IMG/VR virus record: IMGVR_UViG_3300035698_029289 | Span: 9,980-73,979 of that record | Strand: one strand, 5' to 3' | DNA: 64,000 nucleotides | From: a virus | In this document: positions 1 through 64,000 of the stretch, one piece after another | Numbering within the stretch: the first letter of the stretch is position 1 | How the letters are laid out: every line of letters starts with the position of its first letter | Translations under genes and position numbers: made by a program | Notes under the pieces: generated by a model | What the model was told of the DNA's origin: nothing | Databases searched by the model: none | Seen by the model: only the letters and a program-made list of their open reading frames with translations

Positions 1-820
1 CTTTTCGGGCGGTTGCCCGTGCCTTGCTTGATTTGTATTCAAAGACAGAATCTTTGTCTTCAAGATATTTGGCCAAGGTTTCATTTTCTTTGTTCAGGAC
101 TGCTTTAGAAATTGCTGTCCAAGAATCGGCCAAATCAAAACATTCAATGGCTTCCACTCCATCGACGGAAATCAAAACCAAACCAGTTTGCCAGTCGAGT
201 TTCGGCACTGCCTTAATAATCTTCTCAATGGACTTAGAAAATGTTTTCATGCTTTGAGCTAGGTCATCTGCCTTTATGTCTCCGATGGTATCTTCAAGAT
301 TTTCTTTTACAAATGATGAGGCCATCATGGTATGACTATAATTCATCGCAGCGTTCCAAACATTGGCTTGAGCATTGCCAAGCCCACCTCCACCACTTGT
401 TTTATATAATGTTCGTTCAACAGAAGAAGGAGTAATTCCTCCAACATCCATCGCGGCTCCAGAAAAGATTCCTTTGCTCTGGTGGACACAAACCACCTTG
501 ATTTCGGCAGTTTCTTCAGGCATTACTATCCTACTAAGCACCGCCGCTCTTTCTTGCGTTTGTCCTTTGAATATCTCTCCAGCCCTGACGAAAAGAGGCT
601 TCTTGTCATTGTTGGTGACAAAAACCTGATTAATGCTCCCCGAGTCTTTGATTTTGACTTTTTTGGCTTCAGAAAGAGTTATGTAGTTTCTTTTTGCCTT
701 TGATTTATTGAGAATCGGCAATATCGCAAAGAGCGAGTCTTTGTTATATCGCCAAGGCTTGCCGAACTCAAAACCTTTCTTTTCCCCTTTGATTGCTTCT
801 AAAAATTGATTAATTTTCAT
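1..820 (-). CDS. ARPP-1 (DUF6569)-like protein, partial (runs off window start)
   Basis: Not in ORF track. Open from ATG 820 (ATGA overlap with upstream gene) to the edge: MKINQFLEAIKG...NNDKKPLFVRAGEIFKGQTQERAAV...IKVVCVH. Confidence 0.6.
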   Translation of the reverse strand, partial: MKINQFLEAIKGEKKGFEFGKPWRYNKDSLFAILPILNKSKAKRNYITLSEAKKVKIKDSGSINQVFVTNNDKKPLFVRAGEIFKGQTQERAAVLSRIVMPEETAEIKVVCVHQSKGIFSGAAMDVGGITPSSVERTLYKTSGGGGLGNAQANVWNAAMNYSHTMMASSFVKENLEDTIGDIKADDLAQSMKTFSKSIEKIIKAVPKLDWQTGLVLISVDGVEAIECFDLADSWTAISKAVLNKENETLAKYLEDKDSVFEYKSSKARATARK

Positions 821-1167
821 TTATTTTCACCCCCCCTCTTTTCTAAAAACTTCTCCAAATACTTAATACGGTCTTTTTCTAATACCATTTGTTGAAGGTG
901 ATAAGCCCATGGTTCTGCCTCTGATTCTATTACACCACCAATGGGATTGACTTGTTTAACTGTTTTTGTTTTTCCCCAAAAAGCCTTAGCAAAGGAAGGG
1001 GAGAAATAAAATCTTTCGCCCAAAGACATCCCATCGCTTAGTATCCATTTTCCAGTATGTGCATCCCAATCAACTGATATTGGAAAACTTTTATCCAAAT
1101 CAATATCCCACCCATTCTTAACGGCTTTCTCTATTGCTAGTTTTAGTATCTGTTCGTTAGTCATCAT
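817..1167 (-). CDS. hypothetical phage protein
   Basis: 116 aa ORF coupled to both neighbours; ILKLAIEKAVKNGW / FAKAFWG / WAYHLQQMV. Confidence 0.7.
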   Translation of the reverse strand: MMTNEQILKLAIEKAVKNGWDIDLDKSFPISVDWDAHTGKWILSDGMSLGERFYFSPSFAKAFWGKTKTVKQVNPIGGVIESEAEPWAYHLQQMVLEKDRIKYLEKFLEKRGGENK

Positions 1168-1364
1168 TCACACCCACAAGTTCTTTTATAAACATTATGC
1201 AAGGGACACATTTCAAGATTAGTTGAGGGAGAAGAAAATTTCTCCATTTTGGCAGTTGTAGTGAGGAAGCCAATGGTTTGACCATGACAAGTGACTTCAA
1301 CTGGGGCATTGTCAAATATTTTCCGGGAACTTTTTTGAAGTTCTCTCATAGATATGCGTTTCAT
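1164..1364 (-). CDS. Phd/YefM-like small DNA-binding protein with Cys-rich tail
   Basis: MKRISMRELQK...PVEVTCHGQTIGFL resembles the Phd N-terminal fold; own promoter. Confidence 0.5.
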   Translation of the reverse strand: MKRISMRELQKSSRKIFDNAPVEVTCHGQTIGFLTTTAKMEKFSSPSTNLEMCPLHNVYKRTCGCE

Positions 1365-1371
1365 ATTTTAC

Positions 1372-1457
1372 ATATATTATCACTTATATTTTCTCTTGTC
1401 AACCCCCAATCTAACTATAAAACAATTTTGACAAATTGAGTTTTTTGTTTTATATTA
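1372..1457. promoter_or_regulatory. divergent sigma70-type promoter pair
   Basis: Minus strand TTGACA (tgtcaa ~1397-1402) with GATAAT/TAATAT; plus strand TTGACA ~1428 with TATATT about 7 nt before ATG 1464 (near-leaderless). Confidence 0.65.
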
Positions 1458-1463
1458 TTAATT

Positions 1464-1970
1464 ATGGAAGAGCTGAAGGACTACCTCATTGAAAGCTTCA
1501 ATGCTGGTGACACGGCTTCTGATTGTGCAAGGCAACTAAATTTCTCCCGTCAATATATTCACCAATTGATTCGTTTTTTTGAAATTGACTATCGTAAATA
1601 CCTTAGGAGGTGGAGGAAGGCTCGCCACAAGCCAAAGAAAAGGAATTGTGAGTTATGCAATCGGCGATTCATTGTCAATAAAAACGGGGCTACGGTTAAA
1701 TTTTGTTCGAAAGAATGCAAAAAGGAGTTTGATAGGGCTTATAGAAGAGTACAAATGAAAGTCTATCTGAAAGTTTATCGTCAAACCGAAAAATTCAAGA
1801 AATATCGAAAAAAAGTCCAAAAGAGGAAATATGAGCGACGAAACTGGGCAATTACCAGAATATGTCCCGTTTGCTTACAGGAATTTCATCCACGACTTGT
1901 TAATTTGAAAATGAAGTATTGTTCGCATGATTGTTATTATTCTCGGGGAAAAGTTGACAACTCAAGTTGA
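1464..1970 (+). CDS. HTH + Cys-rich Zn-finger basic protein (regulator-like)
   Basis: N-terminal HTH (ASDCARQLNFSRQYIHQLI) and two CxxC...CSxxC fingers. Confidence 0.6.
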   Translation: MEELKDYLIESFNAGDTASDCARQLNFSRQYIHQLIRFFEIDYRKYLRRWRKARHKPKKRNCELCNRRFIVNKNGATVKFCSKECKKEFDRAYRRVQMKVYLKVYRQTEKFKKYRKKVQKRKYERRNWAITRICPVCLQEFHPRLVNLKMKYCSHDCYYSRGKVDNSS

Positions 1971-1994
1971 TGTGATATATTATAGGAATTAACC

Positions 1995-2363
1995 ATGAAA
2001 TTCTCGCTTCCAGAATTCCTCAAACGACACAAACACGATTGGGAGTTGGTTGCCAAAACTGTTTCTGAACCCAAAAATATTTCCACTAATAACTTAACCA
2101 CAAGTTTTTCTCAAGATTTCTTGGATAAATTGATTTTCGGAATGACTACGTATGTTTGGGAGTGTGTGGAGTGTGGTGCAACAAGGAAACAAGAGTGTCT
2201 GGGGACTGAAAATACTTCCCTGGACGAAATTCTTGATAGGGTGGATAGTTACGGTAGCCAGCAGGTTGCTAGGGGGAACAAGCAGTATGTGGTTGTCCAC
2301 CGCTCACCTCAACCACACCCCATTAATCCGATGCCACAAAGGCTTCCAATTAGAAAACAATGA
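1995..2363 (+). CDS. hypothetical Zn-ribbon protein
   Basis: HKHDW...ECVECG; TTGACA promoter at ~1954. Confidence 0.6.
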   Translation: MKFSLPEFLKRHKHDWELVAKTVSEPKNISTNNLTTSFSQDFLDKLIFGMTTYVWECVECGATRKQECLGTENTSLDEILDRVDSYGSQQVARGNKQYVVVHRSPQPHPINPMPQRLPIRKQ

Positions 2364-2372
2364 TAGCAAAAC

Positions 2373-2873
2373 ATGCCCACAAAGAAGATTAAAAAAGACC
2401 TTCGGAATATATCTTCACTCAAGCTATGGAGCAAAAACCCTCGTTATATCAAAAAAGAAGATTTCAAGCGCCTCAAAAAATCCATCAAAAAATTCGGGCA
2501 ATTTAAGCCCATTATTATTACCAGTGAGGGTGTTATCGTTGGTGGAAACATGAGATTGCGGGCGATGAGGGAATTGGGTATCAAGAAGATTTGGGTTTCA
2601 GAAATAGATGTTCAGACAACAAGCGAGATTTTGAAAATTTCTCTTTTGGACAATGAGGGTTTCGGCAAATATGACGAAGAAGCCCTGGCGGAACTTCTTT
2701 CGCAAGAGACCATTGACATTCCGCTAGAAGATTATAAGATAAATGTTGGGAAAAACATCAACCTGCAAAAAGTGCTCGACAAGTTTGCTCCGTCGGGGGA
2801 AGACATTTTGGATGACATAGAAGAACCGGAAATGATTACTTGCCCGAAGTGTGGGCATAAATTTGAACCATGA
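2373..2873 (+). CDS. ParB/sulfiredoxin-like domain protein
   Basis: KNPR, SIKKFGQFKPII, GGNMRLRA, DNE, C-terminal CPKCG; typical position upstream of terminase. Confidence 0.85.
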   Translation: MPTKKIKKDLRNISSLKLWSKNPRYIKKEDFKRLKKSIKKFGQFKPIIITSEGVIVGGNMRLRAMRELGIKKIWVSEIDVQTTSEILKISLLDNEGFGKYDEEALAELLSQETIDIPLEDYKINVGKNINLQKVLDKFAPSGEDILDDIEEPEMITCPKCGHKFEP

Positions 2874-3031
2874 AACAACACAAAGTGAAATTTAGAAAAT
2901 GTCGTTTTTGTAAAAAGAAGGTTGAAAATGGACCAGGACTTCATATTGTTCTTGATTTTAAGAAAAAAAGTACGGAATTTTATCATTTAGGTTGTGCTAT
3001 AAAGAATAATTTAATGTGGGGAAAAGAATGA
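2870..3031 (+). CDS. 53 aa Zn-finger protein
   Basis: Below track cutoff: MKQHKVKFRKCRFCKKK...FYHLGC...WGKE; ATGA overlaps at both ends. Confidence 0.6.
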   Translation: MKQHKVKFRKCRFCKKKVENGPGLHIVLDFKKKSTEFYHLGCAIKNNLMWGKE

Positions 3032-3411
3032 AACAACACATAACTAAAACCCAGCTAAATGAATTGAGTGAGAAGGGGAAGGAGAGGCTGAGGAAGTGGT
3101 GGATTAAAAGACATCTTAAGAATGTAGATGAGTTAAGGATTACAATTTTTGGTAAGGGTGATAAAAAAGAAGCTCAAGATAATCATGATAAAAAAATGGC
3201 ACAGAGAGAATATCAAGAGCATGGTAGGTTTCTCTCCGTCGGAATGATGATAGAGTTTTTGGATGAGAAATATAAAAAGAATCCTTGGCCTGATTTCTGG
3301 GATGATAGAAAGGAAAACAGAAGAATTGATGAAATTGATGTAATAATTTCTTGGAAAGATGAACTCTGTGATGCCCTGTTTTTGGCTGTGAAAGAAGTAT
3401 TAGAAAAATGA
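3028..3411 (+). CDS. hypothetical protein, paralog of 56806..57156
   Basis: MKQHITKTQLNELSEKG...LSVGMMIEFL...ELCDALF.AVKEVLEK. Confidence 0.7.
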   Translation: MKQHITKTQLNELSEKGKERLRKWWIKRHLKNVDELRITIFGKGDKKEAQDNHDKKMAQREYQEHGRFLSVGMMIEFLDEKYKKNPWPDFWDDRKENRRIDEIDVIISWKDELCDALFLAVKEVLEK

Positions 3412-3926
3412 AGAAAAAGAAAGCAAGAACTAAGCCCTATGTTCGACCATACACAAGAACGGCAGTTTTACTTCCCAAAACTCAAAGATATAACTGGCTC
3501 GTCATGAAAAAGACTTTCCTTGCCGATCCAACAATTTCTCTCACCGACCTTGCGAAGAAATACAAAGTTTCTCAAAAGACTCTTCTCAATAAAGCTCGAA
3601 GAGAAAGATGGATGGCTTTGCGTGAAGAAATTCAGAAAAGAGCAGAGGAAAGAATGATTAGGGCAACAGAGGAAAAGCTCTCTGAGGTTAAAATGAGACA
3701 TTCTCAAATCGGTAAAATGCTTCAACATGAAGGAGTAAAGGCTATTCGTAAAGGGAAAGGGCCTAAAACTCCAAAACAAGCCCTAAAATTCACAACGGAA
3801 GGGGTGAGAATTGAAAGGGAGGCTGAGGGTGTGGAGAAAAGAGGACCGGCTATCGTCAACATTGTTCAACAACAAAAAGCGGTTGTAGACAAATACAGAT
3901 TTGAAGAAGGTGAGGTGGTGGAGTGA
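3408..3926 (+). CDS. terS: terminase small subunit
   Basis: HTH (ISLTDLAKKYKVSQKTLLNKARRERW) plus coiled coil, upstream of TerL. Confidence 0.7.
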   Translation: MKKKKARTKPYVRPYTRTAVLLPKTQRYNWLVMKKTFLADPTISLTDLAKKYKVSQKTLLNKARRERWMALREEIQKRAEERMIRATEEKLSEVKMRHSQIGKMLQHEGVKAIRKGKGPKTPKQALKFTTEGVRIEREAEGVEKRGPAIVNIVQQQKAVVDKYRFEEGEVVE

Positions 3927-4666
3927 AAGAAACTAGGGATAGAAAAATAGTAAGGAAACTCATTGATGACTATGGAGAGGAGTTTGTTGAGAAAGTGTGG
4001 CCCAAATTGCCGGGAAGCGAGTATGGCAACTTGGAAAGCATGGTTCTTTATTGTTTTTTGCGTCACTATAAGCCGAAGTATGTTTTGGAAGTAGGAACAG
4101 AGGTTCATGGTCGGACGACACACATTGTTCATAAAGCTCTTTTGGCTAATGGCGAATTTCAAAAACACATCATGTCCGACTTGGAGGGGAAAGTAGAAAA
4201 GGCTTTCGGGAATTTATGTCGAGATTTGCCGGTTAACCAGGAAAAGGTTAAGCTCTTGTCGGGGGTGATTCAACAGACTTTCAGAAAAATTGATCTTTCT
4301 ATGGTCGATTTCTTGCTTATTGATGCCGATCACCAGCGAGATTTTGCAACTTTTTACCTAGATGAACTTATTCCGCCGTTGGAAGACGGAACTTATGTTC
4401 ATATCCATGATGTTAATTTGTCCGGGAATTGGAGTTGGAGGCCTGCTCCAGACAGTGAAGTCGAAGAATTTCTTGAGCGCAGGTCAAAGGGGCGATTTCC
4501 TTTGAAAAAACTTTTCTGGTTGGAAGACTGGTGCATTAATCTAAAATATGTAGACAACAGAAATAAGATTAATGAACGCTTTCCTTTTATTGGGTCGTTT
4601 TCGGAATCGGAAACTGGGCTTCCTTATTCAAGTTCTGCATCCTATTGGGAGAAACTGGGAAAATGA
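3923..4666 (+). CDS. class I SAM methyltransferase (Methyltransf_24-like)
   Basis: VLEVGT, DFLLIDADH, GTYVHIHD. Confidence 0.8.
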   Translation: MKETRDRKIVRKLIDDYGEEFVEKVWPKLPGSEYGNLESMVLYCFLRHYKPKYVLEVGTEVHGRTTHIVHKALLANGEFQKHIMSDLEGKVEKAFGNLCRDLPVNQEKVKLLSGVIQQTFRKIDLSMVDFLLIDADHQRDFATFYLDELIPPLEDGTYVHIHDVNLSGNWSWRPAPDSEVEEFLERRSKGRFPLKKLFWLEDWCINLKYVDNRNKINERFPFIGSFSESETGLPYSSSASYWEKLGK

Positions 4667-4959
4667 GTAAAATATCCAAGGGAAATTATTATGAAAATAA
4701 AGCACGCGATACTTTGAGAAAGTGGGGGTATAAAGTTGAGAAGCCAGTGAGGACAAAATTCAGTCGCAAAGATTTTTTCGATTTATTCGATCTTTTTGCC
4801 ATCCGCGAACTTGATGCCAAGTTAATCCAAGTGAAACTCAATAGGTGGCCATCAGGAGAACTCGTCCGTAAATTGAGGGCTTTTAAACATCCGAGAGGCA
4901 TTAAGATTGAGGCGTGGCGATACAAAAAGCACAAAGGTTTTAGCATAAGGGAATATTGA
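4663..4959 (+). CDS. PD-(D/E)xK nuclease, Holliday-junction resolvase-like
   Basis: GNYYE...LRKWGYKV...FDLFA...IQVK. Confidence 0.75.
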   Translation: MSKISKGNYYENKARDTLRKWGYKVEKPVRTKFSRKDFFDLFDLFAIRELDAKLIQVKLNRWPSGELVRKLRAFKHPRGIKIEAWRYKKHKGFSIREY

Positions 4960-5835
4960 ATGGTAATTAATCGCAAGAAATTCATTGAGGAACAATTTTT
5001 GATTCTCAGCAAAGAGAATAAGGTGGTTCCATTTCATTTTTGGCCCGTTCAAGAAAAGTATTATAATATGTTGGTTGGTGATTATGGGCCGGAATTAAAA
5101 GGAACAAGGGAGATCATTTTGAAGGCAAGGCAGCAGGGATTTTCAGCTTTGGTTCTAGCACTTTTCACAGTCGATTTTATTACTAACCCGAACAGTGTTT
5201 CAATTTGTATTTCCCATAGGAAGGATGCCACTCAAATGTTGTTCAAGCGCGTGAAGTTTTTTCTTGAGAGCTATTGTAATAAACACAAGTGGGATATTAA
5301 GAGATATTTAGCGACTGATAGCAAAAACGAGATAGAGAATAGGACAAATAATGCCTATTTTTATATTGGTACAGCTGGATCGAAGGTTGGTGGCAGAGGA
5401 GGAACTGTGCAAAATATACATTTTTCCGAGGGTGCGTATTATTTGGACACCGACAGAATCACGGCCAGAGAAATGATTGAAGGAACGAGTCAACAGGTTG
5501 CTCAGGGAACTGGAATAATTTTTATTGAATCCACAGCCAATGGTTATGGGAACTATTATCAGCATGTTTGGGAAAAGGCAAAGAGGGGAGAAAGCACTTA
5601 TAGGCCAAGATTCTTTAGTTGGGAGGAGTTTTATGACAAAGAATGGGTTGAAAAGAAAAGGGGCGACTTTGAATCGGAAGCAATGTGGAAGCAAGAATAT
5701 CCTCTGACAGCTCGAGAGGCATTCATTTCCTCTGGAACTCCATTTTTCGATCATGCTGTATTAGAAAAATTATTGGAAAAACAGGTTGAACCAATAAAAA
5801 TGGGAAGGCTTGCCCAGGATGGGCAGTGGATTTAA
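4960..5835 (+). CDS. terL: terminase large subunit, ATPase part
   Basis: ILKARQQGFS (Walker A), GRGGT, IHFSE (Walker B), IESTANG. Confidence 0.92.
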   Translation: MVINRKKFIEEQFLILSKENKVVPFHFWPVQEKYYNMLVGDYGPELKGTREIILKARQQGFSALVLALFTVDFITNPNSVSICISHRKDATQMLFKRVKFFLESYCNKHKWDIKRYLATDSKNEIENRTNNAYFYIGTAGSKVGGRGGTVQNIHFSEGAYYLDTDRITAREMIEGTSQQVAQGTGIIFIESTANGYGNYYQHVWEKAKRGESTYRPRFFSWEEFYDKEWVEKKRGDFESEAMWKQEYPLTAREAFISSGTPFFDHAVLEKLLEKQVEPIKMGRLAQDGQWI

Positions 5836-6473
5836 TGGCAAAATTACCACTGAAAGATCCATTTCGACTCTACCGCCAATTGGAGGATGGTGAACAATTT
5901 TGTATCTTTGGCGATCCAGCAGAGGGAAGAGATTTTTGTGCAGCAGCAGTGGTCAGTAAAAGACATGGAGATTTTCCCTTAATTTATAATAATCGCACAG
6001 AAAGCTCTCAATTTGGCTATGATATTCATAAAATAGCGAAATATATCCACCGCAAAACTGATTTGTGGCCAATGGTTGCTATTGAAAGAAATGTCGGTGC
6101 GGCGACAATCTTTGTTTTGCAGGAATTGAATTATCCCCGTATGTTCAGAATGCCTGTTTTTGATAGTGCGACTCACAAGGAAACTACCAAAATCGGTTGG
6201 CTTACAACAAGGGCGACTCGTAGCAAAATGTTGAATGATTTTGCCATGGCATTGAGGCAGGGCCAAGCTATGGTTTACGACCAGGAAGCCATCGAGCAAA
6301 TGTTGGCTTTTGTTTACAAGTTAGGGCGGGGGCAAATCGAGGCGGGGAAGAAAGATGACTTGGTGATTGCTCACAGTGGAGCATGGCAGCTTTATTTGCT
6401 TGTTCCGACCCTCAGTGACGCAGATGAAGATATAGACTGGGAAGAAGAAAGAAGGAAGTGGAGGTTCAAATAA
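5835..6473 (+). CDS. terL: terminase large subunit, RNase H-like nuclease part
   Basis: IFGDPAEG, AIERN, GWLTT, KDDLVIA; TAATG-coupled to the ATPase gene. Confidence 0.9.
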   Translation: MAKLPLKDPFRLYRQLEDGEQFCIFGDPAEGRDFCAAAVVSKRHGDFPLIYNNRTESSQFGYDIHKIAKYIHRKTDLWPMVAIERNVGAATIFVLQELNYPRMFRMPVFDSATHKETTKIGWLTTRATRSKMLNDFAMALRQGQAMVYDQEAIEQMLAFVYKLGRGQIEAGKKDDLVIAHSGAWQLYLLVPTLSDADEDIDWEEERRKWRFK

Positions 6474-6763
6474 TGTCAAAGAAATTTATTGATTACCATA
6501 AACAGAAAAGTCACAATGAAAGAATGATTTCCGAGCTTTTGCGGAAAGTGCGACCAGACATTTGGGTTTTAATGGATTTGATAGACAAGACGGATATGAA
6601 CCCAATAATAGTATTTAAGTTTCTGAGGCAAGTCAACAATGTCATTCTGGGGTCGGGGTGGGGGCAAGTGACGCTAGTAATTAACAATAGGGTGGCAAAA
6701 TATATTCGCGGTGAGGACACAGATAAAATCGAAGCAGAGATTGTTTTGCCACGACCAAAATAG
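6473..6763 (+). CDS. small protein with DUF2292/YezD-like C-terminus; candidate antiterminator
   Basis: GWGQVTLVINNRVAKYIRGEDTDKI resembles the YezD pattern; directly precedes RNA cassette 1. Confidence 0.5.
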   Translation: MSKKFIDYHKQKSHNERMISELLRKVRPDIWVLMDLIDKTDMNPIIVFKFLRQVNNVILGSGWGQVTLVINNRVAKYIRGEDTDKIEAEIVLPRPK

Positions 6764-6770
6764 TCAACTA

Positions 6771-6877
6771 TTGACAAGACAAAATTTTTGTTGTAGTGTT
6801 TAATTAACAGTTACTTGAAGCGAAAAAGCGCTAGAGGACTGCAATATACCCGAGTGGGCGTGATTGCAGTCCTTTTT
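6771..6877 (+). promoter_or_regulatory. leader cassette 1: promoter + internal-loop hairpin + terminator
   Basis: TTGACA-17-TAGTGT; CTT GA AGCG aaaaag CGCT A GAG; AGGACTGCAAT...ATTGCAGTCCT then TTTT. Confidence 0.8.
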
Positions 6878-6893
6878 ATTTGAATTATTAACT

Positions 6894-8963
6894 ATGGCCC
6901 AAAAGAAGAAAGAAAGAAAACCAAAAGGTGTTATCGCCTTTTCAGAGTTAAAGAATCACTACGATTTAGCCAATGATGAGACTGACAAAAGACGGACGGG
7001 TCGAGGAAAAATCGGAACGATTTCTTTTGACGAAGCAGACGAGTTGTTCCGTTCTTGGCTCGATGAAGATAGTTGGCCATATGATGCTCTCCTTTTTGAT
7101 CCTCGCGTTTTCACTTTTATTTTTGAAAAGACTTCAAGGTTAATCTCCAACAAACTCAGAGGAAGATTGATTCCCCGAGAAGGTGGAGATATGTTGGCGG
7201 CTCATATCAATAACGAGTTATTGAGTTTTCAATGGGATCAGGCGACTCATAGCGGCTCAATGATTTCAAAATGGGCTTTAATGGATTTGAATGCGAGGAA
7301 GTATGGCGCTGCTTTTGCTTTGTGTAAATGGCGCTATGAGCTTGCTCCTGATGAGAAAGTTTTGTTTGACGGACCGGGAATGCAAATTTTGAATAATAGA
7401 GATTGTCTCCCCGATCCGGCGGCGACAGACATTGAGTCTTGTAACTGGTTCCAAGCTAGGCAATATGTTACTTTTCAAGACCTTGAAAGGGTTAATGATA
7501 GAGCGCGAACGAAGCCTGTTTACAAAAATCTTGATAAATTAAGAACAGTAATTAGCCAGAAAGCAGAGAAGAGCGGTGGAGATTCCCGAGACATTAACTG
7601 GACATCTCGAAATCGACAAATTTCTGGACTTACCACAGATCCGGTTGGAAAAGACGCTGCCTTCAAGACAGTAGAGATTGTGACAGAATACCGGAAAGGT
7701 CGCTGGATCACCTTTTCGCCCCGACATGGAGTCATCCTTCGAGATATTGCCAATCCATATCACAATAATGAGATTCCGATTGTAATGCTTCGCTATTATC
7801 CGATCGATGACGACTTGTATGGCATGAGCGAAATTGAGCCAGTTAAAGGATTGCAAAAGGCAATCAATGCCATCCTCTCTCAATATGTGGATGAAATCAA
7901 CCAAAAGCTTTATACGCCTATTGCTGTCGGTCCTGGTGTTCGGCAGCACACATTGCGATGGGGAAAGGGTGCGAGGTGGATTATGAACAATCCAATGACA
8001 GACTTTCGATTGGTTGAATCTCGGTCGAATGCGGCACAATTCTTCAACAATACCTATTCTGTATTAGTGGCCGCTTTAATGAATTCTATCGGAGAAACTT
8101 CTTTGGGAGTTTCCAATATTAGCAGGTTTCAAGCAGAAAAGACTGCGACTGAGGTGAAACAGCTTGTTTCTCAAAGAAATGCACGGGATAATTTCAATCA
8201 GACATTTTTGGGAGAGGCGCTTAAAAGACAAATGATTCTGTGGCATACCATGAATCAAGTAATGATATTCAGCGATCCAGAAAAGAAATCCTATGTTATT
8301 CGGATTATTGGAAGAGACGCAATCCGATACTTTGAAGAAAGCGGGATTGGGGCTTATGGCTTGACCGAAGAGGGAGCAAAATTGCTTCAAGAAAACACAG
8401 AAAGGACGATGGCAGAAGGAGGCGAAGAAACAGGAATTCCAGAGGACTTCATGATTCCAATGTCGCCAGTGTCAATGGGAGAAGAAGAGGAGGCTATCCC
8501 CAAGTTTTCTCTTGACATGAGCAAGCAACTTGGTACTTTAGTTATAGAGCCAGAGGATTTAAAAGGAAATTATGATTTCATTGCCGATGTGGAATCGATG
8601 GCTTTATCGGCAGGAGAACAGCAAATGCAAGGAAGAAAAGCTGCTTTCAATATGCTTCTTTCTAATCCGCTGGTAGTAGAATTTTTGGCAAAGGAAAAAG
8701 TGAGACCGAAGTTTAAAGATTTGTTTGTTGCATGGCTTGAGGATGTTGGAATGAAAGATGCTGAGAAGTTCTTTGAAAATATTCCGCCTGAGGAAATGCT
8801 TGGTCCACCGGGAATGGGACAACCAGGAATGGGTCAGCCCGGAATGGCTCCGCAGGGAATGGGACAGCCACCAATGACAATGGGTAGTCCTATGCCAGGA
8901 GGTCCAGGCGGCGTGGCTCCATTAGCTCCTTCTCCGAGAGCGAGAGGAGGTGGAACAGTTTAA
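6894..8963 (+). CDS. portal protein
   Basis: ~690 aa after TerL; YGMSEIEPV, KTATEV motifs; PGMGQ-repeat tail. Confidence 0.88.
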   Translation: MAQKKKERKPKGVIAFSELKNHYDLANDETDKRRTGRGKIGTISFDEADELFRSWLDEDSWPYDALLFDPRVFTFIFEKTSRLISNKLRGRLIPREGGDMLAAHINNELLSFQWDQATHSGSMISKWALMDLNARKYGAAFALCKWRYELAPDEKVLFDGPGMQILNNRDCLPDPAATDIESCNWFQARQYVTFQDLERVNDRARTKPVYKNLDKLRTVISQKAEKSGGDSRDINWTSRNRQISGLTTDPVGKDAAFKTVEIVTEYRKGRWITFSPRHGVILRDIANPYHNNEIPIVMLRYYPIDDDLYGMSEIEPVKGLQKAINAILSQYVDEINQKLYTPIAVGPGVRQHTLRWGKGARWIMNNPMTDFRLVESRSNAAQFFNNTYSVLVAALMNSIGETSLGVSNISRFQAEKTATEVKQLVSQRNARDNFNQTFLGEALKRQMILWHTMNQVMIFSDPEKKSYVIRIIGRDAIRYFEESGIGAYGLTEEGAKLLQENTERTMAEGGEETGIPEDFMIPMSPVSMGEEEEAIPKFSLDMSKQLGTLVIEPEDLKGNYDFIADVESMALSAGEQQMQGRKAAFNMLLSNPLVVEFLAKEKVRPKFKDLFVAWLEDVGMKDAEKFFENIPPEEMLGPPGMGQPGMGQPGMAPQGMGQPPMTMGSPMPGGPGGVAPLAPSPRARGGGTV

Positions 8964-9298
8964 TGACAGATAAATCGCAACCAGATATTGAAAAGGGAAG
9001 AAAATTGAACAGAAAAGAAATAGGGGAATTGAGGGAAGGGCAGGGTGTTTATGAAATGACTCAAACACCTGGGTGGCAAACCGTAAAAGGATGGTTGGAA
9101 GACAGAGCGTTTCATAGTTGGGTAGACCCACGTGAAACCAAGTCAAAAAAGGAGTGGGAATGGCAAGAACTAAATGCCTTCCACTCAGCGGATGTGTCAA
9201 GCCAGTTGTTAATAGATATTCAAAGGGCTGTTGAAAGGTCGGAGTATCTTGACAAAGTGAAAAAGGGTGAAATAAAAGAAAGGCGAATGAGAATTTAA
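8963..9298 (+). CDS. small helical protein downstream of portal
   Basis: TPGWQTVKGWL; TAATG-coupled to portal. Confidence 0.7.
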   Translation: MTDKSQPDIEKGRKLNRKEIGELREGQGVYEMTQTPGWQTVKGWLEDRAFHSWVDPRETKSKKEWEWQELNAFHSADVSSQLLIDIQRAVERSEYLDKVKKGEIKERRMRI

Positions 9299-9318
9299 TG
9301 AAAGGAGGTGTAAGAATA

Positions 9319-9387
9319 ATGGAATTTGGAAGTTTTTTAAAAGGCAAAAAGAAAAAGAAAAAAAAGAAAAAGAAGGAGGCGAAATAA
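9319..9387 (+). CDS. 22 aa poly-lysine peptide
   Basis: MEFGSFLKGKKKKKKKKKKEAK; strong SD AGGAGGTG; stop abuts next ATG. Confidence 0.5.
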   Translation: MEFGSFLKGKKKKKKKKKKEAK

Positions 9388-9591
9388 ATGCCATATCGCA
9401 GGAGCGGAACTAAAGTCTTACACAAAAAAGGAGGCAAGTGGAAAGTAAAACAAACTTGCCGCTCTGAAGCTGCTGCCAAAAGAGCCATGAGCTTATTGAG
9501 AGGCTTGGAATCTGGTAGCATTAAGCCAAGCCAAGTTGGGAAAGGAAAGTTTGCCAAAAAAAGGAAAACTAGCCGGAAGAGAAAGAAATAA
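9388..9591 (+). CDS. very basic small protein
   Basis: 67 aa K/R-rich; SD AGGAGG. Confidence 0.7.
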   Translation: MPYRRSGTKVLHKKGGKWKVKQTCRSEAAAKRAMSLLRGLESGSIKPSQVGKGKFAKKRKTSRKRKK

Positions 9592-9857
9592 TGCCTAAAA
9601 AATTGCCTGATTTGCCGGGTTCGGATGAAAGCACTTTAAAAACTAACAGAATGGATTCTTTCTACGAGAAGAAGCCAAGTGATATTTGGAAAGGATATGT
9701 GGAGAACATAAAATTGAAAGGGCGAAAGAAATGTTCTCATAAATTTAGACATATTCAAAGAGGAATAGAATGCGAAAAATGTCACATCGGTTTTGTAGGA
9801 GAAGGATTGAGGATTAAAAACGGGCACATTTTCTTCGGTAATCAAAGATTTCTTTGA
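9591..9857 (+). CDS. small Zn-ribbon protein
   Basis: CSHKF...ECEKC. Confidence 0.65.
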   Translation: MPKKLPDLPGSDESTLKTNRMDSFYEKKPSDIWKGYVENIKLKGRKKCSHKFRHIQRGIECEKCHIGFVGEGLRIKNGHIFFGNQRFL

Positions 9858-9975
9858 TTGTCGAAATTAGTGTACCTTTAAAAATAAATTAGAGGGAATA
9901 TTTTATCATTCACCTAAGCGGTAATGCTTGCCGCCTATAACCATTATTAAATAGAGCATAAGAAAGGAGGTGAAA

Positions 9976-10944
9976 ATGACAATAAATACAGGGCTTAAAA
10001 GACCCCCTGAGAAGGTAGAACCTCAGGCTGGAGCAAAGCCTACTCCAGAGAAAAAAGAACCTGTTCCTCAGGTTAAGGAGGTTGAAACCGAAACCCAACC
10101 AAAACCAGGAACAGAGGGGGAGTTGCCAGGAGGCGCTTCGGAGAGGACCCGAGAGCAATTTGACAAGCTCAAAAGTAGCAATCAAAGACTGCTCGAGGCA
10201 AACAAACTTCTCCAAGGAGAAATAGCTAGAAGGGTTCAAAGTGAACAAACTTTTGCCCCGATTCAGCAAATTCCAGGAGTGCCACAAGCGCCGACACAGG
10301 CGCCATTGCAAACTCCAACTCAACCAGCTCAAGTTCCTGCGCCCGATGTTGAGCAATTCGTCGCTGTAGATCCTATTACTGGGGAGCGGTATCTTAATGA
10401 ACCTAAACTCGGTCAGGCAATCGCCGACGCAAATGCTCGAGCAAAGAGGGCAGAAAAGTCAGTTCAGAACTATATTTTGCAACAGAGATCGATTGAGGAA
10501 GAGCAACAGACGCGAGAAGCGTTTACTGCTCACCCCGAGCTTAATCCGAAGTCAAAAAAGTTCGAGAAAGGACTGCATACAAGAACACGAGCGCTTCTCT
10601 TGGATTCGATGATGAATCCAAGTGACTATGACAATCATTCTTTGAGTTTCAAAGAAGCAGGAGATTTAGCAAAGAAGCAATCAGCAAAAGATGCTAAAGA
10701 ACTGACAAAGAAAGTCGATGAAGAAAGTCAAAAAGCACTTGAAGCCAAAGAGCAAGCTAGTCTAGCGGTAGAGGGGAAACCGGGAACACCGTCCCCCTCA
10801 CAAGAACCATCTGAGGAGCTTGCTAACTTAGCGAAGAAAACCCGTGAGGGAGATATTTGGGCATTAGCTCGAAGATTGCAAAATACTCCACACACTGGAA
10901 CACCAACTTCTTCGACAGAAGAAGGAACCGAAGAGAAGAAATAG
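9976..10944 (+). CDS. capsid scaffolding protein
   Basis: P/E/Q-rich coiled-coil protein just upstream of MCP; SD AGGAGGTG. Confidence 0.75.
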   Translation: MTINTGLKRPPEKVEPQAGAKPTPEKKEPVPQVKEVETETQPKPGTEGELPGGASERTREQFDKLKSSNQRLLEANKLLQGEIARRVQSEQTFAPIQQIPGVPQAPTQAPLQTPTQPAQVPAPDVEQFVAVDPITGERYLNEPKLGQAIADANARAKRAEKSVQNYILQQRSIEEEQQTREAFTAHPELNPKSKKFEKGLHTRTRALLLDSMMNPSDYDNHSLSFKEAGDLAKKQSAKDAKELTKKVDEESQKALEAKEQASLAVEGKPGTPSPSQEPSEELANLAKKTREGDIWALARRLQNTPHTGTPTSSTEEGTEEKK

Positions 10945-11021
10945 TGCGAGAGAGTTGTGCCTCCCGTGCTATGACCGGGAGGTCAATTATCCTGCACAAG
11001 AAAGGAGTGTGAAAAAATTAT

Positions 11022-11930
11022 ATGGCGTGGGGATTAATTACATATCAAGATGCCGCGCGTAGAGAAGATCTATTGGATGTTATCGGAGATGTATCTCCTG
11101 ATGAGACTCCACTTTTGACTCTTTTCGGCACAAGCACGGCAAAAGGAACTCTGCACGAATGGCTGGCATACTCAGTCTCAAGACCAACTTCGGTATCTGC
11201 CGATGTTGAAGGAGCTGATACCACATTCGGAGATTTGACTCAACCCAACAGAGTAGTCAATGTTACCCAAATTATTAAAGAACCGGTTCAAGTTTCTCGA
11301 ACCGAGCGACGGGTTAATGTGGCTGCAATGGGAGATCCGTATGCTTTCCAAAAAGCAGAAGCACTTCGTCGTCTAAAAATGAATATGGAGTATGCTTTAC
11401 TGAATGCTGCGAAAGCCTCTGGATCGTCTGGTTTGGCTCGTCAAATGAATGGAATCGATGCTTTCATCACAACTACTGTTACTGCTCGAAACTCAGGAAC
11501 TTCGTTTTCTGAAACTGAGCTAGAAGCTATGGTTTCTGATGCCTGGACAACAGTCGATCCCGACAAGGTATTTGACATGCTTCTTTGTACTTTCAAAATC
11601 AAGCAGAAAATTGCCGGGTTCTCTGGAAACTCTACTAGATATATTGATGCAACTGAACGAAGACTTGTTAAAGACGTGTTGGTTTATGATTCCGCTGGTG
11701 GATCTCACAGAATCTTTGCACACAAAGATGTGAGGAACTCAGCAGGTTCAACAACTATCTTGGGCCTACGAGAAGATTTGTACAAGACTGCGTATCTCGA
11801 CAAACCAATGTTTGAAGAACTTGCTAAAACAGGTGATGCGGACAAGGGTCACTGGGTAACAGAATTTACGCTTGAGTCTATAGCAGAGAAGGCTAGTTTG
11901 AAGCGAACAGGGTATAATCAAAACGGGTAG
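11022..11930 (+). CDS. major capsid protein (DUF5309/SU10-like HK97 fold)
   Basis: REDLLDVI..SPDETP, HEW, EGAD, NVTQI, ELAKTGDA..GHWVTEFTLE. Confidence 0.92.
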   Translation: MAWGLITYQDAARREDLLDVIGDVSPDETPLLTLFGTSTAKGTLHEWLAYSVSRPTSVSADVEGADTTFGDLTQPNRVVNVTQIIKEPVQVSRTERRVNVAAMGDPYAFQKAEALRRLKMNMEYALLNAAKASGSSGLARQMNGIDAFITTTVTARNSGTSFSETELEAMVSDAWTTVDPDKVFDMLLCTFKIKQKIAGFSGNSTRYIDATERRLVKDVLVYDSAGGSHRIFAHKDVRNSAGSTTILGLREDLYKTAYLDKPMFEELAKTGDADKGHWVTEFTLESIAEKASLKRTGYNQNG

Positions 11931-11982
11931 TAATACCCGAATGGTTGATATTTTATCCTGGTTTTGGTAGTATGAGAATACT

Positions 11983-12402
11983 ATGAAAACCAAAAGTTGC
12001 ACTTTTAAAGCTTGTAATAGAAAACATTATGCCAAAGGTTATTGCCGAAAGCATTACCGACAGCGTATTGGTGAATCTGCCACTAGATGGCAAGTAATTA
12101 AATCTGATCCTGTTCTTTATGAACATTGGAGAGAACTCCAAAGAAAATGGAGCAGAAACCATAAAAGGGATCATCGGAAACATTCTGATAAAATCTACTT
12201 TGGTGGTAACAGAGAAATTGCGATTCAGCGAGACAATGAAAAGTGTGTTCGATGTGGAATGACACGGGAGGAACATCTTGCCAAATGGAAGAAAGACCTT
12301 CATGTTAATCACAAAGACCACACTAAAAGGAATGATTTGGATAATCTTGAAACATTATGTCTTCCTTGTCATGCTTCTAAAAGTCACTATAGTAAGAGAT
12401 AA
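11983..12402 (+). CDS. HNH homing endonuclease
   Basis: YCRKHY; RDNEKCVRC...LHVNHKD...NDLDNLETLCLPCH; own promoter TTGATA-17-TAGTAT ~11945. Confidence 0.9.
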   Translation: MKTKSCTFKACNRKHYAKGYCRKHYRQRIGESATRWQVIKSDPVLYEHWRELQRKWSRNHKRDHRKHSDKIYFGGNREIAIQRDNEKCVRCGMTREEHLAKWKKDLHVNHKDHTKRNDLDNLETLCLPCHASKSHYSKR

Positions 12403-12550
12403 AATTACCTTGGTTTAAGTTACAACCAGAACGGTTAAGGTGTAACATAGGCTTAGAGGGAGACAAAAAACATGCGGACATTTACCGCATTACCCTTGAA
12501 TAAAATAAATGCGCACTCTATGAACTGCCAAAGTTTGCATAGAGTACAAA

Positions 12551-12940
12551 ATGCCAAAGACAATAGTTTATGACAAATTATCGGGAAAACTGCGAAGATG
12601 GATGGATGTCCAAGACGCAGAACATATAGTGCAACTTAGAAAAAAGAAGGGCAAGTGGACCGTCATTAAAGATTTAATTAAAATATGGATGGAAAGAAGC
12701 CCTGAGGAATTCAAAGGGTTTAAAGTTCATTTGAAAGACATTAAAGAAACGAGGCTTGACAAGAAATTCGGTCAAACACATAGCAAGAAACAAGAGAGAA
12801 GGTTAATATTGGTATTTCCGATGGCCTTACAGTCTCTTATCAGAACGATATATTCATCAAGTGAATTACCATTTAACCGAGCCTTTTTTCATGAGTTCGG
12901 TAAAAGATTCCGGATTTTTCAGATTCCGGAAAAACTATAG
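12551..12940 (+). CDS. hypothetical head-region protein
   Basis: 129 aa ORF in the head operon. Confidence 0.65.
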   Translation: MPKTIVYDKLSGKLRRWMDVQDAEHIVQLRKKKGKWTVIKDLIKIWMERSPEEFKGFKVHLKDIKETRLDKKFGQTHSKKQERRLILVFPMALQSLIRTIYSSSELPFNRAFFHEFGKRFRIFQIPEKL

Positions 12941-12957
12941 GAGGGAGGTGAATAAAC

Positions 12958-13311
12958 ATGGCATTAGGCAAAACAATAGGCGATAGAGAATTTTCTAAGT
13001 TTGTGGAAGATGAGACTGGCAAAATAGCAGTGAGAACCCATAATCAGTTTGGAACCGCTGCTCTTGTCTCTTTGACAACATCAGTAGTGAAATCATCGGC
13101 TGGGTTTCTCCACGCAGTCAATATTGGAGGAGTTAGTGGGCCAACCATCAGCCTTTGGGATAATACTGTTCCGAGTGGAACGTTAATTCATAGATTTCAT
13201 GCAGATGCTCCTGTTGCCACTTATCTGTTTGATGTGAAATTTACAACTGGTTTGTCCATTAAGGCAGTTGGAGGTGGGATTAACCCCCAGGTTCAAATTA
13301 GTTATAAATAA
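12958..13311 (+). CDS. probable virion structural/decoration protein
   Basis: beta-rich; ISLWDN, FDVKFTTGL; strong SD. Confidence 0.55.
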   Translation: MALGKTIGDREFSKFVEDETGKIAVRTHNQFGTAALVSLTTSVVKSSAGFLHAVNIGGVSGPTISLWDNTVPSGTLIHRFHADAPVATYLFDVKFTTGLSIKAVGGGINPQVQISYK

Positions 13312-13337
13312 AACATCCGAGTATTTTTTGTGATATA

Positions 13338-15881
13338 ATGAAAAAACTTGGGGTTACGAAATTGATGACTAAACAAAATAGCGGGCCCAAAATCGCCCTC
13401 AACATGATCTTGTCGGAGAACGAACCCATAGACATGGTTAAAAGGGCAATTGATAGCGTTCGACGCTATGTTGATGGAATTTACATAACCGTCACTTATA
13501 AAAAGAAAAAGCCTAAAAAAACTCCTCTTTTGAAACTCCTTCGTGATTACAAAGTTAAAGTGAGTTTATTCAAGTGGGTTTATGATTTTTCCGAAGCAAG
13601 AAATTTCGCCATGGTTCAAGTTCCTCGGGACTATTTTTATCTTTTTTGGATTGACGCTGATGACGTTGTTCAGGAAGCAGAACATCTTCCTCGGATTGTT
13701 CGGGAATCATATTTGATGGATGCTTCTGCGGTTTTTTTCGACTATTGGTATAAAGTTGATTTGGATGAGCAAGGGAAGGTGAGAGAAGTGGTTATTGAGC
13801 ATAAAAGAGAAAGGCTTATCAAGACTGATGGAACATACAAATGGATCGGCAAGCTTCACGAGACACTTATTCCTCAAAAAAAAGAGAATGTTAAACAGGT
13901 TTTCAGGAAGGAATGTATTATCGTTCACCTTAATACCGAAGAGCGAGAAAATAAAAATCTTGAGCGCAATATCAAAATTCTCGAAGAGGCTGCTCGGGAA
14001 GAAAAACATAAAGATCCCCGGACGCTTCTTTATCTTGCAAAAGCCTATTTTGACAAAGGGAAATTAAGGGATGTTAAAAATCGTAAATTATGGTTTGATA
14101 TGACTAGGGCACTTTTGTATGAATATATTGAGGGAACAGGCAAGCCAGGGCAAGAAGGTTATCAGGAAGGTTCTGGATGGAATCAAGAAAGGGCAGTCGC
14201 TTGGGGTTATCTTTCTGATATGCACCGCCTTGAAGGACGATTGAATGCTGCCATTAAAACGATTAACAATGCTATCGTTGAGGACCCAACTTTCCCTAAA
14301 TATTATTTGGATTTAGCAATGACTTGGACTTTAAAACAGAAATGGGAGAAGGCTGAACATTGGTTGAGAGTAGCACTTCATACCCCAATGCCTAAAACTA
14401 CTCAAATCCTTAATCCCCGAGATATGAAAGCGCAGGCGTTAGAGATTGATTACAACATTGCCAGGGCGAAACAAGATTTGAATAGAAGCGTTAAGGCTGC
14501 GGAAAAACTGGTAGAAATCTTGCCCAATGTTAAGGGGATAAGAGAGCGTCTTGAGGAAGCAAAAGTTCTTAAAGCAACCAATCAAGCGGCCCAGTCTGTT
14601 ATCTATTTGGCAAAGTATCTTGAGGCATCAAAAGAACCCCAAAAAATTATTCCTCTTATTCAGGCTATCCCTGCGACAATACAAGGAGAAGAAATTATAT
14701 CTCAAATGAGACATCGATACTTGCCATCTCGGATTTGGGATAAAGATGAAATTGCCATTTTGTGTGGACCTGGATTTGAGAAGTGGTCTCCGAAGAACAT
14801 TAAACAAGGCTTGGGTGGATCTGAATCGGCAGTTATTTACCTTAGTCGAGAACTGAAAAAGCTGGGTTACAAGATTACCGTTTTTGGAGATCCTCAGGGT
14901 GATGCGGGAGACTATGGCGGAGTTCAATTCCGACCATGGCATGAGATTAATATTAAAGATTCTTTTAACATTTTGGTTTTGTGGCGAGCCCTTGGTTTTG
15001 CGGACAACAATTTCTCGGCGAATCAAACTTATTTATGGATGCACGATGTCCCCAATAATGCTGATTTCATAAAAGAAAGGTTGGCAAAGATTGATAAAAT
15101 TATTCCTCTGTCTCAGTATCATAAATCTCTATTTAGAATGCAGGAAGACGGAGATTTTGTAGAAATTCCCGATGAAAAGTTCTGGGTTTCTACCAATGGT
15201 ATTGTTCCTGTGAAAATTAACAAAAAGTGGAAGCGTGATCTTTATAGGTGTATTTGGACTTCTAGCTATGATCGAGGACTGGTTTATCTTTTAAATATTT
15301 GGTCTGATGTGAAAAAGGCAGTACCAAAGGCGAATCTTCACATTTATTATGGGTGGAATTTATATGACCGCCTTCATGCAGAGAATCCTGCCAGAATAGA
15401 GTGGAAAGCAAAAGTTTCCAAAATGATGCAACAACCAGGAATCGTTCATCATGGAAGGGTTGGACACAAAGAGTTGAATAGGGCTTATGCAGGATCAGCC
15501 ATTTTTTCATACCCGACTGATTTCCAGGAAATAAATTGTATAAGTGCTATGTCTGCACAGGCCTATGGAGCGATTCCAGTTTGCACAAACTATGCAGCTC
15601 TGAAAGAAACTGTTCAACATGGAATTAAGGTGGACGTAGATATTACTACGAAAACAGACCAAAAAGCATACACAAAGGAATTAATTTCTCTTTTGAAGAA
15701 CACAAAAAAACAGGAAGAAATAAGAAAGCCGATGATGGAATGGGCACAAAAATTCTTCCTATGGAAGAATACGGCCGCAAGTTGGAATCGTCAATTCCGG
15801 AAGAAAACTAAGTCCATAAAAGGAAAAAAACTTTTAAGAAAAGGGGGTGAAAACAATGCAGGACACAACAAAAAGGCCTAA
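13338..15881 (+). CDS. multidomain glycosyltransferase GT2 + TPR + GT-B
   Basis: DFSEARN, WIDADD, WIGKLHE; TPR helices; GLGGSE, SSYDRGL, EINCISAM. Confidence 0.9.
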   Translation: MKKLGVTKLMTKQNSGPKIALNMILSENEPIDMVKRAIDSVRRYVDGIYITVTYKKKKPKKTPLLKLLRDYKVKVSLFKWVYDFSEARNFAMVQVPRDYFYLFWIDADDVVQEAEHLPRIVRESYLMDASAVFFDYWYKVDLDEQGKVREVVIEHKRERLIKTDGTYKWIGKLHETLIPQKKENVKQVFRKECIIVHLNTEERENKNLERNIKILEEAAREEKHKDPRTLLYLAKAYFDKGKLRDVKNRKLWFDMTRALLYEYIEGTGKPGQEGYQEGSGWNQERAVAWGYLSDMHRLEGRLNAAIKTINNAIVEDPTFPKYYLDLAMTWTLKQKWEKAEHWLRVALHTPMPKTTQILNPRDMKAQALEIDYNIARAKQDLNRSVKAAEKLVEILPNVKGIRERLEEAKVLKATNQAAQSVIYLAKYLEASKEPQKIIPLIQAIPATIQGEEIISQMRHRYLPSRIWDKDEIAILCGPGFEKWSPKNIKQGLGGSESAVIYLSRELKKLGYKITVFGDPQGDAGDYGGVQFRPWHEINIKDSFNILVLWRALGFADNNFSANQTYLWMHDVPNNADFIKERLAKIDKIIPLSQYHKSLFRMQEDGDFVEIPDEKFWVSTNGIVPVKINKKWKRDLYRCIWTSSYDRGLVYLLNIWSDVKKAVPKANLHIYYGWNLYDRLHAENPARIEWKAKVSKMMQQPGIVHHGRVGHKELNRAYAGSAIFSYPTDFQEINCISAMSAQAYGAIPVCTNYAALKETVQHGIKVDVDITTKTDQKAYTKELISLLKNTKKQEEIRKPMMEWAQKFFLWKNTAASWNRQFRKKTKSIKGKKLLRKGGENNAGHNKKA

Positions 15882-16059
15882 GGGCAAATGTGCTTATTGT
15901 GGAAAGGAAATTACCATTGATTCTGTTCGGAATGCTAAGGTTATTTATTGTTGTCGTGCTTGTGCTTCCATGGCCCGTTACCAAAAGCGATATGTCGGTC
16001 CTAGAAGCGGAAGAGGCGATATGCCTACATGGGATAGGAGAAAATTCAAGAGGTCTTAA
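15847..16059 (+). CDS. small Zn-finger protein
   Basis: CAYCG...YCCRAC. Confidence 0.6.
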   Translation: MKTMQDTTKRPKGKCAYCGKEITIDSVRNAKVIYCCRACASMARYQKRYVGPRSGRGDMPTWDRRKFKRS

Positions 16060-16883
16060 TGAAAAAAGTAAAATTGGCTTTCATTTGCGACATGCCGAAA
16101 GAACATTTTCTCCACTGGAATGATGGTCTTGCTGCTGCTCTTCGCTATTTAGTCAAAAAATACGACTGGGAGGTAAAGATTTACAACTTGCCGTCAATGG
16201 AAGCTCCAGAAGTCTCCGAAGACTCAGATTTTCACCTTTTTTGGGGAGCACTTGATCAGAAACAGCATCATCATCGTTTTTTCAAGAAACAGGGATTGTG
16301 TTTCGGTGGTGGTCCCACTTATCACCAGAACGCCAACAATTTTGACATTATATTTGCTGAAAGCAGGGTTGATTTGGAGGAACTCAAGAAATCGGGGGTG
16401 AAAACAATGCAGGCTTTTGGGACTAATACTAAACTCTTTCGGCCAATTCCTGAACAACCTAAGATTTGGGATTTTATTTATGCCGCAGCCTTTGCCAAGT
16501 GGAAACAACACGATGTATTTGTTCAACAGATTAAAGACAAGAAAGCATTGGCCGTAGGATACATGCAACCAGGAGGATGGGAAAAAGTATGTTATGAAAT
16601 TTGCTTGAAGAATGGAGTGATGGTAATGCCATGGGTTCCTTATAGTGTCATGCCGTGGCTTTACAACGCCTCTAGGGCGTGTTTAATAACCGCTGACACT
16701 ACTGGAGGATGTCAGAGACAAGTTCTTGAAGCAAAGGCCTGTGGTATCCCTGTTTCAATAGTTTCCAGTTCGCCAAAACTTGAAGAACTTGCTGATTTAA
16801 CAAGAAAGGAAATTCTGAGGGATTGGAGCGAAAAGGCTTATGGGGAAAAGTTGAAAAAGGGGATAGAAGAGGTTTTAAAATGA
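16059..16883 (+). CDS. GT-B (GT4-like) glycosyltransferase
   Basis: GTNTKLFRP, VLEAKACGIPV. Confidence 0.85.
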   Translation: MKKVKLAFICDMPKEHFLHWNDGLAAALRYLVKKYDWEVKIYNLPSMEAPEVSEDSDFHLFWGALDQKQHHHRFFKKQGLCFGGGPTYHQNANNFDIIFAESRVDLEELKKSGVKTMQAFGTNTKLFRPIPEQPKIWDFIYAAAFAKWKQHDVFVQQIKDKKALAVGYMQPGGWEKVCYEICLKNGVMVMPWVPYSVMPWLYNASRACLITADTTGGCQRQVLEAKACGIPVSIVSSSPKLEELADLTRKEILRDWSEKAYGEKLKKGIEEVLK

Positions 16884-17722
16884 AGAAACCAAAGATGATT
16901 TTCAATTACGATTATGATTTGCCTCCTTTTCCGGAGCGCAGAGAGAATAGCGTTCCCTTTTTGCTTCAACAAGCATGTGGAGAATATTTTGATGTATATG
17001 AAAGAGGCGAAATCCCACGAGAAGAAGCAGATGTGATTTTTAACACCTTGCCTCTCCCGCACAACGGGTTTTTAGAAGGGAAAGTGACGATGTATTGGGA
17101 CACCGTTCCATTAGAGAAAATTTGGAAAGAATATTTTGACCGTTCACAGGCAATTTTCTATGTCGTTCCTTCTTATCAGTCATTTTACCCAAGGGACAAG
17201 TCCCATCTCCTTTTACCAGCCATTAATGAAAATTATCGCTATTTTCCATCCGACTTTGCTTATGATGTTGGTTTCCTCGGGAGTGAAGTAGAGGCATGGA
17301 GGATTAATCTGCTTGACGAGTTAGAAAAACACTTTAAGCTATTGAGGGGAGCGACTGAGATTGGTGTCCCTTCAGCGAAACTTTTATCCAAATGTAGGTT
17401 GGTTTTGTCTGTACAGGACTACCATGAGAAAAAGGTTGGCATCGAGTATCGGTTGTTTACTTTCGGCAATGTTCGCCCCATTCTTGTTCACTTTAACCTA
17501 GACTACAAACACGTCGGTGAACCATATGTTCATTATATTCCCTATAGCAATAAAGATGATATTATAGGGCAAATTGATTATTACTTGAAGCGTAAGAAAA
17601 AAAGAGAAACGGTTGGAGAGAATTTGAAGAAGCGATTGGCTCAACATCATACTTATGAGAAGCGAGCGAAAAAAGTTTATGATGTTTTTTGTAAAATAAC
17701 AAAGGGGCAATGGAAAAAGTAA
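16880..17722 (+). CDS. CgeB/Glyco_trans_1_2-like glycosyltransferase
   Basis: YDVGFLGS, RLF, HHTYEKRA. Confidence 0.75.
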   Translation: MKKPKMIFNYDYDLPPFPERRENSVPFLLQQACGEYFDVYERGEIPREEADVIFNTLPLPHNGFLEGKVTMYWDTVPLEKIWKEYFDRSQAIFYVVPSYQSFYPRDKSHLLLPAINENYRYFPSDFAYDVGFLGSEVEAWRINLLDELEKHFKLLRGATEIGVPSAKLLSKCRLVLSVQDYHEKKVGIEYRLFTFGNVRPILVHFNLDYKHVGEPYVHYIPYSNKDDIIGQIDYYLKRKKKRETVGENLKKRLAQHHTYEKRAKKVYDVFCKITKGQWKK

Positions 17723-18222
17723 AAACACGAATAAAGCCCATAAAAGTTTTGGTTGTTGGTTCTTCTGGCAGGAGAGGCAGAAAAGTAATGAAATTTCTCA
17801 AAGACAGAGGGTTTCTTGTTTTCGGTGCTGACAGAATTGCTCAAGAAGAGGACATAAAAGGAACAACAAGGTTTTTCAAGTTGAATCTACGACATCGGGA
17901 TAGCATTTGGTTGATGTTTAATGTTGTTAAGCCGCATGCATTGGTTTATTGTGCCATCGCTAGGGGGAATAGGGGAAACTATGGGACTTTTTTTAGCGTT
18001 TTATCCATGGCAATTAAATTTGGGATAAAAAAGGTGATGGTAATTGTTACGAAACCCCCAATTCACAAAAAACCTAAAGACTTGTTGGAAATAGAAGAGC
18101 TTGCTATTGTCTCGGCGACTCAGCTATTGGCGAAGAAACATGATTTTAAACATGATGTTGTTACTCAAGGGGATAATTTATTGAAAAAAATCAAGAGATT
18201 TTTGAAAGAAAGGAGTTTGTGA
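17710..18222 (+). CDS. short NAD(P)-binding Rossmann protein (truncated epimerase-like)
   Basis: VLVVGSSGRRG; no YxxxK seen. Confidence 0.6.
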   Translation: MEKVKTRIKPIKVLVVGSSGRRGRKVMKFLKDRGFLVFGADRIAQEEDIKGTTRFFKLNLRHRDSIWLMFNVVKPHALVYCAIARGNRGNYGTFFSVLSMAIKFGIKKVMVIVTKPPIHKKPKDLLEIEELAIVSATQLLAKKHDFKHDVVTQGDNLLKKIKRFLKERSL

Positions 18223-18226
18223 AAGA

Positions 18227-18859
18227 ATGAAACGTATTTCTGTTGTGCTTCTAGCTTGCATTTTTAGCGAGAAATTACTCCGTTTAACCGAGGATTGCCT
18301 GCTTTCGCTAGAAAACCAATATGATGAGCTTATTTTTGTCGATAATGCCAGTCATATGTTAAAAGAAAAATGGCGGAATATGGCGGATGTTTACATCAGA
18401 AATAATAAGAACCTTGGTTTTTCATTAGCCTACAATCAAGGATTCAAATTGACAACAGGAGACTATATTTGTGTTGTGACGAATGACACAAGGATTGAAA
18501 AGGGCAAGTTAAAAGATTTAACATCCTTGGCAGATAAGGGTTATGTTTTCCCAACATTTACCAACAAGGATAAACCCGATTGGGATGGAGCATTTTACAT
18601 GTTTTCAAGAAAGACAATGGAAAAGAATGGAATTTACGACCCGATTATGCGAAATTATTTCAGCGATTTGGATTTATTCTATCGGGCAAAGAAAAAAGGA
18701 TTGGCTTTGACAAAAACCGATAAGGTTGTAGTTTTCCACCATGAAGAGCAAACCTATAGGCCATTGGGGACAAGGGACTTTGTTTACGATGAAGACCACC
18801 GGAAGTTTGTTAAAAAACACAAAATTGATCCTTTGGTAGATTATTATAATTTTATATAA
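18227..18859 (+). CDS. GT2 glycosyltransferase
   Basis: FVDNAS, NLGFSLAYNQG, TND, YFSDLD. Confidence 0.88.
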   Translation: MKRISVVLLACIFSEKLLRLTEDCLLSLENQYDELIFVDNASHMLKEKWRNMADVYIRNNKNLGFSLAYNQGFKLTTGDYICVVTNDTRIEKGKLKDLTSLADKGYVFPTFTNKDKPDWDGAFYMFSRKTMEKNGIYDPIMRNYFSDLDLFYRAKKKGLALTKTDKVVVFHHEEQTYRPLGTRDFVYDEDHRKFVKKHKIDPLVDYYNFI

Positions 18860-19554
18860 TGATGAACAAGACTAAGAAAAAGATTACCGCTGTAGTCTTA
18901 CATTACTATTCACAAAGAACAAAGAATGTTGAAAAAATTATTAATGCTTTGCAGTTAGGAATATTAGCTCCAGACAAAATAATTCTCTTCAATAACAACA
19001 AAGACGTTCAATATCCGAAAACCAAGGGAGTAAGCGTCATTAATAGTGACACCAATTATGGAGGTCGGGGGCGTTACCCCATTGCTTTACTTGAACCCAG
19101 TGATTATTATTTTTTCATCGATGACGATATGTCTCCCAGTAAAAATACCTTGAAGAACTTTATGAAATATGCAGAAGAAGGTTGTTGCCTTGGCTACATA
19201 GGAAAAGTTATTACTGAAAACGAAGATTATATGAGTGCTAAAGCGTTTTTTGGTGATGAAATGTCGAAAGTTACGGACGTAGATCTTTTAGTAGGCAATG
19301 GTAGTATTTTTGTGTCTTTCACTGCTCTTTTTAAAATGTTTGAAACGGAAAAAGGGTTATTAAAAGAAGGTTTTATTTTCGGTAGAGAAGAAGACATTAT
19401 TTTAAGCATGAGCAATGATCCGAAAGTGATTCCCGCAAAATACGATGAAGACCTTATCAAGTTGCCAGAGGAGGGTGTTGGGTATTGGAGAGACCCTAGC
19501 CATATTAATTTGAGAGACGAGATGGTAAGGAGGCTTTATAGGAGGGCTAAATGA
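18859..19554 (+). CDS. GT-A glycosyltransferase
   Basis: YFFIDDD, EEDIILS. Confidence 0.75.
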   Translation: MMNKTKKKITAVVLHYYSQRTKNVEKIINALQLGILAPDKIILFNNNKDVQYPKTKGVSVINSDTNYGGRGRYPIALLEPSDYYFFIDDDMSPSKNTLKNFMKYAEEGCCLGYIGKVITENEDYMSAKAFFGDEMSKVTDVDLLVGNGSIFVSFTALFKMFETEKGLLKEGFIFGREEDIILSMSNDPKVIPAKYDEDLIKLPEEGVGYWRDPSHINLRDEMVRRLYRRAK

Positions 19555-19934
19555 TTATTGGCTATGCCTATCTTGTGGGAGATGTCCTTCATTTTGGGCA
19601 CATTCAACATTTGAAAAATTGTAAAGCATTATGTGACAAATTGATTGTAGGCGTGTTGACTGATGGGGCCTGCATGGAAAAGAAACAAAAGCCAATAATT
19701 CTTTTTAAGGAAAGAATGGAATTAGTAACTGAATTAAAGAGCGTTGACTCGGTTGTTACACAAGAAAAATATTCGCCTATAGAAAACCTTCAAGCAATTC
19801 AACCGGACATTTTTTTTGAGAGCACAAGCCATAAGCCTCCAGTAGAGAATCCTTGGGGAAGAACTATCGTTATGCCTTATTTTCCTGAACAATCAAGTAG
19901 TAAAATAAAGGAGAAAATTCGTGGCAAGTCGTAA
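19551..19934 (+). CDS. cytidylyltransferase (TagD-like, HxGH)
   Basis: DVLHFGH, LIVGVLTD, ERMELV, QSSSKIK. Confidence 0.9.
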   Translation: MIIGYAYLVGDVLHFGHIQHLKNCKALCDKLIVGVLTDGACMEKKQKPIILFKERMELVTELKSVDSVVTQEKYSPIENLQAIQPDIFFESTSHKPPVENPWGRTIVMPYFPEQSSSKIKEKIRGKS

Positions 19935-20295
19935 ATCATCAGCTTTGAAAAGTTTGATTTGGCGAATAATAGGCGTGCTCATTCTTGGAGCTGTTACATA
20001 TTTTTTCACTAGGAAGTGGGTTGTTACTGGGTTGATTGCTTTTTGGCACAATTTTTCTTTTATTTGGATATTTTATGCTCATGAAAGATTTTGGCTTTGG
20101 TTTAAAAAGCCCAATCATCCGATTAAAGCAATTACTTATGAAATCATTTTAGGCATGGGAATAGGAGGCTTAATTGTCTATCTTTTTACTGGTCAATGGT
20201 CAAAAGTAACCAGAATTACTGGAACCTACACAGCAATAAAGCTTATAATGTATTATATTAATGAGAAAGTTTGGAGTAAAATAGAAAAGAGGTAA
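19921..20295 (+). CDS. DUF2061-like membrane protein (tandem domain)
   Basis: KSLIWRI...FYAHERFW repeated as KAITYEI...YYINEKVW. Confidence 0.7.
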   Translation: MASRKSSALKSLIWRIIGVLILGAVTYFFTRKWVVTGLIAFWHNFSFIWIFYAHERFWLWFKKPNHPIKAITYEIILGMGIGGLIVYLFTGQWSKVTRITGTYTAIKLIMYYINEKVWSKIEKR

Positions 20296-20298
20296 AAA

Positions 20299-20802
20299 AT
20301 GGCTAGAAAAATGCCGTTCGAAAATAAAGAAAAAGCAGATAAGTTTTTAGAAATCTGGGATGATATTTGTAATGAATTAGGTATTCGACGTTCATTAATT
20401 TATGGGACTGCTTTGGGGTTTTATCGTGAAGGTGGTTATATCAAAGGTGACAGCGATATTGACGTTAGGGTTTTTTGCAAAAGAGATAAATGGGATAAAA
20501 TGGTAGCGAAATTACACGAAAAGGGTGTTACTCAAACTCTTCCACATGGGTTTGGTTTCTATAAAGATGCTGTTCTCATGTGTATTGAAAGATGTGAAAG
20601 AGTTGGCGTAGTAACTTATCAGGACGGTTGGGAGATTACATGCTTGCCTTATTATGAATTTGAGACTATTGAATATAATGGCAGGAAATATAATATTCCA
20701 CATCCGATTGAAAAATATCTTGAGCAAAGATATGGAGCAGACTGGAGGACACCTAAACCAGGAGCAAAGGCTCAACCTGGTGTTGGTATTCGCATAAAAT
20801 AA
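20299..20802 (+). CDS. LicD-family nucleotidyl/phosphotransferase
   Basis: GTALGFYR...DSDID; YLEQRYGADWRTP. Confidence 0.88.
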   Translation: MARKMPFENKEKADKFLEIWDDICNELGIRRSLIYGTALGFYREGGYIKGDSDIDVRVFCKRDKWDKMVAKLHEKGVTQTLPHGFGFYKDAVLMCIERCERVGVVTYQDGWEITCLPYYEFETIEYNGRKYNIPHPIEKYLEQRYGADWRTPKPGAKAQPGVGIRIK

Positions 20803-20811
20803 AGGAGATAT

Positions 20812-21759
20812 ATGAAAAAAGTTTTAGTCAGTGGAAGTGGCGGTTTTATAGGCCACCATCTATGTAGATTTTTAAAGAAAAGGGGATATTGGGTTCGTGG
20901 TGCAGATTTAGTTCACTCTCCATTCCTTAAAGTTGATGAAATTGATGAGTTTTTGATACTAGACTTGCGTATTGGCGAAAATTGCCTCAAAGCAACAGAG
21001 GGAATCGATGAAGTTTATGCTTTAGCTGCTATGAATGGGAGTATTGAGTACACTTCAAAGGTAAAAGCAGAAATTGTTCACGATAATGTCCTCATTAACA
21101 CCAATACGGCTCAGGCATGTGTAGATAATGGAGTAAAACGGCTATTTTTCTCTTCTTCAGCCTGTGTTTACCCAATTAATAAGCAAGATACAGATGAAGT
21201 GATCGCTTTAAGGGAAGAAGACGCCTATCCGGCCATGCCTGACAGCGAATATGGGTGGGAAAAGCTATTTTCTGAGAGAATGTACAAGTCCTTTGAAGAA
21301 GATTGCGGATTAGAGGTAAGAATTGCGAGATTTTTCAACATTTATGGCCCAGAAGGGCATTATGATGAGTTATTGGCCAAGGCCCCAACAGCAATTTCAA
21401 GAAAAGTAGCCTTAACAAAGGATGGAAAAGTAAAGATTTGGGGAGATGGGGAGCAAAAGCGTTCATTTACCTACATTGATGACTGTCTGGAGGCAATATA
21501 CAAGCTAACGCAGTCAAATATCAATACCCCAACGAATATCGGGACCACAGACCTTCTCACGATAAACGAATTGGCCTATTTGATAGGAAAAATCGCTGGT
21601 AAAAAGATTAAACTCGTTCATCAATTAGATAAAGCACAGGGAGTAAGAACAAGACAATCCGATCAATCAAAAATAGAGAGATTACTTGGATGGAAGAGGA
21701 AAGTTAAGCTAAAAGAGGGTCTTAAAAATACTTATGACTGGGTGAAAGGGGAACTATGA
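20812..21759 (+). CDS. NDP-sugar epimerase (GDP-mannose 3,5-epimerase-like SDR)
   Basis: GSGGFIG, SSACVYP, YGWEK, ARFFNIYGP, IWGDGEQKRSF. Confidence 0.92.
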   Translation: MKKVLVSGSGGFIGHHLCRFLKKRGYWVRGADLVHSPFLKVDEIDEFLILDLRIGENCLKATEGIDEVYALAAMNGSIEYTSKVKAEIVHDNVLINTNTAQACVDNGVKRLFFSSSACVYPINKQDTDEVIALREEDAYPAMPDSEYGWEKLFSERMYKSFEEDCGLEVRIARFFNIYGPEGHYDELLAKAPTAISRKVALTKDGKVKIWGDGEQKRSFTYIDDCLEAIYKLTQSNINTPTNIGTTDLLTINELAYLIGKIAGKKIKLVHQLDKAQGVRTRQSDQSKIERLLGWKRKVKLKEGLKNTYDWVKGEL

Positions 21760-22604
21760 ACAATAATGTCCAAGCACTAATCTTTTCGTATAATCGTCCA
21801 ATGCAATTGGATCTTTTGTTGAGCAGTATTAAAAGGAATATTACTGGCTTTGATAAAATTTTCGTTACCTTCAATTATTCCAATGACAAATTTCTTAAAG
21901 GCTATGAGATGTTGATGAAAAAGGGGTTGGCAGATGAATGGCACTGTGATAAAGACTTTGCCTACACTCCTGGCTTTAAGGACTATCTCGTGGGGTTAAT
22001 GGGTACTAAATATCAACACACTTGTATCTTCTCTGATGACGATATTGTTTTTGGAAAGGCTTCCATGGATGATGTTGTTTCCCTCATAACGAATGATGTT
22101 ATTTCTTTCCCCTTGAGATCTGGCCTTAATGCCAATTACAGTTTTTATGGTGGAACCACTATAATCGAAAATCCATGGGGAGAATATGAGGATTTGGGAA
22201 AGTTCATTAAATGGGATTGGACAACATATAATCCAAAGCGTTGCAATGGTTATCCTATAGCATTTGGAGATGGTGGTGTTTACAGGACTCAAGTAATAAG
22301 AAATTTACTGAAAAGGGTTGAGGGACAATCACCTAATGAGATAGAAAGACATTTGAATGAAAAAGAATCGAGGAAGGTCATCACTCAACACAATCTGGCT
22401 GCATACAAACATAGCGTATTAGTAAGCACACCGGTTAATTTGGTGCAAACATTTTCTCCTTTGTTTCATGGTGAAAAATTCAGTTACCCTGTTGGAGAAT
22501 TAAATGACGCATATTTAAAAGGATATATTATTGATTATGATAAAATAGATTTTAGTAATATTAAAGGAACTCATCAAGAGTTAAAATTACCATTAAGGAG
22601 GTAA
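21756..22604 (+). CDS. GT-A-like glycosyltransferase
   Basis: SYNRPMQL, FSDDD, PNEIE. Confidence 0.65.
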   Translation: MNNNVQALIFSYNRPMQLDLLLSSIKRNITGFDKIFVTFNYSNDKFLKGYEMLMKKGLADEWHCDKDFAYTPGFKDYLVGLMGTKYQHTCIFSDDDIVFGKASMDDVVSLITNDVISFPLRSGLNANYSFYGGTTIIENPWGEYEDLGKFIKWDWTTYNPKRCNGYPIAFGDGGVYRTQVIRNLLKRVEGQSPNEIERHLNEKESRKVITQHNLAAYKHSVLVSTPVNLVQTFSPLFHGEKFSYPVGELNDAYLKGYIIDYDKIDFSNIKGTHQELKLPLRR

Positions 22605-22607
22605 AAT

Positions 22608-23198
22608 ATGGCTTGTCCATCAATAAGAGCATTTGATTTTTTACTTAAAAAGAAAAAGGATTTAGTTGGTGTAGAAGTAGGAGTATTAGCAGGAAGTCAT
22701 GCTCTTAAAATGTTACAATTTCTTGATATAAAAACTCTTTATTTAGTTGATCCTTATTTTAAATATAAGTCTAAATATAAGTCTGGAGAATTTGAATGGG
22801 ATAATAGAAAATGGGAAGCAATTGCAAAAGAAAAGCTACAAAAATATAAAGATAAAATAAAATGGATTAAAACTACATCAGTTAAAGCAGTTGTTGAGTT
22901 TAAAGATGAAAGTTTAGATTTTGCTTACATAGATGCCAATCATGAATATAAATTTACATTAGAAGATACTGAATTATGGACACCAAAAGTAAAACAGGGT
23001 GGAATCGTAGGTGGACACGATCATGTACCTAATCATCCTGGAGTAGCAAAAGCTGTAAAAGAATATTGTGATAAAAATAAAATTGAATATAAAACTAAAT
23101 ATTTTATAAATAAAAAAGTTAATATTGATTGGGCATTTAAAAAAGGTGGCAAGTTAGGAGTTTGGGAAATTCCTAAAAGTAATATACCTGAACCATGA
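22608..23198 (+). CDS. SAM methyltransferase (Methyltransf_24-like)
   Basis: VEVGV, DFAYIDANH, GGIVGGHD. Confidence 0.88.
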   Translation: MACPSIRAFDFLLKKKKDLVGVEVGVLAGSHALKMLQFLDIKTLYLVDPYFKYKSKYKSGEFEWDNRKWEAIAKEKLQKYKDKIKWIKTTSVKAVVEFKDESLDFAYIDANHEYKFTLEDTELWTPKVKQGGIVGGHDHVPNHPGVAKAVKEYCDKNKIEYKTKYFINKKVNIDWAFKKGGKLGVWEIPKSNIPEP

Positions 23199-24052
23199 AC
23201 AAACTCTGCATAGCAATTAGAAGCCTTAACCGACCAGAATATTTAAAACAATGTTTGGAGTCTTTGGAAGCTAATACCTATTTAAGCGGTGTAGATTTCC
23301 ATTTCTTTCAAGATGGAGCAGTTAACCAATTTTCTGGCATTAGGCATGCCACTGATGAAGACATTAAAGCTTCATTAAAAGTCTTTCTGGATTCTAAATT
23401 ACCTAATAAAACAATCTTTATTAGTTCGTCTAATGTTGGTCCAATTATCAGGAATAAACTCCAATTAGGACATGTGTTCCCGCGATACGAATATGGAGTG
23501 TTTATTGATAATGACCTCATTTTCAACAAGTATTACATCAAGACATTAAAGGTTTTGTTCGAACAGTTCAAAAATAGCGATGCTGGCTCGATTCAAACAT
23601 CTTTTAGGCATCATGAAAATAGTCTTCAATCTTTTGAAGAGGCTGAAAGGCTTCAGGATAAAGTAGCTTATGGATTTTCTCATAGGTGGGAGATTGGTTT
23701 ATGGAGGGAGAGCTGGGAAAAAATCAAACCCCAAATGGCACCATATTTCGAAATGACTGAGAAATGTGATTTCAAAGAGCTTTTATACAATCATGATATT
23801 TATGAAGATATTCGGGTCAAACTACGGGAGATTTATGGGCAGTCAGGGAATGTCACAACAGAAGATTACGCTTTGGAAAGATCGGTAGAAAAAGCAGGAT
23901 ATAAGGGGTTGCACACTTTAACATTACGGCACAAAACAATTGGAGAAAAAGGAATGTATAGTTTTAGGTCAACTCGATTTAAGGATGGAAATTATGCTGG
24001 AATCGAATTGTACAATGTCGGCAATGTGGAGGAATATGAGGTTCATAAATAA
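23195..24052 (+). CDS. GT-A glycosyltransferase
   Basis: NRPEYLKQCL, FFQDG, FIDND. Confidence 0.75.
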   Translation: MNKLCIAIRSLNRPEYLKQCLESLEANTYLSGVDFHFFQDGAVNQFSGIRHATDEDIKASLKVFLDSKLPNKTIFISSSNVGPIIRNKLQLGHVFPRYEYGVFIDNDLIFNKYYIKTLKVLFEQFKNSDAGSIQTSFRHHENSLQSFEEAERLQDKVAYGFSHRWEIGLWRESWEKIKPQMAPYFEMTEKCDFKELLYNHDIYEDIRVKLREIYGQSGNVTTEDYALERSVEKAGYKGLHTLTLRHKTIGEKGMYSFRSTRFKDGNYAGIELYNVGNVEEYEVHK

Positions 24053-24749
24053 ATTGTACGATAAACACAAGGGGCAAGCAATATGGATTTGTGGAAGCGG
24101 GCCAACTCTTGATGATTACCCTGATAACTTTCTTGATGACAAGATAGGGATTACCCTTCACCTAGCGACGCTCAAATACCCCCAGGCGAGCTATCGTTAC
24201 TTCAATGAGTATGATAGGCTAGAATATCTTATTAAACAGGATCCTACGGTCTTAGAGAGGAAAAACATTTTTGGTTGGCCGTTTTATAGGAGAACGGAAG
24301 AAGAGTCGGCCAGATTAACAGAGAAAGCTACCAAGGCATATTATTTAAAACTGACTCCTTACCCGCCTAATGGCATGGCAAAAGACATTTTTACTGAAGT
24401 TGGAGTAAGCGCCATGAAGAAGCAAGTAAAGGATGCCAAGAGAGCCAGAGTAATTAAATTCGGAGGATATGGTACTTGTGCTCATGGCTGCTTGTATACA
24501 GCGATAATGATGGGTGGCAACCCGATTTTTATGATTGGGTGTGGGTTTAAATCAATAGGCGACAAGGAACACTTTAATGAAGCCAACATTATTGACAAGA
24601 AAATGAGACCCAAAATAGCATTATTTTCCGACCAGAGCAGAACAAAAAGAATGTTTACAGGAACGAAGGCAATAATTGAAGGCTGCAAGGAGCAAGGGAT
24701 TAAAATTCACTGGTGCAAAAATTATGAACAAACTTGTCGTTTCCATTAG
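24036..24749 (+). CDS. DUF115/Maf-like (sialyltransferase-like fold) protein
   Basis: HKGQAIWICGSGPTL, MGGNPIFMIG. Confidence 0.7.
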   Translation: MRFINKLYDKHKGQAIWICGSGPTLDDYPDNFLDDKIGITLHLATLKYPQASYRYFNEYDRLEYLIKQDPTVLERKNIFGWPFYRRTEEESARLTEKATKAYYLKLTPYPPNGMAKDIFTEVGVSAMKKQVKDAKRARVIKFGGYGTCAHGCLYTAIMMGGNPIFMIGCGFKSIGDKEHFNEANIIDKKMRPKIALFSDQSRTKRMFTGTKAIIEGCKEQGIKIHWCKNYEQTCRFH

Positions 24750-24761
24750 GGGCAAAACTTT

Positions 24762-25313
24762 ATGATGTTGGAAATGTCGAAAAATACCAAATCACCAATT
24801 AAGCTGTTTATTGGCTGCGGTCCATTGCCAATACACCAGTACCACTGTCAATTCATCGACGATAGTTGGACTTTGATTGACTTGTATGTGAATGATCCTA
24901 AAATCGTTAAAATGGACGCTAGGTGCTTGGATTATGATGATAATTCCGTGGAGAAAATATATTCCTCCCACCTTTTGGAACACTTTGCCAAAAAAGAAGT
25001 TGTGCCTATTCTTACAGAGTGGTGGCGCGTATTGAAAGATGGTGGTAAACTAAGACTAAATGTTCCGAATCTCGAATGGGCAGCAAAGTGCTTATTGGGA
25101 AAAGTCAAAAGTGATTATTTTATTACTACAGAAATGATTTTGGATATTTTTTATGGGAATCAAGCCCATAAAGGTGAGTTCCATAAAACTGGGTTCACCA
25201 AGGAGTTGCTTGAAAAATATTTAAAGGGAGTAGGTTTTAAAAACATCAAGGTTTGGACTGAATATGAAGCTCATAACATGAATTGTTTATTAGTTACCGC
25301 GAGGAAACCATGA
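24762..25313 (+). CDS. SAM methyltransferase (type 11-like)
   Basis: IGCG, SSHLLEH, RVLKDGG, VPN. Confidence 0.88.
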   Translation: MMLEMSKNTKSPIKLFIGCGPLPIHQYHCQFIDDSWTLIDLYVNDPKIVKMDARCLDYDDNSVEKIYSSHLLEHFAKKEVVPILTEWWRVLKDGGKLRLNVPNLEWAAKCLLGKVKSDYFITTEMILDIFYGNQAHKGEFHKTGFTKELLEKYLKGVGFKNIKVWTEYEAHNMNCLLVTARKP

Positions 25314-26170
25314 AAGTAGGTATTTTTTCAGAAGACGATAGTCACACGCGTGGCTTTTATAGCAAAATTGATGGGCTGATAAAGGCCTCCAAAAAACTCG
25401 GCCTTGATTACTCAAGGTGTGGAAATGGAGAAAAGTATGATGTAGTAATCAACTGGGAACCATTTGGCTCAGTAAGAAAGGGAAGCCGGCTCACAATTGT
25501 TTGGGTATGGGATACCTATAGACATAGCATGAGAGCTCAATTAGGGAATGTTGGTGGTGACAAAACAGAAGCCTTTGATGTTCTGTTCCGGGCCCATGCT
25601 ACTTTTTATCACGGCGAAGACATAAATCCACGTTTAAGACCAACTTATTGGATGCCGCCTGCTGTTGATTCGGAGGTTTTCAAGAGAAATCCTGAAATAA
25701 AACAGAAATATGATATTTCTTGGGTGGGGCAACAGAGATACATGCCCGAATTCGAAATACTAAAAAAACATTTTAAATTTTTTCGATGTTTTGGGTCAAA
25801 GCCTTATCTTGAGTATGTAGAAGCTCTTTGCCAGGGAAAACTTATTCTAAATGCCCCCATTGCTCATGAAACCAACAAGCGAGTAATGGAAGTAATGGCT
25901 ATCGGCCCAGCTTTAATGTCATGGGGGCCGGATTATAGTTTGCTAGCAACTCCAGATAAGCATTTTGTATGTTATAATTCGATTAGAGAAAACATTGAAA
26001 GCATTGATAAATTTGAGAAGAGGCTAGTTGAAAAGGTAAGTACTTATCTTGGCAGTCAAGAGGAACTTGATAGAATAGCGAAAGCGGGCCGGCAACTTGT
26101 CAAAGAACAGTTTACATTTGAGTGCCAAGTAAAAAGAATAGAAATAATTATTAAAAGACACTTAAAGTAA
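25310..26170 (+). CDS. CgeB-like GT-B glycosyltransferase
   Basis: PAVDSEVF, YDISWVG, NKRVME, IAKAGRQLV. Confidence 0.8.
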   Translation: MKVGIFSEDDSHTRGFYSKIDGLIKASKKLGLDYSRCGNGEKYDVVINWEPFGSVRKGSRLTIVWVWDTYRHSMRAQLGNVGGDKTEAFDVLFRAHATFYHGEDINPRLRPTYWMPPAVDSEVFKRNPEIKQKYDISWVGQQRYMPEFEILKKHFKFFRCFGSKPYLEYVEALCQGKLILNAPIAHETNKRVMEVMAIGPALMSWGPDYSLLATPDKHFVCYNSIRENIESIDKFEKRLVEKVSTYLGSQEELDRIAKAGRQLVKEQFTFECQVKRIEIIIKRHLK

Positions 26171-26178
26171 GAAGGGGG

Positions 26179-26376
26179 GTGAAAAAATCTATGGTAGCAA
26201 AGTTTCAGGACTTAGCCAACCTATCTGTCGGATTAGCAACAGCAGTAAATAGCCATTTAATGTCAGTCGAGGAAGCCAGGATTATTTTGAAGCGCCACCT
26301 CGTTGACAAAGGACTAAAAATATTGCCTACTCGCAAAAGTAGTCCCGTCAAGGCAAAAGAGGAAAAGGATAAATAA
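26179..26376 (+). CDS. hypothetical protein
   Basis: 65 aa ORF with SD. Confidence 0.5.
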   Translation: MKKSMVAKFQDLANLSVGLATAVNSHLMSVEEARIILKRHLVDKGLKILPTRKSSPVKAKEEKDK

Positions 26377-26448
26377 TAAAGTACAAATTATTTGCCTATA
26401 AACGAATTGTCGTTTAAATCATGGGCAGAAAGGAGTGTGAAAAAATAA

Positions 26449-26937
26449 ATGCCATTAGTGAGAATTTTGAAAGATTATGGTCCAACTGAAGGTTGGAGCG
26501 TTGGCGACATCGTTGACATTACCAATCCGTGGACTTTGATTGATGAGGGAAAGGTTGTTTTAGTAGATGAAAAGGGTAACCCTATGGAGAGGCCTGGTCT
26601 TTTGCATTGTCCGATTTGTTCATACAATGCTACTACTGCTCTTGATCTAGCTCAACACATTATTGATTTCCACCCTCGCAAGTCGAAGCAACCGCAAGCA
26701 ATTAGGAAGGGTCTTGTCGAAAGAAAAGGGAAAATTGAAGCCAAGCCTGGTCTTCCGCCCAAGGAAGCACTGGCAAAAGTAGAAAAAGAAGGAATAGAAG
26801 AACAGATAAGTGATGAAGAAGCCACTGTACAAAAAGAGAAGGTTCGTCGACAAAGGCTTTTGAATTTGGAAAAGGCTCGAGCAGCAAAAAGAGTCATAAA
26901 AGCCAGGAAAGAAAAAAAGGAAGGAAAGAGTGCTTAA
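26449..26937 (+). CDS. protein with L9-N-like domain + C2H2 finger
   Basis: VRILKDY...GDIVDI...LIDEG; CPIC...HIIDFH. Confidence 0.6.
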   Translation: MPLVRILKDYGPTEGWSVGDIVDITNPWTLIDEGKVVLVDEKGNPMERPGLLHCPICSYNATTALDLAQHIIDFHPRKSKQPQAIRKGLVERKGKIEAKPGLPPKEALAKVEKEGIEEQISDEEATVQKEKVRRQRLLNLEKARAAKRVIKARKEKKEGKSA

Positions 26938-27679
26938 AATCAGCGTAATTAGCCCTAGCGTACGCAAGGCAGGATTAAAGGTTGTTGCTCGATCTTTGGA
27001 ACGGCAATCATTCCCTCAAGAAGATTGGGAATGGATTATAGTATCGCCTTTTGATCCTGAAATTTTTTCTATGGATAAAAATTGGTATTGGATTGAAGAC
27101 CCGCCAAAAAACAAAGGAGATTATTGGAACTTAAATAAAGCCTATAACGCTGCTCTTCGAAAAGCAGAAGGACAATTAATTATCAGTTGGCAAGATTGGC
27201 TTTGGGCAAAAGAAGATGCACTTGAGAAATTTTGGTTTTGGTTCAAGGAAAAAGGAGATAAGTGGGCAGTGACGGGAAGTGGTCATCAATACCAGCGGTT
27301 GGATGAGTTCGGCAAGCCGATAATTCAAATTTGGACCGATCCGAGAAGGTCTAATGCGACAAAGAATGGTGGGGCCTATGAATGTTCCCCCATAGAATGG
27401 GAAATTAACTTTGCTTCAGCACCCAGAAAGGCTTTTTATGACATCGGTGGTTTTGACGAGGGCCTTGATAAAATGGCTGGAATGGATAATGTTTCTATTT
27501 GTGAAAGAATGGATGAGTTGGGATACAGGTTTTGGATTGACCACGGGCTAGAATGCCGAGGGATAAAACATGGAAGGCTTCCCGAATGGGATAAAATGCA
27601 CGCTATGCACGGATTTTATGAACAAAGGAAAAAAGAATTGAAATTACAAGGGAAATGGCCTGTTTTGGGTTATTTGTAA
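26930..27679 (+). CDS. GT2 glycosyltransferase
   Basis: ISVISP, LNKAYN, SWQD, IGGFDE, MDN. Confidence 0.85.
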   Translation: MLKISVISPSVRKAGLKVVARSLERQSFPQEDWEWIIVSPFDPEIFSMDKNWYWIEDPPKNKGDYWNLNKAYNAALRKAEGQLIISWQDWLWAKEDALEKFWFWFKEKGDKWAVTGSGHQYQRLDEFGKPIIQIWTDPRRSNATKNGGAYECSPIEWEINFASAPRKAFYDIGGFDEGLDKMAGMDNVSICERMDELGYRFWIDHGLECRGIKHGRLPEWDKMHAMHGFYEQRKKELKLQGKWPVLGYL

Positions 27680-27680
27680 C

Positions 27681-27778
27681 TTGACAGGATCCCTTTAATT
27701 TAGTTAGAATGATTTAATACCTCCGAAGCAGCAAATTGCTAGGGGGGAACAAGAGACAAATTTTATTTGTCTTTTTTT
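27681..27778 (+). promoter_or_regulatory. leader cassette 2
   Basis: TTGACA-18-TAGAAT; CTCC GA AGCAG caaa TTGCT A GGGG; AGACAAAT..ATTTGTCT then T-tract. Confidence 0.8.
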
Positions 27779-27784
27779 GTTGCC

Positions 27785-28337
27785 ATGAATGATGAGATAG
27801 TTACCACACCATTGCCAGAAGGGAAAGAAAAATTGGGGAAAGATCGGCCCGAGACGGAACAGGAAGTTAGAGTAACAAAACAACTAGAGCAATTTCAAAC
27901 AGAAAAGAAAGAAAAAATTGCTAAGCCAATCTATAAAAAAGAGCCTCCCGTAAAAGCAGAGGTCGAAGAAAAAGTCAAGGAAGCAGTTGAAGAGGAGGTC
28001 AAAGAAAAAGAGCCAGTTGTTTCTCCGGAAGACTATTACTTGACTGATCCTCTTTTTTATAAAGTGGCGAATTATTTCGGGCTAGCACAAAGAGATTGGA
28101 GCATTGCCAAAGACAAATTGTCTGTGATTGTTGACTGGGCTGTTCTTAGAACTCAATCACGGAAAGCCGCTGATGTTTTAACAGCGATTCGTGCATTAGA
28201 GGATGAGATTACCTCGCCTGGTCTGGGAGAAAGAAGATATGCCAATGTTCACAAATTTGTTCGCTTATTGGGTCAAAAAGAATCTTTAGAAAAAGAGTTA
28301 AAAGTTTATAAAAAACATGAAGTAAAGGAGGTGGTAA

Positions 28338-28345
<8 letters not shown>
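27785..28345 (+). CDS. hypothetical protein
   Basis: E/K-rich N-terminus, helical C-terminus. Confidence 0.65.
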
Positions 28346-30660
<2,315 letters not shown>

Positions 30661-30661
30661 G

Positions 30662-30689
30662 TTGACATAACATAAAGTTATGCTATACT
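30662..30689 (+). promoter_or_regulatory. promoter of HNH-AP2 gene, probably leaderless
   Basis: TTGACA...TATACT 6 nt before ATG 30696; no SD. Confidence 0.7.
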
Positions 30690-30695
30690 TAAAGC

Positions 30696-31196
30696 ATGGC
30701 AAAAGTGAGACTGAATAAATATATAGATTGTGGAGATTACTACGAAGTTATCCTCACAAATAAGGATAGAAAAGAAATTGCTAGGGCGAAAGTTGATAAA
30801 GGGGATGTGGAGAAGGTGAAAATATGCCGATGGGGGTTAAATAGCACTACGGGAACTACGCAAGGGTGGGTAAATAAAAGGATGACTGCTATGCACATAG
30901 TTATTTTGGGAAAGAAGGATGGCTATGTAACAGACCATATAAATCATGATGTGTTGGACAATCGGAGAAGTAACATACGGCACGCAACGAAAAGTCAGAA
31001 TGCAATGAATCAGCGGGATGTCGCTGGTGTTTATTTTGTCAAGCGGGTTACAGTAAAGACAAAAAAGTGGGCTGCGCAAATTTACAAAGATGGCAAGCAC
31101 ATTACTCTTGGATACTTTTTAACAAGGGAAGAAGCCACGAAAGCTAGAAGGGAAGCAGAAAAAAAGTATTATGAAGAATTTGCTTATAGGGATTAA
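30696..31196 (+). CDS. HNH-AP2 homing endonuclease
   Basis: DHINHDVLDNRRSNIR...QN; KWAAQI...LGYF..EEA..AR. Confidence 0.92.
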   Translation: MAKVRLNKYIDCGDYYEVILTNKDRKEIARAKVDKGDVEKVKICRWGLNSTTGTTQGWVNKRMTAMHIVILGKKDGYVTDHINHDVLDNRRSNIRHATKSQNAMNQRDVAGVYFVKRVTVKTKKWAAQIYKDGKHITLGYFLTREEATKARREAEKKYYEEFAYRD

Positions 31197-31216
31197 TTTT
31201 ATTACTCATACTTAAA

Positions 31217-31993
31217 ATGGCTCAAAAATATTGGTCAAAACTAGAAGATGATGGCGACATAACTACTCCTGAGGTTGGTCCTGCTGGGACGAAGGATGGC
31301 TCTCCTACATATGTAGCCTGTAAATTTAATAATGGGATTTATGTTGATGTTGATGCGGAGGGCTATCATTTCCCTAACAATCCGACAGTTATTACAGGAG
31401 CTACTAAAGGGACAGTCGAATTTTGGATAAAACCAGACTTTGACCTTGTAAATGGAATCCCTGCTACTGCAAGGCATCATATGTTTGTTGAGTATAACCC
31501 CGCTGGAAGTGCTTGGTTGCTTTTTTATATTCATGGTGGTGAGGGAATTAGAATTTATAGAGCGGATGATTCTAATGTAGCAGTAGACGCAGTAGATTCA
31601 ACAACAGACTGGACAGCGGGAGATTTAGTTCACCTTGCTTTTGTCTGGGATGCAGCTGCAGGCTTTGATAGCACTAAGACCCTAGCTGTTTATGTTAATG
31701 GCGTTCAAACTGCTTCTAGCACAACTGCCCTAGGAACATTTACTGATGATACTTCTGATATTCATGTAGGGTGGTGGCCAACGGTAGCAGACAAGGAAAT
31801 GGACAGTGCTTTGGACAACCTCAAGATTCATGATGTTGCCAAGACTGATTTTTCGGATAAGGATACTGAGGATACTTCACCAGTAGTAGGCCCTCCCGGC
31901 ATCAAAACAATCAACGACCTTGCTATAGCCAGTATTAAAACTGTAAATGATGTGGCGATTGGTTCAGTAAAAACAATTCAGGATGCTTCGTGA
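31217..31993 (+). CDS. LamG/ConA-like virion protein
   Basis: GTVEFWIKP, HLAFVWD, VYVNG, LDNLKI. Confidence 0.85.
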   Translation: MAQKYWSKLEDDGDITTPEVGPAGTKDGSPTYVACKFNNGIYVDVDAEGYHFPNNPTVITGATKGTVEFWIKPDFDLVNGIPATARHHMFVEYNPAGSAWLLFYIHGGEGIRIYRADDSNVAVDAVDSTTDWTAGDLVHLAFVWDAAAGFDSTKTLAVYVNGVQTASSTTALGTFTDDTSDIHVGWWPTVADKEMDSALDNLKIHDVAKTDFSDKDTEDTSPVVGPPGIKTINDLAIASIKTVNDVAIGSVKTIQDAS

Positions 31994-32013
31994 TATAATG
32001 ATTTTTAGAGTTT

Positions 32014-33084
32014 ATGCGACAAACATGGGAACAGGCTCAAAAGTGGGAAAAGGATTGGCAAGGTAACTGCGTCAATAGAGTTGCTGGCGAATTAAACCAT
32101 GTTCAAAACATTGCTCCCAAAATGGGCCTGAAACTTTCCTCAAACTACAGCGTTGATTTGAAAGGCATCCGTGTATTAGACATCGGTGGGGGCTCGGTTT
32201 CAATACTCCTCCAATGTACCAATGTGAAAGGCAAGGTGGTTGACCCGCTTAAATATCCGGATTGGGTTTATGCTCGCTATGATTGTGCTGGAATAGAATG
32301 GGAGATTAAAAAGGGCGAGGATATTGATGAAATTGGTTACGATGAAGTGTGGATTTATAATTGCCTTCAACACACAGAGAATCCCAAAAAGATAGTTGAG
32401 AACGCTAAGAAGGCTGGCAAGCTAATTAGAATGTATGAGTGGGTAGATATTCCAGTTAGCGATGGACATATTCATACTTTGAGGGAAAACGAGTTGAATG
32501 AATGGCTAGGGGGTGAAGGGAGAGTGGAATTAAACGACAAGGGTTTTAAGCGCTATTTTGGAATATTTCCAACCAATGTTAATACTAAAGAATACTGGAA
32601 TGACATTCATCGAAGAGATGGCAAAGATACTTGGCGGGTAAAAGATGAGTTGAACGATTATGTTTTAAGCAAAGTAAAGGGGTCTGTTTTAGAACTAGGC
32701 TGTGGGGTTGGAGTATTTGCCCGCAAGGTTAAGGATAAATACTTGGGCTTGGATATTTCTCCTGTTGCAGTCAGGATAATGAAAGAGCAAGGTTTTAATG
32801 CCGAGGTAAGGAATATTCCACCAATCAACACAGGCAAATTTGATACAATAGTTGGCCTGGAGTTTCTGGAACATATAGACGATAGGTTGAAAGTAATCAA
32901 AGAAGCTAGTAAACTTTGTCAACAAGCAATTTTCTCAGTACCCGATGACTGTATGCCACCAGAGGAAATAGCAGAGCATAGGGTAATGTTTAATAAAGAA
33001 TCGTTTAAAAAGTTCTTGGAAAAGGCTTTTGAGAATGTAGAAATTGTCTCAATAGATAAGTATTTAGTGGGAGTTTGCAAATGA
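32014..33084 (+). CDS. tandem two-domain SAM methyltransferase
   Basis: VLDIGGG...NCLQH and VLELGCGVG...EFLEH. Confidence 0.88.
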   Translation: MRQTWEQAQKWEKDWQGNCVNRVAGELNHVQNIAPKMGLKLSSNYSVDLKGIRVLDIGGGSVSILLQCTNVKGKVVDPLKYPDWVYARYDCAGIEWEIKKGEDIDEIGYDEVWIYNCLQHTENPKKIVENAKKAGKLIRMYEWVDIPVSDGHIHTLRENELNEWLGGEGRVELNDKGFKRYFGIFPTNVNTKEYWNDIHRRDGKDTWRVKDELNDYVLSKVKGSVLELGCGVGVFARKVKDKYLGLDISPVAVRIMKEQGFNAEVRNIPPINTGKFDTIVGLEFLEHIDDRLKVIKEASKLCQQAIFSVPDDCMPPEEIAEHRVMFNKESFKKFLEKAFENVEIVSIDKYLVGVCK

Positions 33085-33728
33085 GTAACTATAATAAAGA
33101 ATCCAATGTTCTTTTCATACACAATTCAAGGGTTGTAGGAACGGCTATGGAAGTTCGGAAAGAGATTGGTGGTGGTGGGCATCATAACATTTATTATTTT
33201 AAGCAACGGCTAACAGATAAAGAATTTGAAGAAGCGTTTAAGTTTGCTTTTGTTAGAAACCCCTTTGATCGTGTTGTTGCAGCATTTCTCCGTAACGAAA
33301 TCAGGTGTAAAGGCTTCAATCTTAAAAATACAAAGAAAGCACTCGCCGATTGGTTTAGAGATGAGCCAAAGAATGATCACCTTTCTTATTCTGAAAAGGG
33401 CTTGCGTGCCACATTGAATGTTAAGGTGGGAGTATCACAGATTGGGCTAATGTCTTTTGCTCCACAGTGGTATTACCTCTGTGATGAAGATGGAAATATT
33501 CCACTAGATTTCATTGGTCGCTTTGAGAATAAGGAATCAGATTGGAAGAAAGTATGTAAAACTTTAAACATTGAATATAAGAAACTTTCACTTATGATGT
33601 TTGACCGTCATTATGACCAGTCTTTGTATCGTGATTATTACACACCAGAGTCGGAAGCTCTTGTTAGGGAAGTGTATAAGCGTGATTTTGAGCTATTTGA
33701 TTATTCGGAGGACTTATGGGCAAAATAG
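33081..33728 (+). CDS. sulfotransferase family 2-like protein
   Basis: FAFVRNPFDR, PQ, DFIGRFE, YKRDFELFDY; 5' PAPS loop degenerate (HNSRVVGT). Confidence 0.75.
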   Translation: MSNYNKESNVLFIHNSRVVGTAMEVRKEIGGGGHHNIYYFKQRLTDKEFEEAFKFAFVRNPFDRVVAAFLRNEIRCKGFNLKNTKKALADWFRDEPKNDHLSYSEKGLRATLNVKVGVSQIGLMSFAPQWYYLCDEDGNIPLDFIGRFENKESDWKKVCKTLNIEYKKLSLMMFDRHYDQSLYRDYYTPESEALVREVYKRDFELFDYSEDLWAK

Positions 33729-35554
33729 CAATCTGTATCGCCAGCTATAATTCTGCCAGGTTTCTTCCGGCGTTGTTCGATAGTTTGAAAAAGCAAACCT
33801 TCAAGGATTTCAAGGTTTATATTGTTTATGATGGTTCTACTGATAACACACTGGAGATAATCAAAAAGTATCAAAAAGAACTTTCGATTGTGGTTGCCGA
33901 TTATAAACCAACAGCGAGGGTGGGGTTAAACAAAAACCGAGTAGTGGCTATGGCTCTGCGGGACAAACCAAATTATATCCAAATGATAGATGCTGATGAT
34001 AAGGTTCTGCCTCGGTTTTTAGAGGTCGGAGTAGAGAGAATAAAAAAAGGCGATGTTGATTGGGTGATTACTTGGGGAAGGTTATTTGGAGGCAGGAAGG
34101 GTTATATCCACAGCGAAATCCCTACTTTAGATGAGTTAATGAAGGATAATAACAAACTTCATAGTTGGGGAATGTTCAAGAGTGAGATTTTAGAGAATCG
34201 CAATTTCTCTAAAAAACTCACTAGCGGAGTAGATTGGAAACTTTGGATTGATTTGACAGATGATGGCTGTAAGGGAACTATTATTAAAAAGGAACTATAT
34301 TTGAAAAGGTGGCATGATAAGAGCATAACCGTTGTTGAAGGGAAGAAGGAGAAGAAACATTTTAGATTTCACCTTTTGGGCTTGGTTCATCTTCCGTGTA
34401 CTAGAAAGTATATGAGCTGTGCTTTTACTCAGAAGAATTATAAGTTGGCTCAGATGCTTCTCTCCTTGGGACACGAAGTTATCTATTATGGCGCGGAAGG
34501 ATCAAATGTTCCTTGCACTAAATTTGTTCAAACTCATACTTTGAGAGATATTCGGCAGGACTATGGTGATGGCGACAATCGTTTTGAGATAGGCTACGAT
34601 TGGACTAATTGCGATTTTCGGCACGACTTCAATACCAAAAGGAAACCAGCGACTTTGAAGTTTTACGCCAAATGTATTGAGGAGATAAATAAGGCTAAGA
34701 AAGATGATGATTTCCTTTTATGTACCCAGGGGCCATATTTCAAGCCGATCGCCAATGCTGTTAATCTTTTCTTGACTTGTGAGCCAGGAATAGGCTATAG
34801 GGGTTCTTATATGAAGTTCAGAGCTTTTGAAAGTTCTTACATTCAGAGTTTTACTTATGGATCAGAGCATCCCAGACAATGTATTAATGGCAGTTATTAT
34901 GACCGAGTGATTCCTAATTACTTTGATCCAAAAGATTTTGAGTATTCTGACAAAAAAGACGATTACTATTTCTTCATTGGCCGGATGATCAAGAGAAAAG
35001 GGATAATGACTGCTTATTTAGTTTGTGAGTATTTAAAAAAGAAGCTTATCATTGCCGGGCAAGGTGCTCATGTTGATAAGCGAGGTTATCTTATTCCCAA
35101 TAAAAATCCCGATTTTGAGTTGCCACCAGGACATTGGGAGTATGTGGGCTTTGTTGATGTTCCTAAGAGGAAAAAGCTAATGGCTCATGCCATTGCTACT
35201 TTCACTCCCACCGAGTATCTTGAATGTTTTGCCGGTACTCATGTTGAGTCAATGCTTTCAGGCACGCCTCCAATCACCACTAATTTCGCTGTTTTCCCTG
35301 GGACTTTGCCTGATTATTTCGCTAATGGAATAGTGGGTTTTCGGTGTAATACACTAAACGATTTTGTTGAGGCTGCTAAAAAGGCCCAAAAGATGACTAA
35401 AAAAGACTATCGGAAAATAAGGAAATATGGGGAGAGATTTTTGATGGACAATGTTAAATGGGAGTTTGAAAAGTGGTTTCGCGACCTCATGATGGTTTAC
35501 GAATCGGCGATTGATTCAACTAAGAAGGGGTGGCATAGAATATATGGTATTTAA
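33716..35554 (+). CDS. GT2 + GT4 fusion glycosyltransferase
   Basis: YDGSTD, IDADD; FIGRMIKRKG, ECFAGTHVESMLSGTP. Confidence 0.9.
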   Translation: MGKIAICIASYNSARFLPALFDSLKKQTFKDFKVYIVYDGSTDNTLEIIKKYQKELSIVVADYKPTARVGLNKNRVVAMALRDKPNYIQMIDADDKVLPRFLEVGVERIKKGDVDWVITWGRLFGGRKGYIHSEIPTLDELMKDNNKLHSWGMFKSEILENRNFSKKLTSGVDWKLWIDLTDDGCKGTIIKKELYLKRWHDKSITVVEGKKEKKHFRFHLLGLVHLPCTRKYMSCAFTQKNYKLAQMLLSLGHEVIYYGAEGSNVPCTKFVQTHTLRDIRQDYGDGDNRFEIGYDWTNCDFRHDFNTKRKPATLKFYAKCIEEINKAKKDDDFLLCTQGPYFKPIANAVNLFLTCEPGIGYRGSYMKFRAFESSYIQSFTYGSEHPRQCINGSYYDRVIPNYFDPKDFEYSDKKDDYYFFIGRMIKRKGIMTAYLVCEYLKKKLIIAGQGAHVDKRGYLIPNKNPDFELPPGHWEYVGFVDVPKRKKLMAHAIATFTPTEYLECFAGTHVESMLSGTPPITTNFAVFPGTLPDYFANGIVGFRCNTLNDFVEAAKKAQKMTKKDYRKIRKYGERFLMDNVKWEFEKWFRDLMMVYESAIDSTKKGWHRIYGI

Positions 35555-35592
35555 AATTAGTAATTAGTTTTTTAGAAAGGAGGTGAAGAAGC

Positions 35593-35793
35593 ATGGATGG
35601 TGGATATGGTGGCATTATTGTTCTTGCCGATAAAATTAGAGACTTGGAGAGAGGCCGGTCGAGGTTAAATCGCAAAATTGATGCCTTGGCTGAAGCACTA
35701 GGGAAAACAATGGAATTGGTACCCGAAAGATATGAGGTGCAAGATATTGAGAAAACAGAGGAGGAAGTAGCAGAAACCCCAGCAGAATATTAA
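35593..35793 (+). CDS. hypothetical protein
   Basis: strong SD AGGAGGTGA. Confidence 0.6.
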   Translation: MDGGYGGIIVLADKIRDLERGRSRLNRKIDALAEALGKTMELVPERYEVQDIEKTEEEVAETPAEY

Positions 35794-35798
35794 TTCCC

Positions 35799-35895
35799 TT
35801 GACAAAGGATAATTATCCTTAGTATAGTTAAATTACATATTCTCCGAAGCAGCAAATTGCTAGGAGAAGGCAAGCTTTATTGGCTTGCCTTTTTT
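35799..35895 (+). promoter_or_regulatory. leader cassette 3
   Basis: TTGACA-18-TATAGT; TTCTCC GA AGCAG caaa TTGCT A GGAGAA; AGGCAAGC..GCTTGCCT then TTTTT. Confidence 0.85.
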
Positions 35896-35931
35896 GTTGA
35901 TTTATCAATACCGCGAAGGAGGTGAAAATTT

Positions 35932-36249
35932 ATGGGAGATTTAGTAAACCTATGGGGAGAATCAGGTCGAAGTATCATCAATGATGACACATCGCCAACC
36001 CTTACTCTTAAAAATATAGAGTCTACTGCTACCACTGGTGGCAGTGCTCTTCAAGTTGAGGCTTTGGGTACTGGTCCTACTCTTAATGTTATAGTTTCAG
36101 GAACTTCTGGAACAACTCTTAAATTGAACAACCTTGCAAAAGGTTATGTCTCAACTAACTCATTATCTACTATTTCCTATGCCATGAGGGTAGACATTGG
36201 TGGAGTGATTTTTTACATGCCAGTTTATCTCGGTGTAGAAATAGCATAA
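35932..36249 (+). CDS. short fibre/spike-like protein
   Basis: shares C-terminus GYVSTNS..TIS.AMRVDIGG.I.YMPVYLG with the next gene. Confidence 0.65.
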   Translation: MGDLVNLWGESGRSIINDDTSPTLTLKNIESTATTGGSALQVEALGTGPTLNVIVSGTSGTTLKLNNLAKGYVSTNSLSTISYAMRVDIGGVIFYMPVYLGVEIA

Positions 36250-36313
36250 AGAGAGTAAAAAAGTTTAAAAGTTTTATTTCCGGATCACTCATAATTAAGG
36301 AGGTGATAAGTAT

Positions 36314-36916
36314 ATGCAGTTTTTACGTAACGAAAGTCAGGAAGCAAGAGCGGCTTATGAAAACCTCTTGAAGTCATCGGAGGGTGGTTATGTTAATGCC
36401 ACTGGTGACACAATGACAGGTAATCTTATAGTGCCTACAGTGACAATTACTAGCTTGGTTTCTGGAGCACGATTTCAAGGAAAAGACATTATCCTTTCCA
36501 GCCTTGCTTCAATAAGAAGGGTGGAATCAGTTCTTTATCGAGGAATAAATCAAGTTCTAACCAGCATTGCTTCTATTGCAAGGGTGGAATCCCCTTATTA
36601 TGAAGGAATCAAGTTGAATATTACAAGCTTGATTTCTGCGGCAAGGGTTAAAACCCTAAGAGCAGACACCATTCATCTTAACGTATCAAGCTTAGCTTCT
36701 ATAGCTAGGGTTGGTGGAAAAGTTGAAGTTTGGTCTGATCTTGCTGGCCCAGCGATTGATTTCAATGTCTCTGGACCGTCTGGAACAGTTTTCAAGATAG
36801 GCAATATCGAACAAGGTTATGTCTCAACTAACTCAACAGCGACTATTTCCTTTGCTATGAGGGTTGATATTGGCGGAACAATTTATTATATGCCAGTTTA
36901 TTTGGGCAAAGCCTAA
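36314..36916 (+). CDS. fibre-like protein with ~20 aa internal repeats
   Basis: YVNATGDTMTGNL; five [T/S]S[L/I]xSxxR repeats. Confidence 0.7.
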   Translation: MQFLRNESQEARAAYENLLKSSEGGYVNATGDTMTGNLIVPTVTITSLVSGARFQGKDIILSSLASIRRVESVLYRGINQVLTSIASIARVESPYYEGIKLNITSLISAARVKTLRADTIHLNVSSLASIARVGGKVEVWSDLAGPAIDFNVSGPSGTVFKIGNIEQGYVSTNSTATISFAMRVDIGGTIYYMPVYLGKA

Positions 36917-36933
36917 TAAGGAAGTTTGATAAA

Positions 36934-37551
36934 ATGGCCTTGTGTAAATGCGGTTGCGGTCGTGAAACAAAAATTGTTTGTGGTAAACCAAATCGGTTTA
37001 TTCATGGGCATAGTGGGAATTTTTATAAAAATGGGCACGAGTTTCAAGGAGACATAGCAAGGTCAAACTATTTCAAAAAAGGTTACACTCCTTGGAACAA
37101 AGATAAAAAAGGGGTTTTTTCTGTGGAAGCACGTAAAAAACAATCAGAAGCCGCCAAAAATCAAAAAAATAGAAATATTGAGGGATTGAAATTAGGCTGG
37201 GGATATTGGAGGGATAAACATAACCCACATATGGTTGGAGAAAAGAATCCTAATTACAAAGGAGGCATTAGTAAAATTAAAAAGAATAGTCGTCGATTAG
37301 ACATGGAAACGCTTGAGTATAAACAATGGCGAAGAGCGGTTTTTAAGAGAGATTATTGGACATGTTTGTCTTGTGGTGAGTCTAAGGGTGGAAATTTTAT
37401 AGCTCACCATATTAAAAAATATGATGACTATCCTTCTTTAAAATATAATGTTGATAATGGATTTACACTTTGTGGAAAATGTCACCTATTTACATATGGG
37501 TATGAAGAAGATTATGAAAAATATTTTTTGGAGATATTAAAATGGCAATAA
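36934..37551 (+). CDS. HNH homing endonuclease with NUMOD-like N-terminus
   Basis: CKCGCG, PWNK, NPNYKGG, WRRAVFKRD..C..C..AHH..NGFTLC..CH. Confidence 0.9.
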   Translation: MALCKCGCGRETKIVCGKPNRFIHGHSGNFYKNGHEFQGDIARSNYFKKGYTPWNKDKKGVFSVEARKKQSEAAKNQKNRNIEGLKLGWGYWRDKHNPHMVGEKNPNYKGGISKIKKNSRRLDMETLEYKQWRRAVFKRDYWTCLSCGESKGGNFIAHHIKKYDDYPSLKYNVDNGFTLCGKCHLFTYGYEEDYEKYFLEILKWQ

Positions 37552-38234
37552 CAGTAGACGAGGTACAAAGTCGCATAGCAAGTTTAGTTGATCAGTCAAT
37601 AACTACTCCTACTCAAACAGGGAGTGAATATGCGCTAAGATTGAAATATCTGAATCGGGCTATCTCCGAATGGGGACAAGCCTTTGATTGGGAAGCGTTG
37701 CGGAAAGATTATTGGCCTGGGGTAACGGGAGTTTCTCAGGCCTCCATTTCTTTGCCTGACGATTTTCATAAAGTGGCGGGTTTCCCCCTATATTATTCGG
37801 GTGGAGTATCCGGAGGTGAAGAGCGGGAGGTTATTAATGCAGAAGCAACAAAGCTGTATTCTAGCACCGACAAATACTGCTATGTGCTGGGGGACAGGGC
37901 AAATGGTCACACCCTAGTCTGGAGCCCCGGGACGCTAGCTTCTGGCGCCTCTCTGAAGATTCCTTACTATTCTTATGTAACCTCCGTTGCTTCGCCGGCG
38001 AATGAAATTATCGTGTCCGACCCAGGGTTTGTGGTTAATCGAGTAATTGCCTATATTTTCGAAAGCCGGTCGGATGAGAGGTTTCAGGAAACAGAAGTGA
38101 AAGCCCGGGAAAGTTTAATTGAGATGATTAATTCGGAACAAGTACGGAAATTCTCTTCGTATGGGGCAGGAACGAGCAAAAATGTACAAGGAGATCTCCG
38201 GCTCTACCACGGTTTTAGGGTGGGCCGGGATTAG
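37542..38234 (+). CDS. head-tail adaptor (tail tubular protein A-like)
   Basis: YLNRA...W, ISLPDDF; lies before the nozzle gene. Confidence 0.7.
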   Translation: MAITVDEVQSRIASLVDQSITTPTQTGSEYALRLKYLNRAISEWGQAFDWEALRKDYWPGVTGVSQASISLPDDFHKVAGFPLYYSGGVSGGEEREVINAEATKLYSSTDKYCYVLGDRANGHTLVWSPGTLASGASLKIPYYSYVTSVASPANEIIVSDPGFVVNRVIAYIFESRSDERFQETEVKARESLIEMINSEQVRKFSSYGAGTSKNVQGDLRLYHGFRVGRD

Positions 38235-38237
38235 GCT

Positions 38238-39020
38238 ATGAGGGATAAGAAGGGAAAGTTCCAAAAAGGCCATGCCCCATGGAATAAGGGAAAGACTGGA
38301 GTTTATTCGGAAGAACGACTAGAGGAATTAAGCCATTGTGCCAAAACTGGAGTGACGGGAATGTTGGGGAAAAAGCATAGCGAAGGAACAAAAGAAAAAA
38401 TGAGCATAGTTAAAAGAGGAAAAGTGTTTTCCGAAAAACATAAGAAAAACTTAAGCAAGGCACATAGGAAAAGAGGAACAATTCCTCCTAGGTGGTGGGA
38501 AGATCCCATTCTTGCCACTAAAACCATGGGGAAGCTAAAGAAGAAAAAAGTGGTTATTCGGTGTGGAGTTTGTGGAAAAAAGTTTAAAGTTATTCCTTCT
38601 AGGGCTAAAACGGCTAATTTCTGTTCAAAGCAATGTCATAATAAATCAATGATTGGTCGTCTTCTTACTAAAGAGTGGAAAGAAAAAATGATTAAAAATA
38701 CCCTAATGGCGATGTTAAAACGTCCCACCTCTCTTGAAAAACAAATGATTGCCCTAATCAAAAAACACAATCTTCCCTATAAATATGTTGGTGATGGGGG
38801 CTTTTTAATAGGCTATAAAAATCCCGATTTCGTAAACATTAATGGAGAAAAGAAATTGATTGAAATTGGCAATGAATTTCATCACAAACCGCCATACACG
38901 AAGAATCGGAGGAAACACTTCGCCAAATACGGTTGGGAAAGCTATATTTTTATAGGAGATGAATTGGATGAGGGAAAAATACTAAAAATCCTAGGGAGTA
39001 AATTATGTTACAACGATTAA
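38238..39020 (+). CDS. NUMOD3 + Vsr/DUF559-like homing endonuclease
   Basis: GKKHSEGTKEKMS; PTSLE; YVGDG; NPDF; IEIG..H. Confidence 0.8.
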   Translation: MRDKKGKFQKGHAPWNKGKTGVYSEERLEELSHCAKTGVTGMLGKKHSEGTKEKMSIVKRGKVFSEKHKKNLSKAHRKRGTIPPRWWEDPILATKTMGKLKKKKVVIRCGVCGKKFKVIPSRAKTANFCSKQCHNKSMIGRLLTKEWKEKMIKNTLMAMLKRPTSLEKQMIALIKKHNLPYKYVGDGGFLIGYKNPDFVNINGEKKLIEIGNEFHHKPPYTKNRRKHFAKYGWESYIFIGDELDEGKILKILGSKLCYND

Positions 39021-40939
39021 AACAACCAAAATTTAAAGCACCACGTCAAGCCGTAGCTGATTGGGACAATTTTCGCGGAGGATTAAATTCTTTACTTCGT
39101 CCCACAGAACTTGCAAAGAACGAATTGGCTCAAATGGAGAATTTAATGCTTATCGGTCGTGGAGTTCCCACTAAGCGATGGGGAACACAAAATTATTTCC
39201 TTGCAGGAGTGACTGGTTACGGCAGAGGTTTGTTTCACGCCAAATCGGCTGTGGGAACAAGTGAGGTTTTAGGCATTACTGACTGGGGGCTTTTGGTCAA
39301 AAGAAGCGGAGCAAGTTATACGGTTTTGACTGGTGCTTCCTGGGGATCGGGATATAACCTTGAAGCCACGCAGCTTAATAATAGGGTATATTTGGTCAAC
39401 GGACAGAGAGAGTTGGTAAGATATGACTTTTCCACCCTGACAGGGTTTCCCACATTGTCGGTTCCAGCTGGTGTGGCGGCAACTAACCTTTCGGGGGCAA
39501 CCGGTGACACTACTTATTCATGGAGAATTGCCGCAACTTCTCAAGTGGGAGAAACGCTTGGATCAGCGGCCGTTGCCATGGCGAGCCTGCCCCAAGAACT
39601 TTCTGATACGAGCATTAGAGTTCAATGGACGCCAGTTTCGGCAGCCTCAGGGGACCTTACCGGTTATAATATTTATCGGGGTTCACCCGGTGATGAAACA
39701 TGGTTGGCTTTTGTGGACGATGATACTAGCTCTTATGATGATGCGGGCTTAGATGTATCGCAACTGCGGGTGCCTCAAACCAAAGATACAACCGGAGGAC
39801 CGATTGCCAAATGGATTATCCGGTACGAAGACAGATTGATTCTTGCTGGGATTTCTGGTGAACCCACTAAAATCATGATTTCGGGAAGAGTTCCGAACCA
39901 AGACAAATTCACTTGGCCTTATGGAGGAGGATATGTTTTGGTCGATCCCGACACAGGAGATGAGATAACTGGTCTTGCCGTTCACCAGGGAAAGATTATT
40001 GTTTTCAAGGAAAATTCTGTTTGGCAAGTAACTCTTAGTACAATAACAGTTGGCAATTTCACGATTCTTGAGCCTTCTTATGAATTGATTACTGCTTCTC
40101 AGGGTTGCACCAGCCACCGATCGATTGTGCCGGTTGAAAACGATTTGCTTTTCTGCAACAGGCAGGGTGTATATATCTTGGGATTCGAACCCAATATTTT
40201 GGCAGCTGTTTTGAGAACCAATGAGTTGTCAGTGAAAATCCGGCCATTTTTTGAAGCGATTACTCCGACAGACTTTGATGATGCTAGTGCGAATTACTTT
40301 GACCACAAGTATGTTTTGTCTTTTCCTGGTGCCAAAAAATGTATTGTCTTTGATAGGGAAAGAGCCGCTTGGGTCGGACCATGGACCACGGGGTTTGGAA
40401 CAAACAAGTTTATTAAATATGTTGATTCGGGCAATGTTGAAAGATTGCTGGGAATAGATGCAGAAGACAATTATGTCAGTGAATTTTCAAAGACGTTGAA
40501 TAGCGACAAGGGAACTGCCTTCAGGACTCTTTTGAAAACACGGAAAGAAGATTTTGGAGACTGGACGATTTTCAAGACCATCAATGAATCATTTTTATCT
40601 TTCAGGAATGTTTTGGGGAGTGTTAATATCAATATTTTCTTGGAGGGAAGAGCGGGAGAGATAATCACCGCCAAAACATTTTCCATTGTCAGCCAAAAGG
40701 GTGTTTCCGGCTGGGGAACCGATCAATGGGGATTGACTCAATGGGGGTTATCAAAGAATGACGCAGAACTGTCTTCAGAAGAATTAATTAGGCAGGCGTT
40801 GCTTTATAAAACCGCACGGACTTTCCAGGTGGAATTGATTTCGTCTGCCACAAGAGACAACTATGAATTACTAGGCATTAAGACTTTCTCTACCTTGCAA
40901 GGGCGTGGCTCAAGCCCATCTGATTGGAGAGCCTCTTAA
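39005..40939 (+). CDS. tail nozzle / tubular protein B-like
   Basis: FRGGLN, N..L...G...KRWG, GDEITGL, IIVFKE, GC.SH.SI. Confidence 0.8.
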   Translation: MLQRLKQPKFKAPRQAVADWDNFRGGLNSLLRPTELAKNELAQMENLMLIGRGVPTKRWGTQNYFLAGVTGYGRGLFHAKSAVGTSEVLGITDWGLLVKRSGASYTVLTGASWGSGYNLEATQLNNRVYLVNGQRELVRYDFSTLTGFPTLSVPAGVAATNLSGATGDTTYSWRIAATSQVGETLGSAAVAMASLPQELSDTSIRVQWTPVSAASGDLTGYNIYRGSPGDETWLAFVDDDTSSYDDAGLDVSQLRVPQTKDTTGGPIAKWIIRYEDRLILAGISGEPTKIMISGRVPNQDKFTWPYGGGYVLVDPDTGDEITGLAVHQGKIIVFKENSVWQVTLSTITVGNFTILEPSYELITASQGCTSHRSIVPVENDLLFCNRQGVYILGFEPNILAAVLRTNELSVKIRPFFEAITPTDFDDASANYFDHKYVLSFPGAKKCIVFDRERAAWVGPWTTGFGTNKFIKYVDSGNVERLLGIDAEDNYVSEFSKTLNSDKGTAFRTLLKTRKEDFGDWTIFKTINESFLSFRNVLGSVNINIFLEGRAGEIITAKTFSIVSQKGVSGWGTDQWGLTQWGLSKNDAELSSEELIRQALLYKTARTFQVELISSATRDNYELLGIKTFSTLQGRGSSPSDWRAS

Positions 40940-40943
40940 TCCC

Positions 40944-41038
40944 TTGACAAGGAAGCGAATTGTTGTTTTAATTAATTATAGAGTCTGTTAAGCGGGAAAC
41001 GCTCGCAGACGACAATAGGGTCTAACCGACCCTTTTTT
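40944..41038 (+). promoter_or_regulatory. leader cassette 4
   Basis: TTGACA-17-TTTAAT; GTCTGT TA AGCG ggaaa CGCT C GCAGAC; AGGGTC..GACCCT then TTTTT. Confidence 0.8.
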
Positions 41039-41067
41039 ATTGGAATAAATTAAAAGAAAGGAAGAAA

Positions 41068-41748
41068 ATGTCCTGGCCTAAAGGAAAACCAACATGGAAT
41101 AAAGGGAAAATTGAATGGAAAAAGTGTAAAGTGTGTGGGAAGAAAATTAGAAAGTGGCGAGTTTATTGTTCGAAAGAATGTGTATCAATTGGAAGAAGTG
41201 GAGAAAATAGATGTGGATTTAAAAAAGGACATATTCCTTGGAACAAAGATATGAAAAGGAGTGAAGAATTTAAAAAGGCATGCCGAGAGAGAGCACTTAG
41301 ATTAAAACAAAAACCACCCAAATATAATAAAAGAGGAAAAAATCATTGGAATTGGAAAGGTGGTTTACCAGTTTGTGTTGAGTGTGGGAAAATAATCTCT
41401 AGGTATAGGACTCGATGTCTCAAGTGTCATCTTGGAACAAAAAGAATGACTACTTTAGAAAAGAAAGTTCAGAATGTGATTAATAAATATAAATTGCCAT
41501 ATAAATTTGTTGGAAATGGAGAATTTTTTATTGAAAGGAAAAATCCTGATTTCATTAATATAAATGGAGAGAAAAAAGCTATTGAAGTTTATTGGAAGCG
41601 ACACAAAGATAAATTTAAAAAGGGAGGATTTGTGGGTTGGAAAAAAGAAAGAGAAACAGTTTTTTCTAAGTATGGTTGGACAATTATTTTTTTAGATGAA
41701 AATAACATGATAGAAGAAAAAATATTAGAAGCCTTAAGAAAGGGGTGA
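41068..41748 (+). CDS. Zn-finger + Vsr/DUF559-like homing endonuclease (paralog of 38238)
   Basis: PWNK, WNWKGG; TTLE; LPYKFVGNG; NPDFININGEKK. Confidence 0.8.
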   Translation: MSWPKGKPTWNKGKIEWKKCKVCGKKIRKWRVYCSKECVSIGRSGENRCGFKKGHIPWNKDMKRSEEFKKACRERALRLKQKPPKYNKRGKNHWNWKGGLPVCVECGKIISRYRTRCLKCHLGTKRMTTLEKKVQNVINKYKLPYKFVGNGEFFIERKNPDFININGEKKAIEVYWKRHKDKFKKGGFVGWKKERETVFSKYGWTIIFLDENNMIEEKILEALRKG

Positions 41749-41753
41749 GTTGA

Positions 41754-42575
41754 ATTTCAGCAAAACTCTGGGAATCGGCAGGCGTAAACGCTTTTCAGAC
41801 AACCCTTAATGGATCAATAGCAAGTGACACTACAACCATTACTCTGTCTTCAGTAACAAACTTGGTTGCCCCAAGTATTCTTGTTATTGACCGGCAAGAT
41901 GGTGTTGGAAATGATACTCCAACGAAAAGAGAATACATTTCTTTTACTGGAATTAGCGGGAATGATCTTACAGGAGTCACTCGTGGGGTAGCCAGTTCTA
42001 CTGCTCAGGCCCACTCTTCCGGTGCTTTAGTTGAAGCGATCCCTTCTGCAACTCACTGGACGGATTTAGTAGATTTCTTACAGGTAGAACACTCTTCTGC
42101 TGGGAAGCATGTTCTCTCCACGGTGACTATTGCTTATGCTGAGGTGGCAAGATTGGTTGTGACTTCTTTAGCCTCACTTGCTGTTGTAAATGTAAAAGGA
42201 CAATTTGTGTGGACAAGTGCAGGAGCTCTAGTAACTTCTTTGGCAACTGCTCCTGGGGATAGTCATTTACCTTTTTTGAGAGCAAGGAAGAATTTGACTT
42301 TAAATGGTGTTTGGGCAGGTTTAAATTCTGCTCCTTCAACAGCAGCATTTCAGGCTAATATCAGTTATCGTTCAGAACCAACAGGGGCTCATACGACCCT
42401 TTTGTCAACCGCATTAACGATTGACGTGGGCGAATATGAGTCGAGAACTGCGGCGACTCCAGTAGTTTTAGGATTGACAAGTTTAGCATCAGGGACTCTT
42501 TTGAGCCCGAGCATTGATGCTCCGGGTGATGGAGGAGACCTCACTTTGACTATAGCTGCGACAGAGCGACCATAA
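41754..42575 (+). CDS. tail fibre/baseplate-like protein, probable ATT start
   Basis: Frame open from ATT 41754 (SD AAGGGGTGA); TTLNGSI...EYISFTG..GN.LTGVTRG...AHSSGA. Confidence 0.7.
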   Translation: MSAKLWESAGVNAFQTTLNGSIASDTTTITLSSVTNLVAPSILVIDRQDGVGNDTPTKREYISFTGISGNDLTGVTRGVASSTAQAHSSGALVEAIPSATHWTDLVDFLQVEHSSAGKHVLSTVTIAYAEVARLVVTSLASLAVVNVKGQFVWTSAGALVTSLATAPGDSHLPFLRARKNLTLNGVWAGLNSAPSTAAFQANISYRSEPTGAHTTLLSTALTIDVGEYESRTAATPVVLGLTSLASGTLLSPSIDAPGDGGDLTLTIAATERP

Positions 42576-43153
42576 TGGCAAACATACTTATTAATTCTGA
42601 TTTTGAGAATGGAAGTGGAGACCGAACCACAGAAGGGTGGCTTGGCAATAGTTCTGCTTATGGTACTTATCTTATGGCTGCTTATGGAACTTTATCCTTT
42701 CAGGCTACCGCTTATCATGGTTCTCAGGCTATTAAACTTGATGTTGGACAAAGCTCTTGGCTTGAAGTAAGTAATGTTGATACAAATGATACTAATGCAA
42801 TCAAGGCCTATTGTCCTGCGATTACAGGAAACACAAAATATAAACTTACTGGATGGCAGAAAAGCGATGGCTTCAGCGTTGGTGTTCAAGGATTATGTGT
42901 TTATATTAGGGAATTTGATTCGGATGGAGCTGTTATTGTTAATTTGGCTACGGATGGTATGTTAGGCACTCAAGACTGGACAGAAGTAACACACACTTGG
43001 ACAACTCACGCTGATGCCGCCTACATAGGAATTACCTATATAAGGGCACACGGAGATGGAGGAGCTACTGGCGATTTATATGCCGATTACTTTAGTTTGG
43101 AAGAAGTAGGAGAAGAAGAAAAAAACAACATTTATGGATATTTTAATTGCTAG
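42575..43153 (+). CDS. carbohydrate-binding (CBM4/9-like) virion protein
   Basis: NILINSDFE, YKLTGWQKS, GTQDWT, YADYFSL. Confidence 0.75.
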   Translation: MANILINSDFENGSGDRTTEGWLGNSSAYGTYLMAAYGTLSFQATAYHGSQAIKLDVGQSSWLEVSNVDTNDTNAIKAYCPAITGNTKYKLTGWQKSDGFSVGVQGLCVYIREFDSDGAVIVNLATDGMLGTQDWTEVTHTWTTHADAAYIGITYIRAHGDGGATGDLYADYFSLEEVGEEEKNNIYGYFNC

Positions 43154-43155
43154 AC

Positions 43156-43812
43156 ATGAGAAATAAAAACATTATACATAAATGTAAAAACTGTGGAAAG
43201 AAATTTTTCCATCGGTCGAAAGGAGCTAATAAATATTGTTCTCATAAATGTTATGTCGAACATTATTGGACAAAGGAAAGACGAGAAGCTCAAGCAATAA
43301 AAAGTAGAAAAAGAATATTAAGTAAAAATCCTATGGAAAATAAAGAAAATAGAAAAAAAGTAAGTTTGTCTAAACTAGGAAAAAAAAGAAAGCCATTTAG
43401 TAAAAAATGCAAAGAAAATATGAGCAATGCTCATAAGGGAGAAAAGAGTTGGTTTTGGGGAAAAAAGGGAAGTCAGCATCCTGGTTGGAGAGGTGGTTTA
43501 TCATCATTGAATCAATTAATTAGAAGCAATGGTTTAATGGACTCTTGGAGAAGAAAAATATTCGAAAGAGACAATTTTACTTGTCAGGAGTGTAAAGGAA
43601 ATGGGCGGTTAGTAGCACATCATATTGTTACTTTCATAACTCTCTTGCGAAAAAACCATATAACAACAGTAAAAGAGGCAGAAAAATGTGATGAACTATG
43701 GAATCTTGATAATGGTATAACTCTATGTAAAAAGTGTCATGACCCTACGATTAAAAGAGAGAAATTATATGAAGAAAGATACAAGGAAATTATTGAAAGT
43801 TTCAATGTTTAA
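43156..43812 (+). CDS. NUMOD3 + HNH homing endonuclease
   Basis: WRRKIFERDNFTCQEC, AHHI, NGITLCKKCH. Confidence 0.9.
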   Translation: MRNKNIIHKCKNCGKKFFHRSKGANKYCSHKCYVEHYWTKERREAQAIKSRKRILSKNPMENKENRKKVSLSKLGKKRKPFSKKCKENMSNAHKGEKSWFWGKKGSQHPGWRGGLSSLNQLIRSNGLMDSWRRKIFERDNFTCQECKGNGRLVAHHIVTFITLLRKNHITTVKEAEKCDELWNLDNGITLCKKCHDPTIKREKLYEERYKEIIESFNV

Positions 43813-43817
43813 CTAAT

Positions 43818-43988
43818 ATGCCAGGACCAGGAAGTCGCATTTCTACTTGGAAAATTTGCCCAGAATGTGGAGAGGAATTTTTATCTTACACAAGGAAGAT
43901 TTGTGAGGATTGTTATCAAAGATTGAGATATCAAAGAAAGAAGAAAAAGTTACTTCAAAAGAAAAAAGAATTGTTGAACATAAAATGA
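43818..43988 (+). CDS. 56 aa Zn-finger protein
   Basis: Below track cutoff: MPGPGSRISTWKICPECGEEFLSYTRKICEDCYQRLR... Confidence 0.6.
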   Translation: MPGPGSRISTWKICPECGEEFLSYTRKICEDCYQRLRYQRKKKKLLQKKKELLNIK

Positions 43989-44140
43989 AAGAAAAGGATT
44001 TTGTTATCAGGAAATATTGGGGTTCTTTTGGCATCAGAAGAAGTGCTAAACCAACTGTTGAATCAGCTGAACTAACTCGTGATGAAAAGAACGCCGAATG
44101 GGTGCGAAAAAAAAATAAAGAGGCGGAAAGCTGGCTTTAA
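43985..44140 (+). CDS. small hypothetical protein
   Basis: ATGA-coupled; MKEKDFVIRKYWG... Confidence 0.5.
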   Translation: MKEKDFVIRKYWGSFGIRRSAKPTVESAELTRDEKNAEWVRKKNKEAESWL

Positions 44141-44199
44141 TCAGTTTACTGGATTTTACAAAGGGCGTTGGTGGGTTAAGGGTAGACCGATGAAAAGAA

Positions 44200-44493
44200 A
44201 TGAAAGAAAGGTTGTGGAAGGCAATATCAGAAATAGACGGAGAAATCTTTTCTCTGGGAATGAAAGATGCCGAAATAATCCGCTTACCTGAAAGTGAATG
44301 GATTGAAGGAGGAGAACATGGTATTTTTGCGACAAGACATAAGTCAGATGCCGAAAAAGTTATTTACTCTGCCGAACATAGAAAGGTTTTGTCAATACCA
44401 TTAAACATGAAAGTGATACCTATTATTGGTGAGATAAAGGATGATAGAGGGAAGACAGTAGTTTGTGAAAGGATTTTAATAGAAGGTGAATAA
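44200..44493 (+). CDS. hypothetical protein
   Basis: 97 aa ORF overlapping the next start. Confidence 0.6.
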   Translation: MKERLWKAISEIDGEIFSLGMKDAEIIRLPESEWIEGGEHGIFATRHKSDAEKVIYSAEHRKVLSIPLNMKVIPIIGEIKDDRGKTVVCERILIEGE

Positions 44494-46453
44494 AGAAATA
44501 GGATTACACTATTTAGGGGGTGACTTTAAGACAAGAACCCAAATCAGACGGAAACTTCTCTCTGAGGAGTTGACTGCTCCGCTCCAATTAACAAAACCTG
44601 CTTTAGTTAGAACCTTCGCTGAATGGCAGCCGATTATAAACAGACGGCAAAAAGAATACCAGGAACTCCTTGGAATACCAGAAACAATCCACATTGAAAT
44701 CGCTACTGAAAAACCAATCCTGCTTGTCCCCATAGGGGATGTTCATGCCGAGCATCCTGAAACCAATCTTGAACAATTTGGTAAAGACATAGATTTAGCA
44801 AAATCAGTTAATGCGTATTTTATCACTTTAGGAGATTTAACCAATAGTATCTTCTGGAAAGCAGAACCTTCCTTAATGACTGCCCAAGAGTCAACAATGT
44901 ATATCAGGTCGGCCTTGAAATATATGGCGGAAGATGGACACCTTTTGGCTTCATGGCTTGGCGACCATGATTGTCTTGATGAGAAAACGGAAGTATATAC
45001 AAAACGAGGTTGGTTAAAATGGAATGAGCTTAATGAAAAGGATAATCTTTTGACTATAAACCCCGATGGTGGGTTGTTAGAATGGCATAAATACGAAAAG
45101 AAAATTGTTGAAGATTTTGATGGAGAGCTAATTCATATCAAGGGTAAAAATATTGACTTGTTGGGAACAGAAAACCATCGGGTGTTTTATCAAAAGCGAA
45201 GAACTGATAAATATGATTTTATCCCCTTGGAACAGTTTGCTAGTTTAAAGTGGGCAGACCATTATGGAATTCCTAATGCTTCAACTTTTAATTTTAGTGA
45301 TTATCCGATATCAGATGAACTAATTCGATTGGTGGCGTGGTTGATTACTGATGGGTGGATTCAAACAAGAAAAGGCTATGGTTATCAACGGGTATGTTAT
45401 ACACAAAAGGAAGAGGATGCTCATTTAATTACTGATATTTTGGATGGACTTGGTTTTAAGTATTCTGCTAAAAGAAGGATTAGAACAAGAGATAAAATTG
45501 ATGGCATGAAAATTAAATCCTTAAAGCCATCTATTGATATAGGAGTTTGTTCCAAAGATTCTAAGAAAATTTTAGATTTGATTAAAGATAAAAAATCCAT
45601 GCCGTCATGGGTTTATAAATTGAGTGATAGGCAGTTTGACGCTTTTCTGGATTCTTTGATTGATGGTGATGGAACTCGGCTTCCGAGAATGAAGAATTGT
45701 GCTTGTTTCTATCAAAAGAGCAAGAAATTGATTGATGAATTACAGGCTTTGTGTGCGATGCACAATATTAAAACCAACATTTACGAGTATAAAAACCGAA
45801 TGGGGAATAAGCAATATCGGCTCAATATAAATTTTAGGAAAGACACTCGATTGGTTTCTCCAAAAGCGGTTAGAGAAAATTACAAGGGGAAGATTTGGGA
45901 TGTTTCAATACCACCTAACAGAAACTTCTTTGTTAGAAGAAATGGCAAAGCGTATTTTACTGGTAATTCTTGGGCTTTTGACAAACACGGAAGCCATACA
46001 CTTTACGCTGATTTTTGGGAGAAGTTTAACGCCCATTTACTAGACGGAGTATCTTATGTTGATATTGGACTTAATAACGGAGATACAGTCCAGAAATACG
46101 GGATAGTTGGCTCTCATCGCCACCCTGGCCACAGTATCTACAATTCCAGCCATCAATGTTTAAGACAATGGAGAGATGAGGGAGTAGGGTCTCTTATTAG
46201 TATTTCTGCTCACAAACACACTAAGGCCCATAATCAACAAACCCATAAACTTTATGGTGGAAAAGAGGTTGTGTTTCATTCTGTTGCCATAGGAACATAT
46301 AAAGAATCAGACCGATATAGCAGAAAACACGGTTGGCCACGCAAGGGAGAAAAGACAGCTGGAGCGTTTGGAATAGTGCTTTATCCAGGCAAGGAAAAAA
46401 TTCACATTTTCTGGGAATTAGAAGATGCGGTAGACGCACTAAGCAAGGCTTGA
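44486..46453 (+). CDS. calcineurin-like metallophosphoesterase containing an intein
   Basis: GDVH, GDL, GDHD, HRH, AHKHT motifs. Confidence 0.85.
   Translation: MNKEIGLHYLGGDFKTRTQIRRKLLSEELTAPLQLTKPALVRTFAEWQPIINRRQKEYQELLGIPETIHIEIATEKPILLVPIGDVHAEHPETNLEQFGKDIDLAKSVNAYFITLGDLTNSIFWKAEPSLMTAQESTMYIRSALKYMAEDGHLLASWLGDHDCLDEKTEVYTKRGWLKWNELNEKDNLLTINPDGGLLEWHKYEKKIVEDFDGELIHIKGKNIDLLGTENHRVFYQKRRTDKYDFIPLEQFASLKWADHYGIPNASTFNFSDYPISDELIRLVAWLITDGWIQTRKGYGYQRVCYTQKEEDAHLITDILDGLGFKYSAKRRIRTRDKIDGMKIKSLKPSIDIGVCSKDSKKILDLIKDKKSMPSWVYKLSDRQFDAFLDSLIDGDGTRLPRMKNCACFYQKSKKLIDELQALCAMHNIKTNIYEYKNRMGNKQYRLNINFRKDTRLVSPKAVRENYKGKIWDVSIPPNRNFFVRRNGKAYFTGNSWAFDKHGSHTLYADFWEKFNAHLLDGVSYVDIGLNNGDTVQKYGIVGSHRHPGHSIYNSSHQCLRQWRDEGVGSLISISAHKHTKAHNQQTHKLYGGKEVVFHSVAIGTYKESDRYSRKHGWPRKGEKTAGAFGIVLYPGKEKIHIFWELEDAVDALSKA
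44972..45967 (+). mobile_element. intein with LAGLIDADG endonuclease (332 aa)
   Basis: GDHD|CLDEKTEV...TENH...WLITDG...LIDGDG...YFTGN|S. Confidence 0.93.
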
Positions 46454-46528
46454 AAATAAGATGTCCAGTATTTTCTTTTCTTATTGGAGAAATGGTATAA
46501 TAATGAAAATGAGGACAGAATAAATATT

Positions 46529-47047
46529 ATGCCAAAAGGAGTTTATTTTCGTACTGAAGCAACTAGAAAGAAAATAAGTGAAGCCCGTATGGGTAAAAAG
46601 CTTTCTGAAAAAACTAAACGGAAATTGAGTGAAATTCATAAACGGATTGGCACTAGGCCACTTTCTCGTAAAGGCATCATTTTGAGTGAAGAGCTTAAAA
46701 AGAAACTAAGTAAAATTCATAAAAAAATCGGAACTATGCCGCCACACCCTAAAGGAAAAGACCATCCTAACTGGAAAGGTGGCTTCTCGCTTTATCCTAT
46801 TGATTGGACAGAAACCCTAAAAGAATCTATCAGACAAAGAGATAACTGTGTTTGTCAGTTATGCGGAATACATCAAGGCGAATTAAAAGGATTTCATAAG
46901 AAACTAGATGTTCACCATATTGATTATAATAAAGATAATCTAAATCCAGACAACTTGATTTCACTTTGTAAAAGTTGTCACTTGAAAACTAATTATAATC
47001 GGGAATATTGGCTTGAATATTTTCAACAAAAGGAAGTGAAAATATAA
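46529..47047 (+). CDS. NUMOD3 + HNH homing endonuclease
   Basis: SEKTKRKLS repeats; RDNCVCQLC; LDVHHIDY; NLISLCKSCH. Confidence 0.92.
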   Translation: MPKGVYFRTEATRKKISEARMGKKLSEKTKRKLSEIHKRIGTRPLSRKGIILSEELKKKLSKIHKKIGTMPPHPKGKDHPNWKGGFSLYPIDWTETLKESIRQRDNCVCQLCGIHQGELKGFHKKLDVHHIDYNKDNLNPDNLISLCKSCHLKTNYNREYWLEYFQQKEVKI

Positions 47048-47111
47048 ATGATAAACTGGCGTGATGGAATATTGAACAGGCGATAGATTTTATGGCAATC
47101 TGATTATTCCC

Positions 47112-47208
47112 TTGACAAAGGTGGAGGCATGGTTTAATAATGTATTATATGTTCATAAGGCGGTTTAATCGCTAGTGAACAAGAAGAGCCGATAATTGGC
47201 TCTTTTTT
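47112..47208 (+). promoter_or_regulatory. leader cassette 5
   Basis: TTGACA + AT-rich -10; GTTCAT AA GGCGGT tta ATCGCT A GTGAAC; AAGAGCC..GGCTCTT then TTTT. Confidence 0.78.
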
Positions 47209-47220
47209 AATGGAGAGAAT

Positions 47221-47502
47221 ATGGCAACAAAAAATAACTTGTTAGAAAAAATTTGGGTTATTATTCGCGAAGATTCAAAAAAGTTAAACAAAATCGGTAT
47301 TCATGTCGCCGTTCTTAATAAGGAAATGGGTGGAGTTCAAAAAGATATTAGTGCGATTAGGCTTTGGCAAAGAAGTCTTACGAAGAGGTTCGTCGGTCGT
47401 GCTGAATTTGATCCCGTAAAGAAGATTGTATTTGGGGCTGTAAAAATAATATTAGTGGTAGTCTTTGGAGCGATTATAGGACTTGTAATTATCTCGAGAT
47501 AA
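47221..47502 (+). CDS. coiled-coil protein with C-terminal TM helix (holin/XhlA-like)
   Basis: IVFGAVKIILVVVFGAIIGLVII. Confidence 0.6.
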   Translation: MATKNNLLEKIWVIIREDSKKLNKIGIHVAVLNKEMGGVQKDISAIRLWQRSLTKRFVGRAEFDPVKKIVFGAVKIILVVVFGAIIGLVIISR

Positions 47503-47566
47503 CTTTGCGAGCAAATTTAAAGAAAAAAAGGTAAAGGAGAAGGAAAATAACTAGCACCTTAATCAT
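47489..47566 (-). CDS. 25 aa hydrophobic peptide
   Basis: MIKVLVIFLLLYLFFFKFARKVISR; TAATG-coupled to the upstream peptide. Confidence 0.5.
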   Translation of the reverse strand: MIKVLVIFLLLYLFFFKFARKVISR

Positions 47567-47694
47567 TAAGAGCGCCAGGGGTGATTGAGAATTACTAATA
47601 AAACGCCGAGGCCAAAAAATAAATCAAGGCCATAGAACCAATAGGAAAGGCAGAACATTATGATAGAAAGAAACCAAGCGATTTTTTTAATCAT
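47566..47694 (-). CDS. 42 aa two-TM peptide
   Basis: MIKKIAWFLSIIMFCLSYWFYGLDLFFGLGVLLVILNHPWRS; extended -10 TGTTATAAT at ~47705-47713 (minus). Confidence 0.55.
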   Translation of the reverse strand: MIKKIAWFLSIIMFCLSYWFYGLDLFFGLGVLLVILNHPWRS

Positions 47695-47744
47695 TATTAA
47701 AGATATTATAACACAAAATTTTAAAAGAAGGGAGGTGAACAATA

Positions 47745-49043
47745 ATGGGATGGTTAAGTAATATGTGGGGAAAAGTTCAGGATGTTTGGGGAGGAGGGCT
47801 TCCGGCACGGCCACAAGAACAGAGGCCAATTCTTCCTTTAGGAGTAGGTCCTGCGGGAATTACGCCACCATGGGGAGCTAGGCCAGTTCAGGCTGCTGCT
47901 CCAACTACACCTCAAACTCAATGGAGGACTCCTGAGCAAGAAGCTCAATTAAGGGCTTTTGATATTGCTCAGCGCAGTGGTGGAGTACCATCTGGTGGAA
48001 GTTATCCAGGAGCAGCTCCAGGGCCAGCAACAGCAGGGCCAGCAGCAGCAGGGCCAACAGGTCCTTCTGCAGAAGAGATAGCAAGACAAAGAGAATTGGA
48101 AGAGATTGAAGGCATATTCGGACAAACTAAAGACTATCTTGGAACTCTCGAAGCACGATATCGGGAAGAACTTCCGGCATCTGAGCAGAGAGTAGCAACT
48201 TCTTATGAAGCAGCATTAGTTCCCATTGAGGAAAGAGCTGCTACTCAAGCAGGTCTTATTTCAGGTCAGGAGGAAACGGTTTCGAAAGAAGAGGCTTCTG
48301 CCTTGGCTCAAGCTCGCCAGCGCTATGGTGAACTTCAACAGGGAATTATTTCTCGGTTTGGAGCTGGAACCTCAGCAGGACCAGCAGCAAGCGAGATTTT
48401 GGCAAGGGAGACACAGAGAACGTTTGCGGGTGTTCAAGAAGCAGCTCAAACAGCCATGACTGATCTTACTTCAGAGTCACGACGGCTTTCAGATTTTGTC
48501 GGCAGACAAAAGGAAGTCCTGGCAAAACAAAAAGCCGATAGCATCAAAGAAATTAGACTCAAGTTCAATGCTGGATTGGCTCAAATTCAAGCGATGAAAG
48601 GTCAATCAGAGATAGAAAAAGCAAAGGCTCGCCTTGGAACAATGCAAGCATATCAACAGCAGGCATTTCAAATTGCACAGGCAGACAAAGCCTTTGAAAG
48701 ACAACTGGAGTTATTCGAAACAACCAAACAGGATCAACTATCACAGCAATTCATAACGAAGACTGGAATTGCACCTGAGGCAGCTTTAACATATCAAAGA
48801 CTTCTAGCGGGTGGCAAAGGATATACACCGGCCGCAGCAGCAGAAGTAATGGAATTTCCAACCACTGGATTCGGAGGAGGAGTAAGTCCTTTCGCTACGG
48901 GATGGCAACATGACCCTGCTTCTAATATTTGGTATAACGAACAAACGGGAGAAAGGCTTCCTTACGGACAATCTCCGGGAGGAGCAGGGCAAGGTATGGG
49001 TGCGGGAAGTATGTACGACTTGAATATACCAGGTCAAGGATAA
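47745..49043 (+). CDS. internal virion / DNA ejection protein
   Basis: A/Q/G-rich coiled coil preceding the giant protein. Confidence 0.65.
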   Translation: MGWLSNMWGKVQDVWGGGLPARPQEQRPILPLGVGPAGITPPWGARPVQAAAPTTPQTQWRTPEQEAQLRAFDIAQRSGGVPSGGSYPGAAPGPATAGPAAAGPTGPSAEEIARQRELEEIEGIFGQTKDYLGTLEARYREELPASEQRVATSYEAALVPIEERAATQAGLISGQEETVSKEEASALAQARQRYGELQQGIISRFGAGTSAGPAASEILARETQRTFAGVQEAAQTAMTDLTSESRRLSDFVGRQKEVLAKQKADSIKEIRLKFNAGLAQIQAMKGQSEIEKAKARLGTMQAYQQQAFQIAQADKAFERQLELFETTKQDQLSQQFITKTGIAPEAALTYQRLLAGGKGYTPAAAAEVMEFPTTGFGGGVSPFATGWQHDPASNIWYNEQTGERLPYGQSPGGAGQGMGAGSMYDLNIPGQG

Positions 49044-49052
49044 GGAGTAACT

Positions 49053-52000
49053 ATGCCGAATAACGCTTTACAGGAAGCAACCAGTTTCTTTAGGCGTGGC
49101 GTGGCTACAATAAAGTCTCTTCCGAAAAAGATTAAGAAAGCAGTCGTGCCAAGCCTGGAAAAGTTAGAACGTGACTATCAAAAAGAAGTCGCAAAGGCTT
49201 TTAGTGGTTACAAAAAGCTCAAAGTAAGTTACCCCGGACAAATCGCTCAAAGAGCCTATCAGTTGGCAAGGGCTAGACCAGCAGAGCGTCTTCAAGTCTT
49301 CAAAGGAGTCCCAGAAGCCGCTTGGAAAGGAATAATAAAGCCTTTGGTGAAACCGCTCGGAGAAATTCCTGTTATGCCAGCTGGAGGGTTTTTTCAACCG
49401 CCTCCAACTGAAATTAAAACTACTGGCCCAAAACCTTGGCAATTTAAAGTTACAACCAAGCCAAGAGAAGAACCACCAATTAAATTAAAAGAATTCTTCG
49501 AGCCAAAAGAATATATCGGCGGCAAAGTAGGAAGGGCAATATCAGGAACAATTTACGACATTATCGGTTCTTTAACGCCAGAACACTACATTAGAGCGAT
49601 TCCCAAATTTGGCTATAAAATTTCTCCAAAAGGTGCATTTAAAGGGGCTTTGTCTATGCTTGGCATTTCTCAAATCTTGAAGAAATTGAACACAGGCAAA
49701 GACTTAACTAAAGAAGAGGCGGCTGTAGTTGGAATAATGGGGGCAGTCATTGGAGCGGTGGAACCCCGCCCACTTAGTTCAGCTTCTACCACGGAATTAG
49801 GAGCGGCTCGGAAAAGATTGGCTAAAAATTATGGTTTTGAGTTAAAAGATTTTAGTAATTCGGAGATATTAAAAAGGAAAGCGACAAAGGTTTGGTTAGA
49901 TATTCATCCAGACAGACATCCAGAGAATCCTGCTGCTTATGAAAAACCAATGGCTCAATTCAACCGAGATTTTGAAATCGTTAGTTCTGCTAAACCTCCC
50001 TCTCTCAAGCTACCGAATATTTTAGAGTGGCTCAAAACCCTGTGGAGTAAACCAAAAGCAGGAGAAAAGGCTTTAATAAAGGTTAAGCAACCACCTGTTG
50101 GAATGCCTCCTGTTCCAGTCGGAGCAGGTCCCCTTGTTCCTGTGGGTCCACCACCTCCACCAAGTGCCATAGTTCCGCCCAAACTGCCAATTGGAGAGGG
50201 CAGGATTTCTCCAGCCGAACAGCAACGAATAACCCAAATGAAAATTAGCGAAGCCGAGACTAAGGCAATAGAAGAAATGAAGCCGAAGCTAAGAGTCCGG
50301 GGAGCATTGGAGGGATTGCCACTTGAGGCGGCAATTCCGACACCGCTGGAAGAAGCGATAAGGGCAAAAGAACCTAGAATCAAAATAGAACCAGAACCTT
50401 TGGTAAAAGTTAGGCCACCAGTAGAGAAAGCCCCAGCAATTCCCACAGAACTAGAACCATTTAAATTTCAAGATGTCAACCAAGAGAAAATTATACACAT
50501 GGAGTGGGATAAAGGAAATCCATATCGTCACGATCTTGAAGGTGCTGGAGATATTTTCAGAGAATTAACAAAAAGAAGGTCTGACTTTGGTTATATTACA
50601 GAAAAGGTAAATAGAATTGATAGGCTACTAACCGGCATTGAAACTGGGAAATTACATCCAGATGATAGCTTGGAGGCAGCATTGAAGCAAAATGCTGATA
50701 GATTAAAACAACTTGAAAGTCTTTGGAATAAACAACCAATTACAAACGAGGCACAAGGCGTAGCAAGAGACTTAAATATTGCGTTGATTAAGGGAGATTA
50801 TAAAACCGCAAGAACACTACTTGAACAAATAAAATCTCCAGATTTCTACGCCCAAGTTACTAAAGAAGTAAAACCACCAGTAGAGAAAGTGCCAGGCGTA
50901 TCAATAGATGTAGCTGAACTCGATAGGGCTGTAGCGAAGCTACCGAAAGAACCCGTTGATAATATTATTGCAAAGATTAAGGAAAAACTTGCAGTAGAGA
51001 CTAATTCTCTTGAGGTTTCTGCTCTTCGACAAGAATTAAAGGTGTTTATAGAAGGGAAAAAGATGGGTGCTACCGAATTTCCTAATATGGAATTATCAGC
51101 TGAACTTAACAAGTTAACTCGGGATGGTGTTCCAGTAGCAGAGGCACTAGAAAGGGTTTTATCAAAACCATCAACAGAAGAAGCATTAGGGGTAGCAAAA
51201 GAAGCCAGAATTTTGGCTGAAGCAAGAAAAGAAGTTAAAGAAGAGTTTGGAGCGGGCTATGAATTGAAAACTGGGGGAGAACTACAAAACATTCTAAAAA
51301 GAATGGTTCCTACAAAAGAAGGAGAATGGTCATTGCCTCGAATTATAGATGGAGAACCGGTAAAGTGGGATGAAATCGGCAGAGACTTAGGTTTCCCCGG
51401 CAAGAAGTTTAAGGAAATAGAACTGACAGAGGGAGAAAATGTTGTTGTTGATGCTGATCTCTACAATATGTTTGTTCAACTCAAGGGCGGTCAACCGGGT
51501 GCCAGACCGACAAGAATAAAAGTGAGGAAGCCAAGAATTTCAAAAGCCAGAATCAAGAAGTGGCATGAGAAATTGCCTTCAGAAGCTTTCAAGGTAGTTC
51601 AAAACTACTTGGGTGAAGTTACGGGGGTAGTCGTTGAGCCTAGCAAGAAGGTTAGAGCTAAAATTATTTCACGGGAGCTACAACCAAAGATAAAAGAAGA
51701 AAGAGAGTTTTTGAAAAGCCTCGGGAAAGCCCCTTCTTTGCCAAAGCAAGTTGACAAGATTGCGAGAATGATAAGAAAGGCGACAGATGATGCTCTCAAA
51801 AAGAAGATTGCCACTAGAACCACAGAAGCGGGCAATGAGGTTCCAATAATAAGAGGCGGTCAAACTATAGGTCGAGAGTTAGTTGATGATGCGAGCAAAC
51901 TAAAAGACATTCGTTCAATAGAAAAAATTGGTGTTGATTATGAGCGGAATTTCGAGAAAGTGTTTGGGGATAGAATAGGATTGGTAAAGAGAGAAATCCT

Positions 52001-54746
52001 TAATCCTTATCTTGATGCTAAAACTGAGAGGTCGGACTTTGAAGCAATGAAAAGAGAAGAGTTAACGGAAAAAATTGTTGAGAAATATGGTATCCGCAAG
52101 GGGTCGAAAGAATCGGCGGCAGTCCAGGCATATGGAGAAAAAGAGATGAGCCTGGAAGATTTGCAGAAAGGGTTCCCCGAAAAATGGGAAGGCATTGTTA
52201 AGGCGGATGAATGGTTTAGAAAAGAATATGACGCACTTCTTCTAAAAGTCAACAAGATTAGGGTGCAAATAGGGAAAAAACCAATCGAGGCACGAGAGGA
52301 TTATTATCGTCACTTTTGGGAACTATCTGGCTTTGAGGGGTTTGTCAATGTTTTCAGACAAAGCTATGAAGTCGATCCTCTCTTGGTCGGTGTTTCCGAG
52401 TATACCCAACCCATTAGCCGCTGGTTGTCTTTCGCCCAGCGACGATTCGGAATCGGCGGTTATAAAATGGATGCCATCGGCGGCTATCTTAATTATCTCA
52501 AGCCGGCAAGTTATGCCATTTATATCGATCCTCATATCGGGAAATTTAGGGCATTGAAAGATGCATTAGCGGAACAGACAAAAGACACCAAACACTTGAA
52601 CAACTTTATTTGGTTTTTGAATCAATATGCCAATGGGTTGGCAGGTAAAACTAATGCCCTTGATCGCCCTATCAACGATATCTTGGGGCGGAAGTTGAGC
52701 ATTTTGGTTAGAGGTTTAAATCGACGAATTAAAAACAATATCATCTTGGGGAACCTTAGTCCACAATTGGCTCAAGTTCTTAACCTTCCTCAGTCATTGG
52801 CGACTGCTGGAGTGAAAAATAATATGGCAGCAAGTTGGGAGGCGATCACAAATGGCATTGTTAGGGAAAAAGGGAAAGACTTTGTTTTTGAAAACTCGGG
52901 GTTCATACGCGAAAGAAGTCGGGCATATAAGAAATTCGATCCCACTTTATTTGAGAAACCGAGTCAACTTGCTGGATGGATTGGCAGGACACTAGAAGAA
53001 CTTACCACACGAATTACTTGGGGAGCCCAATTTAGAAGTGCTATTGAAAGGGGGCTGGACAAAGAAGAGGCAATCCGTTTTGCGGAAAGAGAAACAAAGA
53101 GAGTAATGGCTGGACGGTTAGTCGGAGATTTGCCGATTGCCTATCAATCCCAATATCTTGGCAATATGGCTTTAGCTTTTCAACTTGAGGTTGGCAATGC
53201 AATTCTTTATTACAAGGATATTGTTTCAGAGCAAATTCCTTTTACTAAAGGTTGGAAAAAAGTTCTTGGAACTCTTGTCAAATTAATGGTTTGGTCATGG
53301 GCATTTAATGCAGTATTTAAGAGGATGCGTGGGAATAAGCCACTTTTAGACCCAATAGATGCTGTTACTGATGCTCTTTTCGAAGAAGACATGACTGCTC
53401 TTGAAAGAGGAGGAAGGCTGGTTGGTGAATTCCTTGCAAATGTTCCGGGCGGACACTACCTTGCTCGACTTTATCCCGAGGAAGGAATTATGATACCGAC
53501 AGCAATAGAAGAAGAACCGATTCGTTTGCCGACCAGAAGAGCATTGTTCGGAAGAGAATTTGCGGGAAGATGGGGGGTTCCACCCGTTATTTCCGGCCTG
53601 ACTAGGCCCGAATTGATTATCCCTCAGGTGGGAGGAGCTCAAATCAAAAAAACATGGGACGCTTGGCAGGCAGTCAAGCGCGGAGCTTCCGTCACTGCTA
53701 CTGGTAGGGAAAGATTTCCCATTGAAGGCCTTGCTGATAAAATCCAAGCCCTTCTTTTCGGACAATATTCAATCCCAGAAGCGCAAGAATATTTTGATGA
53801 ACTGGAGAAAATTGATAGGCTCAAAAGACAAGAAATTAGCGAACGTATGGATGAGGCTGCTACTGCCATGGCTTTTATCAGAGATTACCAACGAGTGGCA
53901 ACTCCGGAAGAACGATTAAAGATTTTCAATGATTATAAAAGCAAGGGATTGCTTAATGAAAGAGTTGAAGCAAGAATCAAGCGATATGTAAAGGAACAAA
54001 GGAAGGAAATCGGAGTAACCGAGGCAAGCCTGAAAACAATGTCAGTAAGAAAAAGGGCAAGATATATAATCAATGCGCTAACAGATATGAAAACTAGCCA
54101 AGAGAGAGAGACATATCTGGGACAATTACATAGACAAGGACTTTTGAGCGCTAACGTCAAAAAAGAAATCAACTTGATTATAGAGGAAGAAGGATTTCCC
54201 AAGCCTCCTGGAATGATAAAACAAATCCTTGACTTCATTTCTAAAAAAGTGAAGGGGGTAGAAGAAGAACCCGAAATTCTCGAACCGGAAGCCGCTATTA
54301 CTGAAGAACCTGATCTTGCCGAACAAGCAAGAGTCGCTGACAGAATCAGAATTATTTATCAACTATACAAACAGGGTTTTTCGCCCGAGCAGATTGAGAA
54401 AGCTCTTTTGTCCAAACCGGATAGCGATTGGACAAGTAAAGAAATCAATCAGTATCTTGGGGCATTGGGATTGAGAACAAAACTTCCCTTGACAATTAGA
54501 GGAAAATCCAAGAAAATAAAAGTGTCTCAGAAGTTATTGACGGCAGCCGGGAAAATGCCCAAATGGGTAGAGCGTACAGCAATAAAAATCCCGGGGATTG
54601 TTGATGTCGCCGAAGAAATCGGCGGTTTGAAGCTTAAAGCACCAACAGGAATAAAAATAAGAGGGCTACCATCTCCCAAAGGGGCATACTCTTTGAGGTT
54701 GCCGGCCGTCAAACCTGGACTCGGCGTGAGGAAACTATCAATATGA
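49053..54746 (+). CDS. giant internal virion (ejection/polyvalent) protein, 1897 aa
   Basis: size, position, helical C-terminal half; embedded HPD J-like segment. Confidence 0.75.
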   Translation: MPNNALQEATSFFRRGVATIKSLPKKIKKAVVPSLEKLERDYQKEVAKAFSGYKKLKVSYPGQIAQRAYQLARARPAERLQVFKGVPEAAWKGIIKPLVKPLGEIPVMPAGGFFQPPPTEIKTTGPKPWQFKVTTKPREEPPIKLKEFFEPKEYIGGKVGRAISGTIYDIIGSLTPEHYIRAIPKFGYKISPKGAFKGALSMLGISQILKKLNTGKDLTKEEAAVVGIMGAVIGAVEPRPLSSASTTELGAARKRLAKNYGFELKDFSNSEILKRKATKVWLDIHPDRHPENPAAYEKPMAQFNRDFEIVSSAKPPSLKLPNILEWLKTLWSKPKAGEKALIKVKQPPVGMPPVPVGAGPLVPVGPPPPPSAIVPPKLPIGEGRISPAEQQRITQMKISEAETKAIEEMKPKLRVRGALEGLPLEAAIPTPLEEAIRAKEPRIKIEPEPLVKVRPPVEKAPAIPTELEPFKFQDVNQEKIIHMEWDKGNPYRHDLEGAGDIFRELTKRRSDFGYITEKVNRIDRLLTGIETGKLHPDDSLEAALKQNADRLKQLESLWNKQPITNEAQGVARDLNIALIKGDYKTARTLLEQIKSPDFYAQVTKEVKPPVEKVPGVSIDVAELDRAVAKLPKEPVDNIIAKIKEKLAVETNSLEVSALRQELKVFIEGKKMGATEFPNMELSAELNKLTRDGVPVAEALERVLSKPSTEEALGVAKEARILAEARKEVKEEFGAGYELKTGGELQNILKRMVPTKEGEWSLPRIIDGEPVKWDEIGRDLGFPGKKFKEIELTEGENVVVDADLYNMFVQLKGGQPGARPTRIKVRKPRISKARIKKWHEKLPSEAFKVVQNYLGEVTGVVVEPSKKVRAKIISRELQPKIKEEREFLKSLGKAPSLPKQVDKIARMIRKATDDALKKKIATRTTEAGNEVPIIRGGQTIGRELVDDASKLKDIRSIEKIGVDYERNFEKVFGDRIGLVKREILNPYLDAKTERSDFEAMKREELTEKIVEKYGIRKGSKESAAVQAYGEKEMSLEDLQKGFPEKWEGIVKADEWFRKEYDALLLKVNKIRVQIGKKPIEAREDYYRHFWELSGFEGFVNVFRQSYEVDPLLVGVSEYTQPISRWLSFAQRRFGIGGYKMDAIGGYLNYLKPASYAIYIDPHIGKFRALKDALAEQTKDTKHLNNFIWFLNQYANGLAGKTNALDRPINDILGRKLSILVRGLNRRIKNNIILGNLSPQLAQVLNLPQSLATAGVKNNMAASWEAITNGIVREKGKDFVFENSGFIRERSRAYKKFDPTLFEKPSQLAGWIGRTLEELTTRITWGAQFRSAIERGLDKEEAIRFAERETKRVMAGRLVGDLPIAYQSQYLGNMALAFQLEVGNAILYYKDIVSEQIPFTKGWKKVLGTLVKLMVWSWAFNAVFKRMRGNKPLLDPIDAVTDALFEEDMTALERGGRLVGEFLANVPGGHYLARLYPEEGIMIPTAIEEEPIRLPTRRALFGREFAGRWGVPPVISGLTRPELIIPQVGGAQIKKTWDAWQAVKRGASVTATGRERFPIEGLADKIQALLFGQYSIPEAQEYFDELEKIDRLKRQEISERMDEAATAMAFIRDYQRVATPEERLKIFNDYKSKGLLNERVEARIKRYVKEQRKEIGVTEASLKTMSVRKRARYIINALTDMKTSQERETYLGQLHRQGLLSANVKKEINLIIEEEGFPKPPGMIKQILDFISKKVKGVEEEPEILEPEAAITEEPDLAEQARVADRIRIIYQLYKQGFSPEQIEKALLSKPDSDWTSKEINQYLGALGLRTKLPLTIRGKSKKIKVSQKLLTAAGKMPKWVERTAIKIPGIVDVAEEIGGLKLKAPTGIKIRGLPSPKGAYSLRLPAVKPGLGVRKLSI

Positions 54747-55474
54747 AAAATTGGGGAAGTGCTTTATCACAGGCTTGGCAAGCTTTTCAGAAATTTATAC
54801 AACCAGAGCTAATTAGTCCCTTGGCTCCGCCTGAATTTACTGGGAGAAAAGAAACTCCGACACCTACTCCAACTCGAATGTCCATGGAAGAAGCCGTAGA
54901 ACACATGAAGAGAGGGGGGTGGAGAGAAGTCGGGCAACCAACTCCCACAGTTACTCCCACTCCTACTCCTCCTGCTCGTCCTGCTCCCGCTGTTTCTCCG
55001 GGAACACCTTTTTTGGGTTTCCCGACACCAGAAAAAGGAGCGGCCACCATCATGCCTCTTGCTCAATCAGCCGAAGAAAGAAGGGCAGGGGAGGTAGGAA
55101 AAGAACCTGTCCATGGATTGGCTAGTGCTTTAGCTGGCATTTTCGGGCAGGAAAGTTCATTCGGGACTGATATCGGTGCTATGAAAAGACAATATGGCGA
55201 CGTGGGTCCTTTTCAAATCAGCGAAGTTTTCACCAAGCCAGGACAAGGCGCTCACGGGTTGTATATCCCCAGCGAAGAACGACGGCAATTCATGCCTTCT
55301 TTCGAATTTGCTGACGAGGCGATCAGCACCTATTATCGAGTTAACAGGAAAAAAGGAATGGAACCCCAAGAAGCTCTCAATGAAGCAATCATCCAATGGA
55401 ACGGTCAAAGAGTTTACTTGGAATTAGTCCAGAAAAGGCTTGACTATTTGAGGAAATTAGGAATGATTGAATAG
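54743..55474 (+). CDS. lysozyme-fold (SLT-like) virion muramidase with PT linker
   Basis: QESSFG, GPFQI, AIIQWNG. Confidence 0.7.
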   Translation: MKNWGSALSQAWQAFQKFIQPELISPLAPPEFTGRKETPTPTPTRMSMEEAVEHMKRGGWREVGQPTPTVTPTPTPPARPAPAVSPGTPFLGFPTPEKGAATIMPLAQSAEERRAGEVGKEPVHGLASALAGIFGQESSFGTDIGAMKRQYGDVGPFQISEVFTKPGQGAHGLYIPSEERRQFMPSFEFADEAISTYYRVNRKKGMEPQEALNEAIIQWNGQRVYLELVQKRLDYLRKLGMIE

Positions 55475-55501
55475 TTGTTGTATAATGACAAAGCTAAAGC
55501 A

Positions 55502-56515
55502 ATGAAAGATAAATTCAACCAGTTTGTTGATAATCTGAATGGACAATTTGTAGAGGTTTCTTACAAAAAAGCCTTGTATCAATGTATGGATTTGGTTTAT
55601 AATTGGGCTTTTTGCTTAGGTTTTCCCAAGGCCACCATTCAACACCTCTATGCTTATCAGGCCTATACTAATCCAATTGATTTGACTAAGGAATACTTCG
55701 ATTTAATCCCTAACACTCCCAATGCCATTCCTCAAGATGGGGATATCGTAGTTTGGAACAAAACATCATCAAATATCGCTGGGCATATTGCGATTGCTTT
55801 AAGTGGCGGGACAACTAATTCTTTTATGTGTTTTGAACAAAACAATCCTTTAGGAACAAATGCTCATATTCAATCATGGAGATACACTAATGTTTTGGGC
55901 TGGCTAAGACCAAAGAAAGTCGAAAGTTCACAAGAGGTTTTAGACAAAGTTAGGAGAGAGAGAGATGAAAACTGGGATTTATATCAAGGGGCTTTAAAAG
56001 AAGTCGAAAAACATAAAGAAATTGGTGAAGACTGGAGACGAAAATATGAAAAAGAAAAAGCAGAAAGGGAAAGTTATGATAAATTTATTCAGCGATTATC
56101 CGAAAAGCTTGGTTCAGAGTGCCCCGCCAAAATGCAAGATATAGAAGGGCATGTTCAAGCTCTTATTGAAAAGGAAGACGGAGAGACAACGATTAAAAAA
56201 GAGTTTAAGGCTTACCAGAACAATGTTTCTGCATTCTTTAAGGAATTGGGTACTATCCTTACTGCTCTTCCCCAACAGAAACCCCTTAAAGAGGCACTAA
56301 TGGCTTTGGTAGCCTTAAAAATTAAAGAAAAAAAAGAATTAGAAGCACTTCGGATAGAGAATTTGGCTCAAAAAGCAACTATTGAAGTGTATAAAACGAA
56401 AAAAGAAATTACTATTATTACATTGTTACAAATGCGCTTAGAAAAAACTTTAGAATGGTTGCAAATACGTTTAGAAAAAATTTTCGGGATTTTCGAGAAG
56501 GGAGGTGAAAAATAA
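55502..56515 (+). CDS. endolysin, CHAP domain + coiled-coil tail
   Basis: QCMDL, PQDGDIVVW, GHIAI, FEQN, LGWLRPK. Confidence 0.9.
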   Translation: MKDKFNQFVDNLNGQFVEVSYKKALYQCMDLVYNWAFCLGFPKATIQHLYAYQAYTNPIDLTKEYFDLIPNTPNAIPQDGDIVVWNKTSSNIAGHIAIALSGGTTNSFMCFEQNNPLGTNAHIQSWRYTNVLGWLRPKKVESSQEVLDKVRRERDENWDLYQGALKEVEKHKEIGEDWRRKYEKEKAERESYDKFIQRLSEKLGSECPAKMQDIEGHVQALIEKEDGETTIKKEFKAYQNNVSAFFKELGTILTALPQQKPLKEALMALVALKIKEKKELEALRIENLAQKATIEVYKTKKEITIITLLQMRLEKTLEWLQIRLEKIFGIFEKGGEK

Positions 56516-56727
56516 TGAATAAAATAAAAGAAGTATTTCAGCGATTTTGGAGCACTTTGCCTCACGAATTAAAAGTCTCTTCGTATTTAATTGTGTCTTA
56601 TCTTTTATCCGACCTTGCTTCTCCTCTTTTAGGAAAACTTGATGGTCGAGTCGCATTGGGGCTTGCCAACTTAGTTTTGGTTTGTGGTGTTGAAATGAGG
56701 AAAAGAATTAACTCAAAAAATAAGTAA
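56515..56727 (+). CDS. holin-like membrane protein
   Basis: two hydrophobic segments directly after the lysin. Confidence 0.6.
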   Translation: MNKIKEVFQRFWSTLPHELKVSSYLIVSYLLSDLASPLLGKLDGRVALGLANLVLVCGVEMRKRINSKNK

Positions 56728-56759
56728 GAGAAAGAAAACAGATTTTCTAAATAACTATA

Positions 56760-56793
56760 GCCTCAGTGTTATCTTTTGAGGTGTTTTTTTGTT
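56760..56793 (+). terminator. end-of-late-operon terminator
   Basis: CCTCA...TGAGG followed by TGTTTTTTT at the convergent junction. Confidence 0.5.
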
Positions 56794-56805
56794 CTTGGTG
56801 TTGTT

Positions 56806-57156
56806 TCATTTCTCTAATTTTTCCTTTACTGGTTGCCAGAGAGCATCTACGAGCTCTTTTTTTTCAACCTCAAATAATTTAACTATTGGTTCACCCTTTT
56901 CATCCTTGGTGCTATAGCCACCCAAAACTCTATAAAGTGGATGGTTCTTTATTTCAATTTTACCCAGATTTTCACCTAAAAACTCTATCATCTGACCGAT
57001 GGAGAGGAGGGGGTCTGTCCCATACATAAAACCATACTTCCCAACATCTGTGTCCCAGACCATATAGTAGCCGACTTTTTCAATCCATTCCTTTAATCGT
57101 CTATGGCCCTTCTCACTCAATTCATTTAGTTGTTTAAGTGTTATTGTTTGCTTCAT
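56806..57156 (-). CDS. hypothetical protein, paralog of 3028..3411
   Basis: MKQTITLKQLNELSEKG...LSIGQMIEFL...ELVDALW. Confidence 0.7.
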   Translation of the reverse strand: MKQTITLKQLNELSEKGHRRLKEWIEKVGYYMVWDTDVGKYGFMYGTDPLLSIGQMIEFLGENLGKIEIKNHPLYRVLGGYSTKDEKGEPIVKLFEVEKKELVDALWQPVKEKLEK

Positions 57157-58313
57157 GGCTTCCAAATTTTCACCACATCTCCGAAGGGTACTTCTACCTC
57201 ATAATCATATCCAGCCTCGCAAGGCACCAACCACAGCACGGGATAATCCGGTTCTTGCTCGGGGAATAATGTTTCAAGGTCCGTAAAAGCAATTAAAAGT
57301 TTAGGATTCAATCCTCTTTTTTTGACTTCTTCGAATACCGGTGAATGGTCAGTCCCACCTCCCCCAATAAATCTCGGCAAAGTCTCTGTCTTCTCGATTC
57401 TGCCGAAATCTTGAACCTTGGCGTCACAAACAATATAATAGCCATTCAGATTGGGAAAGGCTTCGAGCAAAGATTTGAATTCTTCATAAAACTTAGTAAG
57501 AGTTTGAGGTTGAATGCTTCCCGAGCTATCATAGGCGACTACCACATCTTTCAAATCGTCTTGGCTGTAAGTGCCGGGTAGAATGAAGTCGCTCTCCAAA
57601 AATCTCCTGTCCCGCACAGAAAAGGTGTAGTCTTTGTCTGACGCCGAGAGATAATATTTGAGCAAATCCTTCCAATTTGTTTCGGGAATGAAGATAAATT
57701 CTTCAAGTTTGCGCAAGAGAGTATCCGGCAAATCTCCTCTATGTCTGTTCAGGGCGTCTTTGATATTTTTTTCCCATTCCTTTTTTGATTTCTTTGGCTT
57801 TCCCTGTGTTTTTTTCTTTCCCTGAAGTTTCTCTTTTATCTTTTCAAGAAGCCCACCCTGTCCCTTCTTCTGTTGGTTTTTCCAATACTTGTGGTTGCCC
57901 CATCCCTGTTGTTTTCTTTTGCTCTTCGGCAACATGTCATAAATTGTTTCCGCCGACAACCCATAATATTTTCTCTTTAACAACACTCCTTTGGGAAGCT
58001 GATAACCATAATCTACTTTAATCAAGGGGTTGATGGCGAGATCCGTGGCAATATTCCACTTCAAGTGTTCTTTTTTCTTTTTGCGGTAAAGATGAAGGAA
58101 AACACAATGCAAGATTTCATGAATCAAAACTCCTTTTGTTTCTTCTGCGGATATCTTTTCAAGCCAAGCCGGATTGTAGAAGAGGTGAGTACCATCTGTT
58201 CCCATAGTCCCCGCCTCTTTTTTCTCAACAAGTTCCAAGTTGTCCAATAAGTCAATAAAGAAAGGTTCTTCTTTTTCTAGCTCCTTAATGGCTTTTGAAA
58301 GCTTTTTATTCAT
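57153..58313 (-). CDS. DUF2201-like metallopeptidase + VWA domain protein
   Basis: HEILH, WNIATD, DSSGS (MIDAS), GGGTD, FTD. Confidence 0.9.
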   Translation of the reverse strand: MNKKLSKAIKELEKEEPFFIDLLDNLELVEKKEAGTMGTDGTHLFYNPAWLEKISAEETKGVLIHEILHCVFLHLYRKKKKEHLKWNIATDLAINPLIKVDYGYQLPKGVLLKRKYYGLSAETIYDMLPKSKRKQQGWGNHKYWKNQQKKGQGGLLEKIKEKLQGKKKTQGKPKKSKKEWEKNIKDALNRHRGDLPDTLLRKLEEFIFIPETNWKDLLKYYLSASDKDYTFSVRDRRFLESDFILPGTYSQDDLKDVVVAYDSSGSIQPQTLTKFYEEFKSLLEAFPNLNGYYIVCDAKVQDFGRIEKTETLPRFIGGGGTDHSPVFEEVKKRGLNPKLLIAFTDLETLFPEQEPDYPVLWLVPCEAGYDYEVEVPFGDVVKIWKP

Positions 58314-59376
58314 TCTCTTCTTCGGTTGCTGATACCATCATTTTTTCTTCTTCGCTCATTTGGTTTTCCAATCTCTTGAGAGAACCGAATGGCAATTGTG
58401 TTTTGCTCGCCCACTCAATGATGCTTGTCCGGATGGAGGGATCTTTAGGGAGTTTGAAAGATTCACCTTTTTTGATTTTCCTCATAATGGTTTTAACGGA
58501 AACAAGCTCGTCATTGAAAGTCACCACTGCAAATTCATGGGCGACTGAAGGGCCGATTGCCGTTGAAAGCAACCTTTCAACAATGGCCTTTTTATTTTTC
58601 CCTTTAATTAAGTCAGACGCAAAAGTCCACGATCTAGGACTGGGGAAAATCTTTTGTTTCCCTCTCGGCATTCGGAACAAGAAGCGCGGCCTTGCCATAA
58701 GAAATTCAATTATTCTTTTATCAACTCCGTTTTTCTTTGCCCACCTTTTCCACACTTCAACACTAGGCTTGACTTCAATGTGAATGAATCTGTTTGCAAG
58801 CGGTGCAGGGAGTCGGTAAACCGTGGTTGATTCGCCCTCCCTATTGCCTGCTGCTACCATTCGCCACCTTTTGGGGAAGTTATAACTACCGAGTCTTTTG
58901 TCCAAAATCAATTCAAAAGCAGCTGCTTGGACTGAGAGAGAAGCGTTGTTGATTTCGTCAAGAAACAAAATGCCCCTAGCATTGCCATTGGGAAGAAATT
59001 CGGGAGGAATCCACCGCGCAAGATTCTTTTTCCTGTCGACAATCGGCAAGCCGCGCAAGTCTACAGGATTAAGTTGGGAGAGCCTCAAATCAATCACTTT
59101 CCATCCGAGTTCTTTCGCCACCTGTGTAACGGAATCTGATTTTCCTATTCCCGGCGGTCCCCAAAGAAAAGGAACAACATTTGACTTTGGCAGGAAGTCC
59201 TTGAGGAAAACCTTTACTTCGTCAATGTTCCAAGACAAGGTGGCTTTTCTCGATCGCAAGGAAGATTCTTTTGCTACGGATCCAGGATTATAAATAGGAC
59301 CAGAAGTTATGGATACCCCAGAGGTCCCACTCCCAATAATTCTCCCATGAGGAAGATCTTTAAGGTTTCTTTTCAT
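58306..59376 (-). CDS. MoxR-family AAA+ ATPase
   Basis: GPPGIGKS, DLRGLP, LFLDEIN, AAGN, LANRF, PSPRSW. Confidence 0.92.
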   Translation of the reverse strand: MKRNLKDLPHGRIIGSGTSGVSITSGPIYNPGSVAKESSLRSRKATLSWNIDEVKVFLKDFLPKSNVVPFLWGPPGIGKSDSVTQVAKELGWKVIDLRLSQLNPVDLRGLPIVDRKKNLARWIPPEFLPNGNARGILFLDEINNASLSVQAAAFELILDKRLGSYNFPKRWRMVAAGNREGESTTVYRLPAPLANRFIHIEVKPSVEVWKRWAKKNGVDKRIIEFLMARPRFLFRMPRGKQKIFPSPRSWTFASDLIKGKNKKAIVERLLSTAIGPSVAHEFAVVTFNDELVSVKTIMRKIKKGESFKLPKDPSIRTSIIEWASKTQLPFGSLKRLENQMSEEEKMMVSATEEENE

Positions 59377-59758
59377 TTTCTTTCCTCTTTTTCGGCTCTT
59401 CATTCTCTTCCCTTTCTTCCCTAGGACTACCAAGCAAAATCATATTCTCGGCAACAATTTCGGTGCTCACTCTTTCTTGACCATCAGAATCGGTGTATTT
59501 TCTTGTTTGAAGTCTTCCTTCTATGAAGACCATTTTCCCTTTCTTGAGAAATTGGCCGAAGATTTCCGCCAACTTACTCCAAGCGATAATCCTGTGAAAC
59601 TGGACTTCTTCTTTCTTTTCACCGGAAGCAAGAGTCCATTCCCTGTTCGTAGCAACAACAACACTACAGAAAGGAGTATTGTTGGTGGTTCTTTTCAACT
59701 CCACATCTGCTACCACATTGCCGATTAGCATGACGAGATTTAATGAGCGAGAGGCCAT
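59360..59758 (-). CDS. ssb: single-stranded DNA-binding protein
   Basis: MASRSLNLVMLIGN...VATN...EGRLQTRKY...TEIVA. Confidence 0.93.
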   Translation of the reverse strand: MASRSLNLVMLIGNVVADVELKRTTNNTPFCSVVVATNREWTLASGEKKEEVQFHRIIAWSKLAEIFGQFLKKGKMVFIEGRLQTRKYTDSDGQERVSTEIVAENMILLGSPREEREENEEPKKRKENEKKP

Positions 59759-60090
59759 TATTTCTCCTTTTCCCTTTCCTTTTTTTCTTCTTCCTCCATT
59801 TTCAAATAATCTTCTCTGCCCATGCCGACATAGTTTATCCAAATCAATTTCTTGATCGCCTCGGCCTCCCCTCTCGTTGCCACTCTCCAATTACCAAGGG
59901 TTCGTCTCATTCTAAATAATCCTTGTCTTTCGAGCCGAAGAATAGTGGGGCGGGAGATGTAGAGGCCTTCGTCGTTGAGTTCTTGTAGAATTTCACCAAT
60001 AAGAACTTGAGACCACTTCCTAGCTGGTTGGGCTCTTTTCCCTTGCGTGACTTCTTTTGCGGTTTCTCTGTTCCAATCCCTAGCTTGCAT
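59758..60090 (-). CDS. MerR/excisionase-like HTH protein
   Basis: SRPTILRLERQGL...RTLGNWR; promoter TTGACA at ~60129-60134 (minus). Confidence 0.7.
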   Translation of the reverse strand: MQARDWNRETAKEVTQGKRAQPARKWSQVLIGEILQELNDEGLYISRPTILRLERQGLFRMRRTLGNWRVATRGEAEAIKKLIWINYVGMGREDYLKMEEEEKKEREKEK

Positions 60091-60138
60091 AAAATCCTTT
60101 GTTATAATATATACTACTTTGCATCATTTGTCAATCCC

Positions 60139-60738
60139 CTAAATAACCTCTCTTACGGAAAAGCTATTGCCGACAAATCCTCTTTTTTCTCCCCGTAATA
60201 GAAAAGCAAGGGCGGCATTTGCTCCTGTAGCAGAGGCTAATCGAATAAATGAAGCCGCACCATCTGCCTCGCATACGTCAAAGTCGGAGAGGCTATCATC
60301 AGGTACAGTATAATTCTCCGCCCAACACACTTCAAAAGTCATCAATTCGGAGAAGCCACAGTGGAGACAATCAACCTTATTTTTAATGGCAAAGTCTTGA
60401 ACTATTTGCCGTGCTTGTTTATTGTCGAAGGTATCAATGATTAAATCAAAGTCTTTGAGCAATTGAGGTGCATTTTCTTTTGTTAGCTTTTCGGTGATAA
60501 TCTCCACCTTTCTGCCTATCCACCGATATAAATTGTATTGCAAGGTCTCAGTTTTCTTCATGCCTACCTGTTCTCGTAGGAAGAACTGAATGTTCAAATT
60601 TCTCTGTGCCACTATATCAAAGTCCAAAATCGTGAACTCTGCTATCTCTCTTGCATCCGGCAAAAGAGAGGCAAGCAAATTGCTACCCAATGCACCTGCC
60701 CCTAAAATGATTACTTTTTTCTTAGTCTTTTTTTTCAT
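60139..60738 (-). CDS. ThiF/E1-like adenylyltransferase
   Basis: ILGAGALGS, DFD.V...NL..Q, K, IDTFDN..AR, DVCE. Confidence 0.88.
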   Translation of the reverse strand: MKKKTKKKVIILGAGALGSNLLASLLPDAREIAEFTILDFDIVAQRNLNIQFFLREQVGMKKTETLQYNLYRWIGRKVEIITEKLTKENAPQLLKDFDLIIDTFDNKQARQIVQDFAIKNKVDCLHCGFSELMTFEVCWAENYTVPDDSLSDFDVCEADGAASFIRLASATGANAALAFLLRGEKRGFVGNSFSVREVI

Positions 60739-61087
60739 TTATCCACCAATTTGGAAAATCATAGTCTTCTCTATTGTGATATTTTGGTTTTTCTTTATGA
60801 TAAAGAACCCTTATTATTCTTGATGGTTTTATGTCTTCCCCAAAAGATATTTCATCATTTCCCATGTCAGTAAAGTAATTTACTCTTTTCTTTATTACTA
60901 AAACAGCCTGCCCAAATTGTTTAGCAAATTCAAGATTCCTCGTAAAATAGCACGGAGATTTTAATCCTTCTTTTAGAATTTTTTTTATATTCCTTCGTGA
61001 AGTTCCATGATATAAAAGAAAAACCCCATGTTCGATAGATGGTTTTTGACCACAAACACTTCCTCCTGCGAAAACTTTACTAAGCAT
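60722..61087 (-). CDS. ADP-ribosyltransferase-fold protein
   Basis: YHGT..N...ILKEGL, YFT...A..F, downstream E and IKP..I. Confidence 0.7.
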   Translation of the reverse strand: MLSKVFAGGSVCGQKPSIEHGVFLLYHGTSRRNIKKILKEGLKSPCYFTRNLEFAKQFGQAVLVIKKRVNYFTDMGNDEISFGEDIKPSRIIRVLYHKEKPKYHNREDYDFPNWWINEKKD

Positions 61088-61520
61088 AACTTTTTCTCCG
61101 CAATAAGTTTAAATATCCTTTCTCTGGATTTACTTCTTTTTTGCTCTCAACCTCAATTGTCAATTCCCGCGCCCCCTTTTTTCCTCTTTTAATCCAATCT
61201 TCCTTTGATTCCAACTGGCCCAAGAAAGTGATTTCCGTGAACTGTCCATTAGGAAGTTCTGTGACAATGATGAATCTTATCGGAAAGGGTGAAAATGCAA
61301 TCACCCATGCCTTAAACATCGTTTCATCATCATGGGACATTTCCATAAGCCCTGGCGGGTGAATATGAGTTAATCCCCACACAATCCCCGGCCATCTTGT
61401 ATGCAGCCTCCAAATCAGCCCTGCTGGAAATGTTACAGATGTACTCGATCCGACCACCCAATGCAAAATATCTTTGCTGGATGAAAGAATCGCACCTGTT
61501 TCTCTAATAAAATTTTTCAT
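61080..61520 (-). CDS. JAB/MPN metalloprotease
   Basis: N-terminal E (ETGA) and HIHP.....SHDD. Confidence 0.8.
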   Translation of the reverse strand: MKNFIRETGAILSSSKDILHWVVGSSTSVTFPAGLIWRLHTRWPGIVWGLTHIHPPGLMEMSHDDETMFKAWVIAFSPFPIRFIIVTELPNGQFTEITFLGQLESKEDWIKRGKKGARELTIEVESKKEVNPEKGYLNLLRRKSYA

Positions 61521-61697
61521 TTATCCTTCCTCTTTTTTCTTTATGGGAGTTCCGTCTTCGCCAAATTTAATTCCTTTCAACATCATTTCAATAAAAGCAA
61601 GCATCACCAAGGCTCTTCCCCTTTCTTTACATTCTCCCTTGGAGAATTGCCCATCTAAAATAGCAACCATTGTGTCCCAATATTTGCTTCTTTTCAC
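61521..61697 (-). CDS. 58 aa hypothetical protein
   Basis: Below track cutoff; GTG start overlaps upstream stop: MKRSKYWDTMVAILDGQF...KKKEEG. Confidence 0.5.
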   Translation of the reverse strand: MKRSKYWDTMVAILDGQFSKGECKERGRALVMLAFIEMMLKGIKFGEDGTPIKKKEEG

Positions 61698-61993
61698 TTT
61701 TTCTCCAATCTTTTAACTCGCTTTTCTAATTTCTTCATTTGCCTCGTCGCTTTTTTCAACTCTCTGTTTGTGTTTCTCAACTCTTTGATTTTTGTTCTTA
61801 GTTGCCGGACTCGTTCTCTCAGGGCTTGATTGTCCTCAATTCTCCGTCTATCAAAGGCGCTGATTCCAAACCGGATGAAGGATTTAAAGCGAACCCAATC
61901 ATAACGAAACCAGTTTTTAGTTCCTTTATTAAAAGAGGTTATGATATTATTTTTGTAAATCCACTTATGGTTTTTAAGTTCGCGGTTTAACAT
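61694..61993 (-). CDS. coiled-coil hypothetical protein
   Basis: SD GGGGTG; C-terminal heptads. Confidence 0.55.
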   Translation of the reverse strand: MLNRELKNHKWIYKNNIITSFNKGTKNWFRYDWVRFKSFIRFGISAFDRRRIEDNQALRERVRQLRTKIKELRNTNRELKKATRQMKKLEKRVKRLEKK

Positions 61994-62207
61994 TTTCACC
62001 CCCTTCCTTTTTTTTTGGTTTGCCTAGTACCTTATCAAATGCTTTTTTCTTACATCTATGACAAATCGTGCAACCATCAATGTCATTCCAAAGGTAATTG
62101 CTAGTCCCACAGTAATCACAAACTGTGCCTTCTGGTGCTCCATCTATTATACCTATTGGTGGGTTATTCAATAACCACTTAATCGTTTTTATTAATCTTT
62201 TAAACAT
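61974..62207 (-). CDS. small Zn-finger protein
   Basis: CDYC...CHRC. Confidence 0.6.
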   Translation of the reverse strand: MFKRLIKTIKWLLNNPPIGIIDGAPEGTVCDYCGTSNYLWNDIDGCTICHRCKKKAFDKVLGKPKKKEGGENVKPRT

Positions 62208-62210
62208 TTT

Positions 62211-62315
62211 TCACCCCCTTCCTTTTCTCCGTTTAGGAAAATTTTTAAGAGATCCATATTTTGCTTTATGTCTTTTTTTTCTTTCGGCCAGATTTCGAGG
62301 CTTACCCCTAGGCAT
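62211..62315 (-). CDS. 34 aa Arg/Lys-rich peptide
   Basis: MPRGKPRNLAERKKRHKAKYGSLKNFPKRRKGRG; SD AAAGGAGGT. Confidence 0.55.
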   Translation of the reverse strand: MPRGKPRNLAERKKRHKAKYGSLKNFPKRRKGRG

Positions 62316-62327
62316 TTTTACCTCCTT

Positions 62328-63188
62328 TCATTCTCTTGTAATATATAAACTTCCTTCTTCTTTTTGAAATGTCCGTGCTAATACCGCCAAAGAGCCCATG
62401 GTTTGTTTTCTTTCATTGCTTAAACAAAATCCTGCGTCATAAATTCTCATATCGTTTTTAATTATTGATTTAATAGTTTGTTTTCCAATTTTCCATACGA
62501 CTGTAAATTTATCTGTTCCTCTCTGGGTAAATCTTACTAATTTCCCCCCAGCTTGTTTAATTGAGTGCTGCAGCCGCCCCGCAAAGGTTTTCCTAAATTC
62601 CTCAATCCTTTTTTCTCTCTCTGCTTGTGACAATTTTAATTTTTCCAGCTCTTTAAACTGCCGGAAGCTTTGTCGCTGAAGAGAAAGAAGTAAGAAATAG
62701 TAGCGGATTTCAGGTGTAATTCCCTTAATCTCACCAATCTCTTTTTCTTTCTCAAAAGCTTCCTTCACTTGATTTAATGTGCTACGGTCGGCTGAATAGT
62801 CCACTCCGACCGAATAAAATCTTCCATCTTCCCACTCTACAAATTTAACTATCTCCCAAGCTGGTTGATCTAAGAAATGAACTTTAATGGTTTCACCCTG
62901 TCCCTTGCGAAACAAATTTTCAAAGTTCCAAGGCACAATTTCTTCTCCAAGTGCCAAGCCCCTATATTTCTTAACTTTTTCAAGTGCTTCCTCTATTTCA
63001 AGAGGAGTGGGTTTTCCTTTATATTTAATAGTATTTCCTAGTTGGAATTTATACCAACCATCTTCAAAGAATGGAGGAGATGCTAGTTTCCTTCCCACAA
63101 TTCTTCCTTTATATTTGCCCCACCCTGAAATCATGGGTAGAACCGCTGTTTTTTCTTCCGTAAACTTTTCCAAATCTATTGCTCCCAT
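62328..63188 (-). CDS. hypothetical protein upstream of the E1/JAB genes
   Basis: C-terminal domain with a single Cys in DAGFCLS. Confidence 0.65.
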   Translation of the reverse strand: MGAIDLEKFTEEKTAVLPMISGWGKYKGRIVGRKLASPPFFEDGWYKFQLGNTIKYKGKPTPLEIEEALEKVKKYRGLALGEEIVPWNFENLFRKGQGETIKVHFLDQPAWEIVKFVEWEDGRFYSVGVDYSADRSTLNQVKEAFEKEKEIGEIKGITPEIRYYFLLLSLQRQSFRQFKELEKLKLSQAEREKRIEEFRKTFAGRLQHSIKQAGGKLVRFTQRGTDKFTVVWKIGKQTIKSIIKNDMRIYDAGFCLSNERKQTMGSLAVLARTFQKEEGSLYITRE

Positions 63189-63259
63189 TATAAACTCCTT
63201 ATCATTATAGGTTAATTCCCATATCCCAGCCCTCCGAAGAGAAGAGCTGAGGATAGAAA

Positions 63260-63712
63260 CTATTCCCTAGTTACTTCAAAAGTAACCCATTCATCTACTG
63301 GTGCAGCATCAGAAGGAACTTCAACAATAGCCCAAACCTCAACATTTCCGTTTTTGGCTAAAGGAAAAGTCATCTTCTCTCCAAACTTCCAACCACACCA
63401 AGGATTTTTTCCATCACCAGAAATATCCCAACAAATGTTCTTGCGAACAAGACCATCTGACCTAGTGGCAACGACACCGACTTCTTGGTCGCCATTACCG
63501 ACTGCATTTACATTATGAATCTTAATCCTAGACTCATATTCTTGGTTAGGAAATGTTTCCGCTGGAACCATTGTGGTAACCCAATCCACTTCAAGTGGCT
63601 CTTGAACTGTAGTATTATCTGTTTTATTAAATACCGTCCAAGCAGCATAAACAACGCCAACAGCCAAAATGGTTACTAAAAGACCCGCTAAAATACCTTT
63701 TGTTCTTTTCAT
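63260..63712 (-). CDS. secreted/membrane-anchored beta protein
   Basis: signal-like N-terminus MKRTKGILAGLLVTILAVGVVYAAW. Confidence 0.7.
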   Translation of the reverse strand: MKRTKGILAGLLVTILAVGVVYAAWTVFNKTDNTTVQEPLEVDWVTTMVPAETFPNQEYESRIKIHNVNAVGNGDQEVGVVATRSDGLVRKNICWDISGDGKNPWCGWKFGEKMTFPLAKNGNVEVWAIVEVPSDAAPVDEWVTFEVTRE

Positions 63713-64000
63713 TTATTTTTCACCTCCTTTCAACAATTCTTTTCTTAATCTTTGAATAATCTTGCGTGTTGCTTTTACATCACTTAAAGCGTCATGTGCA
63801 TCTATTTTTATACCATAGTGCTTACACACAGTCTCAAGTTTGTAATTTTCTAAATCGATCCGGCCCATGTAGCTAAACCAATACAAAATAGAAAGGGGAT
63901 CAATAGCTCTCCAATTAAACCATGATCCAAAATATTTGTCATTTTGTTTTTTGAAAAAGTTGTGCAAAAAATCAATATCAAATCTCACATTGTATCCAGC
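63713..64000 (-). CDS. DnaQ/DEDDh 3'-5' exonuclease, partial
   Basis: GYNVRFDIDFL, YKLETVC, HDALSD; starts outside the window. Confidence 0.88.
   Translation of the reverse strand, partial: AGYNVRFDIDFLHNFFKKQNDKYFGSWFNWRAIDPLSILYWFSYMGRIDLENYKLETVCKHYGIKIDAHDALSDVKATRKIIQRLRKELLKGGEK

What the first reader, a model, noticed from the sequence alone, without database searches (positions are those of the whole stretch)
6473..6877. DUF2292/YezD-like gene directly upstream of cassette 1: candidate protein partner
Seen: a 96 aa ORF, TAATG-coupled to TerL, ends 7 nt before the first cassette's -35. Its C-terminus (GWGQVTLVINN...IRGEDTDKI) resembles the YezD/DUF2292 pattern by eye. Inference: it is the trans-acting antiterminator, so its expression with the packaging operon would unlock all five structural blocks.
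Basis: inference. Interest (0 to 1): 0.8.

Follow-up and report, generated by a model that had tools for sequence, protein, structure and literature searches.

The report
Phage DUF2292-like protein beside late leaders
A real, conserved 96-residue phage protein, encoded after the large terminase and just before the first of five promoter-hairpin-terminator units, has a tail related to the uncharacterised DUF2292/YezD family. It is a plausible but unproven candidate for the factor that lets transcription pass those terminators.

Summary
ORF 6473-6763 (96 aa) overlaps the stop of the TerL nuclease-half gene (TAATG), has a GGAGG ribosome site, and ends 7 nt before TTGACA at 6771.

It belongs to an unnamed family of about 107 clusters found only in uncultured phages (one hit lies in a Patescibacteria MAG). 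The family model is confident (pLDDT 94): three helices plus a beta-hairpin, with no solved or viral fold match.

P0001 alone misses Pfam. However, 31 of 110 relatives hit PF10055, and the family profile matches true DUF2292 proteins (hhalign 89.8%, E 1.8e-6, residues 49-88).

The antiterminator reading is partly supported.
- For: of nine true DUF2292 genes examined in Patescibacteria, five are directly followed by a small hairpin plus terminator. All related phages carry the ORF, and every larger contig I scanned in full (14 kb up) also holds a promoter-leader-terminator unit.
- Against: the ORF is tied to TerL and portal in 80 of 80 loci, and 32 of 78 lack a terminator there. Where genes are inserted, the unit stays with the portal. 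The family is acidic. Nothing shows RNA binding.

This scan has noted the DUF2292-hairpin link before in other genomes. My odds: regulator of the leaders 0.45, packaging accessory 0.25.

The parts
6473..6763 (+). 96-aa ORF (P0001): N-terminal helices (8-26, 28-40), then helix 44-59 and beta-hairpin 64-82; residues 49-88 are DUF2292-like
   Evidence: ORF; family; model, pLDDT 94.3; hhalign to DUF2292, 89.8%
6461..6475 (+). Ribosome-binding site GGAGG and the TAATG stop/start overlap with the TerL nuclease-half gene
   Evidence: read directly from the sequence
5835..6473 (+). TerL nuclease half, itself TAATG-coupled (5833-5837) to the ATPase half 4960-5835
6771..6799 (+). Promoter of unit 1: TTGACA, 17 nt, TAGTGT
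6808..6841 (+). Leader hairpin 1: outer stem, 2-nt 5' bulge (GA), 4-bp inner stem AGCG/CGCT, 1-nt 3' bulge. Its last 7 nt (AGGACTG) are also the start of the terminator stem.
   Evidence: RNAfold; alignment of the five copies; model R1, 33 bits
6835..6877 (+). Intrinsic terminator 1: 11-bp stem AGGACTGCAAT/ATTGCAGTCCT, 17-nt loop, T-run
6894..8963 (+). Portal gene (SU10-type), first gene behind unit 1
27681..27785 (+). Promoter-hairpin-terminator unit 2
35799..35896 (+). Promoter-hairpin-terminator unit 3
40944..41040 (+). Promoter-hairpin-terminator unit 4
47112..47207 (+). Promoter-hairpin-terminator unit 5

Best explanation
P0001 is a phage-specific, N-terminally extended relative of the DUF2292/YezD/OscA small proteins. 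It is made from the unattenuated terminase operon.

Most likely it acts in trans on the short conserved hairpins at the 5' ends of the five late leaders, so that RNA polymerase passes the intrinsic terminator behind each hairpin. This would switch on the portal/capsid, tail and other late blocks.

Shown: the gene is real, its DUF2292 kinship, its position and coupling, the five units, and the recurrence of 'DUF2292 gene, then hairpin plus terminator' in unrelated bacterial loci.

Inferred: RNA binding, the direction of the effect (read-through rather than termination, stability or translation), and the mechanism. In unit 1 a bound hairpin would exclude the terminator stem through a 7-nt overlap. 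In units 2, 4 and 5 hairpin and terminator do not overlap, so another mode is needed there, such as a modified elongation complex or steric block.
For: - Homology of residues 49-88 to true DUF2292: hhalign 89.8%, E 1.8e-6; 31 of 110 members hit PF10055; matches lie on helix 3 and the hairpin, two above cut-off; 4 members hit NCBIfam OscA.
- Independent recurrence. Of nine true DUF2292 genes from Patescibacteria genomes, L157, L159, L168 and L170 are followed at once by ACCGC(A/C)nnCGGA beside a terminator. L156, behind a gpA-type TerL, is followed by TTGACA-17-TATAAT, a GA-GGAGA-ACA-TCTCC-AG hairpin and a terminator.
- The phage units share that layout: (G/T)A, a short G+C-rich stem, an A/C-rich loop, then A(G). 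In G017 the unit right after the ORF reads ACCGAACAACGGA.
- One ORF copy goes with many units per genome, as for a regulator and its regulon: G000 5, G007 6, G017 at least 7, G016 4.
- All 80 portal-related records hold the ORF.
- The ORF's own operon (promoter near 1954 to 6763) has no such unit, and neither do the first 10 kb of the genome.
- No known antiterminator or sigma factor was recognised in the other genes of that operon.
Against: - No result shows RNA binding. DUF2292 itself has no known biochemical function: only 2 papers in the library mention it, neither mechanistic.
- The family is acidic (median pI 5.5, net charge -2). Only R52 and K85 are basic in more than 60% of members.
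- The fold matches no solved or viral structure.
- 32 of 78 loci have no terminator between ORF and portal, with gaps down to 2 nt.
- In G010 and G011 the unit stays with the portal, 2.5-3.4 kb from the ORF.
- Strict TerL-ORF-portal order and frequent start/stop overlap with TerL fit a packaging role as well.
- Co-occurrence inside one phage lineage is not independent evidence.
- Three or four of the nine true DUF2292 loci show no hairpin-terminator.
Confidence: 0.45

Rival explanations
1. Packaging or head-completion accessory. The protein works with the terminase and/or portal, as a small adaptor or stopper like lambda gpW, which is also encoded between TerL and portal. It has nothing to do with the leaders, which are simply the portal operon's own promoter and attenuator.
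For: - The ORF lies directly upstream of the portal gene in 78 of 80 loci and within 3.4 kb in the other two.
- In about 60% of the loci it is directly behind TerL, with start/stop overlap or a gap of 2 nt or less.
- This order holds down to about 20% protein identity and in loci with a 2-52 nt gap to the portal.
- Two true DUF2292 genes overlap the end of an unrelated gpA-type TerL (L156, L158).
- The family is acidic, with few conserved basic residues.
- Where genes are inserted, the unit follows the portal, not the ORF.
Against: - True DUF2292 genes also occur in bacterial loci with no terminase or portal. There the shared neighbour is the hairpin plus terminator.
- No similarity to gpW: hhalign 0.2%.
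- No PHROG or structural-protein family hit.
- A promoter nearly always separates the ORF from the portal gene (59 of 78), so the two are not co-transcribed.
Confidence: 0.25
2. A regulator that acts on the same units in another way. It could bind the conserved -35 region (CCCTTGACAAAGG) as a Q-like or activator/repressor protein. It could stabilise the 5'-terminal hairpin against RNases, or promote rather than prevent termination.
For: - The gene sits at the end of the preceding operon, directly before a promoter with a short terminated transcript, as lambda Q sits before PR'-tR'.
- The -35 flanks are conserved among units 3-5.
- Hairpin and terminator do not overlap in units 2, 4 and 5, so simple competition cannot explain them.
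- The hairpin starts within 1-2 nt of the likely transcript start.
Against: - G-U pairs and an asymmetric 2x1 internal loop point to an RNA element, not a DNA element.
- No HTH or other DNA-binding domain was found.
- The family is acidic.
- The bacterial DUF2292 loci conserve the hairpin, not a promoter element.
Confidence: 0.15
3. The units need no phage factor: the terminators are leaky, or the hairpin acts on RNA polymerase by itself like HK022 put. P0001 then has an unrelated, unknown role.
For: - put-type RNAs work without a protein (established knowledge).
- The hairpin sequence is specific to each genome. Model R1, built from the five window copies, finds only those five. Other clades carry quite different leader motifs, while the protein core stays conserved.
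Against: - The hairpin is much smaller than put (about 30 nt, one stem-loop).
- The repeated pairing of DUF2292 genes with such hairpins in unrelated genomes would then be coincidence.
Confidence: 0.15

Closest known systems
DUF2292 / YezD / OscA small proteins (Pfam PF10055; NCBIfam NF033785)
   Same: The core is a helix end plus beta-hairpin with the signature (Y/W)G-x-V-x-I-x-I-x-(D/N)G-x-V. hhalign gives 89.8%, E 1.8e-6. 31 of 110 members hit PF10055. The gene is often followed at once by a small hairpin and a terminator.
   Different: P0001 itself scores below Pfam's threshold. It carries about 45 extra N-terminal residues forming two conserved helices (N15, F19, the RPD motif). It is phage-borne and fixed between TerL and portal. 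DUF2292 has no established biochemical function. OscA is known only as a sulfur-starvation response gene (my own knowledge of Viti et al. 2009; not found in the library).
Lambda N / nut processive antitermination
   Same: A small phage protein, several promoter-proximal RNA hairpins and terminators that gate blocks of genes. It would explain units where hairpin and terminator do not overlap.
   Different: N is basic and disordered, with an arginine-rich motif. P0001 is folded (pLDDT 94), has no such motif, and its family is acidic. There is no boxA/boxB, and no sequence or fold relation.
RAT-binding antiterminators (LicT/SacY/BglG) and HutP
   Same: The protein stabilises a leader hairpin that competes with a terminator. 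This fits unit 1 (7-nt overlap) and L168. These proteins need not be basic.
   Different: No CAT/PRD or HutP domain was found. Units 2, 4 and 5 show no overlap.
Lambda Q at PR'-tR'
   Same: The regulator gene is the last gene before a constitutive-looking late promoter whose transcript ends after about 70 nt.
   Different: Q binds DNA and acts at one site. Here there are five sites with a conserved RNA hairpin. There is no homology.
Lambda gpW (head-tail adaptor Ad1)
   Same: A small protein with helices and one beta-hairpin, encoded between TerL and portal.
   Different: hhalign probability is 0.2%. The order of helices and hairpin differs. gpW is not separated from the portal gene by a promoter.
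ConAn1/conAn2 of pLS20 (PF17362; PMC8191782)
   Same: A two-part protein plus RNA antitermination system on a mobile element.
   Different: No member of the family hits PF17362 among the listed Pfam matches. conAn acts once at the head of one long operon.

Membership tests
DUF2292 (PF10055) | Sequence match to the Pfam model at or above the 22-bit gathering score | tested here: not met
   P0001 has no hit at E<=1, and there is none in the whole genome. Distant family members do match: 31 of 110 at E<=1; P0115 and P0069 score 23.1 bits.
DUF2292 (PF10055) | Profile-profile homology of the helix and beta-hairpin core | tested here: met
   A3 against four true DUF2292 proteins: 89.8%, E 1.8e-6, 36 columns, P0001 residues 49-88.
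DUF2292 (PF10055) | Small single-domain protein of about 50-90 aa with one N-terminal helix | tested here: not met
   P0001 has three helices before the hairpin. The first 45 residues have no counterpart in A13.
DUF2292-linked leader hairpin (proposed in earlier notes of this scan, not a published family) | Gene followed directly by a small G+C-rich hairpin next to an intrinsic terminator | tested here: met
   Window unit 1. The same holds in 5 of 9 true DUF2292 loci. The exact motif ACCGC(A/C)nnCGGA is not in the window; a close form, ACCGAACAACGGA, is in G017.
ConAn1 (PF17362, pXO2-34) | Match to PF17362 | tested here: not met
   No Pfam hit for P0001. PF17362 is not among the families listed for the 110 members. 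The family's identity comes from PMC8191782.
Lambda N-type antiterminators | Arginine-rich RNA-binding motif in a disordered basic protein | tested here: not met
   The protein is folded with pLDDT 94. No arginine cluster is seen in the sequence. Family median pI is 5.5.
gpW head-tail adaptor | Sequence or profile similarity to lambda gpW | tested here: not met
   hhalign A3 against lambda W: 0.2%. Only a single gpW sequence was used, so a very remote relation is not excluded.
XtrA | Match to an XtrA family model | tested here: inconclusive
   No Pfam or PHROG family matched P0001. I did not check which accession holds XtrA.
Any solved RNA-binding fold | Structural match of the model | tested here: inconclusive
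   Best matches: Foldseek PDB E 1.7; BFVD E 0.16; VIA-align Z 4.9 over 39 helical residues (rmsd 4.5); second look Z 3.0.

The most novel reading that the evidence does not exclude
DUF2292/YezD-type proteins are a widespread, undescribed class of small RNA-hairpin-binding antiterminators. This phage group has recruited an extended version as the master switch of its late genes. One copy is made with the terminase and opens five to seven promoter-hairpin-terminator gates spread over the virion genes.
Probability: 0.4. Interest if true: 0.8.

Novelty: new variant of a known kind. Interest (0 to 1): 0.6.

Why it matters
If the reading is right, it gives a function to a Pfam family that has had none for years (DUF2292/YezD/OscA). 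It would also define a new protein-RNA antitermination pair.

It would explain how a large group of uncultured phages, probably infecting ultra-small Patescibacteria, time their late genes without any recognisable Q, N or sigma factor.

The system is small: a 96-aa protein, a 30-nt hairpin and a terminator. It is directly testable in vitro and could serve as a compact genetic switch.

If the packaging reading is right instead, it adds one more small TerL/portal accessory protein of modest interest.

Tried and rejected
- Pfam, PHROGs and NCBIfam on P0001 alone gave nothing.
- Rfam found no family in the window or in four related loci.
- Fold searches of the pLDDT-94 model gave no meaningful match: Foldseek PDB and BFVD, VIA-align wide and second look.
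- The ESM Atlas gave no feature hit; its structure rows come from the Atlas's own poor model (pTM 0.26) and were ignored.
- A search for longer, fused forms found none, which is weak evidence.
- tblastn against 50,697 phage records found no relative of P0001 and only one weak portal hit.
- Covariance model R1, built from the five window hairpins, finds only those five, so it cannot serve as a co-occurrence probe.
- MAFFT could not align hairpins from different genomes. I used a descriptor script and reading by eye instead. That script missed units 1 and 2 of the window, so its negatives mean little.
- Co-occurrence within the portal lineage cannot discriminate, because all 80 records hold the ORF.
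- A second copy of the L156 hairpin was not found in its genome.
- Relatives cannot be drawn for a virus record.
- Several alignments were too diverse for the search for related loci, and clade A11 found nothing.
- I first leaned towards a gpW-like packaging role. hhalign to gpW (0.2%) and the bacterial DUF2292 loci without any terminase moved me away from it.

Full report
**1. What is at the coordinates**

- The window is a phage genome fragment: 40% G+C, nearly all genes on one strand. The record is 73,979 bases, estimated 78% complete.
- ORF 6473-6763 encodes 96 residues.
- Its ATG overlaps the TAA of the preceding ORF as TAATG, and GGAGG lies 8 nt upstream.
- The preceding ORF is the nuclease half of a large terminase. 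That terminase is itself split into two TAATG-coupled genes, 4960-5835 and 5835-6473.
- The ORF stops at 6761-6763. Seven bases later comes TTGACA (6771), then 17 nt, then TAGTGT.
- Next is a hairpin at 6808-6841, then an 11-bp terminator stem at 6835-6873 with a T-run to 6877. The portal gene starts at 6894.
- Four more units of the same build lie at about 27681, 35799, 40944 and 47112.
- None lies in the first 10 kb of the genome, or upstream of the ORF within its operon.

**2. Is it a real gene, and what family is it?**

- A word-indexed search found five close relatives.
- An exhaustive profile search found 110 cluster representatives at E<=1e-3. Of these, 107 are proteins of 70-145 residues with the same pattern, and three long repeat proteins are spurious.
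- No source gives any of them a name.
- None is in PHROGs or in 50,697 deposited phage genomes.
- With six sequences the fold was poor (pLDDT 55). With 110 it was confident: pLDDT 94.3, pTM 0.69, helices 8-26, 28-40 and 44-59, strands 64-71 and 74-82.
- No solved or predicted viral structure resembles it.
- Nearly invariant positions are N15, P28 (in an R-P-D motif), N43, G60 and G64. These look structural.

**3. The DUF2292 question**

- P0001 alone does not hit PF10055.
- Scanned one by one, 31 of the 110 members do, best E 9e-6.
- In ten members inspected, the match always covers the end of helix 3 and the hairpin. Two reach the 22-bit curated cut-off.
- Four members weakly hit NCBIfam OscA.
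- I fetched true DUF2292 genes from Patescibacteria genomes, aligned four of them and compared profiles. The result was 89.8% probability, E 1.8e-6, over P0001 residues 49-88.
- I conclude that the C-terminal half is a diverged DUF2292 domain, and that the first 45 residues are a phage-specific extension.
- ConAn1 is Pfam PF17362 (PMC8191782) and does not match.

**4. Gene order in relatives**

- In 32 loci fetched with the ORF, and 80 fetched with the portal, the ORF always lies upstream of a homologous portal gene. It is directly upstream in 78 of 80, and 2.5-3.4 kb upstream with inserted genes in the other two.
- In most loci it follows TerL, often with overlapping stop and start.
- One relative lies on a contig binned with a Patescibacteria MAG.
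- Between ORF and portal, 59 of 78 loci have a TTGAC box, 46 of 78 a terminator, and 32 both. Gaps of 2, 31 and 52 nt leave no room for a leader.
- In G010 and G011, where genes were inserted, the promoter-hairpin-terminator unit lies in front of the portal. The ORF is followed directly by another gene.
- So 'ends 7 nt before the -35' reflects gene order, not a special bond between the ORF and unit 1.

**5. The units elsewhere**

- Whole contigs show that multi-copy units are a trait of the group: five in this genome, six in G007, at least two in G006, at least seven in G017, and four in G016 with the leader AAAGTTAGTAAGCT.
- The hairpin sequence differs between genomes, so model R1 finds only its own five copies.
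- The layout recurs: a 5-6 bp outer stem, a 2-nt 5' bulge ending in A, a 4-5 bp G+C-rich inner stem, a 3-7 nt loop and a 1-nt 3' bulge. It includes G-U pairs, which points to RNA rather than DNA.
- Hairpin and terminator overlap by 7 nt in unit 1 and slightly in unit 3. They do not overlap in units 2, 4 and 5.

**6. What changed my reading**

Up to I favoured a packaging accessory. The reasons were the strict TerL-ORF-portal order, an acidic family (median pI 5.5; P0001's 9.7 is an outlier), and a true DUF2292 gene overlapping the end of an unrelated gpA-type TerL (L156).

Earlier notes of this scan claim that DUF2292 genes are regularly followed by a small hairpin that competes with a terminator. 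I tested this on nine true DUF2292 loci from 401 Patescibacteria genomes:

| Locus | What follows the DUF2292 gene |
|---|---|
| L157 | GACCGCAATCGGAGGCAC..., beside a terminator |
| L159 | GACCGCAAACGGAGGCAC..., beside a terminator |
| L168 | AACCGCAAACGGAGGCAC..., beside a terminator |
| L170 | GACCGCCCCCGGAAGCAT..., beside a terminator-like hairpin (weak T-run) |
| L156 | promoter, another hairpin and a terminator |
| L158, L169, L171 | nothing of the kind |
| L172 | unclear |

L157, L159, L168 and L170 are ordinary bacterial loci in front of secreted-protein genes, with no terminase. The neighbour that DUF2292 genes share across contexts is therefore the leader hairpin with its terminator, not the packaging machinery. 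In G017 the unit right behind the phage ORF reads ACCGAACAACGGA, close to the bacterial motif.

**7. Weighing**

- The regulator reading now has homology plus several independent co-occurrences. It also fits the one-gene-many-sites pattern and the ORF's place in an unattenuated operon.
- It still lacks any evidence of RNA binding, and it rests on a family whose function is unknown in the literature.
- The packaging reading keeps the synteny and coupling arguments.
- My odds: 0.45 that the protein acts on the leaders to allow read-through; 0.25 for a packaging role; 0.15 for another regulatory mode; 0.15 for factor-independent units with an unrelated protein.

**8. Novelty**

- The class of mechanism, a protein-dependent antiterminator at a leader hairpin, is known.
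- The protein family, the hairpin and the five-gate layout in a phage are not described in Rfam, in Pfam annotation or in the searchable literature.
- This scan has noted the DUF2292-hairpin link before on other DNA. What is new here is the extended phage form and its universal place between TerL and portal.

Noticed in passing
window 4960-6473: The large terminase is encoded as two genes, an ATPase half of 291 aa and a nuclease half, joined by a TAATG stop/start overlap at 5833-5837. Relatives of the close clade are split at the same place (L001, L008, L010 and others). Some phages of the distant 42-kb clade have one 433-458 aa gene.
   Followed up: partly
window 2373-2873: A ParB N-terminal domain protein (Pfam E 1e-6) with a C-terminal zinc ribbon lies in the same operon, upstream of the likely small terminase (3408-3926). 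A class-I methyltransferase is at 3923-4666, and a small nuclease-like ORF at 4645-4959 (weak PHROG hit to a Holliday junction resolvase).
   Followed up: partly
window 9388-9591: A very basic 67-aa ORF rich in K, R and G, behind a purine-rich A/G tract (about 9330-9385), with no family match.
   Followed up: no
window 28705-30660: A 651-aa ORF with long tandem 66-nt (22-codon) repeats of a collagen-like G-x-y type (repeat families D1, D2 and D4).
   Followed up: no
L047 (Patescibacteria MAG contig DASWFI010000149.1) and L053 (IMG/VR 3300002917_000003): These two loci have the same ORF sizes, spacing and scores in the TerL-ORF-portal region. A phage contig is therefore binned with a Patescibacteria MAG, which hints at the host group of this phage lineage.
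   Followed up: partly
L156 71-1623 and L158 21-1665: In two Patescibacteria genomes, a lambda gpA-type large terminase gene is overlapped at its end by a true DUF2292 gene of 70-77 aa. This is the place where lambda has gpW.
   Followed up: partly
L157, L159, L168, L170 (downstream of the DUF2292 genes): A conserved leader motif (G/A)ACCGC(A/C)nnCGGA(G/A)GCA sits next to a terminator, in front of secreted-protein genes in four different Patescibacteria genomes. Rfam was not run on these loci.
   Followed up: partly
G016 (reverse-strand coordinates 4468, 18898, 20962, 24213) and G017 (seven sites): The 42-kb phage clade uses other short leader motifs before its terminators, for example AAAGTTAGTAAGCT four times in G016. 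The leader element seems to be swapped between clades while the ORF is kept.
   Followed up: partly
genome G000 about 7440-7520 (outside the window): A tRNA-like sequence on the minus strand (GGTTCGAATCC-type T-arm, read as its reverse complement), seen while scanning for promoters. It was not run through ARAGORN.
   Followed up: no

Follow-up and report, generated by a model that had tools for sequence, protein, structure and literature searches.

Among phages that rely on host RNA polymerase alone, the timing of late genes has been worked out for a few devices, namely N, Q, put, Ogr/Delta and late sigma factors. In the BglG/SacY/LicT-RAT systems (also PyrR, HutP and the ANTAR-type) a bulged hairpin (about 30 nt) is found just 5′ of an intrinsic terminator, often overlapping it, and there is one site per terminator with local action. 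In lambda N/nut a small promoter-near hairpin is read in the nascent RNA, so that terminators are passed and phage genes are timed; only two sites are used, from which N acts processively over many distant terminators. The lambdoid PR′-tR′/Q arrangement (lambda, 21, 82) consists of a strong promoter, a short terminated leader and late genes directly behind the terminator, where Q is loaded via DNA and a sigma-dependent pause, in a single copy per genome. In HK022 the putL/putR RNA elements lie between promoter and terminator and suppress termination on their own. The whole phage family to which the DNA analysed here belongs is uncultured and seems to use another design, with many self-contained gates, one per virion-gene block.

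In the window, i.e. the whole stretch of 64,000 nucleotides that was analysed, TTGACA at 6771, 27681, 35799, 40944 and 47112 (+ strand) starts five units, and in all five the order is a sigma-70-type promoter, a two-tier hairpin, a predicted intrinsic terminator and a start codon, just as the original prediction had described them. A −10-like hexamer is located 15–18 bp 3′ of TTGACA in every unit, the hairpin sets in a few bases into the predicted transcript (about +3 to +10), the terminator, a GC-containing stem-loop that ends in 5–7 T, follows at 0–8 nt (in unit 1 the two share one base), and the next gene begins 9–39 nt past the U-tract. It may be noted that the terminators and promoter starts are sequence predictions. 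The hairpin is 23–32 nt long and has an outer stem of 3–7 bp, an internal loop with two nucleotides on the 5′ side (GA, GA, GA, TA and AA in units 1 to 5) and a single one on the 3′ side (A, A, A, C and A), an inner stem of 4 bp with the form RGCN/NGCT, and an apical loop of 5–7 nt. On unconstrained folding with RNAfold, hairpin and terminator were obtained as two adjoining domains in 5/5 units (−17 to −25 kcal/mol). When the whole 73,979-bp contig was scanned with a structural descriptor, only these five sites, all of them + strand, had promoter and terminator context, and the same descriptor gave a mean of 0.12 units per window, with a maximum of 2, in 300 dinucleotide-preserving shuffles.

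Unit 1 has its promoter at 6771–6799 (TTGACA at 6771–6776, a 17-bp spacer, −10 TAGTGT at 6794–6799) and its hairpin at 6814–6836, with an outer stem of 3 bp, the inner stem AGCG/CGCT and a CM score of 25.3 bits. The terminator (6836–6881) is a 10-bp stem, 6836–6845 with 6863–6872, that encloses a small inner hairpin and is followed by a T-run from 6873, and the ATG of the portal gene is directly behind at 6894. In unit 2 the promoter at 27681–27710 (18-bp spacer, TAGAAT) leads to a hairpin at 27720–27746 (outer stem 5 bp, inner stem AGCA/TGCT, 23.5 bits) and a terminator at 27755–27778 with a 7-bp stem, a 3-nt loop and seven T at 27772–27778, after which the next ATG is at 27785. Unit 3 carries a promoter at 35799–35828 (18-bp spacer, TATAGT), a hairpin at 35840–35868 (outer stem 6 bp, inner stem AGCA/TGCT, 25.8 bits) whose apical part is identical to that of unit 2, and a terminator at 35869–35895 with an 8-bp stem abutting the hairpin and six T; the gene behind it (35932–36249) has a strong Shine-Dalgarno site. 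The promoter of unit 4 (40944–40972) has a 17-bp spacer and TTTAAT after TGT, of the extended −10 type, and is followed by a hairpin at 40983–41010 (outer stem 6 bp, inner stem AGCG/CGCT, pentaloop GGAAA, 28 bits), a terminator at 41017–41038 (5–6-bp stem, six T) and a gene at 41068–41748. For unit 5 (promoter 47112–47140) the −10 element may be read either as TGG-TTTAAT with a 15-bp spacer or as TAATAA with a 17-bp spacer; the hairpin at 47150–47181 has an outer stem of 7 bp and the inner stem GGCG/CGCT with a G.U pair (22.9 bits), the terminator at 47186–47208 has a 7-bp stem and six T at 47203–47208, and the gene behind it lies at 47221–47502. All these features are on the + strand.

The assignment of the units to named late-gene blocks stood only in part. 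The portal gene is behind unit 1, but the gene behind unit 4 looks like an inserted gene of homing-endonuclease type and not a tail-tip gene, and those directly behind units 2, 3 and 5 encode small proteins without known family; the collagen-like fibre gene (28705–30660) is the third gene past unit 2. Ungated genes include those of the terminase, which are located upstream of unit 1. Portal, capsid and tail genes have no promoter of their own past the terminators, and therefore read-through of the terminators is required for them to be transcribed. Also, plain consensus promoters without a gate are found at 1428, 1954 and 30662 on the + strand and at 1402 and 60134 on the − strand, so promoter class alone cannot set the timing.

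The outer stems had been taken earlier to indicate selection on structure, and a larger set bears this out: an alignment of 29 copies, taken from at least 10 related phages, has compensatory changes with both sides varying in 11/11 stem pairs. Paired cells make up 88.6% as against 55% on shuffling (0/500), where kinship among the sequences inflates the shuffle statistics and where a hand-picked seed alignment and a model-fitted larger alignment make the paired percentages lean towards structure; the inner helix is 99% paired and slid-alignment controls gave 31–48%. There are 25 G.U against 9 A.C combinations in the stems, and this excess places the fold in the RNA of the + strand. As for the unpaired positions, the bulge A is invariant in 29/29 copies, the loop has the consensus A-A-(C/A)-A-(A/C) with A as its first base in 22/29 copies and G in 4/29, and 27/29 copies have a purine (A or G) as the 3′ bulge. 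Such conserved unpaired bases are typical of an operator recognised by a protein, whereas a mere stem needs none. Judged from these alignments, the hairpin is clearly under selection as RNA. The coat-protein operators of MS2 and PP7 also combine a lower stem with a 5′ bulged purine and a short upper stem that ends in a small loop rich in A; the likeness to the unit hairpin is of shape only, theirs being translational operators in RNA phages. Other identities of the element were tried and rejected: a DNA operator or palindrome on the G.U excess and the asymmetric bulges, a CRISPR-repeat mimic on the freely covarying stems, a K-turn on the lack of tandem G.A pairs, a leader-peptide attenuator on the lack of a plausible leader ORF, and an RNase III site on a helix that is too short.

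Outside a few unpaired bases the unit sequence varies freely. This bears on the reading, already mentioned as an alternative in the original prediction, that the leaders are a family of trans-acting sRNAs of 65–100 nt with a 5′ hairpin and a terminator, e.g. a sponge or decoy for an RNA-binding protein of host or phage, with the position before late genes being secondary. A promoter running directly into a terminator is the standard layout of a small-RNA gene, and 5–9 paralogues are present per genome; yet a conserved single-stranded seed is absent, the units are on the coding strand only and at orthologous sites directly before late-gene blocks, and the downstream genes, having no other promoter, would need read-through in cis regardless. 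The Rfam search of the window that had been suggested returned no family at gathering score, and in E-value mode the sole match was a small-RNA model, STnc390, at chance level (21 bits vs 50, E 1.5). We consider the sRNA reading quite improbable.

The original prediction had also named a lack of conservation of the fold in related phages as evidence against it, and the fold is conserved: of 46 related IMG/VR contigs, whose portal proteins are 44–68% identical, about 30 have all three elements (promoter, hairpin and terminator) in front of the portal gene. In relatives with a complete or near-complete genome the unit occurs in 2–9 copies at matching positions, with orthologous sites before the portal gene, before w27767, w37542 and w47745, and between w39005 and w41862. 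Of 27 units folded without constraint, 26 gave two adjoining domains; the gap between hairpin and terminator is 0–7 nt in 25 of them (median 3), and the hairpin sets in 37–44 nt after the −35 element in the 27. In many portal-site orthologues the last 2–4 nt of the hairpin double as the base of the terminator stem. When the portal sites of the relatives were read by eye, hairpin and terminator were present or absent together and always adjacent, while promoter and gene remained. In the late regions of four genomes (G000, G001, G006 and G007) almost every compact intergenic coding-strand terminator belongs to a unit. At the DNA level no close cultured relatives were found, and identity of the capsid protein to those of LUZ24-like and pelagiphage podoviruses is only about 30%. 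Portal relatives are also present on three MAG contigs with discordant labels (an archaeon, a gammaproteobacterium and Pedobacter), which give no clue to the host.

These positional data, together with the conserved bases, weigh on the possibility that the units are constitutive attenuators with a 5′ stabiliser, where leaky terminators would fix a reduced flow and the hairpin would protect the RNA from 5′-end-dependent decay, with no factor involved. Stem-loops at the 5′ end stabilise mRNAs, as in ompA of E. coli and several Bacillus leaders, and a hairpin at about 3–10 nt into the predicted transcript is at the site of such stabilisers; the factor searches given below, which were without result, also fit this reading. 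However, a stabiliser needs a stem only, while the bulge A and loop bases were kept as the stems fully covaried; the portal-site hairpin comes and goes with the terminator though promoter and gene stay; the hairpin is held at 0–7 nt from the terminator, often overlapping it; and a strong promoter that runs straight into a strong terminator would be a wasteful way to maintain a constant level. On balance this reading seems unlikely.

A self-acting RNA of the HK022 put type, by which the nascent hairpin would make its own polymerase terminator-resistant with no protein, shares with the units the placement of an element between a promoter and its first terminator, as in putL/putR, and is in line with the fact that no antiterminator protein was recognised. 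The put RNA, however, has two stems and about 65–70 nt as opposed to the single hairpin of 23–32 nt in the units, and under constitutive antitermination in cis no transcript would ever stop, so that selection would not maintain a terminator beside each hairpin. The strict pairing of hairpin and terminator instead argues for a regulated switch, and a put-type mode of action appears very doubtful.

Control at the DNA level of the Q type was weighed as well, in which a DNA-binding factor would be taken up by the polymerase at the promoter, like lambda Q at PR′, with the hairpin being incidental. The units do reproduce the PR′-tR′ layout, with a short leader between promoter and terminator ahead of late genes, and units 3–5 have the −35 context CTTGACAAAGG in common. 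But the −35/−10 spacers show no conservation from unit to unit, multiple copies are present per genome, Phage_antitermQ (PF06530), the one Q family covered by the search, had no match at E≤1 in any of five genomes (G000, G001, G006, G007 and G008; the E. coli control was positive), and selection on the hairpin at the RNA level is left unexplained. There is hardly any likelihood, in our estimation, that the units work in this manner.

We searched also for a protein that could bind the hairpin. A search of five genomes, of which three are complete, gave no match at E≤1 for the RNA-binding domain CAT_RBD (PF03123), and sigma-70 region 4 gave nothing above cut-off. T7-type RNA polymerase was found in none of three complete relatives, in a search that did not recover its positive control either, and the units are therefore only weakly, if probably, assigned to the host polymerase. 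About 60 proteins searched for such a factor gave no match in Pfam or PHROG; the window's contig is only about 78% complete. The ORF at 6473–6763, proposed earlier as the partner, is neither favoured nor rejected as the factor by the results: it has no Pfam or PHROG match, a profile search gave no sequence relative in the PDB, and its AlphaFold model (pLDDT 92, three helices and a three-stranded sheet), which has no recognisable RNA-binding fold, returned nothing at E≤0.001 with Foldseek and no usable match in the ESM Atlas. One homologue shows DUF2292 at 15.6 bits, below the cut-off of 22. Also the family is present in 37 loci, including those of relatives without a portal unit. A zinc-ribbon ORF (9591–9857) and a basic ORF (9388–9591) gave no family and no lead in the Atlas.

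The reading we prefer, to which we give about an even chance, is that a hairpin-specific RNA-binding factor relieves the adjoining terminator locally and thereby acts as a late-gene switch. The near-consensus sigma-70 promoter would fire with host RNA polymerase, and the first 25–35 nt of the RNA would fold into an operator-like hairpin, in which an invariant bulged A facing a purine separates a lower stem from a GC-rich upper stem of 4 bp, with an A-rich loop at the top. The predicted terminator 0–8 nt further on would then halt transcription to give a leader of 65–100 nt, until a factor, probably phage-encoded, binds the hairpin, whereby the adjacent terminator would be blocked and the polymerase could go on to transcribe the virion genes of the block. 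Those polymerases that come in from the preceding block would copy the same hairpin and face the same decision. In this sense the switch proposed originally is retained, since selection at the RNA level, the positions and the required read-through fit a gate; its analogy to lambda N/nut is not. The units would share with nut the use of a small promoter-near hairpin in nascent RNA for passing terminators and timing phage genes, and hairpin details vary between related phages as boxB specificities do. However, lambda boxB is a 5-bp stem with a GNRA-like pentaloop (GAAAA, GAAGA, GACAA) whereas the units are two-tiered with a 2×1 internal loop, and no boxB-type loop is seen. For boxA (CGCTCTTA-like), no conserved linear motif was found outside the hairpin in the five leaders and aligned relatives, and only YGCT of the inner stem resembles it. 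Instead of two sites serving distant terminators, hairpin and promoter stand beside every terminator, and this favours a local, non-processive relief in the manner of BglG/LicT-RAT over an N-like processive one.

Even so, the match with the RAT systems is not complete. Overlap of hairpin and terminator is 2–4 nt in most portal-site orthologues, but in the five window units it is 0–1 nt or replaced by a spacer of 4–8 nt (units 2, 4 and 5), from which it follows that simple competition for base pairs is not the general mechanism. Hairpin shape and consensus differ, the CAT domain is absent from the five genomes, and the units are viral, multi-copy and located before virion genes while RAT gates sugar operons. 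ConAn of pLS20-type conjugative plasmids, which we compare by description only, has in common the idea of protein-plus-RNA antitermination in long mobile-element operons, but it is a single bipartite processive system, made of the ConAn1 protein and the conAn2 RNA, that serves one operon from its start. That the units represent a new, family-wide form of RNA-protein antitermination, in which a small phage protein disarms terminators locally through a bulged-A hairpin at 5–9 promoter-proximal sites per genome, is put forward tentatively, the odds being somewhat against it. If true, the timing of virion genes in podophages of about 95 kb, a group that has not been described before, would depend mainly on this device, which would differ from N, Q and put. 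Discovery of the factor would provide a new RNA-binding antiterminator along with a compact, modular and orthogonal switch of about 100 bp for synthetic biology, and late operons in metagenomic phages could then be annotated from a sequence signature. As the promoters are of the sigma-70 type, E. coli seems usable for reporter tests. The stretch itself was matched only in DNA runs of salt-lake metagenomes.

The contig (the window being its bases 9980-73979) has a completeness rating of 78% in its IMG/VR viral record, and the DNA runs containing it are salt-lake metagenomes. No close cultured relative of the phage was found, and the capsid proteins of several podoviruses share about 30% identity with its own. 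A + strand block of 55 kb spans 1464-56515 and holds the split terminase genes (4960-6473), the portal (6894-8963), the major capsid (11022-11930) and a collagen-like fibre (28705-30660), together with a large glycosyltransferase region, several HNH/NUMOD3 endonuclease genes and a 1897-aa protein. Genes on the - strand lie at both ends (SSB, a MoxR-type ATPase, a VWA/metallopeptidase protein and a ThiF-type E1), and 12 tRNA genes (His, Phe, Glu, Asp, Ala, Ser, Tyr, Gly, two Gln, Trp, Asn), also on the - strand, are found just left of the window (L029:7133-9787, L029 being the window's own contig). The large terminase is present as two overlapping ORFs (4960-5835 and 5826-6473), one ATPase-like and the other nuclease-like; the two parts form separate clusters in 9/9 genomes compared, and a split gene, a programmed frameshift or an effect of annotation may lie behind this.

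The original prediction had placed a cassette of promoter, two-tier RNA hairpin and intrinsic terminator before late genes at five + strand sites, 6771, 27681, 35799, 40944 and 47112 (units 1-5). All five are real, each starting with an exact TTGACA that is followed after 15-18 bp by a -10-like hexamer (TAGTGT, TAGAAT and TATAGT in units 1-3, TTTAAT after TGN in units 4 and 5). The hairpin begins 38-43 nt past the first T of the -35 element, only a few bases after the predicted transcription start, and consists of an outer stem of 3-7 bp, an inner stem of 4 bp (RGCN/NGCT) and a loop of 5-7 nt, the unpaired bases in units 1-5 being GA, GA, GA, TA and AA on the 5′ side and A, A, A, C and A on the 3′ side. 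A stem-loop like that of an intrinsic terminator, with five to seven T, follows 0-8 nt past the hairpin, and a start codon 9-39 nt past the terminator. When a structural descriptor was run on the whole 73,979-bp contig, further hairpins of such shape were found, with promoter and terminator present only at the five; the combined descriptor returned exactly these units, all on the + strand, against a mean of 0.12 and a maximum of 2 in 300 dinucleotide-preserving shuffles. On unconstrained folding, hairpin and terminator formed two neighbouring domains in 5/5 units.

For comparison, 46 related IMG/VR loci, their portals 44-68% identical, were collected by a search with the portal protein and then with a portal profile. 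In about 30 of the 46, the TTGACA promoter, two-tier hairpin, terminator (often nested double) and start codon stand in the same order just upstream of the portal. The predicted cassette is borne out and extends to a phage family. The inner stem varies between phages (GGCG/CGCC, GGTA/TACC, GGAG/CTCC, GATG/CATC, GAGG/CCTC and others) with the geometry kept. As judged by eye, the hairpin directly precedes the terminator in every portal locus that has one, and in about ten loci that keep the promoter or gene and have no terminator the two-tier hairpin is missing too. In the most distant clade the hairpin is simpler: L065, L067, L070 and L071 (portals about 46% identical) have a simple short hairpin and then a conserved AAGGTAAG motif before the terminator, an arrangement which may represent another form of the operator. 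In the nested terminators of relatives (portal loci L003, L045, L060 and others), which lie some 60-120 nt ahead of the portal start, the outer stem encloses an inner hairpin that also has a T-run and is itself followed by a second T-run; they look like double terminators. We also compared five larger relatives and three complete relatives of 93-100 kb, which carry 1-9 units per genome, always in late-gene orientation. Orthologous positions are before the portal (7 genomes), before the homologue of 27767-28345 (4 genomes), between the homologues of 39005-40939 and 41862-42575 (4 genomes), before the 37542 block (4-5 genomes) and before the homologue of 47745-49043 (3 genomes).

A gap-free alignment of 18 hairpin copies, hand-chosen as canonical and so leaning towards structure, has 90.9% standard pairs against 55.5% with the 3′ partners shuffled (0/500), a test which relatedness of the copies inflates. 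All 11 of its 11 stem pairs changed on both sides, and sliding the registers by 1-3 columns left 34-47% paired. A covariance model of the kind called for at the outset was built from these 18 copies; it recovers the five window hairpins (22.9-28 bits, no other window match at E<=10) and aligns 29 copies across 700 kb of related DNA, of which 88.6% of positions are paired (inner helix 99%, 0/500 shuffles reaching 88.6%), a figure that again leans towards structure as the alignment was fitted to the model. Free of these caveats is the excess of G.U pairs over A.C juxtapositions (25 vs 9 in the 29 copies), which is expected only if the folded molecule is the + strand RNA and not DNA. Such an RNA could also act in trans as a small RNA, a reading we hold to be rather improbable. 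Conservation in the 29 copies is highest at the unpaired positions: all 29 have A as second base of the 5′ bulge, 27/29 have A or G as the 3′ bulge, and the loop consensus is A-A-(C/A)-A-(A/C). In the window phage the loops have drifted, and the five copies have in common the inner stem RGC..GCT and a GA/A internal loop, suggestive of a genome-specific signature, as when a binding protein and its sites co-evolve. No Rfam family matches the unit.

No promoter lies between the window terminators and the portal, capsid, fibre and tail genes directly behind them, so that, from this layout, polymerase must read through at some time. Consensus promoters just as good but lacking both hairpin and terminator lie at 1428, 1954 and 30662 on the + strand and at 1402 and 60134 on the - strand; the host type is the same for promoters with and without a gate. 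Since, in addition, the three complete relatives yielded no T7-type polymerase (a weak negative) and encode no sigma factor above cut-off, late-gene timing via promoter class looks unavailable. The terminators would then be the control point for the virion-gene blocks, and the hairpin the site where a factor relieves the adjacent terminator. We regard such a hairpin-bound factor, acting locally, as the simplest reading and give it about an even chance. Leaky terminators with the hairpin serving as a 5′ stabiliser are unlikely: the hairpin does stand near the predicted 5′ end, but a plain stabilising stem fits worse than a protein operator, because the unpaired bases are conserved, the stems covary freely, and hairpin and terminator are present or absent together at the portal. 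With one adjacent hairpin per terminator, local relief by the bound factor would also fit better than processive, N-like modification.

Folding without prior of 27 units from eight genomes gave two domains in 26; the median gap between them is 3 nt, and in 25 units it lies within 0-7 nt. Hairpin and terminator share 2-4 nt in most orthologues at the portal site: the 3′ end of the hairpin (usually ..CC) is also where the terminator stem begins (CCGNCC ... GGNCGG, then a T-run), and because these bases are common to both, hairpin formation would take away the base of the terminator helix, nearest the U-tract. In unit 1 of the window hairpin and terminator have a single base in common, in unit 3 they have none, and spacers of 4-8 nt in units 2, 4 and 5 rule out pure base-pair competition as the general mechanism. 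In the late regions of G000, G001, G006 and G007 (four of the genomes compared), nearly every compact intergenic coding-strand terminator is part of a unit. The only strong coding-strand terminator of the window without preceding promoter and hairpin is a lone one at 56761-56790 (+), which ends the 55-kb block where it meets convergent - strand genes.

A literature search returned nothing describing this promoter-hairpin-terminator unit. The layout is like the lambdoid PR'-tR' late switch, whereas the Q protein and its DNA loading site were not found here, and Q-like control at the DNA level is very improbable for a hairpin selected as RNA. The put RNA is larger and two-stemmed, unlike the single hairpin here; a self-acting put-like RNA would dispense with a factor and is, to us, quite improbable. 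RAT/LicT-type antiterminators resemble the unit in lying next to the terminator and, as far as most portal-site orthologues go, in partly overlapping it, but no CAT domain was found here (CAT_RBD and Phage_antitermQ were both absent from five genomes). With lambda N/nut the idea of a nascent-RNA hairpin is shared, but not the boxB shape, boxA or the processive logic. The antitermination switch originally proposed is partly supported. No antiterminator factor was identified, the roughly 60 contig proteins showing no antiterminator-type family and about a fifth of the genome missing from the contig. The design would be terminator-based late-gene gating, already known in kind, but with an undescribed RNA motif.

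The partner first put forward, ORF 6473-6763, ends 7 nt before unit 1. Members of its family stand between terminase and portal in each of the 37 loci examined, even where the portal unit is lacking; the position may recall Q upstream of PR' or may be plain synteny instead. The AlphaFold model, with three helices and a three-stranded sheet, is confident (pLDDT 92) and matches no solved fold, and the likeness to DUF2292 is sub-threshold. Behind unit 1, in the interval from the portal to the scaffold gene, an ORF for a very basic protein of 67 aa (9388-9591) is TAATG-coupled to a zinc-ribbon-like protein of 88 aa (9591-9857, C-x-H ... C-x-x-C-H) conserved in 9/9 genomes; neither matches a known family.

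Many free-standing HNH/NUMOD3-type endonuclease genes are scattered in the virion-gene region (1464-1970, 36934-37551, 38238-39020, 41068-41748, 43147-43812 and 46484-47047; also L029:8745-9251). The one after unit 4 (41068-41748) looks, by comparison of gene order, as if it had been inserted between the gate and the gene that belongs to it, because G001 and G006 lack it at the orthologous site and their unit stands directly before the homologue of 41862-42575. Most gated promoters of the complete relatives G006 and G007, and window units 4 and 5, are of one flavour, TTGACA, 17 bp and TTTAAT after TG (TGTTTTAATC). At the consensus promoters 1428-1466 and 30662-30698, one of which drives an HNH gene, the start codon is only about 7-8 nt past the -10 hexamer, and their mRNAs are probably leaderless or near-leaderless. 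On the - strand, 57153-59433 and 60139-61520 place a MoxR-type AAA ATPase beside a DUF2201 metallopeptidase/VWA protein, with a ThiF-type E1-like gene and a weak PARP-like match nearby.

Follow-up and report, generated by a model that had tools for sequence, protein, structure and literature searches.

The window analysed here is a 64-kb stretch of the 73,979-base IMG/VR virus record IMGVR_UViG_3300035698_029289, which comes from an uncultured phage; the features of the capsid locus described below lie on its plus strand. The gene for the major capsid protein (MCP), at positions 11022 to 11930, encodes 302 amino acids, is complete without splicing and matches PF17236 (SU10_MCP) with E=3.5e-64. 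The protein has hundreds of close homologues, nearly all of 302 amino acids, and more than 100 of this size align over 100% of its length; its identity to any phage capsid of the INPHARED GenBank phage collection does not exceed about 33%. Read directly from the sequence, the protein ends with YNQNG-stop (11913-11930). The next conserved gene (12551-12940, 129 amino acids) served as right-hand synteny anchor, tblastn placing its homologue directly after the capsid gene in relatives. It is preceded by a native intergenic leader of 112 nt (12439-12550), which is colinear with the leaders of loci L002, L004, L025 and others. As a side observation, a conserved structure, composed of a GGCT..GGGAG box followed by two hairpins, is present in this leader and in the matching stretch of about 70 loci, and HNH cassettes are always inserted upstream of it.

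Between the capsid gene and the leader lies a free-standing HNH endonuclease gene (11983-12402, 139 amino acids), recognised by PF01844 (E=1.5e-5, 25.5 bits for a cutoff of 21.4) and by the HNH families of PHROG. It is a separate open reading frame with its own start, the capsid frame being closed before that start. In the HNH protein alignment, the CxxC, HxNH, D/H and N residues do not vary, so that the nuclease motif is intact, and homologues carry modules characteristic of homing endonucleases (NUMOD1, NUMOD3 or Endonuclease_7). Our search for a close relative that has been characterised returned none, the best PDB match being a phage HNH protein of 130 amino acids (E=0.1). The N-terminus also contains a Cys/His module (C-x-C ... 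HY-A-x-G-x-C-x-x-HY) that matches no Pfam family; one to three copies of it precede otherwise different HNH domains, in the window (11983-12070) and in L047, L086, L078, L021 and L115, and it may be a shared DNA-binding module for the capsid-tail target. Elsewhere in the window (44486-47047), a 655-aa open reading frame appears to hold a LAGLIDADG-type intein, as judged by eye from its motifs, and a second free-standing HNH gene with NUMOD3-like repeats (46484-47047, 187 amino acids) follows this putative intein frame. The genome of the window therefore carries several selfish nuclease elements.

A second YNQNG-stop is found at 12421-12438, separated by 18 nt from the stop codon of the HNH gene, whose reading frame it shares. 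When a degenerate pattern for YNQNG-stop was run over the 64 kb, exactly two matches were obtained, at 11913-11930 and 12421-12438, for 0.00 expected (100 shuffles), which confirms the observation of an earlier note on this DNA that two such ends flank the HNH gene. Five synonymous differences, all at third-codon positions and with the stop codon counted, distinguish the two copies. The earlier note had called this an almost full recoding: the description is adequate for the two copies, but the recoding is not exceptional, given that 10% of the pairs formed among 34 natural YNQNG-stop tails from relatives differ by at least 5 nt. We therefore rejected it as a statistically exceptional feature, a 5-nt difference falling within natural variation (p about 0.1).

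To place the two copies, we collected the corresponding loci of relatives, 28 from viral contigs and 80 from metagenomes. In 78 related loci that have no insertion, and hence no HNH gene, the capsid gene runs straight into a tail of the downstream type, as the note had expected of HNH-less relatives, and the homologue of the next gene begins 50 to 208 nt past the capsid stop, a range that includes the length of the leader in the window. The downstream copy (12419-12438, composed of the last 2 nt of the Gly297 codon, YNQNG and the stop) is joined to no open reading frame and matches these tails. It is identical to the tails of L002 and L075 (18/18), and to L075 with the two preceding bases included (20/20); 14 of the 78 distinct relatives have tails within 1 nt of it. 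Since it equals the tails of relatives and is followed by the native leader, we consider it to be the original end of the resident gene, stranded in its original context. The translated copy (11910-11930, composed of the Gly297 codon, YNQNG and the stop) stands at least 3 nt away from the tails of all 78 distinct relatives, and its GGG and TAG codons are each present in only 1 of the 34 natural YNQNG tails. An HNH-less relative ending exactly with the upstream codon set, which the note had held to be incompatible with its proposal, does not occur among them, the closest differing by 3 nt.

The fact that direct repeats flank the inserted gene could also call to mind a local duplication (target-site duplication or replication slippage) followed by divergence, or else an assembly artefact. 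We judge both extremely improbable. After a duplication, the copy free of constraint should have drifted at least as much as the other, but here it is the unconstrained copy that is identical to the tails of relatives, and the constrained one that has all five differences. An artefact is countered by the presence of the same capsid protein and of the same HNH protein on three contigs each, and an assembler would not be confused by 18-nt repeats that differ at 5 positions. Because the stranded copy is pristine and the translated copy accounts for all five differences, the translated tail appears to have come from another lineage rather than from local duplication and drift. This comparison of tails thus establishes, at the level of sequence, a foreign origin for the translated tail and a native one for the stranded tail.

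What brought the translated tail is indicated by L003, the only other locus at which the HNH subfamily of the window was found together with its DNA (66% amino-acid identity); a scan with the HNH alignment returned L003 alone from viral contigs, and nothing from metagenome or genome contigs. The sole match to a DNA pattern of the left end of the cassette was L124, an unrelated sequence hit by chance. L003 has the same Gly-Tyr-Asn codons in its tail, and the same decayed relic after the stop. In the window, this relic is an older copy of the capsid tail that abuts the capsid stop (11931-11948) and has 3 mismatches to the tail pattern; its last bases are the -35 element of the predicted HNH promoter described below. 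About 7 matches of this quality are expected per 128 kb searched, and a chance match at exactly this spot is unlikely. Homologous relics are found in L003 and, with 1 mismatch, in L047 at 2489-2506. As the codons of the translated tail and the relic are common to the window and L003, the tail was brought in by the cassette; this bears out the proposal of the earlier note that the HNH cassette supplies the end of the capsid gene. A quick capsid tree groups the window with L041 and places L003 beside the HNH-less L002, such that the window and L003 are not sisters and the distribution of the cassette does not follow capsid descent. Identity between the window and L003 is 32/38 nt at the left boundary versus some 72% in the rest of the gene, a weak rise that is suggestive only; sliding-window comparisons between the window and L003, and between L003 and L002, its sister without an HNH gene, did not detect a sharp co-conversion boundary. 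Regarding L003, we also noted that its HNH open reading frame has no ATG, GTG or TTG at the position homologous to the start in the window (L003:3971-3990); either ATA or ATC, behind a strong Shine-Dalgarno site, would have to act as start codon, or expression has been lost.

The HNH gene has a patchy distribution: absent from the 78 loci, it is present at the same spot in about eight. Insertions between the capsid gene and the next gene are restricted to the window, L003, L007/L069 (the same contig), L047, L078, L086, L021 and L115, and an HNH gene, or what remains of one, is found in each case. These genes belong to three or more unrelated types of HNH, and the copy of L007 is broken. The last eight codons of the capsid gene are a hotspot for mobile elements. 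The broken copy (L007:4195-4515), located after a capsid gene that contains an intron, corresponds to the two-domain HNH of L078, but is shortened and interrupted by an in-frame stop; it is a decay stage in the life cycle of a homing endonuclease. In L098 and L100, the capsid match is about 260 nt too long, corresponding to further insertions elsewhere in the capsid gene; that of L098 was not recognised by Rfam.

This distribution also bears on the function of the HNH protein. A weak match to a terminase-small-subunit PHROG (E=1.6e-5), together with the phage protein that is its best PDB match, would be in keeping with a packaging-associated nuclease that works with terminase, of the HK97 gp74 type, and that is not mobile. 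Yet the terminase genes lie some 5 kb upstream and do not adjoin the HNH gene, the same spot is occupied in different relatives by at least three unrelated HNH types, one of them broken, and a gene that 78 related loci do without cannot be essential. A role in packaging is therefore very unlikely.

Whether the locus contains an intron is a question raised by relatives. A group I intron is present in L007 (45.6 bits), between the Arg295 and Thr296 codons, and another in L047 (52.9 bits), inside the Tyr298 codon; both are located 2 to 5 nt from the insertion point of the window. In each of them, an ORF-less intron within the capsid tail stands just upstream of a free-standing HNH gene. It could thus be supposed, all the more as introns in phage capsid genes are known (PMC3706429), that 11931-12420 is an HNH-bearing intron, the spliced RNA taking the downstream tail as exon 2. 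We find this highly improbable on four counts. The search that detects introns in L007, L047 and L089 gives no Rfam intron in the window between 10800 and 13100 at E<=10. The insert has only 52 + 18 nt (70 nt) outside the HNH open reading frame, which leaves no room for a group I core. The capsid frame already ends with a full conserved tail, and the codon before the junction ends with A or G, not with the U needed at a group I 5' splice site. The earlier note had argued that no intron is needed; in keeping with this, no intron core was detected and the capsid frame is complete as it stands.

The introns of relatives deserve a few remarks of their own. Those of L007 (3861-4085) and L047 (2271-2471) are homologous, about 75% identical in their core, and inserted 7 nt apart; their guide sequences differ, each being suited to its own site. 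This looks like an intron that moved or was retargeted within the hotspot. In L047 (2264-2506), an unspliced RNA would continue the capsid frame into the first bases of the intron (P1 loop and 3' arm) and end with YSQTG-stop; this substitute tail fits the natural tail variants of the capsid family, and the intron may thereby offer a fail-safe tail for unspliced RNA. The intron is followed by exon 2 (NQNG-stop), after which another tail relic directly precedes the HNH promoter. A third group I intron (43.5 bits) is located near the 5' end of the capsid gene in L089 (11-204).

The stranded tail itself could be the scar of a single event. According to this explanation, the cassette is normally intergenic and follows the capsid gene, as in L003, and the stranded tail is a by-product, devoid of any role in mobility, of one imprecise repair that was homologous on its left side and non-homologous, or based on microhomology, on its right side. 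L003 indeed has the same cassette without a stranded tail, and a full second tail is present only in the window, out of 121 loci. Moreover, the 16 nt that separate the HNH stop codon from the stranded tail and form the right-hand junction (12403-12418) have no similarity to native capsid sequence upstream of the tail. On the other side, L047 contains two more copies of the tail past the one that is translated, and decayed relics belong to the cassette in the window, L003 and L047. The closest homologue of the HNH protein, P0122 (71% identity), extends beyond the usual C-terminus of the family and ends with QNG, the last three residues of the capsid protein, as if its open reading frame had been read into a tail relic; this protein sequence gives a hint of recurrence. 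Taken together, the end of P0122, the stacked tails of L047 and the relics within cassettes suggest that repeated tail stranding is typical of the locus, and we consider a one-off scar improbable, although it retains more than a marginal chance.

The earlier note had also endowed the cassette with its own promoter, and a promoter-like site is indeed located between the capsid stop and the HNH start and conserved in seven cassettes. A promoter scan places there a predicted sigma-70-type promoter (11945-11973), with TTGATA, a 17-nt spacing and a TG-extended TAGTAT; when the seven HNH cassettes are aligned, no block past the capsid stop is invariant except the -35 and -10 columns. Folding prediction adds an RNA hairpin (11959-11992) whose 5' arm includes the -10 box and whose 3' arm includes the HNH start codon. 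The 86-nt stretch from 11925 to 12010 folds at -26.2 kcal/mol (z=-4.16), and none of 200 shuffled sequences folds as well. The same layout is found in L021, L115, L047, L086 and L007, with z from -5.1 to -6.0, and a U-run follows the hairpin in L021 and L115; it was not seen in L003. The HNH start has no good Shine-Dalgarno site, and an RNA initiated at the predicted promoter would be nearly leaderless. Read-through RNA from the heavily expressed capsid gene might fold the hairpin and bury the HNH start codon, whereas RNA from the promoter of the cassette would start inside the hairpin and leave the HNH translatable. In the T4 genes I-TevI, I-TevII, I-TevIII and segB and in Aeh1 mobE, a hairpin similarly hides the translation start on read-through transcripts, and a promoter located inside or beside the hairpin gives transcripts that are unable to form it (PMC2988022). 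The predicted elements of the window would follow the logic described for I-TevI, segB and mobE (PMC2988022), with the difference that the T4 hairpins hide the Shine-Dalgarno site and involve late promoters, while in the window the start codon itself is predicted to pair with the -10 box. Independently of this, the best promoter-like match of the region (12366-12393, 10/12 positions) lies within the 3' end of the HNH gene and faces the downstream leader; it is not conserved in L003, and could restore transcription of the downstream genes.

We propose that 11910-12418 is a free-standing HNH homing-endonuclease cassette that replaced the 3' end of its target gene, having entered at the Gly297/Tyr298 codons, and we give this reading a probability of roughly 0.7. 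The cassette would carry its own version of the last six codons and stop, the decayed tail copy that is the source of the -35 element, the HNH gene and a short spacer. By supplying its own end to the capsid gene, it leaves the capsid frame complete without an intron or an intein, and the tail of the recipient would persist at 12419-12438, no longer translated, in front of the native leader. From this arrangement, we infer that, during co-infection, capsid alleles devoid of the cassette would be nicked or cut by the endonuclease close to the Gly297/Tyr298 codons, that the current allele may be immune, as the earlier note had proposed, and that the predicted promoter would be used. Repair would then copy the cassette from the donor genome, with the capsid gene as left homology arm, and the stranded tail and leader as right homology arm.

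A wider claim can be built on this proposal, which we advance tentatively, as a possibility that falls short of being probable: tail replacement might be a regular, self-propagating route by which free-standing homing endonucleases enter phage genes. The mobile unit would consist of a resistant tail, a promoter with hairpin and the HNH gene, the stranded native tail would act as right arm, its start would mark the cleavage site, and the hotspot would record several stages side by side. Were this true, these stages would be an endonuclease adjoining its target, an endonuclease that carries a replacement tail, an intron without an ORF accompanied by an endonuclease, and, in L047, an intron from which a substitute tail can be read in frame; they would make up a natural series showing how a site comes to be shared by endonucleases and introns. 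The hotspot, which combines three or more HNH types, introns at two positions and stacked relics, is in any case a compact natural system for the co-evolution of endonuclease, intron and target allele. For annotation, a short stranded gene end after an HNH gene may serve as a marker of the target of the endonuclease and, roughly, of its cut site. Nucleases of this kind may also act in the competition between co-infecting phages (PMC11620839).

Elements that replace the end of their host gene have been described in other settings. In fungal mitochondria, mobile ORFs (mORFs) have formed 'gene hybrids' with atp6 in Allomyces macrogynus, and with atp6, atp9, cox2 and nad3 in Glomus (PMC3630166). 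As in the window, an endonuclease open reading frame is found near the 3' end of an essential gene, a foreign and synonymously diverged C-terminal coding piece is read in phase, and the native C-terminal piece is kept downstream, identical or nearly identical to that of close relatives (PMC3630166). For the Allomyces and Glomus hybrids, foreign origin was argued in the same way, by opposing a pristine native copy to a diverged translated one (PMC3630166). The mORFs differ in that they encode LAGLIDADG or GIY-YIG enzymes, are located in the genomes of organelles and replace a stretch of tens to hundreds of codons (PMC3630166), whereas the cassette of the window has an HNH enzyme, resides in a phage, replaces six codons, and has a predicted promoter and hairpin of its own.

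The WHO elements of the yeasts Torulaspora and Lachancea home into FBA1, and each integration replaces the 3' end of this gene (PMC7282813). They resemble the locus of the window in that the old 3' end is pushed downstream, where it becomes a homology arm (a role that the stranded tail of the window would share), that repeated invasions stack fragments, and that no splicing is needed (PMC7282813). They differ by their proteins, which are intein-like enzymes fused to zinc fingers, by their action at meiosis on nuclear DNA, and by the length replaced, about 400 bp (PMC7282813). Cleavage and allele specificity have been demonstrated for WHO (PMC7282813), while the cassette of the window is known here from its sequence.

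Among phages, a free-standing HNH gene within an essential coding region, with no intron, has precedents in T4 mobA with the gene 60 bypass and in Aeh1 mobE in nrdA (PMC2988022). In both of these, the host gene is split into two polypeptides, whereas in the window a new end supplied by the element keeps the capsid gene in one piece. The T4 mobA/gene 60 case reportedly also needs translational bypass, a point ascribed to Bonocora et al. in 2011. L007 and L047, where an ORF-less intron stands beside an HNH gene, are rather reminiscent of 'collaborative homing', which is described for the free-standing F-CphI beside the psbA intron of cyanophage S-PM2 (PMC6083498); the window, which is without an intron, differs from them in this respect. 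The solutions known for phage endonucleases in essential genes are thus gene splitting, as in Aeh1 mobE and T4 mobA, or residence of the endonuclease in an intron or intein. Part of the link between collaborative homing and L007/L047 is said to go back to Zeng, Bonocora and Shub in 2009. The replacement of a gene end would be a third route into an essential gene for a phage homing endonuclease, besides self-splicing and gene splitting. A phage example of a homing element that replaces a 3' end was not found in our searches of open-access text. The kind of element is known from fungal mitochondria and yeast; what is new here is that it is found in a phage, with an HNH enzyme, and with a replacement tail of only six codons.

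What the first reader, a model, noticed from the sequence alone, without database searches (positions are those of the whole stretch)
60139..63188. Phage-encoded ubiquitin-like conjugation module (E1 + JAB + Cys protein) with an embedded ART
Seen: co-directional genes for a 286 aa protein with a lone Cys (DAGFCLS), a JAB peptidase, an ART-fold protein and a stand-alone E1 with a DVCE Cys. No ThiS/MoaD/Ubl or thiamine/molybdopterin genes were recognised in the window. Known: E1/E2/JAB sets act in bacterial anti-phage systems (CBASS Cap2/Cap3, Bil). Inference: a counter-defence or host-protein tagging system with an unknown modifier.
Basis: partly seen in the sequence, partly recalled or inferred. 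Interest (0 to 1): 0.72.

Follow-up and report, generated by a model that had tools for sequence, protein, structure and literature searches.

The report
Phage E1, JAB and cysteine-protein module
This phage carries three linked genes (an activating enzyme, a trimming protease and a single-cysteine protein) that sit in the same order in two dozen other uncultured phages and look like a stripped-down, virus-owned protein-tagging machine whose tag and target are still unknown.

Summary
The core observation holds. The region encodes a 199-aa ThiF/E1 enzyme (Pfam 1.8e-22), a 146-aa protein with a complete JAMM motif, and a 286-aa protein with one cysteine.

The linkage is not chance. A search with the E1 alone fetched 22 IMG/VR loci. 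With the eight fetched earlier these are 23 contigs, and 22 carry the cysteine protein, then usually the JAB, then the E1, on one strand. GenBank virus Rctr197k and one MAG contig carry the set too. A ~520-aa vWA-like (MIDAS) protein usually comes first, often behind a tRNA-like gene.

Both cysteines (E1 C156, p286 C255) are invariant in twelve divergent members compared.

The p286 model shows two OB-like barrels, a long helix and a C-terminal domain. That domain hits UBC/UEV/RWD folds only at Z 4-5.5, so E2-like is plausible, not proven.

The ART-like gene and the Gly-ended small ORFs have no counterpart in any relative. They are lineage-specific inserts.

No Ubl was found in the 74-kb record. 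Some relatives nest a separate E1-Ubl-E2-JAB cassette inside the module.

The vWA gene is missing here; the contig ends 0.8 kb upstream.

This scan flagged the same module earlier on other DNA.

A counter-defence role is untested.

The parts
62328..63188 (-). p286: the single-Cys protein. N-terminal double OB-like barrel (~11-137), long helix (159-212), C-terminal helix, four strands, Cys loop and helix (196-286). Candidate E2-like thioester carrier; the C255 codon is at 62424-62426.
   Evidence: ORF. The family has 50 or more clusters. The C-terminal domain has 481 clusters at 50% identity, nearly always at the C-terminus of the ~150 listed. AF2 model pLDDT 86.5. VIA-align gives Mpa double OB Z 5.5, and for the C-terminal domain FANCL 5.5, Tsg101 UEV 4.9, Cap2 E2 domain 4.5 and Ubc9 4.4. 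G253 is 100%, C255 99% and D259 95% conserved in 115 members. The Cys is also kept in the divergent clade.
61080..61520 (-). JAB/JAMM-type metallopeptidase candidate (146 aa). E7 codon at 61500-61502; HxHx7SxxD motif at 61326-61367.
   Evidence: Motif invariant in 10 family members down to 22% identity. Weak Pfam RadC-JAB or Prok-JAB hits (E ~0.02) in 3 of 10 members. The model is poor (pLDDT 66) and the fold searches are inconclusive. It lies between p286 and E1 in 19 or more related contigs.
60139..60738 (-). Minimal stand-alone E1-like adenylyltransferase (199 aa). The invariant C156 codon is at 60271-60273.
   Evidence: Pfam ThiF 1.8e-22. PADLOC Cap2-type 'E1-E2' models reach 4e-12 on the E1 half only. 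Best solved relatives by family profile are Uba1 AAD, Uba4, UBA6, SAE2, MoeB, UBA5, ThiF, MccB and Cap2. Invariant GxGxxGS, D39, D41, R46, N47, Q51, K62, D102, D105, N106, R110 and C156. C156 is kept in the divergent clade.
60722..61087 (-). ART-like mini-protein (121 aa, 'YHGTS' motif). It overlaps the JAB stop by 8 nt and the E1 start by 17 nt. It is a lineage-specific insert, not a conserved module part.
   Evidence: Weak PARP/Tpt1 hits. ESM Atlas feature and structure neighbours are ~100-aa viral proteins, Tpt1, PARP and Arr. The only sequence hit in 5.8 billion proteins is one 99%-identical record. No hit in any related locus. Overlaps.
61521..62315 (-). Four small ORFs between p286 and JAB: 34 aa (62211-62315, ends in Gly), 77 aa with CxxC...CxxC (61974-62207), 101 aa coiled coil (61694-61999), and 58 aa (61521-61697, ends in Gly). 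Lineage-specific filler; not conserved with the module.
   Evidence: ORFs. No family hits beyond coiled-coil noise. No homologue in any related locus. In relatives L007-L010, L016, L025 and L027 the three core genes abut or overlap with nothing between them.
63187..63215 (-). Promoter-like site (10 of 12) directly before the p286 start. No terminator-like site on the minus strand between it and the E1 stop.
   Evidence: The number of promoter-like sites in the region is not above the shuffled expectation, so this is weak evidence.
57153..59433 (-). Neighbouring MoxR-type AAA ATPase (58306-59433) and vWA/metallopeptidase-motif protein (57153-58313). Not core parts, but in relative L006 the same pair sits inside the module, between JAB and E1.
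   Evidence: ORFs. Homologues at L006:9204-11583, between JAB and the second cassette.

Best explanation
The three genes are the enzymatic core of a conserved phage module. The usual order is a tRNA-like RNA (frequent), a ~520-aa vWA/MIDAS protein, p286, JAB, then E1. I read it as a ubiquitination-like acyl-transfer cascade.

Inferred mechanism:
1. The minimal E1 adenylates a C-terminal carboxylate. In relatives that have one, this would be a Ubl. Here it would be an unidentified protein tail or a Ubl encoded in the missing ~22% of the genome.
2. The acyl group passes to the invariant E1 Cys156.
3. It then passes to the invariant Cys255 of the UBC-like C-terminal domain of p286. The OB and coiled-coil half of p286 provides oligomerisation or target binding.
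4. The acyl group ends on a lysine of a phage or host protein.
5. The JAMM peptidase matures the modifier or reverses the tag.

Shown here: the gene identities, the linkage, the invariant residues and the domain layout. Inferred: every chemical step, the E2 role of p286, and the identity of modifier and target. The ART-like gene and the small ORFs are passengers inserted into the operon.
For: - Identity of E1.
- JAMM motif invariant across the family.
- Linkage: eight loci fetched with p286 all contain E1 downstream, and four were seen at once with JAB.
- Independent linkage test: 22 loci fetched with E1 alone show vWA-like, p286, JAB and E1 in the same order and strand in nearly all. p286 is present in 22 of 23 distinct contigs; the exception is cut at the contig start.
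- The set is also in GenBank Rctr197k and an Obscuribacterales MAG contig.
- Both cysteines are invariant in twelve divergent members compared.
- The p286 C-terminal domain has a helix, four strands, a Cys loop and a helix. It gives repeated UBC/UEV/RWD hits, including Cap2's E2 domain.
- Most close family members have a His seven residues after the Cys. Iyer et al. 2006 (PMC1779556, table row 6d) note a conserved His C-terminal to the Cys in a bacterial E2-like family.
- In L003, L004, L006 and L017 a second cassette is nested in or beside the module. It has a ThiF E1, a small protein with weak ThiS/Ub-Mut7C hits, a protein with an 'HPx...PCWG' motif read by eye as UBC-like, and a second JAB. 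This ties the module to Ubl biology.
Against: - No Ubl is recognisable in this record, nor between the core genes of the nearest clades.
- The E2 fold match is modest (Z 4-5.5) and shares the list with PepSY-like and other alpha+beta folds.
- No Pfam or PADLOC E2 model hits any of 29 family members. hhalign against the cassette-2 E2-like protein is not significant.
- The window copy has Gln at the position of the family His and Glu at the position of the near-invariant Asp.
- The E1 family lacks the Arg of the canonical 'NLxRQ' motif. It has an invariant Arg four residues earlier instead.
- The frequent tRNA-like gene upstream of the vWA gene in relatives points towards RNA-linked chemistry.
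Confidence: 0.5

Rival explanations
1. The module does RNA-directed chemistry rather than protein tagging. E1 (with JAB and the Cys protein) would act in a sulfur relay or an adenylation on a tRNA-like RNA held by the vWA protein. Precedents are TtuB/TtuC, Urm1/Uba4 or SAMP2/UbaA in tRNA thiolation, and the E1-like TcdA in ct6A formation. p286 Cys255 would carry a persulfide.
For: - A tRNA or tRNA-like gene lies within 250 nt upstream of the vWA gene, on the same strand, in L007, L009, L010, L015, L018, L026, L029 and L030, and directly before p286 in L025.
- In L007, L009 and L010 it is closed by a 9-bp stem formed by its flanks (TGCAGGAAT / ATTCCTGCA), like a bacterial Y RNA.
- In Rctr197k the module lies inside a large tRNA array.
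- Uba4, MoeB, ThiF and TcdA are among the solved relatives of the E1.
- Earlier notes of this scan read the vWA protein as Ro60-like. That is a lead, not evidence.
Against: - No PP-loop thiolase (TtuA/Ncs6), rhodanese or cysteine desulfurase was seen next to the module in the loci read.
- No sulfur-carrier Ubl occurs in this record.
- A JAMM peptidase with an intact site has no role in TcdA-type chemistry.
- The window itself has no tRNA within 60 kb of the module.
- TROVE was not detected in the vWA proteins by Pfam or by a PDB profile search.
Confidence: 0.2
2. The cascade is E2-less. E1 directly activates and transfers a protein C-terminus, as in the archaeal SAMP/UbaA/HvJAMM1 system. p286 would be a substrate, scaffold or adaptor, with the vWA protein docking on it, and not a thioester carrier. 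Its Cys would serve another role, such as metal binding or redox.
For: - E2-less E1 + JAMM systems exist (SAMP/UbaA/HvJAMM1: PMC4443979, PMC2948915).
- The E2 assignment of p286 rests on modest Z-scores only.
- No E2 HMM hits the family.
- Many divergent p286 members end in acidic tails (for example DDDDD, DYDD) that could be ligands of a MIDAS site.
- The double OB domain resembles the Mpa inter-domain, an oligomerisation module.
Against: - A Cys conserved at 99% sits in a G-x-C-x(3-5)-D loop just after the last strand of the sheet. This is where UBC enzymes carry their catalytic Cys, and such conservation is hard to explain for a mere scaffold.
- The p286 C-terminus is not constant in length or final residue across the wider family, so it is unlikely to be the activated carboxylate.
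Confidence: 0.2
3. E1 is a MccB/PaaA-like peptide-modifying adenylase. It would act on one of the small Gly-ended ORF products (34 or 58 aa) to make a modified peptide.
For: - MccB is among the solved relatives of the E1 family (E 4e-7).
- Two small ORFs in the operon end in Gly.
Against: - The small ORFs have no homologue in any related locus, while E1, JAB and p286 are always together.
- In several relatives the three genes abut with no small ORF between them.
- MccB's N-terminal peptide-clamp domain is absent from a 199-aa protein.
Confidence: 0.03
4. The genes are unrelated neighbours in a crowded phage early region.
For: Unrelated genes (HNH endonucleases, a phosphorylase, an exonuclease, the ART-like gene) are freely inserted between the core genes in several phages.
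Against: The order and strand are kept in 20 or more contigs. These range from ~26-kb fragments to 572-kb jumbo phages and go down to ~20-30% protein identity.
Confidence: 0.02

Closest known systems
Type II CBASS Cap2 (E2-E1 fusion) with Cap3 (JAB) (Ledvina et al. and Jenson et al. 2023; PMC10097602)
   Same: An E1 adenylation domain, an E2-type Cys domain and a JAMM peptidase with no dedicated Ubl gene. The E1 matches PADLOC Cap2 models (to 4e-12) and Cap2 structures. The p286 C-terminal domain aligns to Cap2's E2 domain at Z 4.5.
   Different: - Here E1 and the E2-like domain are separate proteins.
- The E2-like domain is fused to OB barrels and a coiled coil.
- There is no CD-NTase or effector.
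- The partner is a vWA/MIDAS protein.
- The owner is a phage, not a defence island.
Bil systems, BilABCD (row 6d of Iyer et al. 2006, PMC1779556; background in PMC11601596)
   Same: Separate E1, E2-like and JAB genes. Iyer et al. describe the E2-like family as lacking the HPN His and having a conserved His C-terminal to the Cys. Most p286 relatives have C-x6-H.
   Different: - Bil has a Ubl (BilA) and a large tandem IAD-AAD-CYS E1.
- Here E1 is a single 199-aa domain and no Ubl was found in the record.
- The window copy has Gln at the His position.
Type I Bub operons (Ubl-E2 fusion BubAB, JAB-E1 fusion BubCD, BubE; PMC11601596)
   Same: A two-part logic of a multi-domain protein ending in an E2 domain that lacks the last UBC helices, with JAB and E1 activities encoded next to it.
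   Different: - Bub works through Ser and Tyr oxyesters and has no catalytic Cys. Here both Cys are invariant.
- JAB and E1 are not fused here.
- The N-terminal half of p286 looks OB-like, not beta-grasp.
- The idea of a JAB cleavage site before the conserved TPE was not borne out, because the preceding Gly is not invariant.
- I did not search for a DUF6527/BubE homologue.
Archaeal SAMP/UbaA/HvJAMM1 (PMC4443979, PMC2948915) and Thermus TtuB/TtuC systems
   Same: A small stand-alone E1 of the MoeB/ThiF type paired with a JAMM peptidase. These systems have dual links to protein tagging and tRNA thiolation, which echoes the tRNA-like genes beside the module in relatives.
   Different: Those systems are E2-less and always have a beta-grasp Ubl with a C-terminal GG. 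Here a Cys protein and a vWA protein are the fixed partners, and the Ubl is absent or optional.
E1-like genes reported in viruses of Asgard archaea ('Nidhogg', bioRxiv 10.1101/2021.07.29.454249)
   Same: A virus carrying several ThiF/E1-like genes, proposed to interact with ubiquitin-like systems.
   Different: That report describes no JAB, Cys-protein or vWA partner genes in the passages found. Its hosts are archaea. The present phage encodes a CHAP-type lysin by my reading of the sequence, so its host is probably a bacterium.

Membership tests
E1-like superfamily (ThiF/MoeB/UBA adenylation domain) | Rossmann-type domain that matches Pfam ThiF above the gathering score, with a GxGxxG loop | tested here: met
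   80.1 bits against a cut-off of 28.1, E 1.8e-22. GAGALGS is invariant as GxGxxGS in the family.
E1-like superfamily (ThiF/MoeB/UBA adenylation domain) | ATP/Mg-binding residues: Asp after beta-2, Lys, and the DxxDN Asp | tested here: met
   D39, D41, K62, D102, D105, N106 and R110 are invariant in 7 family members and align with Uba1 and Uba4. Their roles are assigned from general knowledge of MoeB and Uba1.
E1-like superfamily (ThiF/MoeB/UBA adenylation domain) | Arg of the 'NLxRQ' motif | tested here: not met
   The family has R-N-[LIV]-x(2-4)-Q, with no Arg before the Gln. An invariant Arg (R46) lies four residues earlier. The consequence for activity is unknown.
E1-like superfamily (ThiF/MoeB/UBA adenylation domain) | Catalytic Cys on the crossover loop | tested here: inconclusive
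   C156 is invariant in all 12 divergent members aligned. The C-terminal half does not align to solved E1s by sequence, so equivalence to the crossover-loop Cys is not shown.
JAB/JAMM (MPN+) metallopeptidases | E...HxHx7Sx2D zinc and catalytic motif | tested here: met
   E7, H52, H54, S62 and D65 are invariant in 10 members down to 22% identity. The same motif was found by pattern in divergent loci L018, L022, L025, L026 and L031.
JAB/JAMM (MPN+) metallopeptidases | Match to a curated JAB HMM (Pfam JAB, Prok-JAB or RadC) | tested here: not met
   No hit for the window protein. Only sub-threshold RadC (2 members) and Prok-JAB (1 member) hits at E ~0.02 among 10 members.
JAB/JAMM (MPN+) metallopeptidases | MPN fold | tested here: inconclusive
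   The model is poor (pLDDT 66.3). Rpn11, BRCC36 and JAMM1 appear only at Foldseek E > 0.1 and at VIA Z 4.1-4.7, below DHHA1-like hits at Z 5-6.5.
E2 / UBC-like superfold | Alpha-1, four-strand meander, then a Cys-bearing loop, then a crossover helix | tested here: inconclusive
   The model (pLDDT 86.5) has H202-212, E216-223, E227-234, E237-244, E248-251, C255 and H264-278. VIA Z: FANCL 5.5, Tsg101 UEV 4.9, Cap2 residues 9-148 4.5, Ubc9 4.4, Vps23 UEV 4.2. PepSY-like and other folds score alike.
E2 / UBC-like superfold | Invariant catalytic Cys | tested here: met
   C255 is 99% conserved in 115 members, and G253 100%. It is kept in the divergent clade.
E2 / UBC-like superfold | HPN motif before the Cys, or a match to the Pfam UQ_con or Prok-E2 models | tested here: not met
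   No such motif is present. No E2 family appears among the hits of 29 members at E <= 1. There is no UQ_con hit in the record.
E2 / UBC-like superfold | Forms an E1-dependent thioester | not testable with these tools
   This needs biochemistry.
ADP-ribosyltransferase, H-Y-E clade (PARP/Tpt1/Arr-like) | NAD-binding His in an 'HGT'-type motif, with the ART split beta-sheet fold | tested here: inconclusive
   A 'YHGTS' motif is present. All HMM hits are sub-threshold and cover only residues ~22-45. The ESM Atlas model is of low confidence (pLDDT 0.62), with TM 0.54-0.57 to Tpt1 and PARP clusters.
Type II CBASS (Cap2/Cap3) | CD-NTase plus effector genes, with an E2-E1 fusion protein | tested here: not met
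   E1 is a stand-alone 199-aa protein. PADLOC hits cover only the E1 half of Cap2 models, and no other module protein hits a PADLOC model.
Bil system | Ubl gene (BilA) and a tandem-domain E1 (BilD) | tested here: not met
   No ThiS or Ub-Mut7C match in the 74-kb record, though the record is only 78% complete. The E1 is single-domain.
Ro60/TROVE-vWA with Y RNA (for the upstream partner in relatives) | TROVE ring domain followed by a vWA domain with MIDAS, and an associated Y RNA with a tRNA-like domain | tested here: inconclusive
   MIDAS residues (D329, S331, S333, T395) are invariant. A tRNA-like gene lies just upstream in 8 or more loci, with an enclosing stem in L007, L009 and L010. There is no TROVE Pfam hit and no Ro60 hit in the PDB profile search. 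The gene is absent from the window itself.

The most novel reading that the evidence does not exclude
Tailed phages, including jumbo phages, own a previously undescribed ubiquitination-like machine. It consists of a minimal E1, a JAMM peptidase, an OB-coiled-coil-E2 fusion and a vWA (possibly Ro60-like) adaptor, often with a tRNA-mimic RNA. It would covalently tag host or phage proteins (or an RNA-protein particle) during infection. In some phages it works together with a second, nested Ubl-E1-E2-JAB cascade. That would make protein tagging a viral weapon in bacteria, not only a bacterial defence.
Probability: 0.35. Interest if true: 0.85.

Novelty: new variant of a known kind. Interest (0 to 1): 0.68.

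Why it matters
The bacterial E1/E2/JAB systems characterised in the papers I read (type II CBASS, Bil, Bub) are host-encoded, and two of them are proven anti-phage defences.

Here the same enzyme logic is fixed in phage genomes. The architecture is new: a stand-alone minimal E1 and an E2-like domain fused to OB barrels, with a vWA partner in relatives. None of the non-E1 parts is covered by Pfam, PHROGs, NCBIfam or PADLOC.

If it conjugates proteins, it would be a viral counterpart of the defence systems. It could be a possible counter-defence, and a compact model for how E1-E2 cascades work without a dedicated Ubl. If instead it serves the adjacent tRNA-like RNAs, it would link E1/JAB chemistry to a phage RNA particle.

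Either way the two invariant cysteines give clear, cheap mutational tests.

Tried and rejected
- **Complex prediction** (two copies of E1 plus p286 residues 196-286, with alignments): ipSAE 0.00 in both runs, no verdict. This is not evidence either way.
I could not read the contigs of the closest JAB and p286 relatives. These include a 1991-bp JGI contig length shared by P0003 and P0044, which suggests one contig carries both genes.
- **Searches that found nothing:**
  - Pattern scans of viral and metagenome contigs with the E1, the JAB alignment A1, P0008 and the window p286.
  - blastn of the region and tblastn of p286 against GenBank phages.
- **Sequence routes to an E2 assignment, all negative:**
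  - Pfam on 29 members.
  - An exhaustive profile search with the C-terminal domain returned only proteins of the same architecture.
  - hhalign against the cassette-2 E2-like protein gave E 0.25.
  - ESM Atlas on residues 196-286 gave no named feature hit, and only generic alpha+beta neighbours from a poor Atlas model.
- **Ubl-E2 fusion idea.** I considered p286 as a Ubl-E2 fusion cleaved by JAB before the conserved 'TPE'. I dropped it because the preceding Gly is replaced by E, Y or R in 5 of the 29 members, and TPE reads as a helix cap.
- **p286 C-terminus as the activated carboxylate.** Dropped because divergent members carry extra acidic tails.
- **Paralogy of the p286 middle part with the vWA protein.** tblastn gave 24% identity over 181 aa at E ~1e-3. 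hhalign did not confirm it (E 0.21).
- **Gastranaerophilales and other MAG hits to the E1.** These are cellular ThiF genes next to arginine-synthesis genes and are unrelated to the module.
- **Literature.** Five full-text searches found no description of this gene set. The library lacks most subscription journals, so this is not proof of novelty.

Full report
**1. What is in the window**

The window is bases 9980-73979 of a 73,979-bp linear IMG/VR virus record, estimated 78% complete. From about 56.8 kb to the end, all genes run on the minus strand. In transcription order they are:

- a DnaQ-like exonuclease, cut by the contig end
- a 150-aa protein with an N-terminal hydrophobic segment
- p286 (62328-63188)
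- four small ORFs of 34, 77, 101 and 58 aa
- a 146-aa ORF (61080-61520)
- a 121-aa ORF (60722-61087)
- a 199-aa ORF (60139-60738)
- a 110-aa ORF, SSB, a MoxR-type AAA ATPase, and a vWA protein with an HExxH motif

The 121-aa ORF overlaps its neighbours by 8 and 17 nt. A promoter-like site lies just before p286 and another just after the 199-aa ORF. There is no terminator-like site on the minus strand between them. That scan is not above chance, so it carries little weight.

**2. Identity of the four named genes**

*E1.* The 199-aa protein is a ThiF-family E1: Pfam 80.1 bits, E 1.8e-22. Its best NCBIfam matches are ThiF and MoeB, all below their cut-offs. PADLOC Cap2 'E1-E2' models match its E1 half. 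Its solved relatives are Uba4, SAE2, Uba1 and MoeB. With a family profile the list adds UBA6, UBA5, ThiF, MccB, NAE and Cap2.

*JAB.* The 146-aa protein hits no library. It does carry E7 and H52-x-H54-x7-S62-x2-D65.

*p286.* It has one Cys, C255, and no library hit.

*ART-like.* The 121-aa protein has only sub-threshold PARP and Tpt1 matches, all around a YHGTS motif. ESM Atlas neighbours are ~100-aa viral proteins, Arr, Tpt1 and PARP, at TM about 0.55. The only sequence hit in the 5.8-billion-protein set is one 99%-identical record.

**3. Is the linkage real?**

The JAB family is tiny in the word-indexed protein set, with 3 clusters. p286 has 50 or more.

An alignment of p286 relatives (A2) fetched eight IMG/VR loci. 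tblastn then showed the E1 downstream of the p286 homologue in all eight, and the JAB between them in the four closer ones. Reading the ORFs showed a 145-aa protein with the JAMM motif in the other four as well, with the three genes abutting or overlapping.

As an independent test I searched with the E1 family alone (A4) and got 22 loci. Together with the first set these are 23 distinct contigs, from 23 kb to 572 kb. HMMs of each protein and motif scans gave these counts:

- p286 upstream of E1 in 22 of 23 contigs. The exception has E1 550 bp from the contig start.
- JAB between p286 and E1 in at least 20 (19 by HMM, plus L018 by motif).
- A ~520-aa protein with an invariant MIDAS motif (DxSxS...T) upstream of p286 in about 20.

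The order and strand are always the same. The set also occurs in GenBank 'Virus Rctr197k', where only the E1 is annotated, as 'ThiF-like'. It also occurs in a 7-kb Obscuribacterales MAG contig. Other MAG hits are cellular ThiF genes beside arginine-synthesis genes and are unrelated.

Unrelated genes are often inserted between the core genes. Examples are HNH endonucleases, a PNP-family phosphorylase, an exonuclease and a GNAT.

The ART-like gene and all four small ORFs of the window have no homologue in any of these loci. I therefore read them as such inserts and not as parts of the system.

**4. Conserved residues**

*JAB.* E7, H52, H54, S62 and D65 are invariant in 10 members down to 22% identity. 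Three members give weak RadC-JAB or Prok-JAB hits.

*E1.* GxGxxGS, D39, D41, R46, N47, Q51, K62, D102, D105, N106, R110 and C156 are invariant. The usual Arg of 'NLxRQ' is missing, and an invariant Arg lies four residues earlier.

*p286.* In 115 members from an exhaustive profile search, G253 is 100%, C255 99% and D259 95% conserved. That search found 481 clusters at 50% identity. In nearly all of the ~150 listed, the domain lies at the very C-terminus of a 240-310-aa protein. Most close members have His seven residues after the Cys. The window copy has Glu at the Asp position and Gln at the His position.

In the most divergent clade, which includes jumbo phages, both the p286 Cys and the E1 Cys are still present.

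**5. Fold of p286**

The AF2 model built on 29 sequences has pLDDT 86.5. It shows a beta-rich N-half, a helix spanning 159-212, then four strands, the Cys loop and a helix. Foldseek found nothing significant.

VIA-align against 48,161 chains gave two groups of hits:

- N-half: the Mpa double-OB inter-domain (Z 5.5, 106 residues aligned) and RPA OB folds.
- Residues ~195-282: a run of UBC-superfold members. These are FANCL (5.5), Tsg101 UEV (4.9), the E2 domain of Cap2 (4.5), Ubc9 (4.4), Vps23 UEV (4.2), and RWD proteins of kinetochore and Mediator.

These Z values are in the range the tool itself calls common. PepSY-like and VirB8-like folds are interleaved in the list, and the Atlas neighbours are generic.

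The Cys sits directly after the fourth strand, where UBC enzymes have theirs. Iyer et al. 2006 describe a bacterial E2-like family that lacks HPN but has a His after the Cys. I therefore rate the E2-like role as the most likely reading, at about 0.5-0.6, and not established.

The JAB model is poor (pLDDT 66). Its fold searches are inconclusive.

**6. Where is the modifier?**

No ThiS, Ub-Mut7C or UQ_con match exists in the 74-kb record. In the clades nearest the window the three genes abut without a Ubl.

In L003, L004, L006 and L017 a second cassette lies beside or inside the module. In L006 and L017 it sits exactly between the JAB and the E1. It encodes:

- a second ThiF E1
- a 76-99-aa protein with weak ThiS/Ub-Mut7C hits, ending in ...GG(G)K, ...GGR or ...EGN
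- a ~500-aa protein with an 'HPx...PCWG' motif that I read by eye as UBC-like
- a second JAB

So the module is tied to Ubl biology, but it can exist without its own Ubl, as Cap2/Cap3 does.

**7. The upstream partner and the RNA lead**

After my own analysis I consulted earlier notes of this scan. Several describe, on other genomes, a set of 'vWA/Ro60-like protein, Cys or OB protein, JAB, Ubl, E1', with tRNA-like RNAs. I tested what I could:

- A tRNA or tRNA-like gene lies within 250 nt upstream of the vWA gene, on the same strand, in L007, L009, L010, L015, L018, L026, L029 and L030, and before p286 in L025.
- In L007, L009 and L010 ARAGORN assigns it three different or odd identities. It is enclosed by a perfect 9-bp stem formed by its flanks, which resembles a bacterial Y RNA.
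- TROVE itself could not be confirmed.

The window has neither the vWA gene nor a nearby tRNA-like gene. The contig ends 0.8 kb upstream of p286. The record's 12 ordinary tRNAs lie 60 kb away.

This lead raises the weight of an RNA-directed rival, meaning tRNA thiolation-type or TcdA-type chemistry. I put that rival at 0.2.

**8. Verdict**

It is only weakly confirmed for the ART fold.

This is a conserved, phage-borne E1 + JAB + Cys-protein module of the ubiquitination-like kind, with a new architecture and no entry in the protein-family libraries searched. The ART and the Gly-ended ORFs are not part of it. The modifier, the target and any counter-defence role remain open.

No paper found in five full-text searches describes the set. 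The nearest mention is E1-like genes in Asgard-archaeal viruses.

Noticed in passing
L006:11669-14799; L004:4824-7833; L003:4676-7832; L017:5796-9122: A second four-gene cassette is nested in or beside the module in four related phages. It encodes a ThiF E1, a 76-99-aa protein with weak ThiS/Ub-Mut7C hits, a ~500-aa protein with a coiled coil and an 'HPx...PCWG' motif (UBC-like by eye), and a second JAB. These phages therefore carry two E1, two E2-like and two JAB genes. The cassette is absent from the window record.
   Followed up: partly
L007:6133-6207, L009:6193-6271, L010:736-811 (also L015, L018, L026, L029, L030): A tRNA-like gene lies directly upstream of the vWA gene. In three near-identical phages ARAGORN gives it different or odd anticodons. 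It is enclosed by a 9-bp stem formed by its flanks (TGCAGGAAT / ATTCCTGCA), which is a Y-RNA-like layout.
   Followed up: partly
L004:4369-4959: The E1 reading frame of this relative is open from 4369, but its first ATG, GTG or TTG is at 4657. Its 5' end overlaps a 331-aa Zn-ribbon/HNH-like ORF (3392-4387) in another frame. This may reflect an endonuclease insertion, a frameshift, or an unusual start.
   Followed up: no
window 57153-59433: A MoxR-type AAA ATPase sits next to a vWA protein with an HExxH motif. The homologous pair lies inside the module (between JAB and E1) in relative L006, but was not found in the other loci.
   Followed up: partly
L002:7133-9787 (record bases just before the window): An array of 12 ordinary tRNA genes on the minus strand, interrupted by ORFs that include an HNH-like gene.
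   Followed up: no
KX853510.1 176756-186183 (L033, L034): GenBank virus Rctr197k (197 kb, from a DAMO/anammox enrichment) carries the vWA-like, p286-like, JAB and E1 genes spread over ~9 kb inside a very large tRNA array. Only the E1 is annotated, as 'ThiF-like'. The vWA-like gene is entered as a misc_feature.
   Followed up: partly
L022, L025, L028, L031 (p286 homologues): Divergent p286 homologues end in short poly-acidic, aromatic tails (for example ...DYDDDDDD, ...GWDDDDD). Close relatives end one residue after a conserved 'ITR'. These tails could be ligands for the MIDAS site of the vWA partner. This is speculation.
   Followed up: no
window 61974-62207: The 77-aa ORF has two CxxC pairs (a zinc-ribbon-like pattern) and a weak DUF7573 hit (E 0.0035). 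It is unique to this phage among the loci compared.
   Followed up: no
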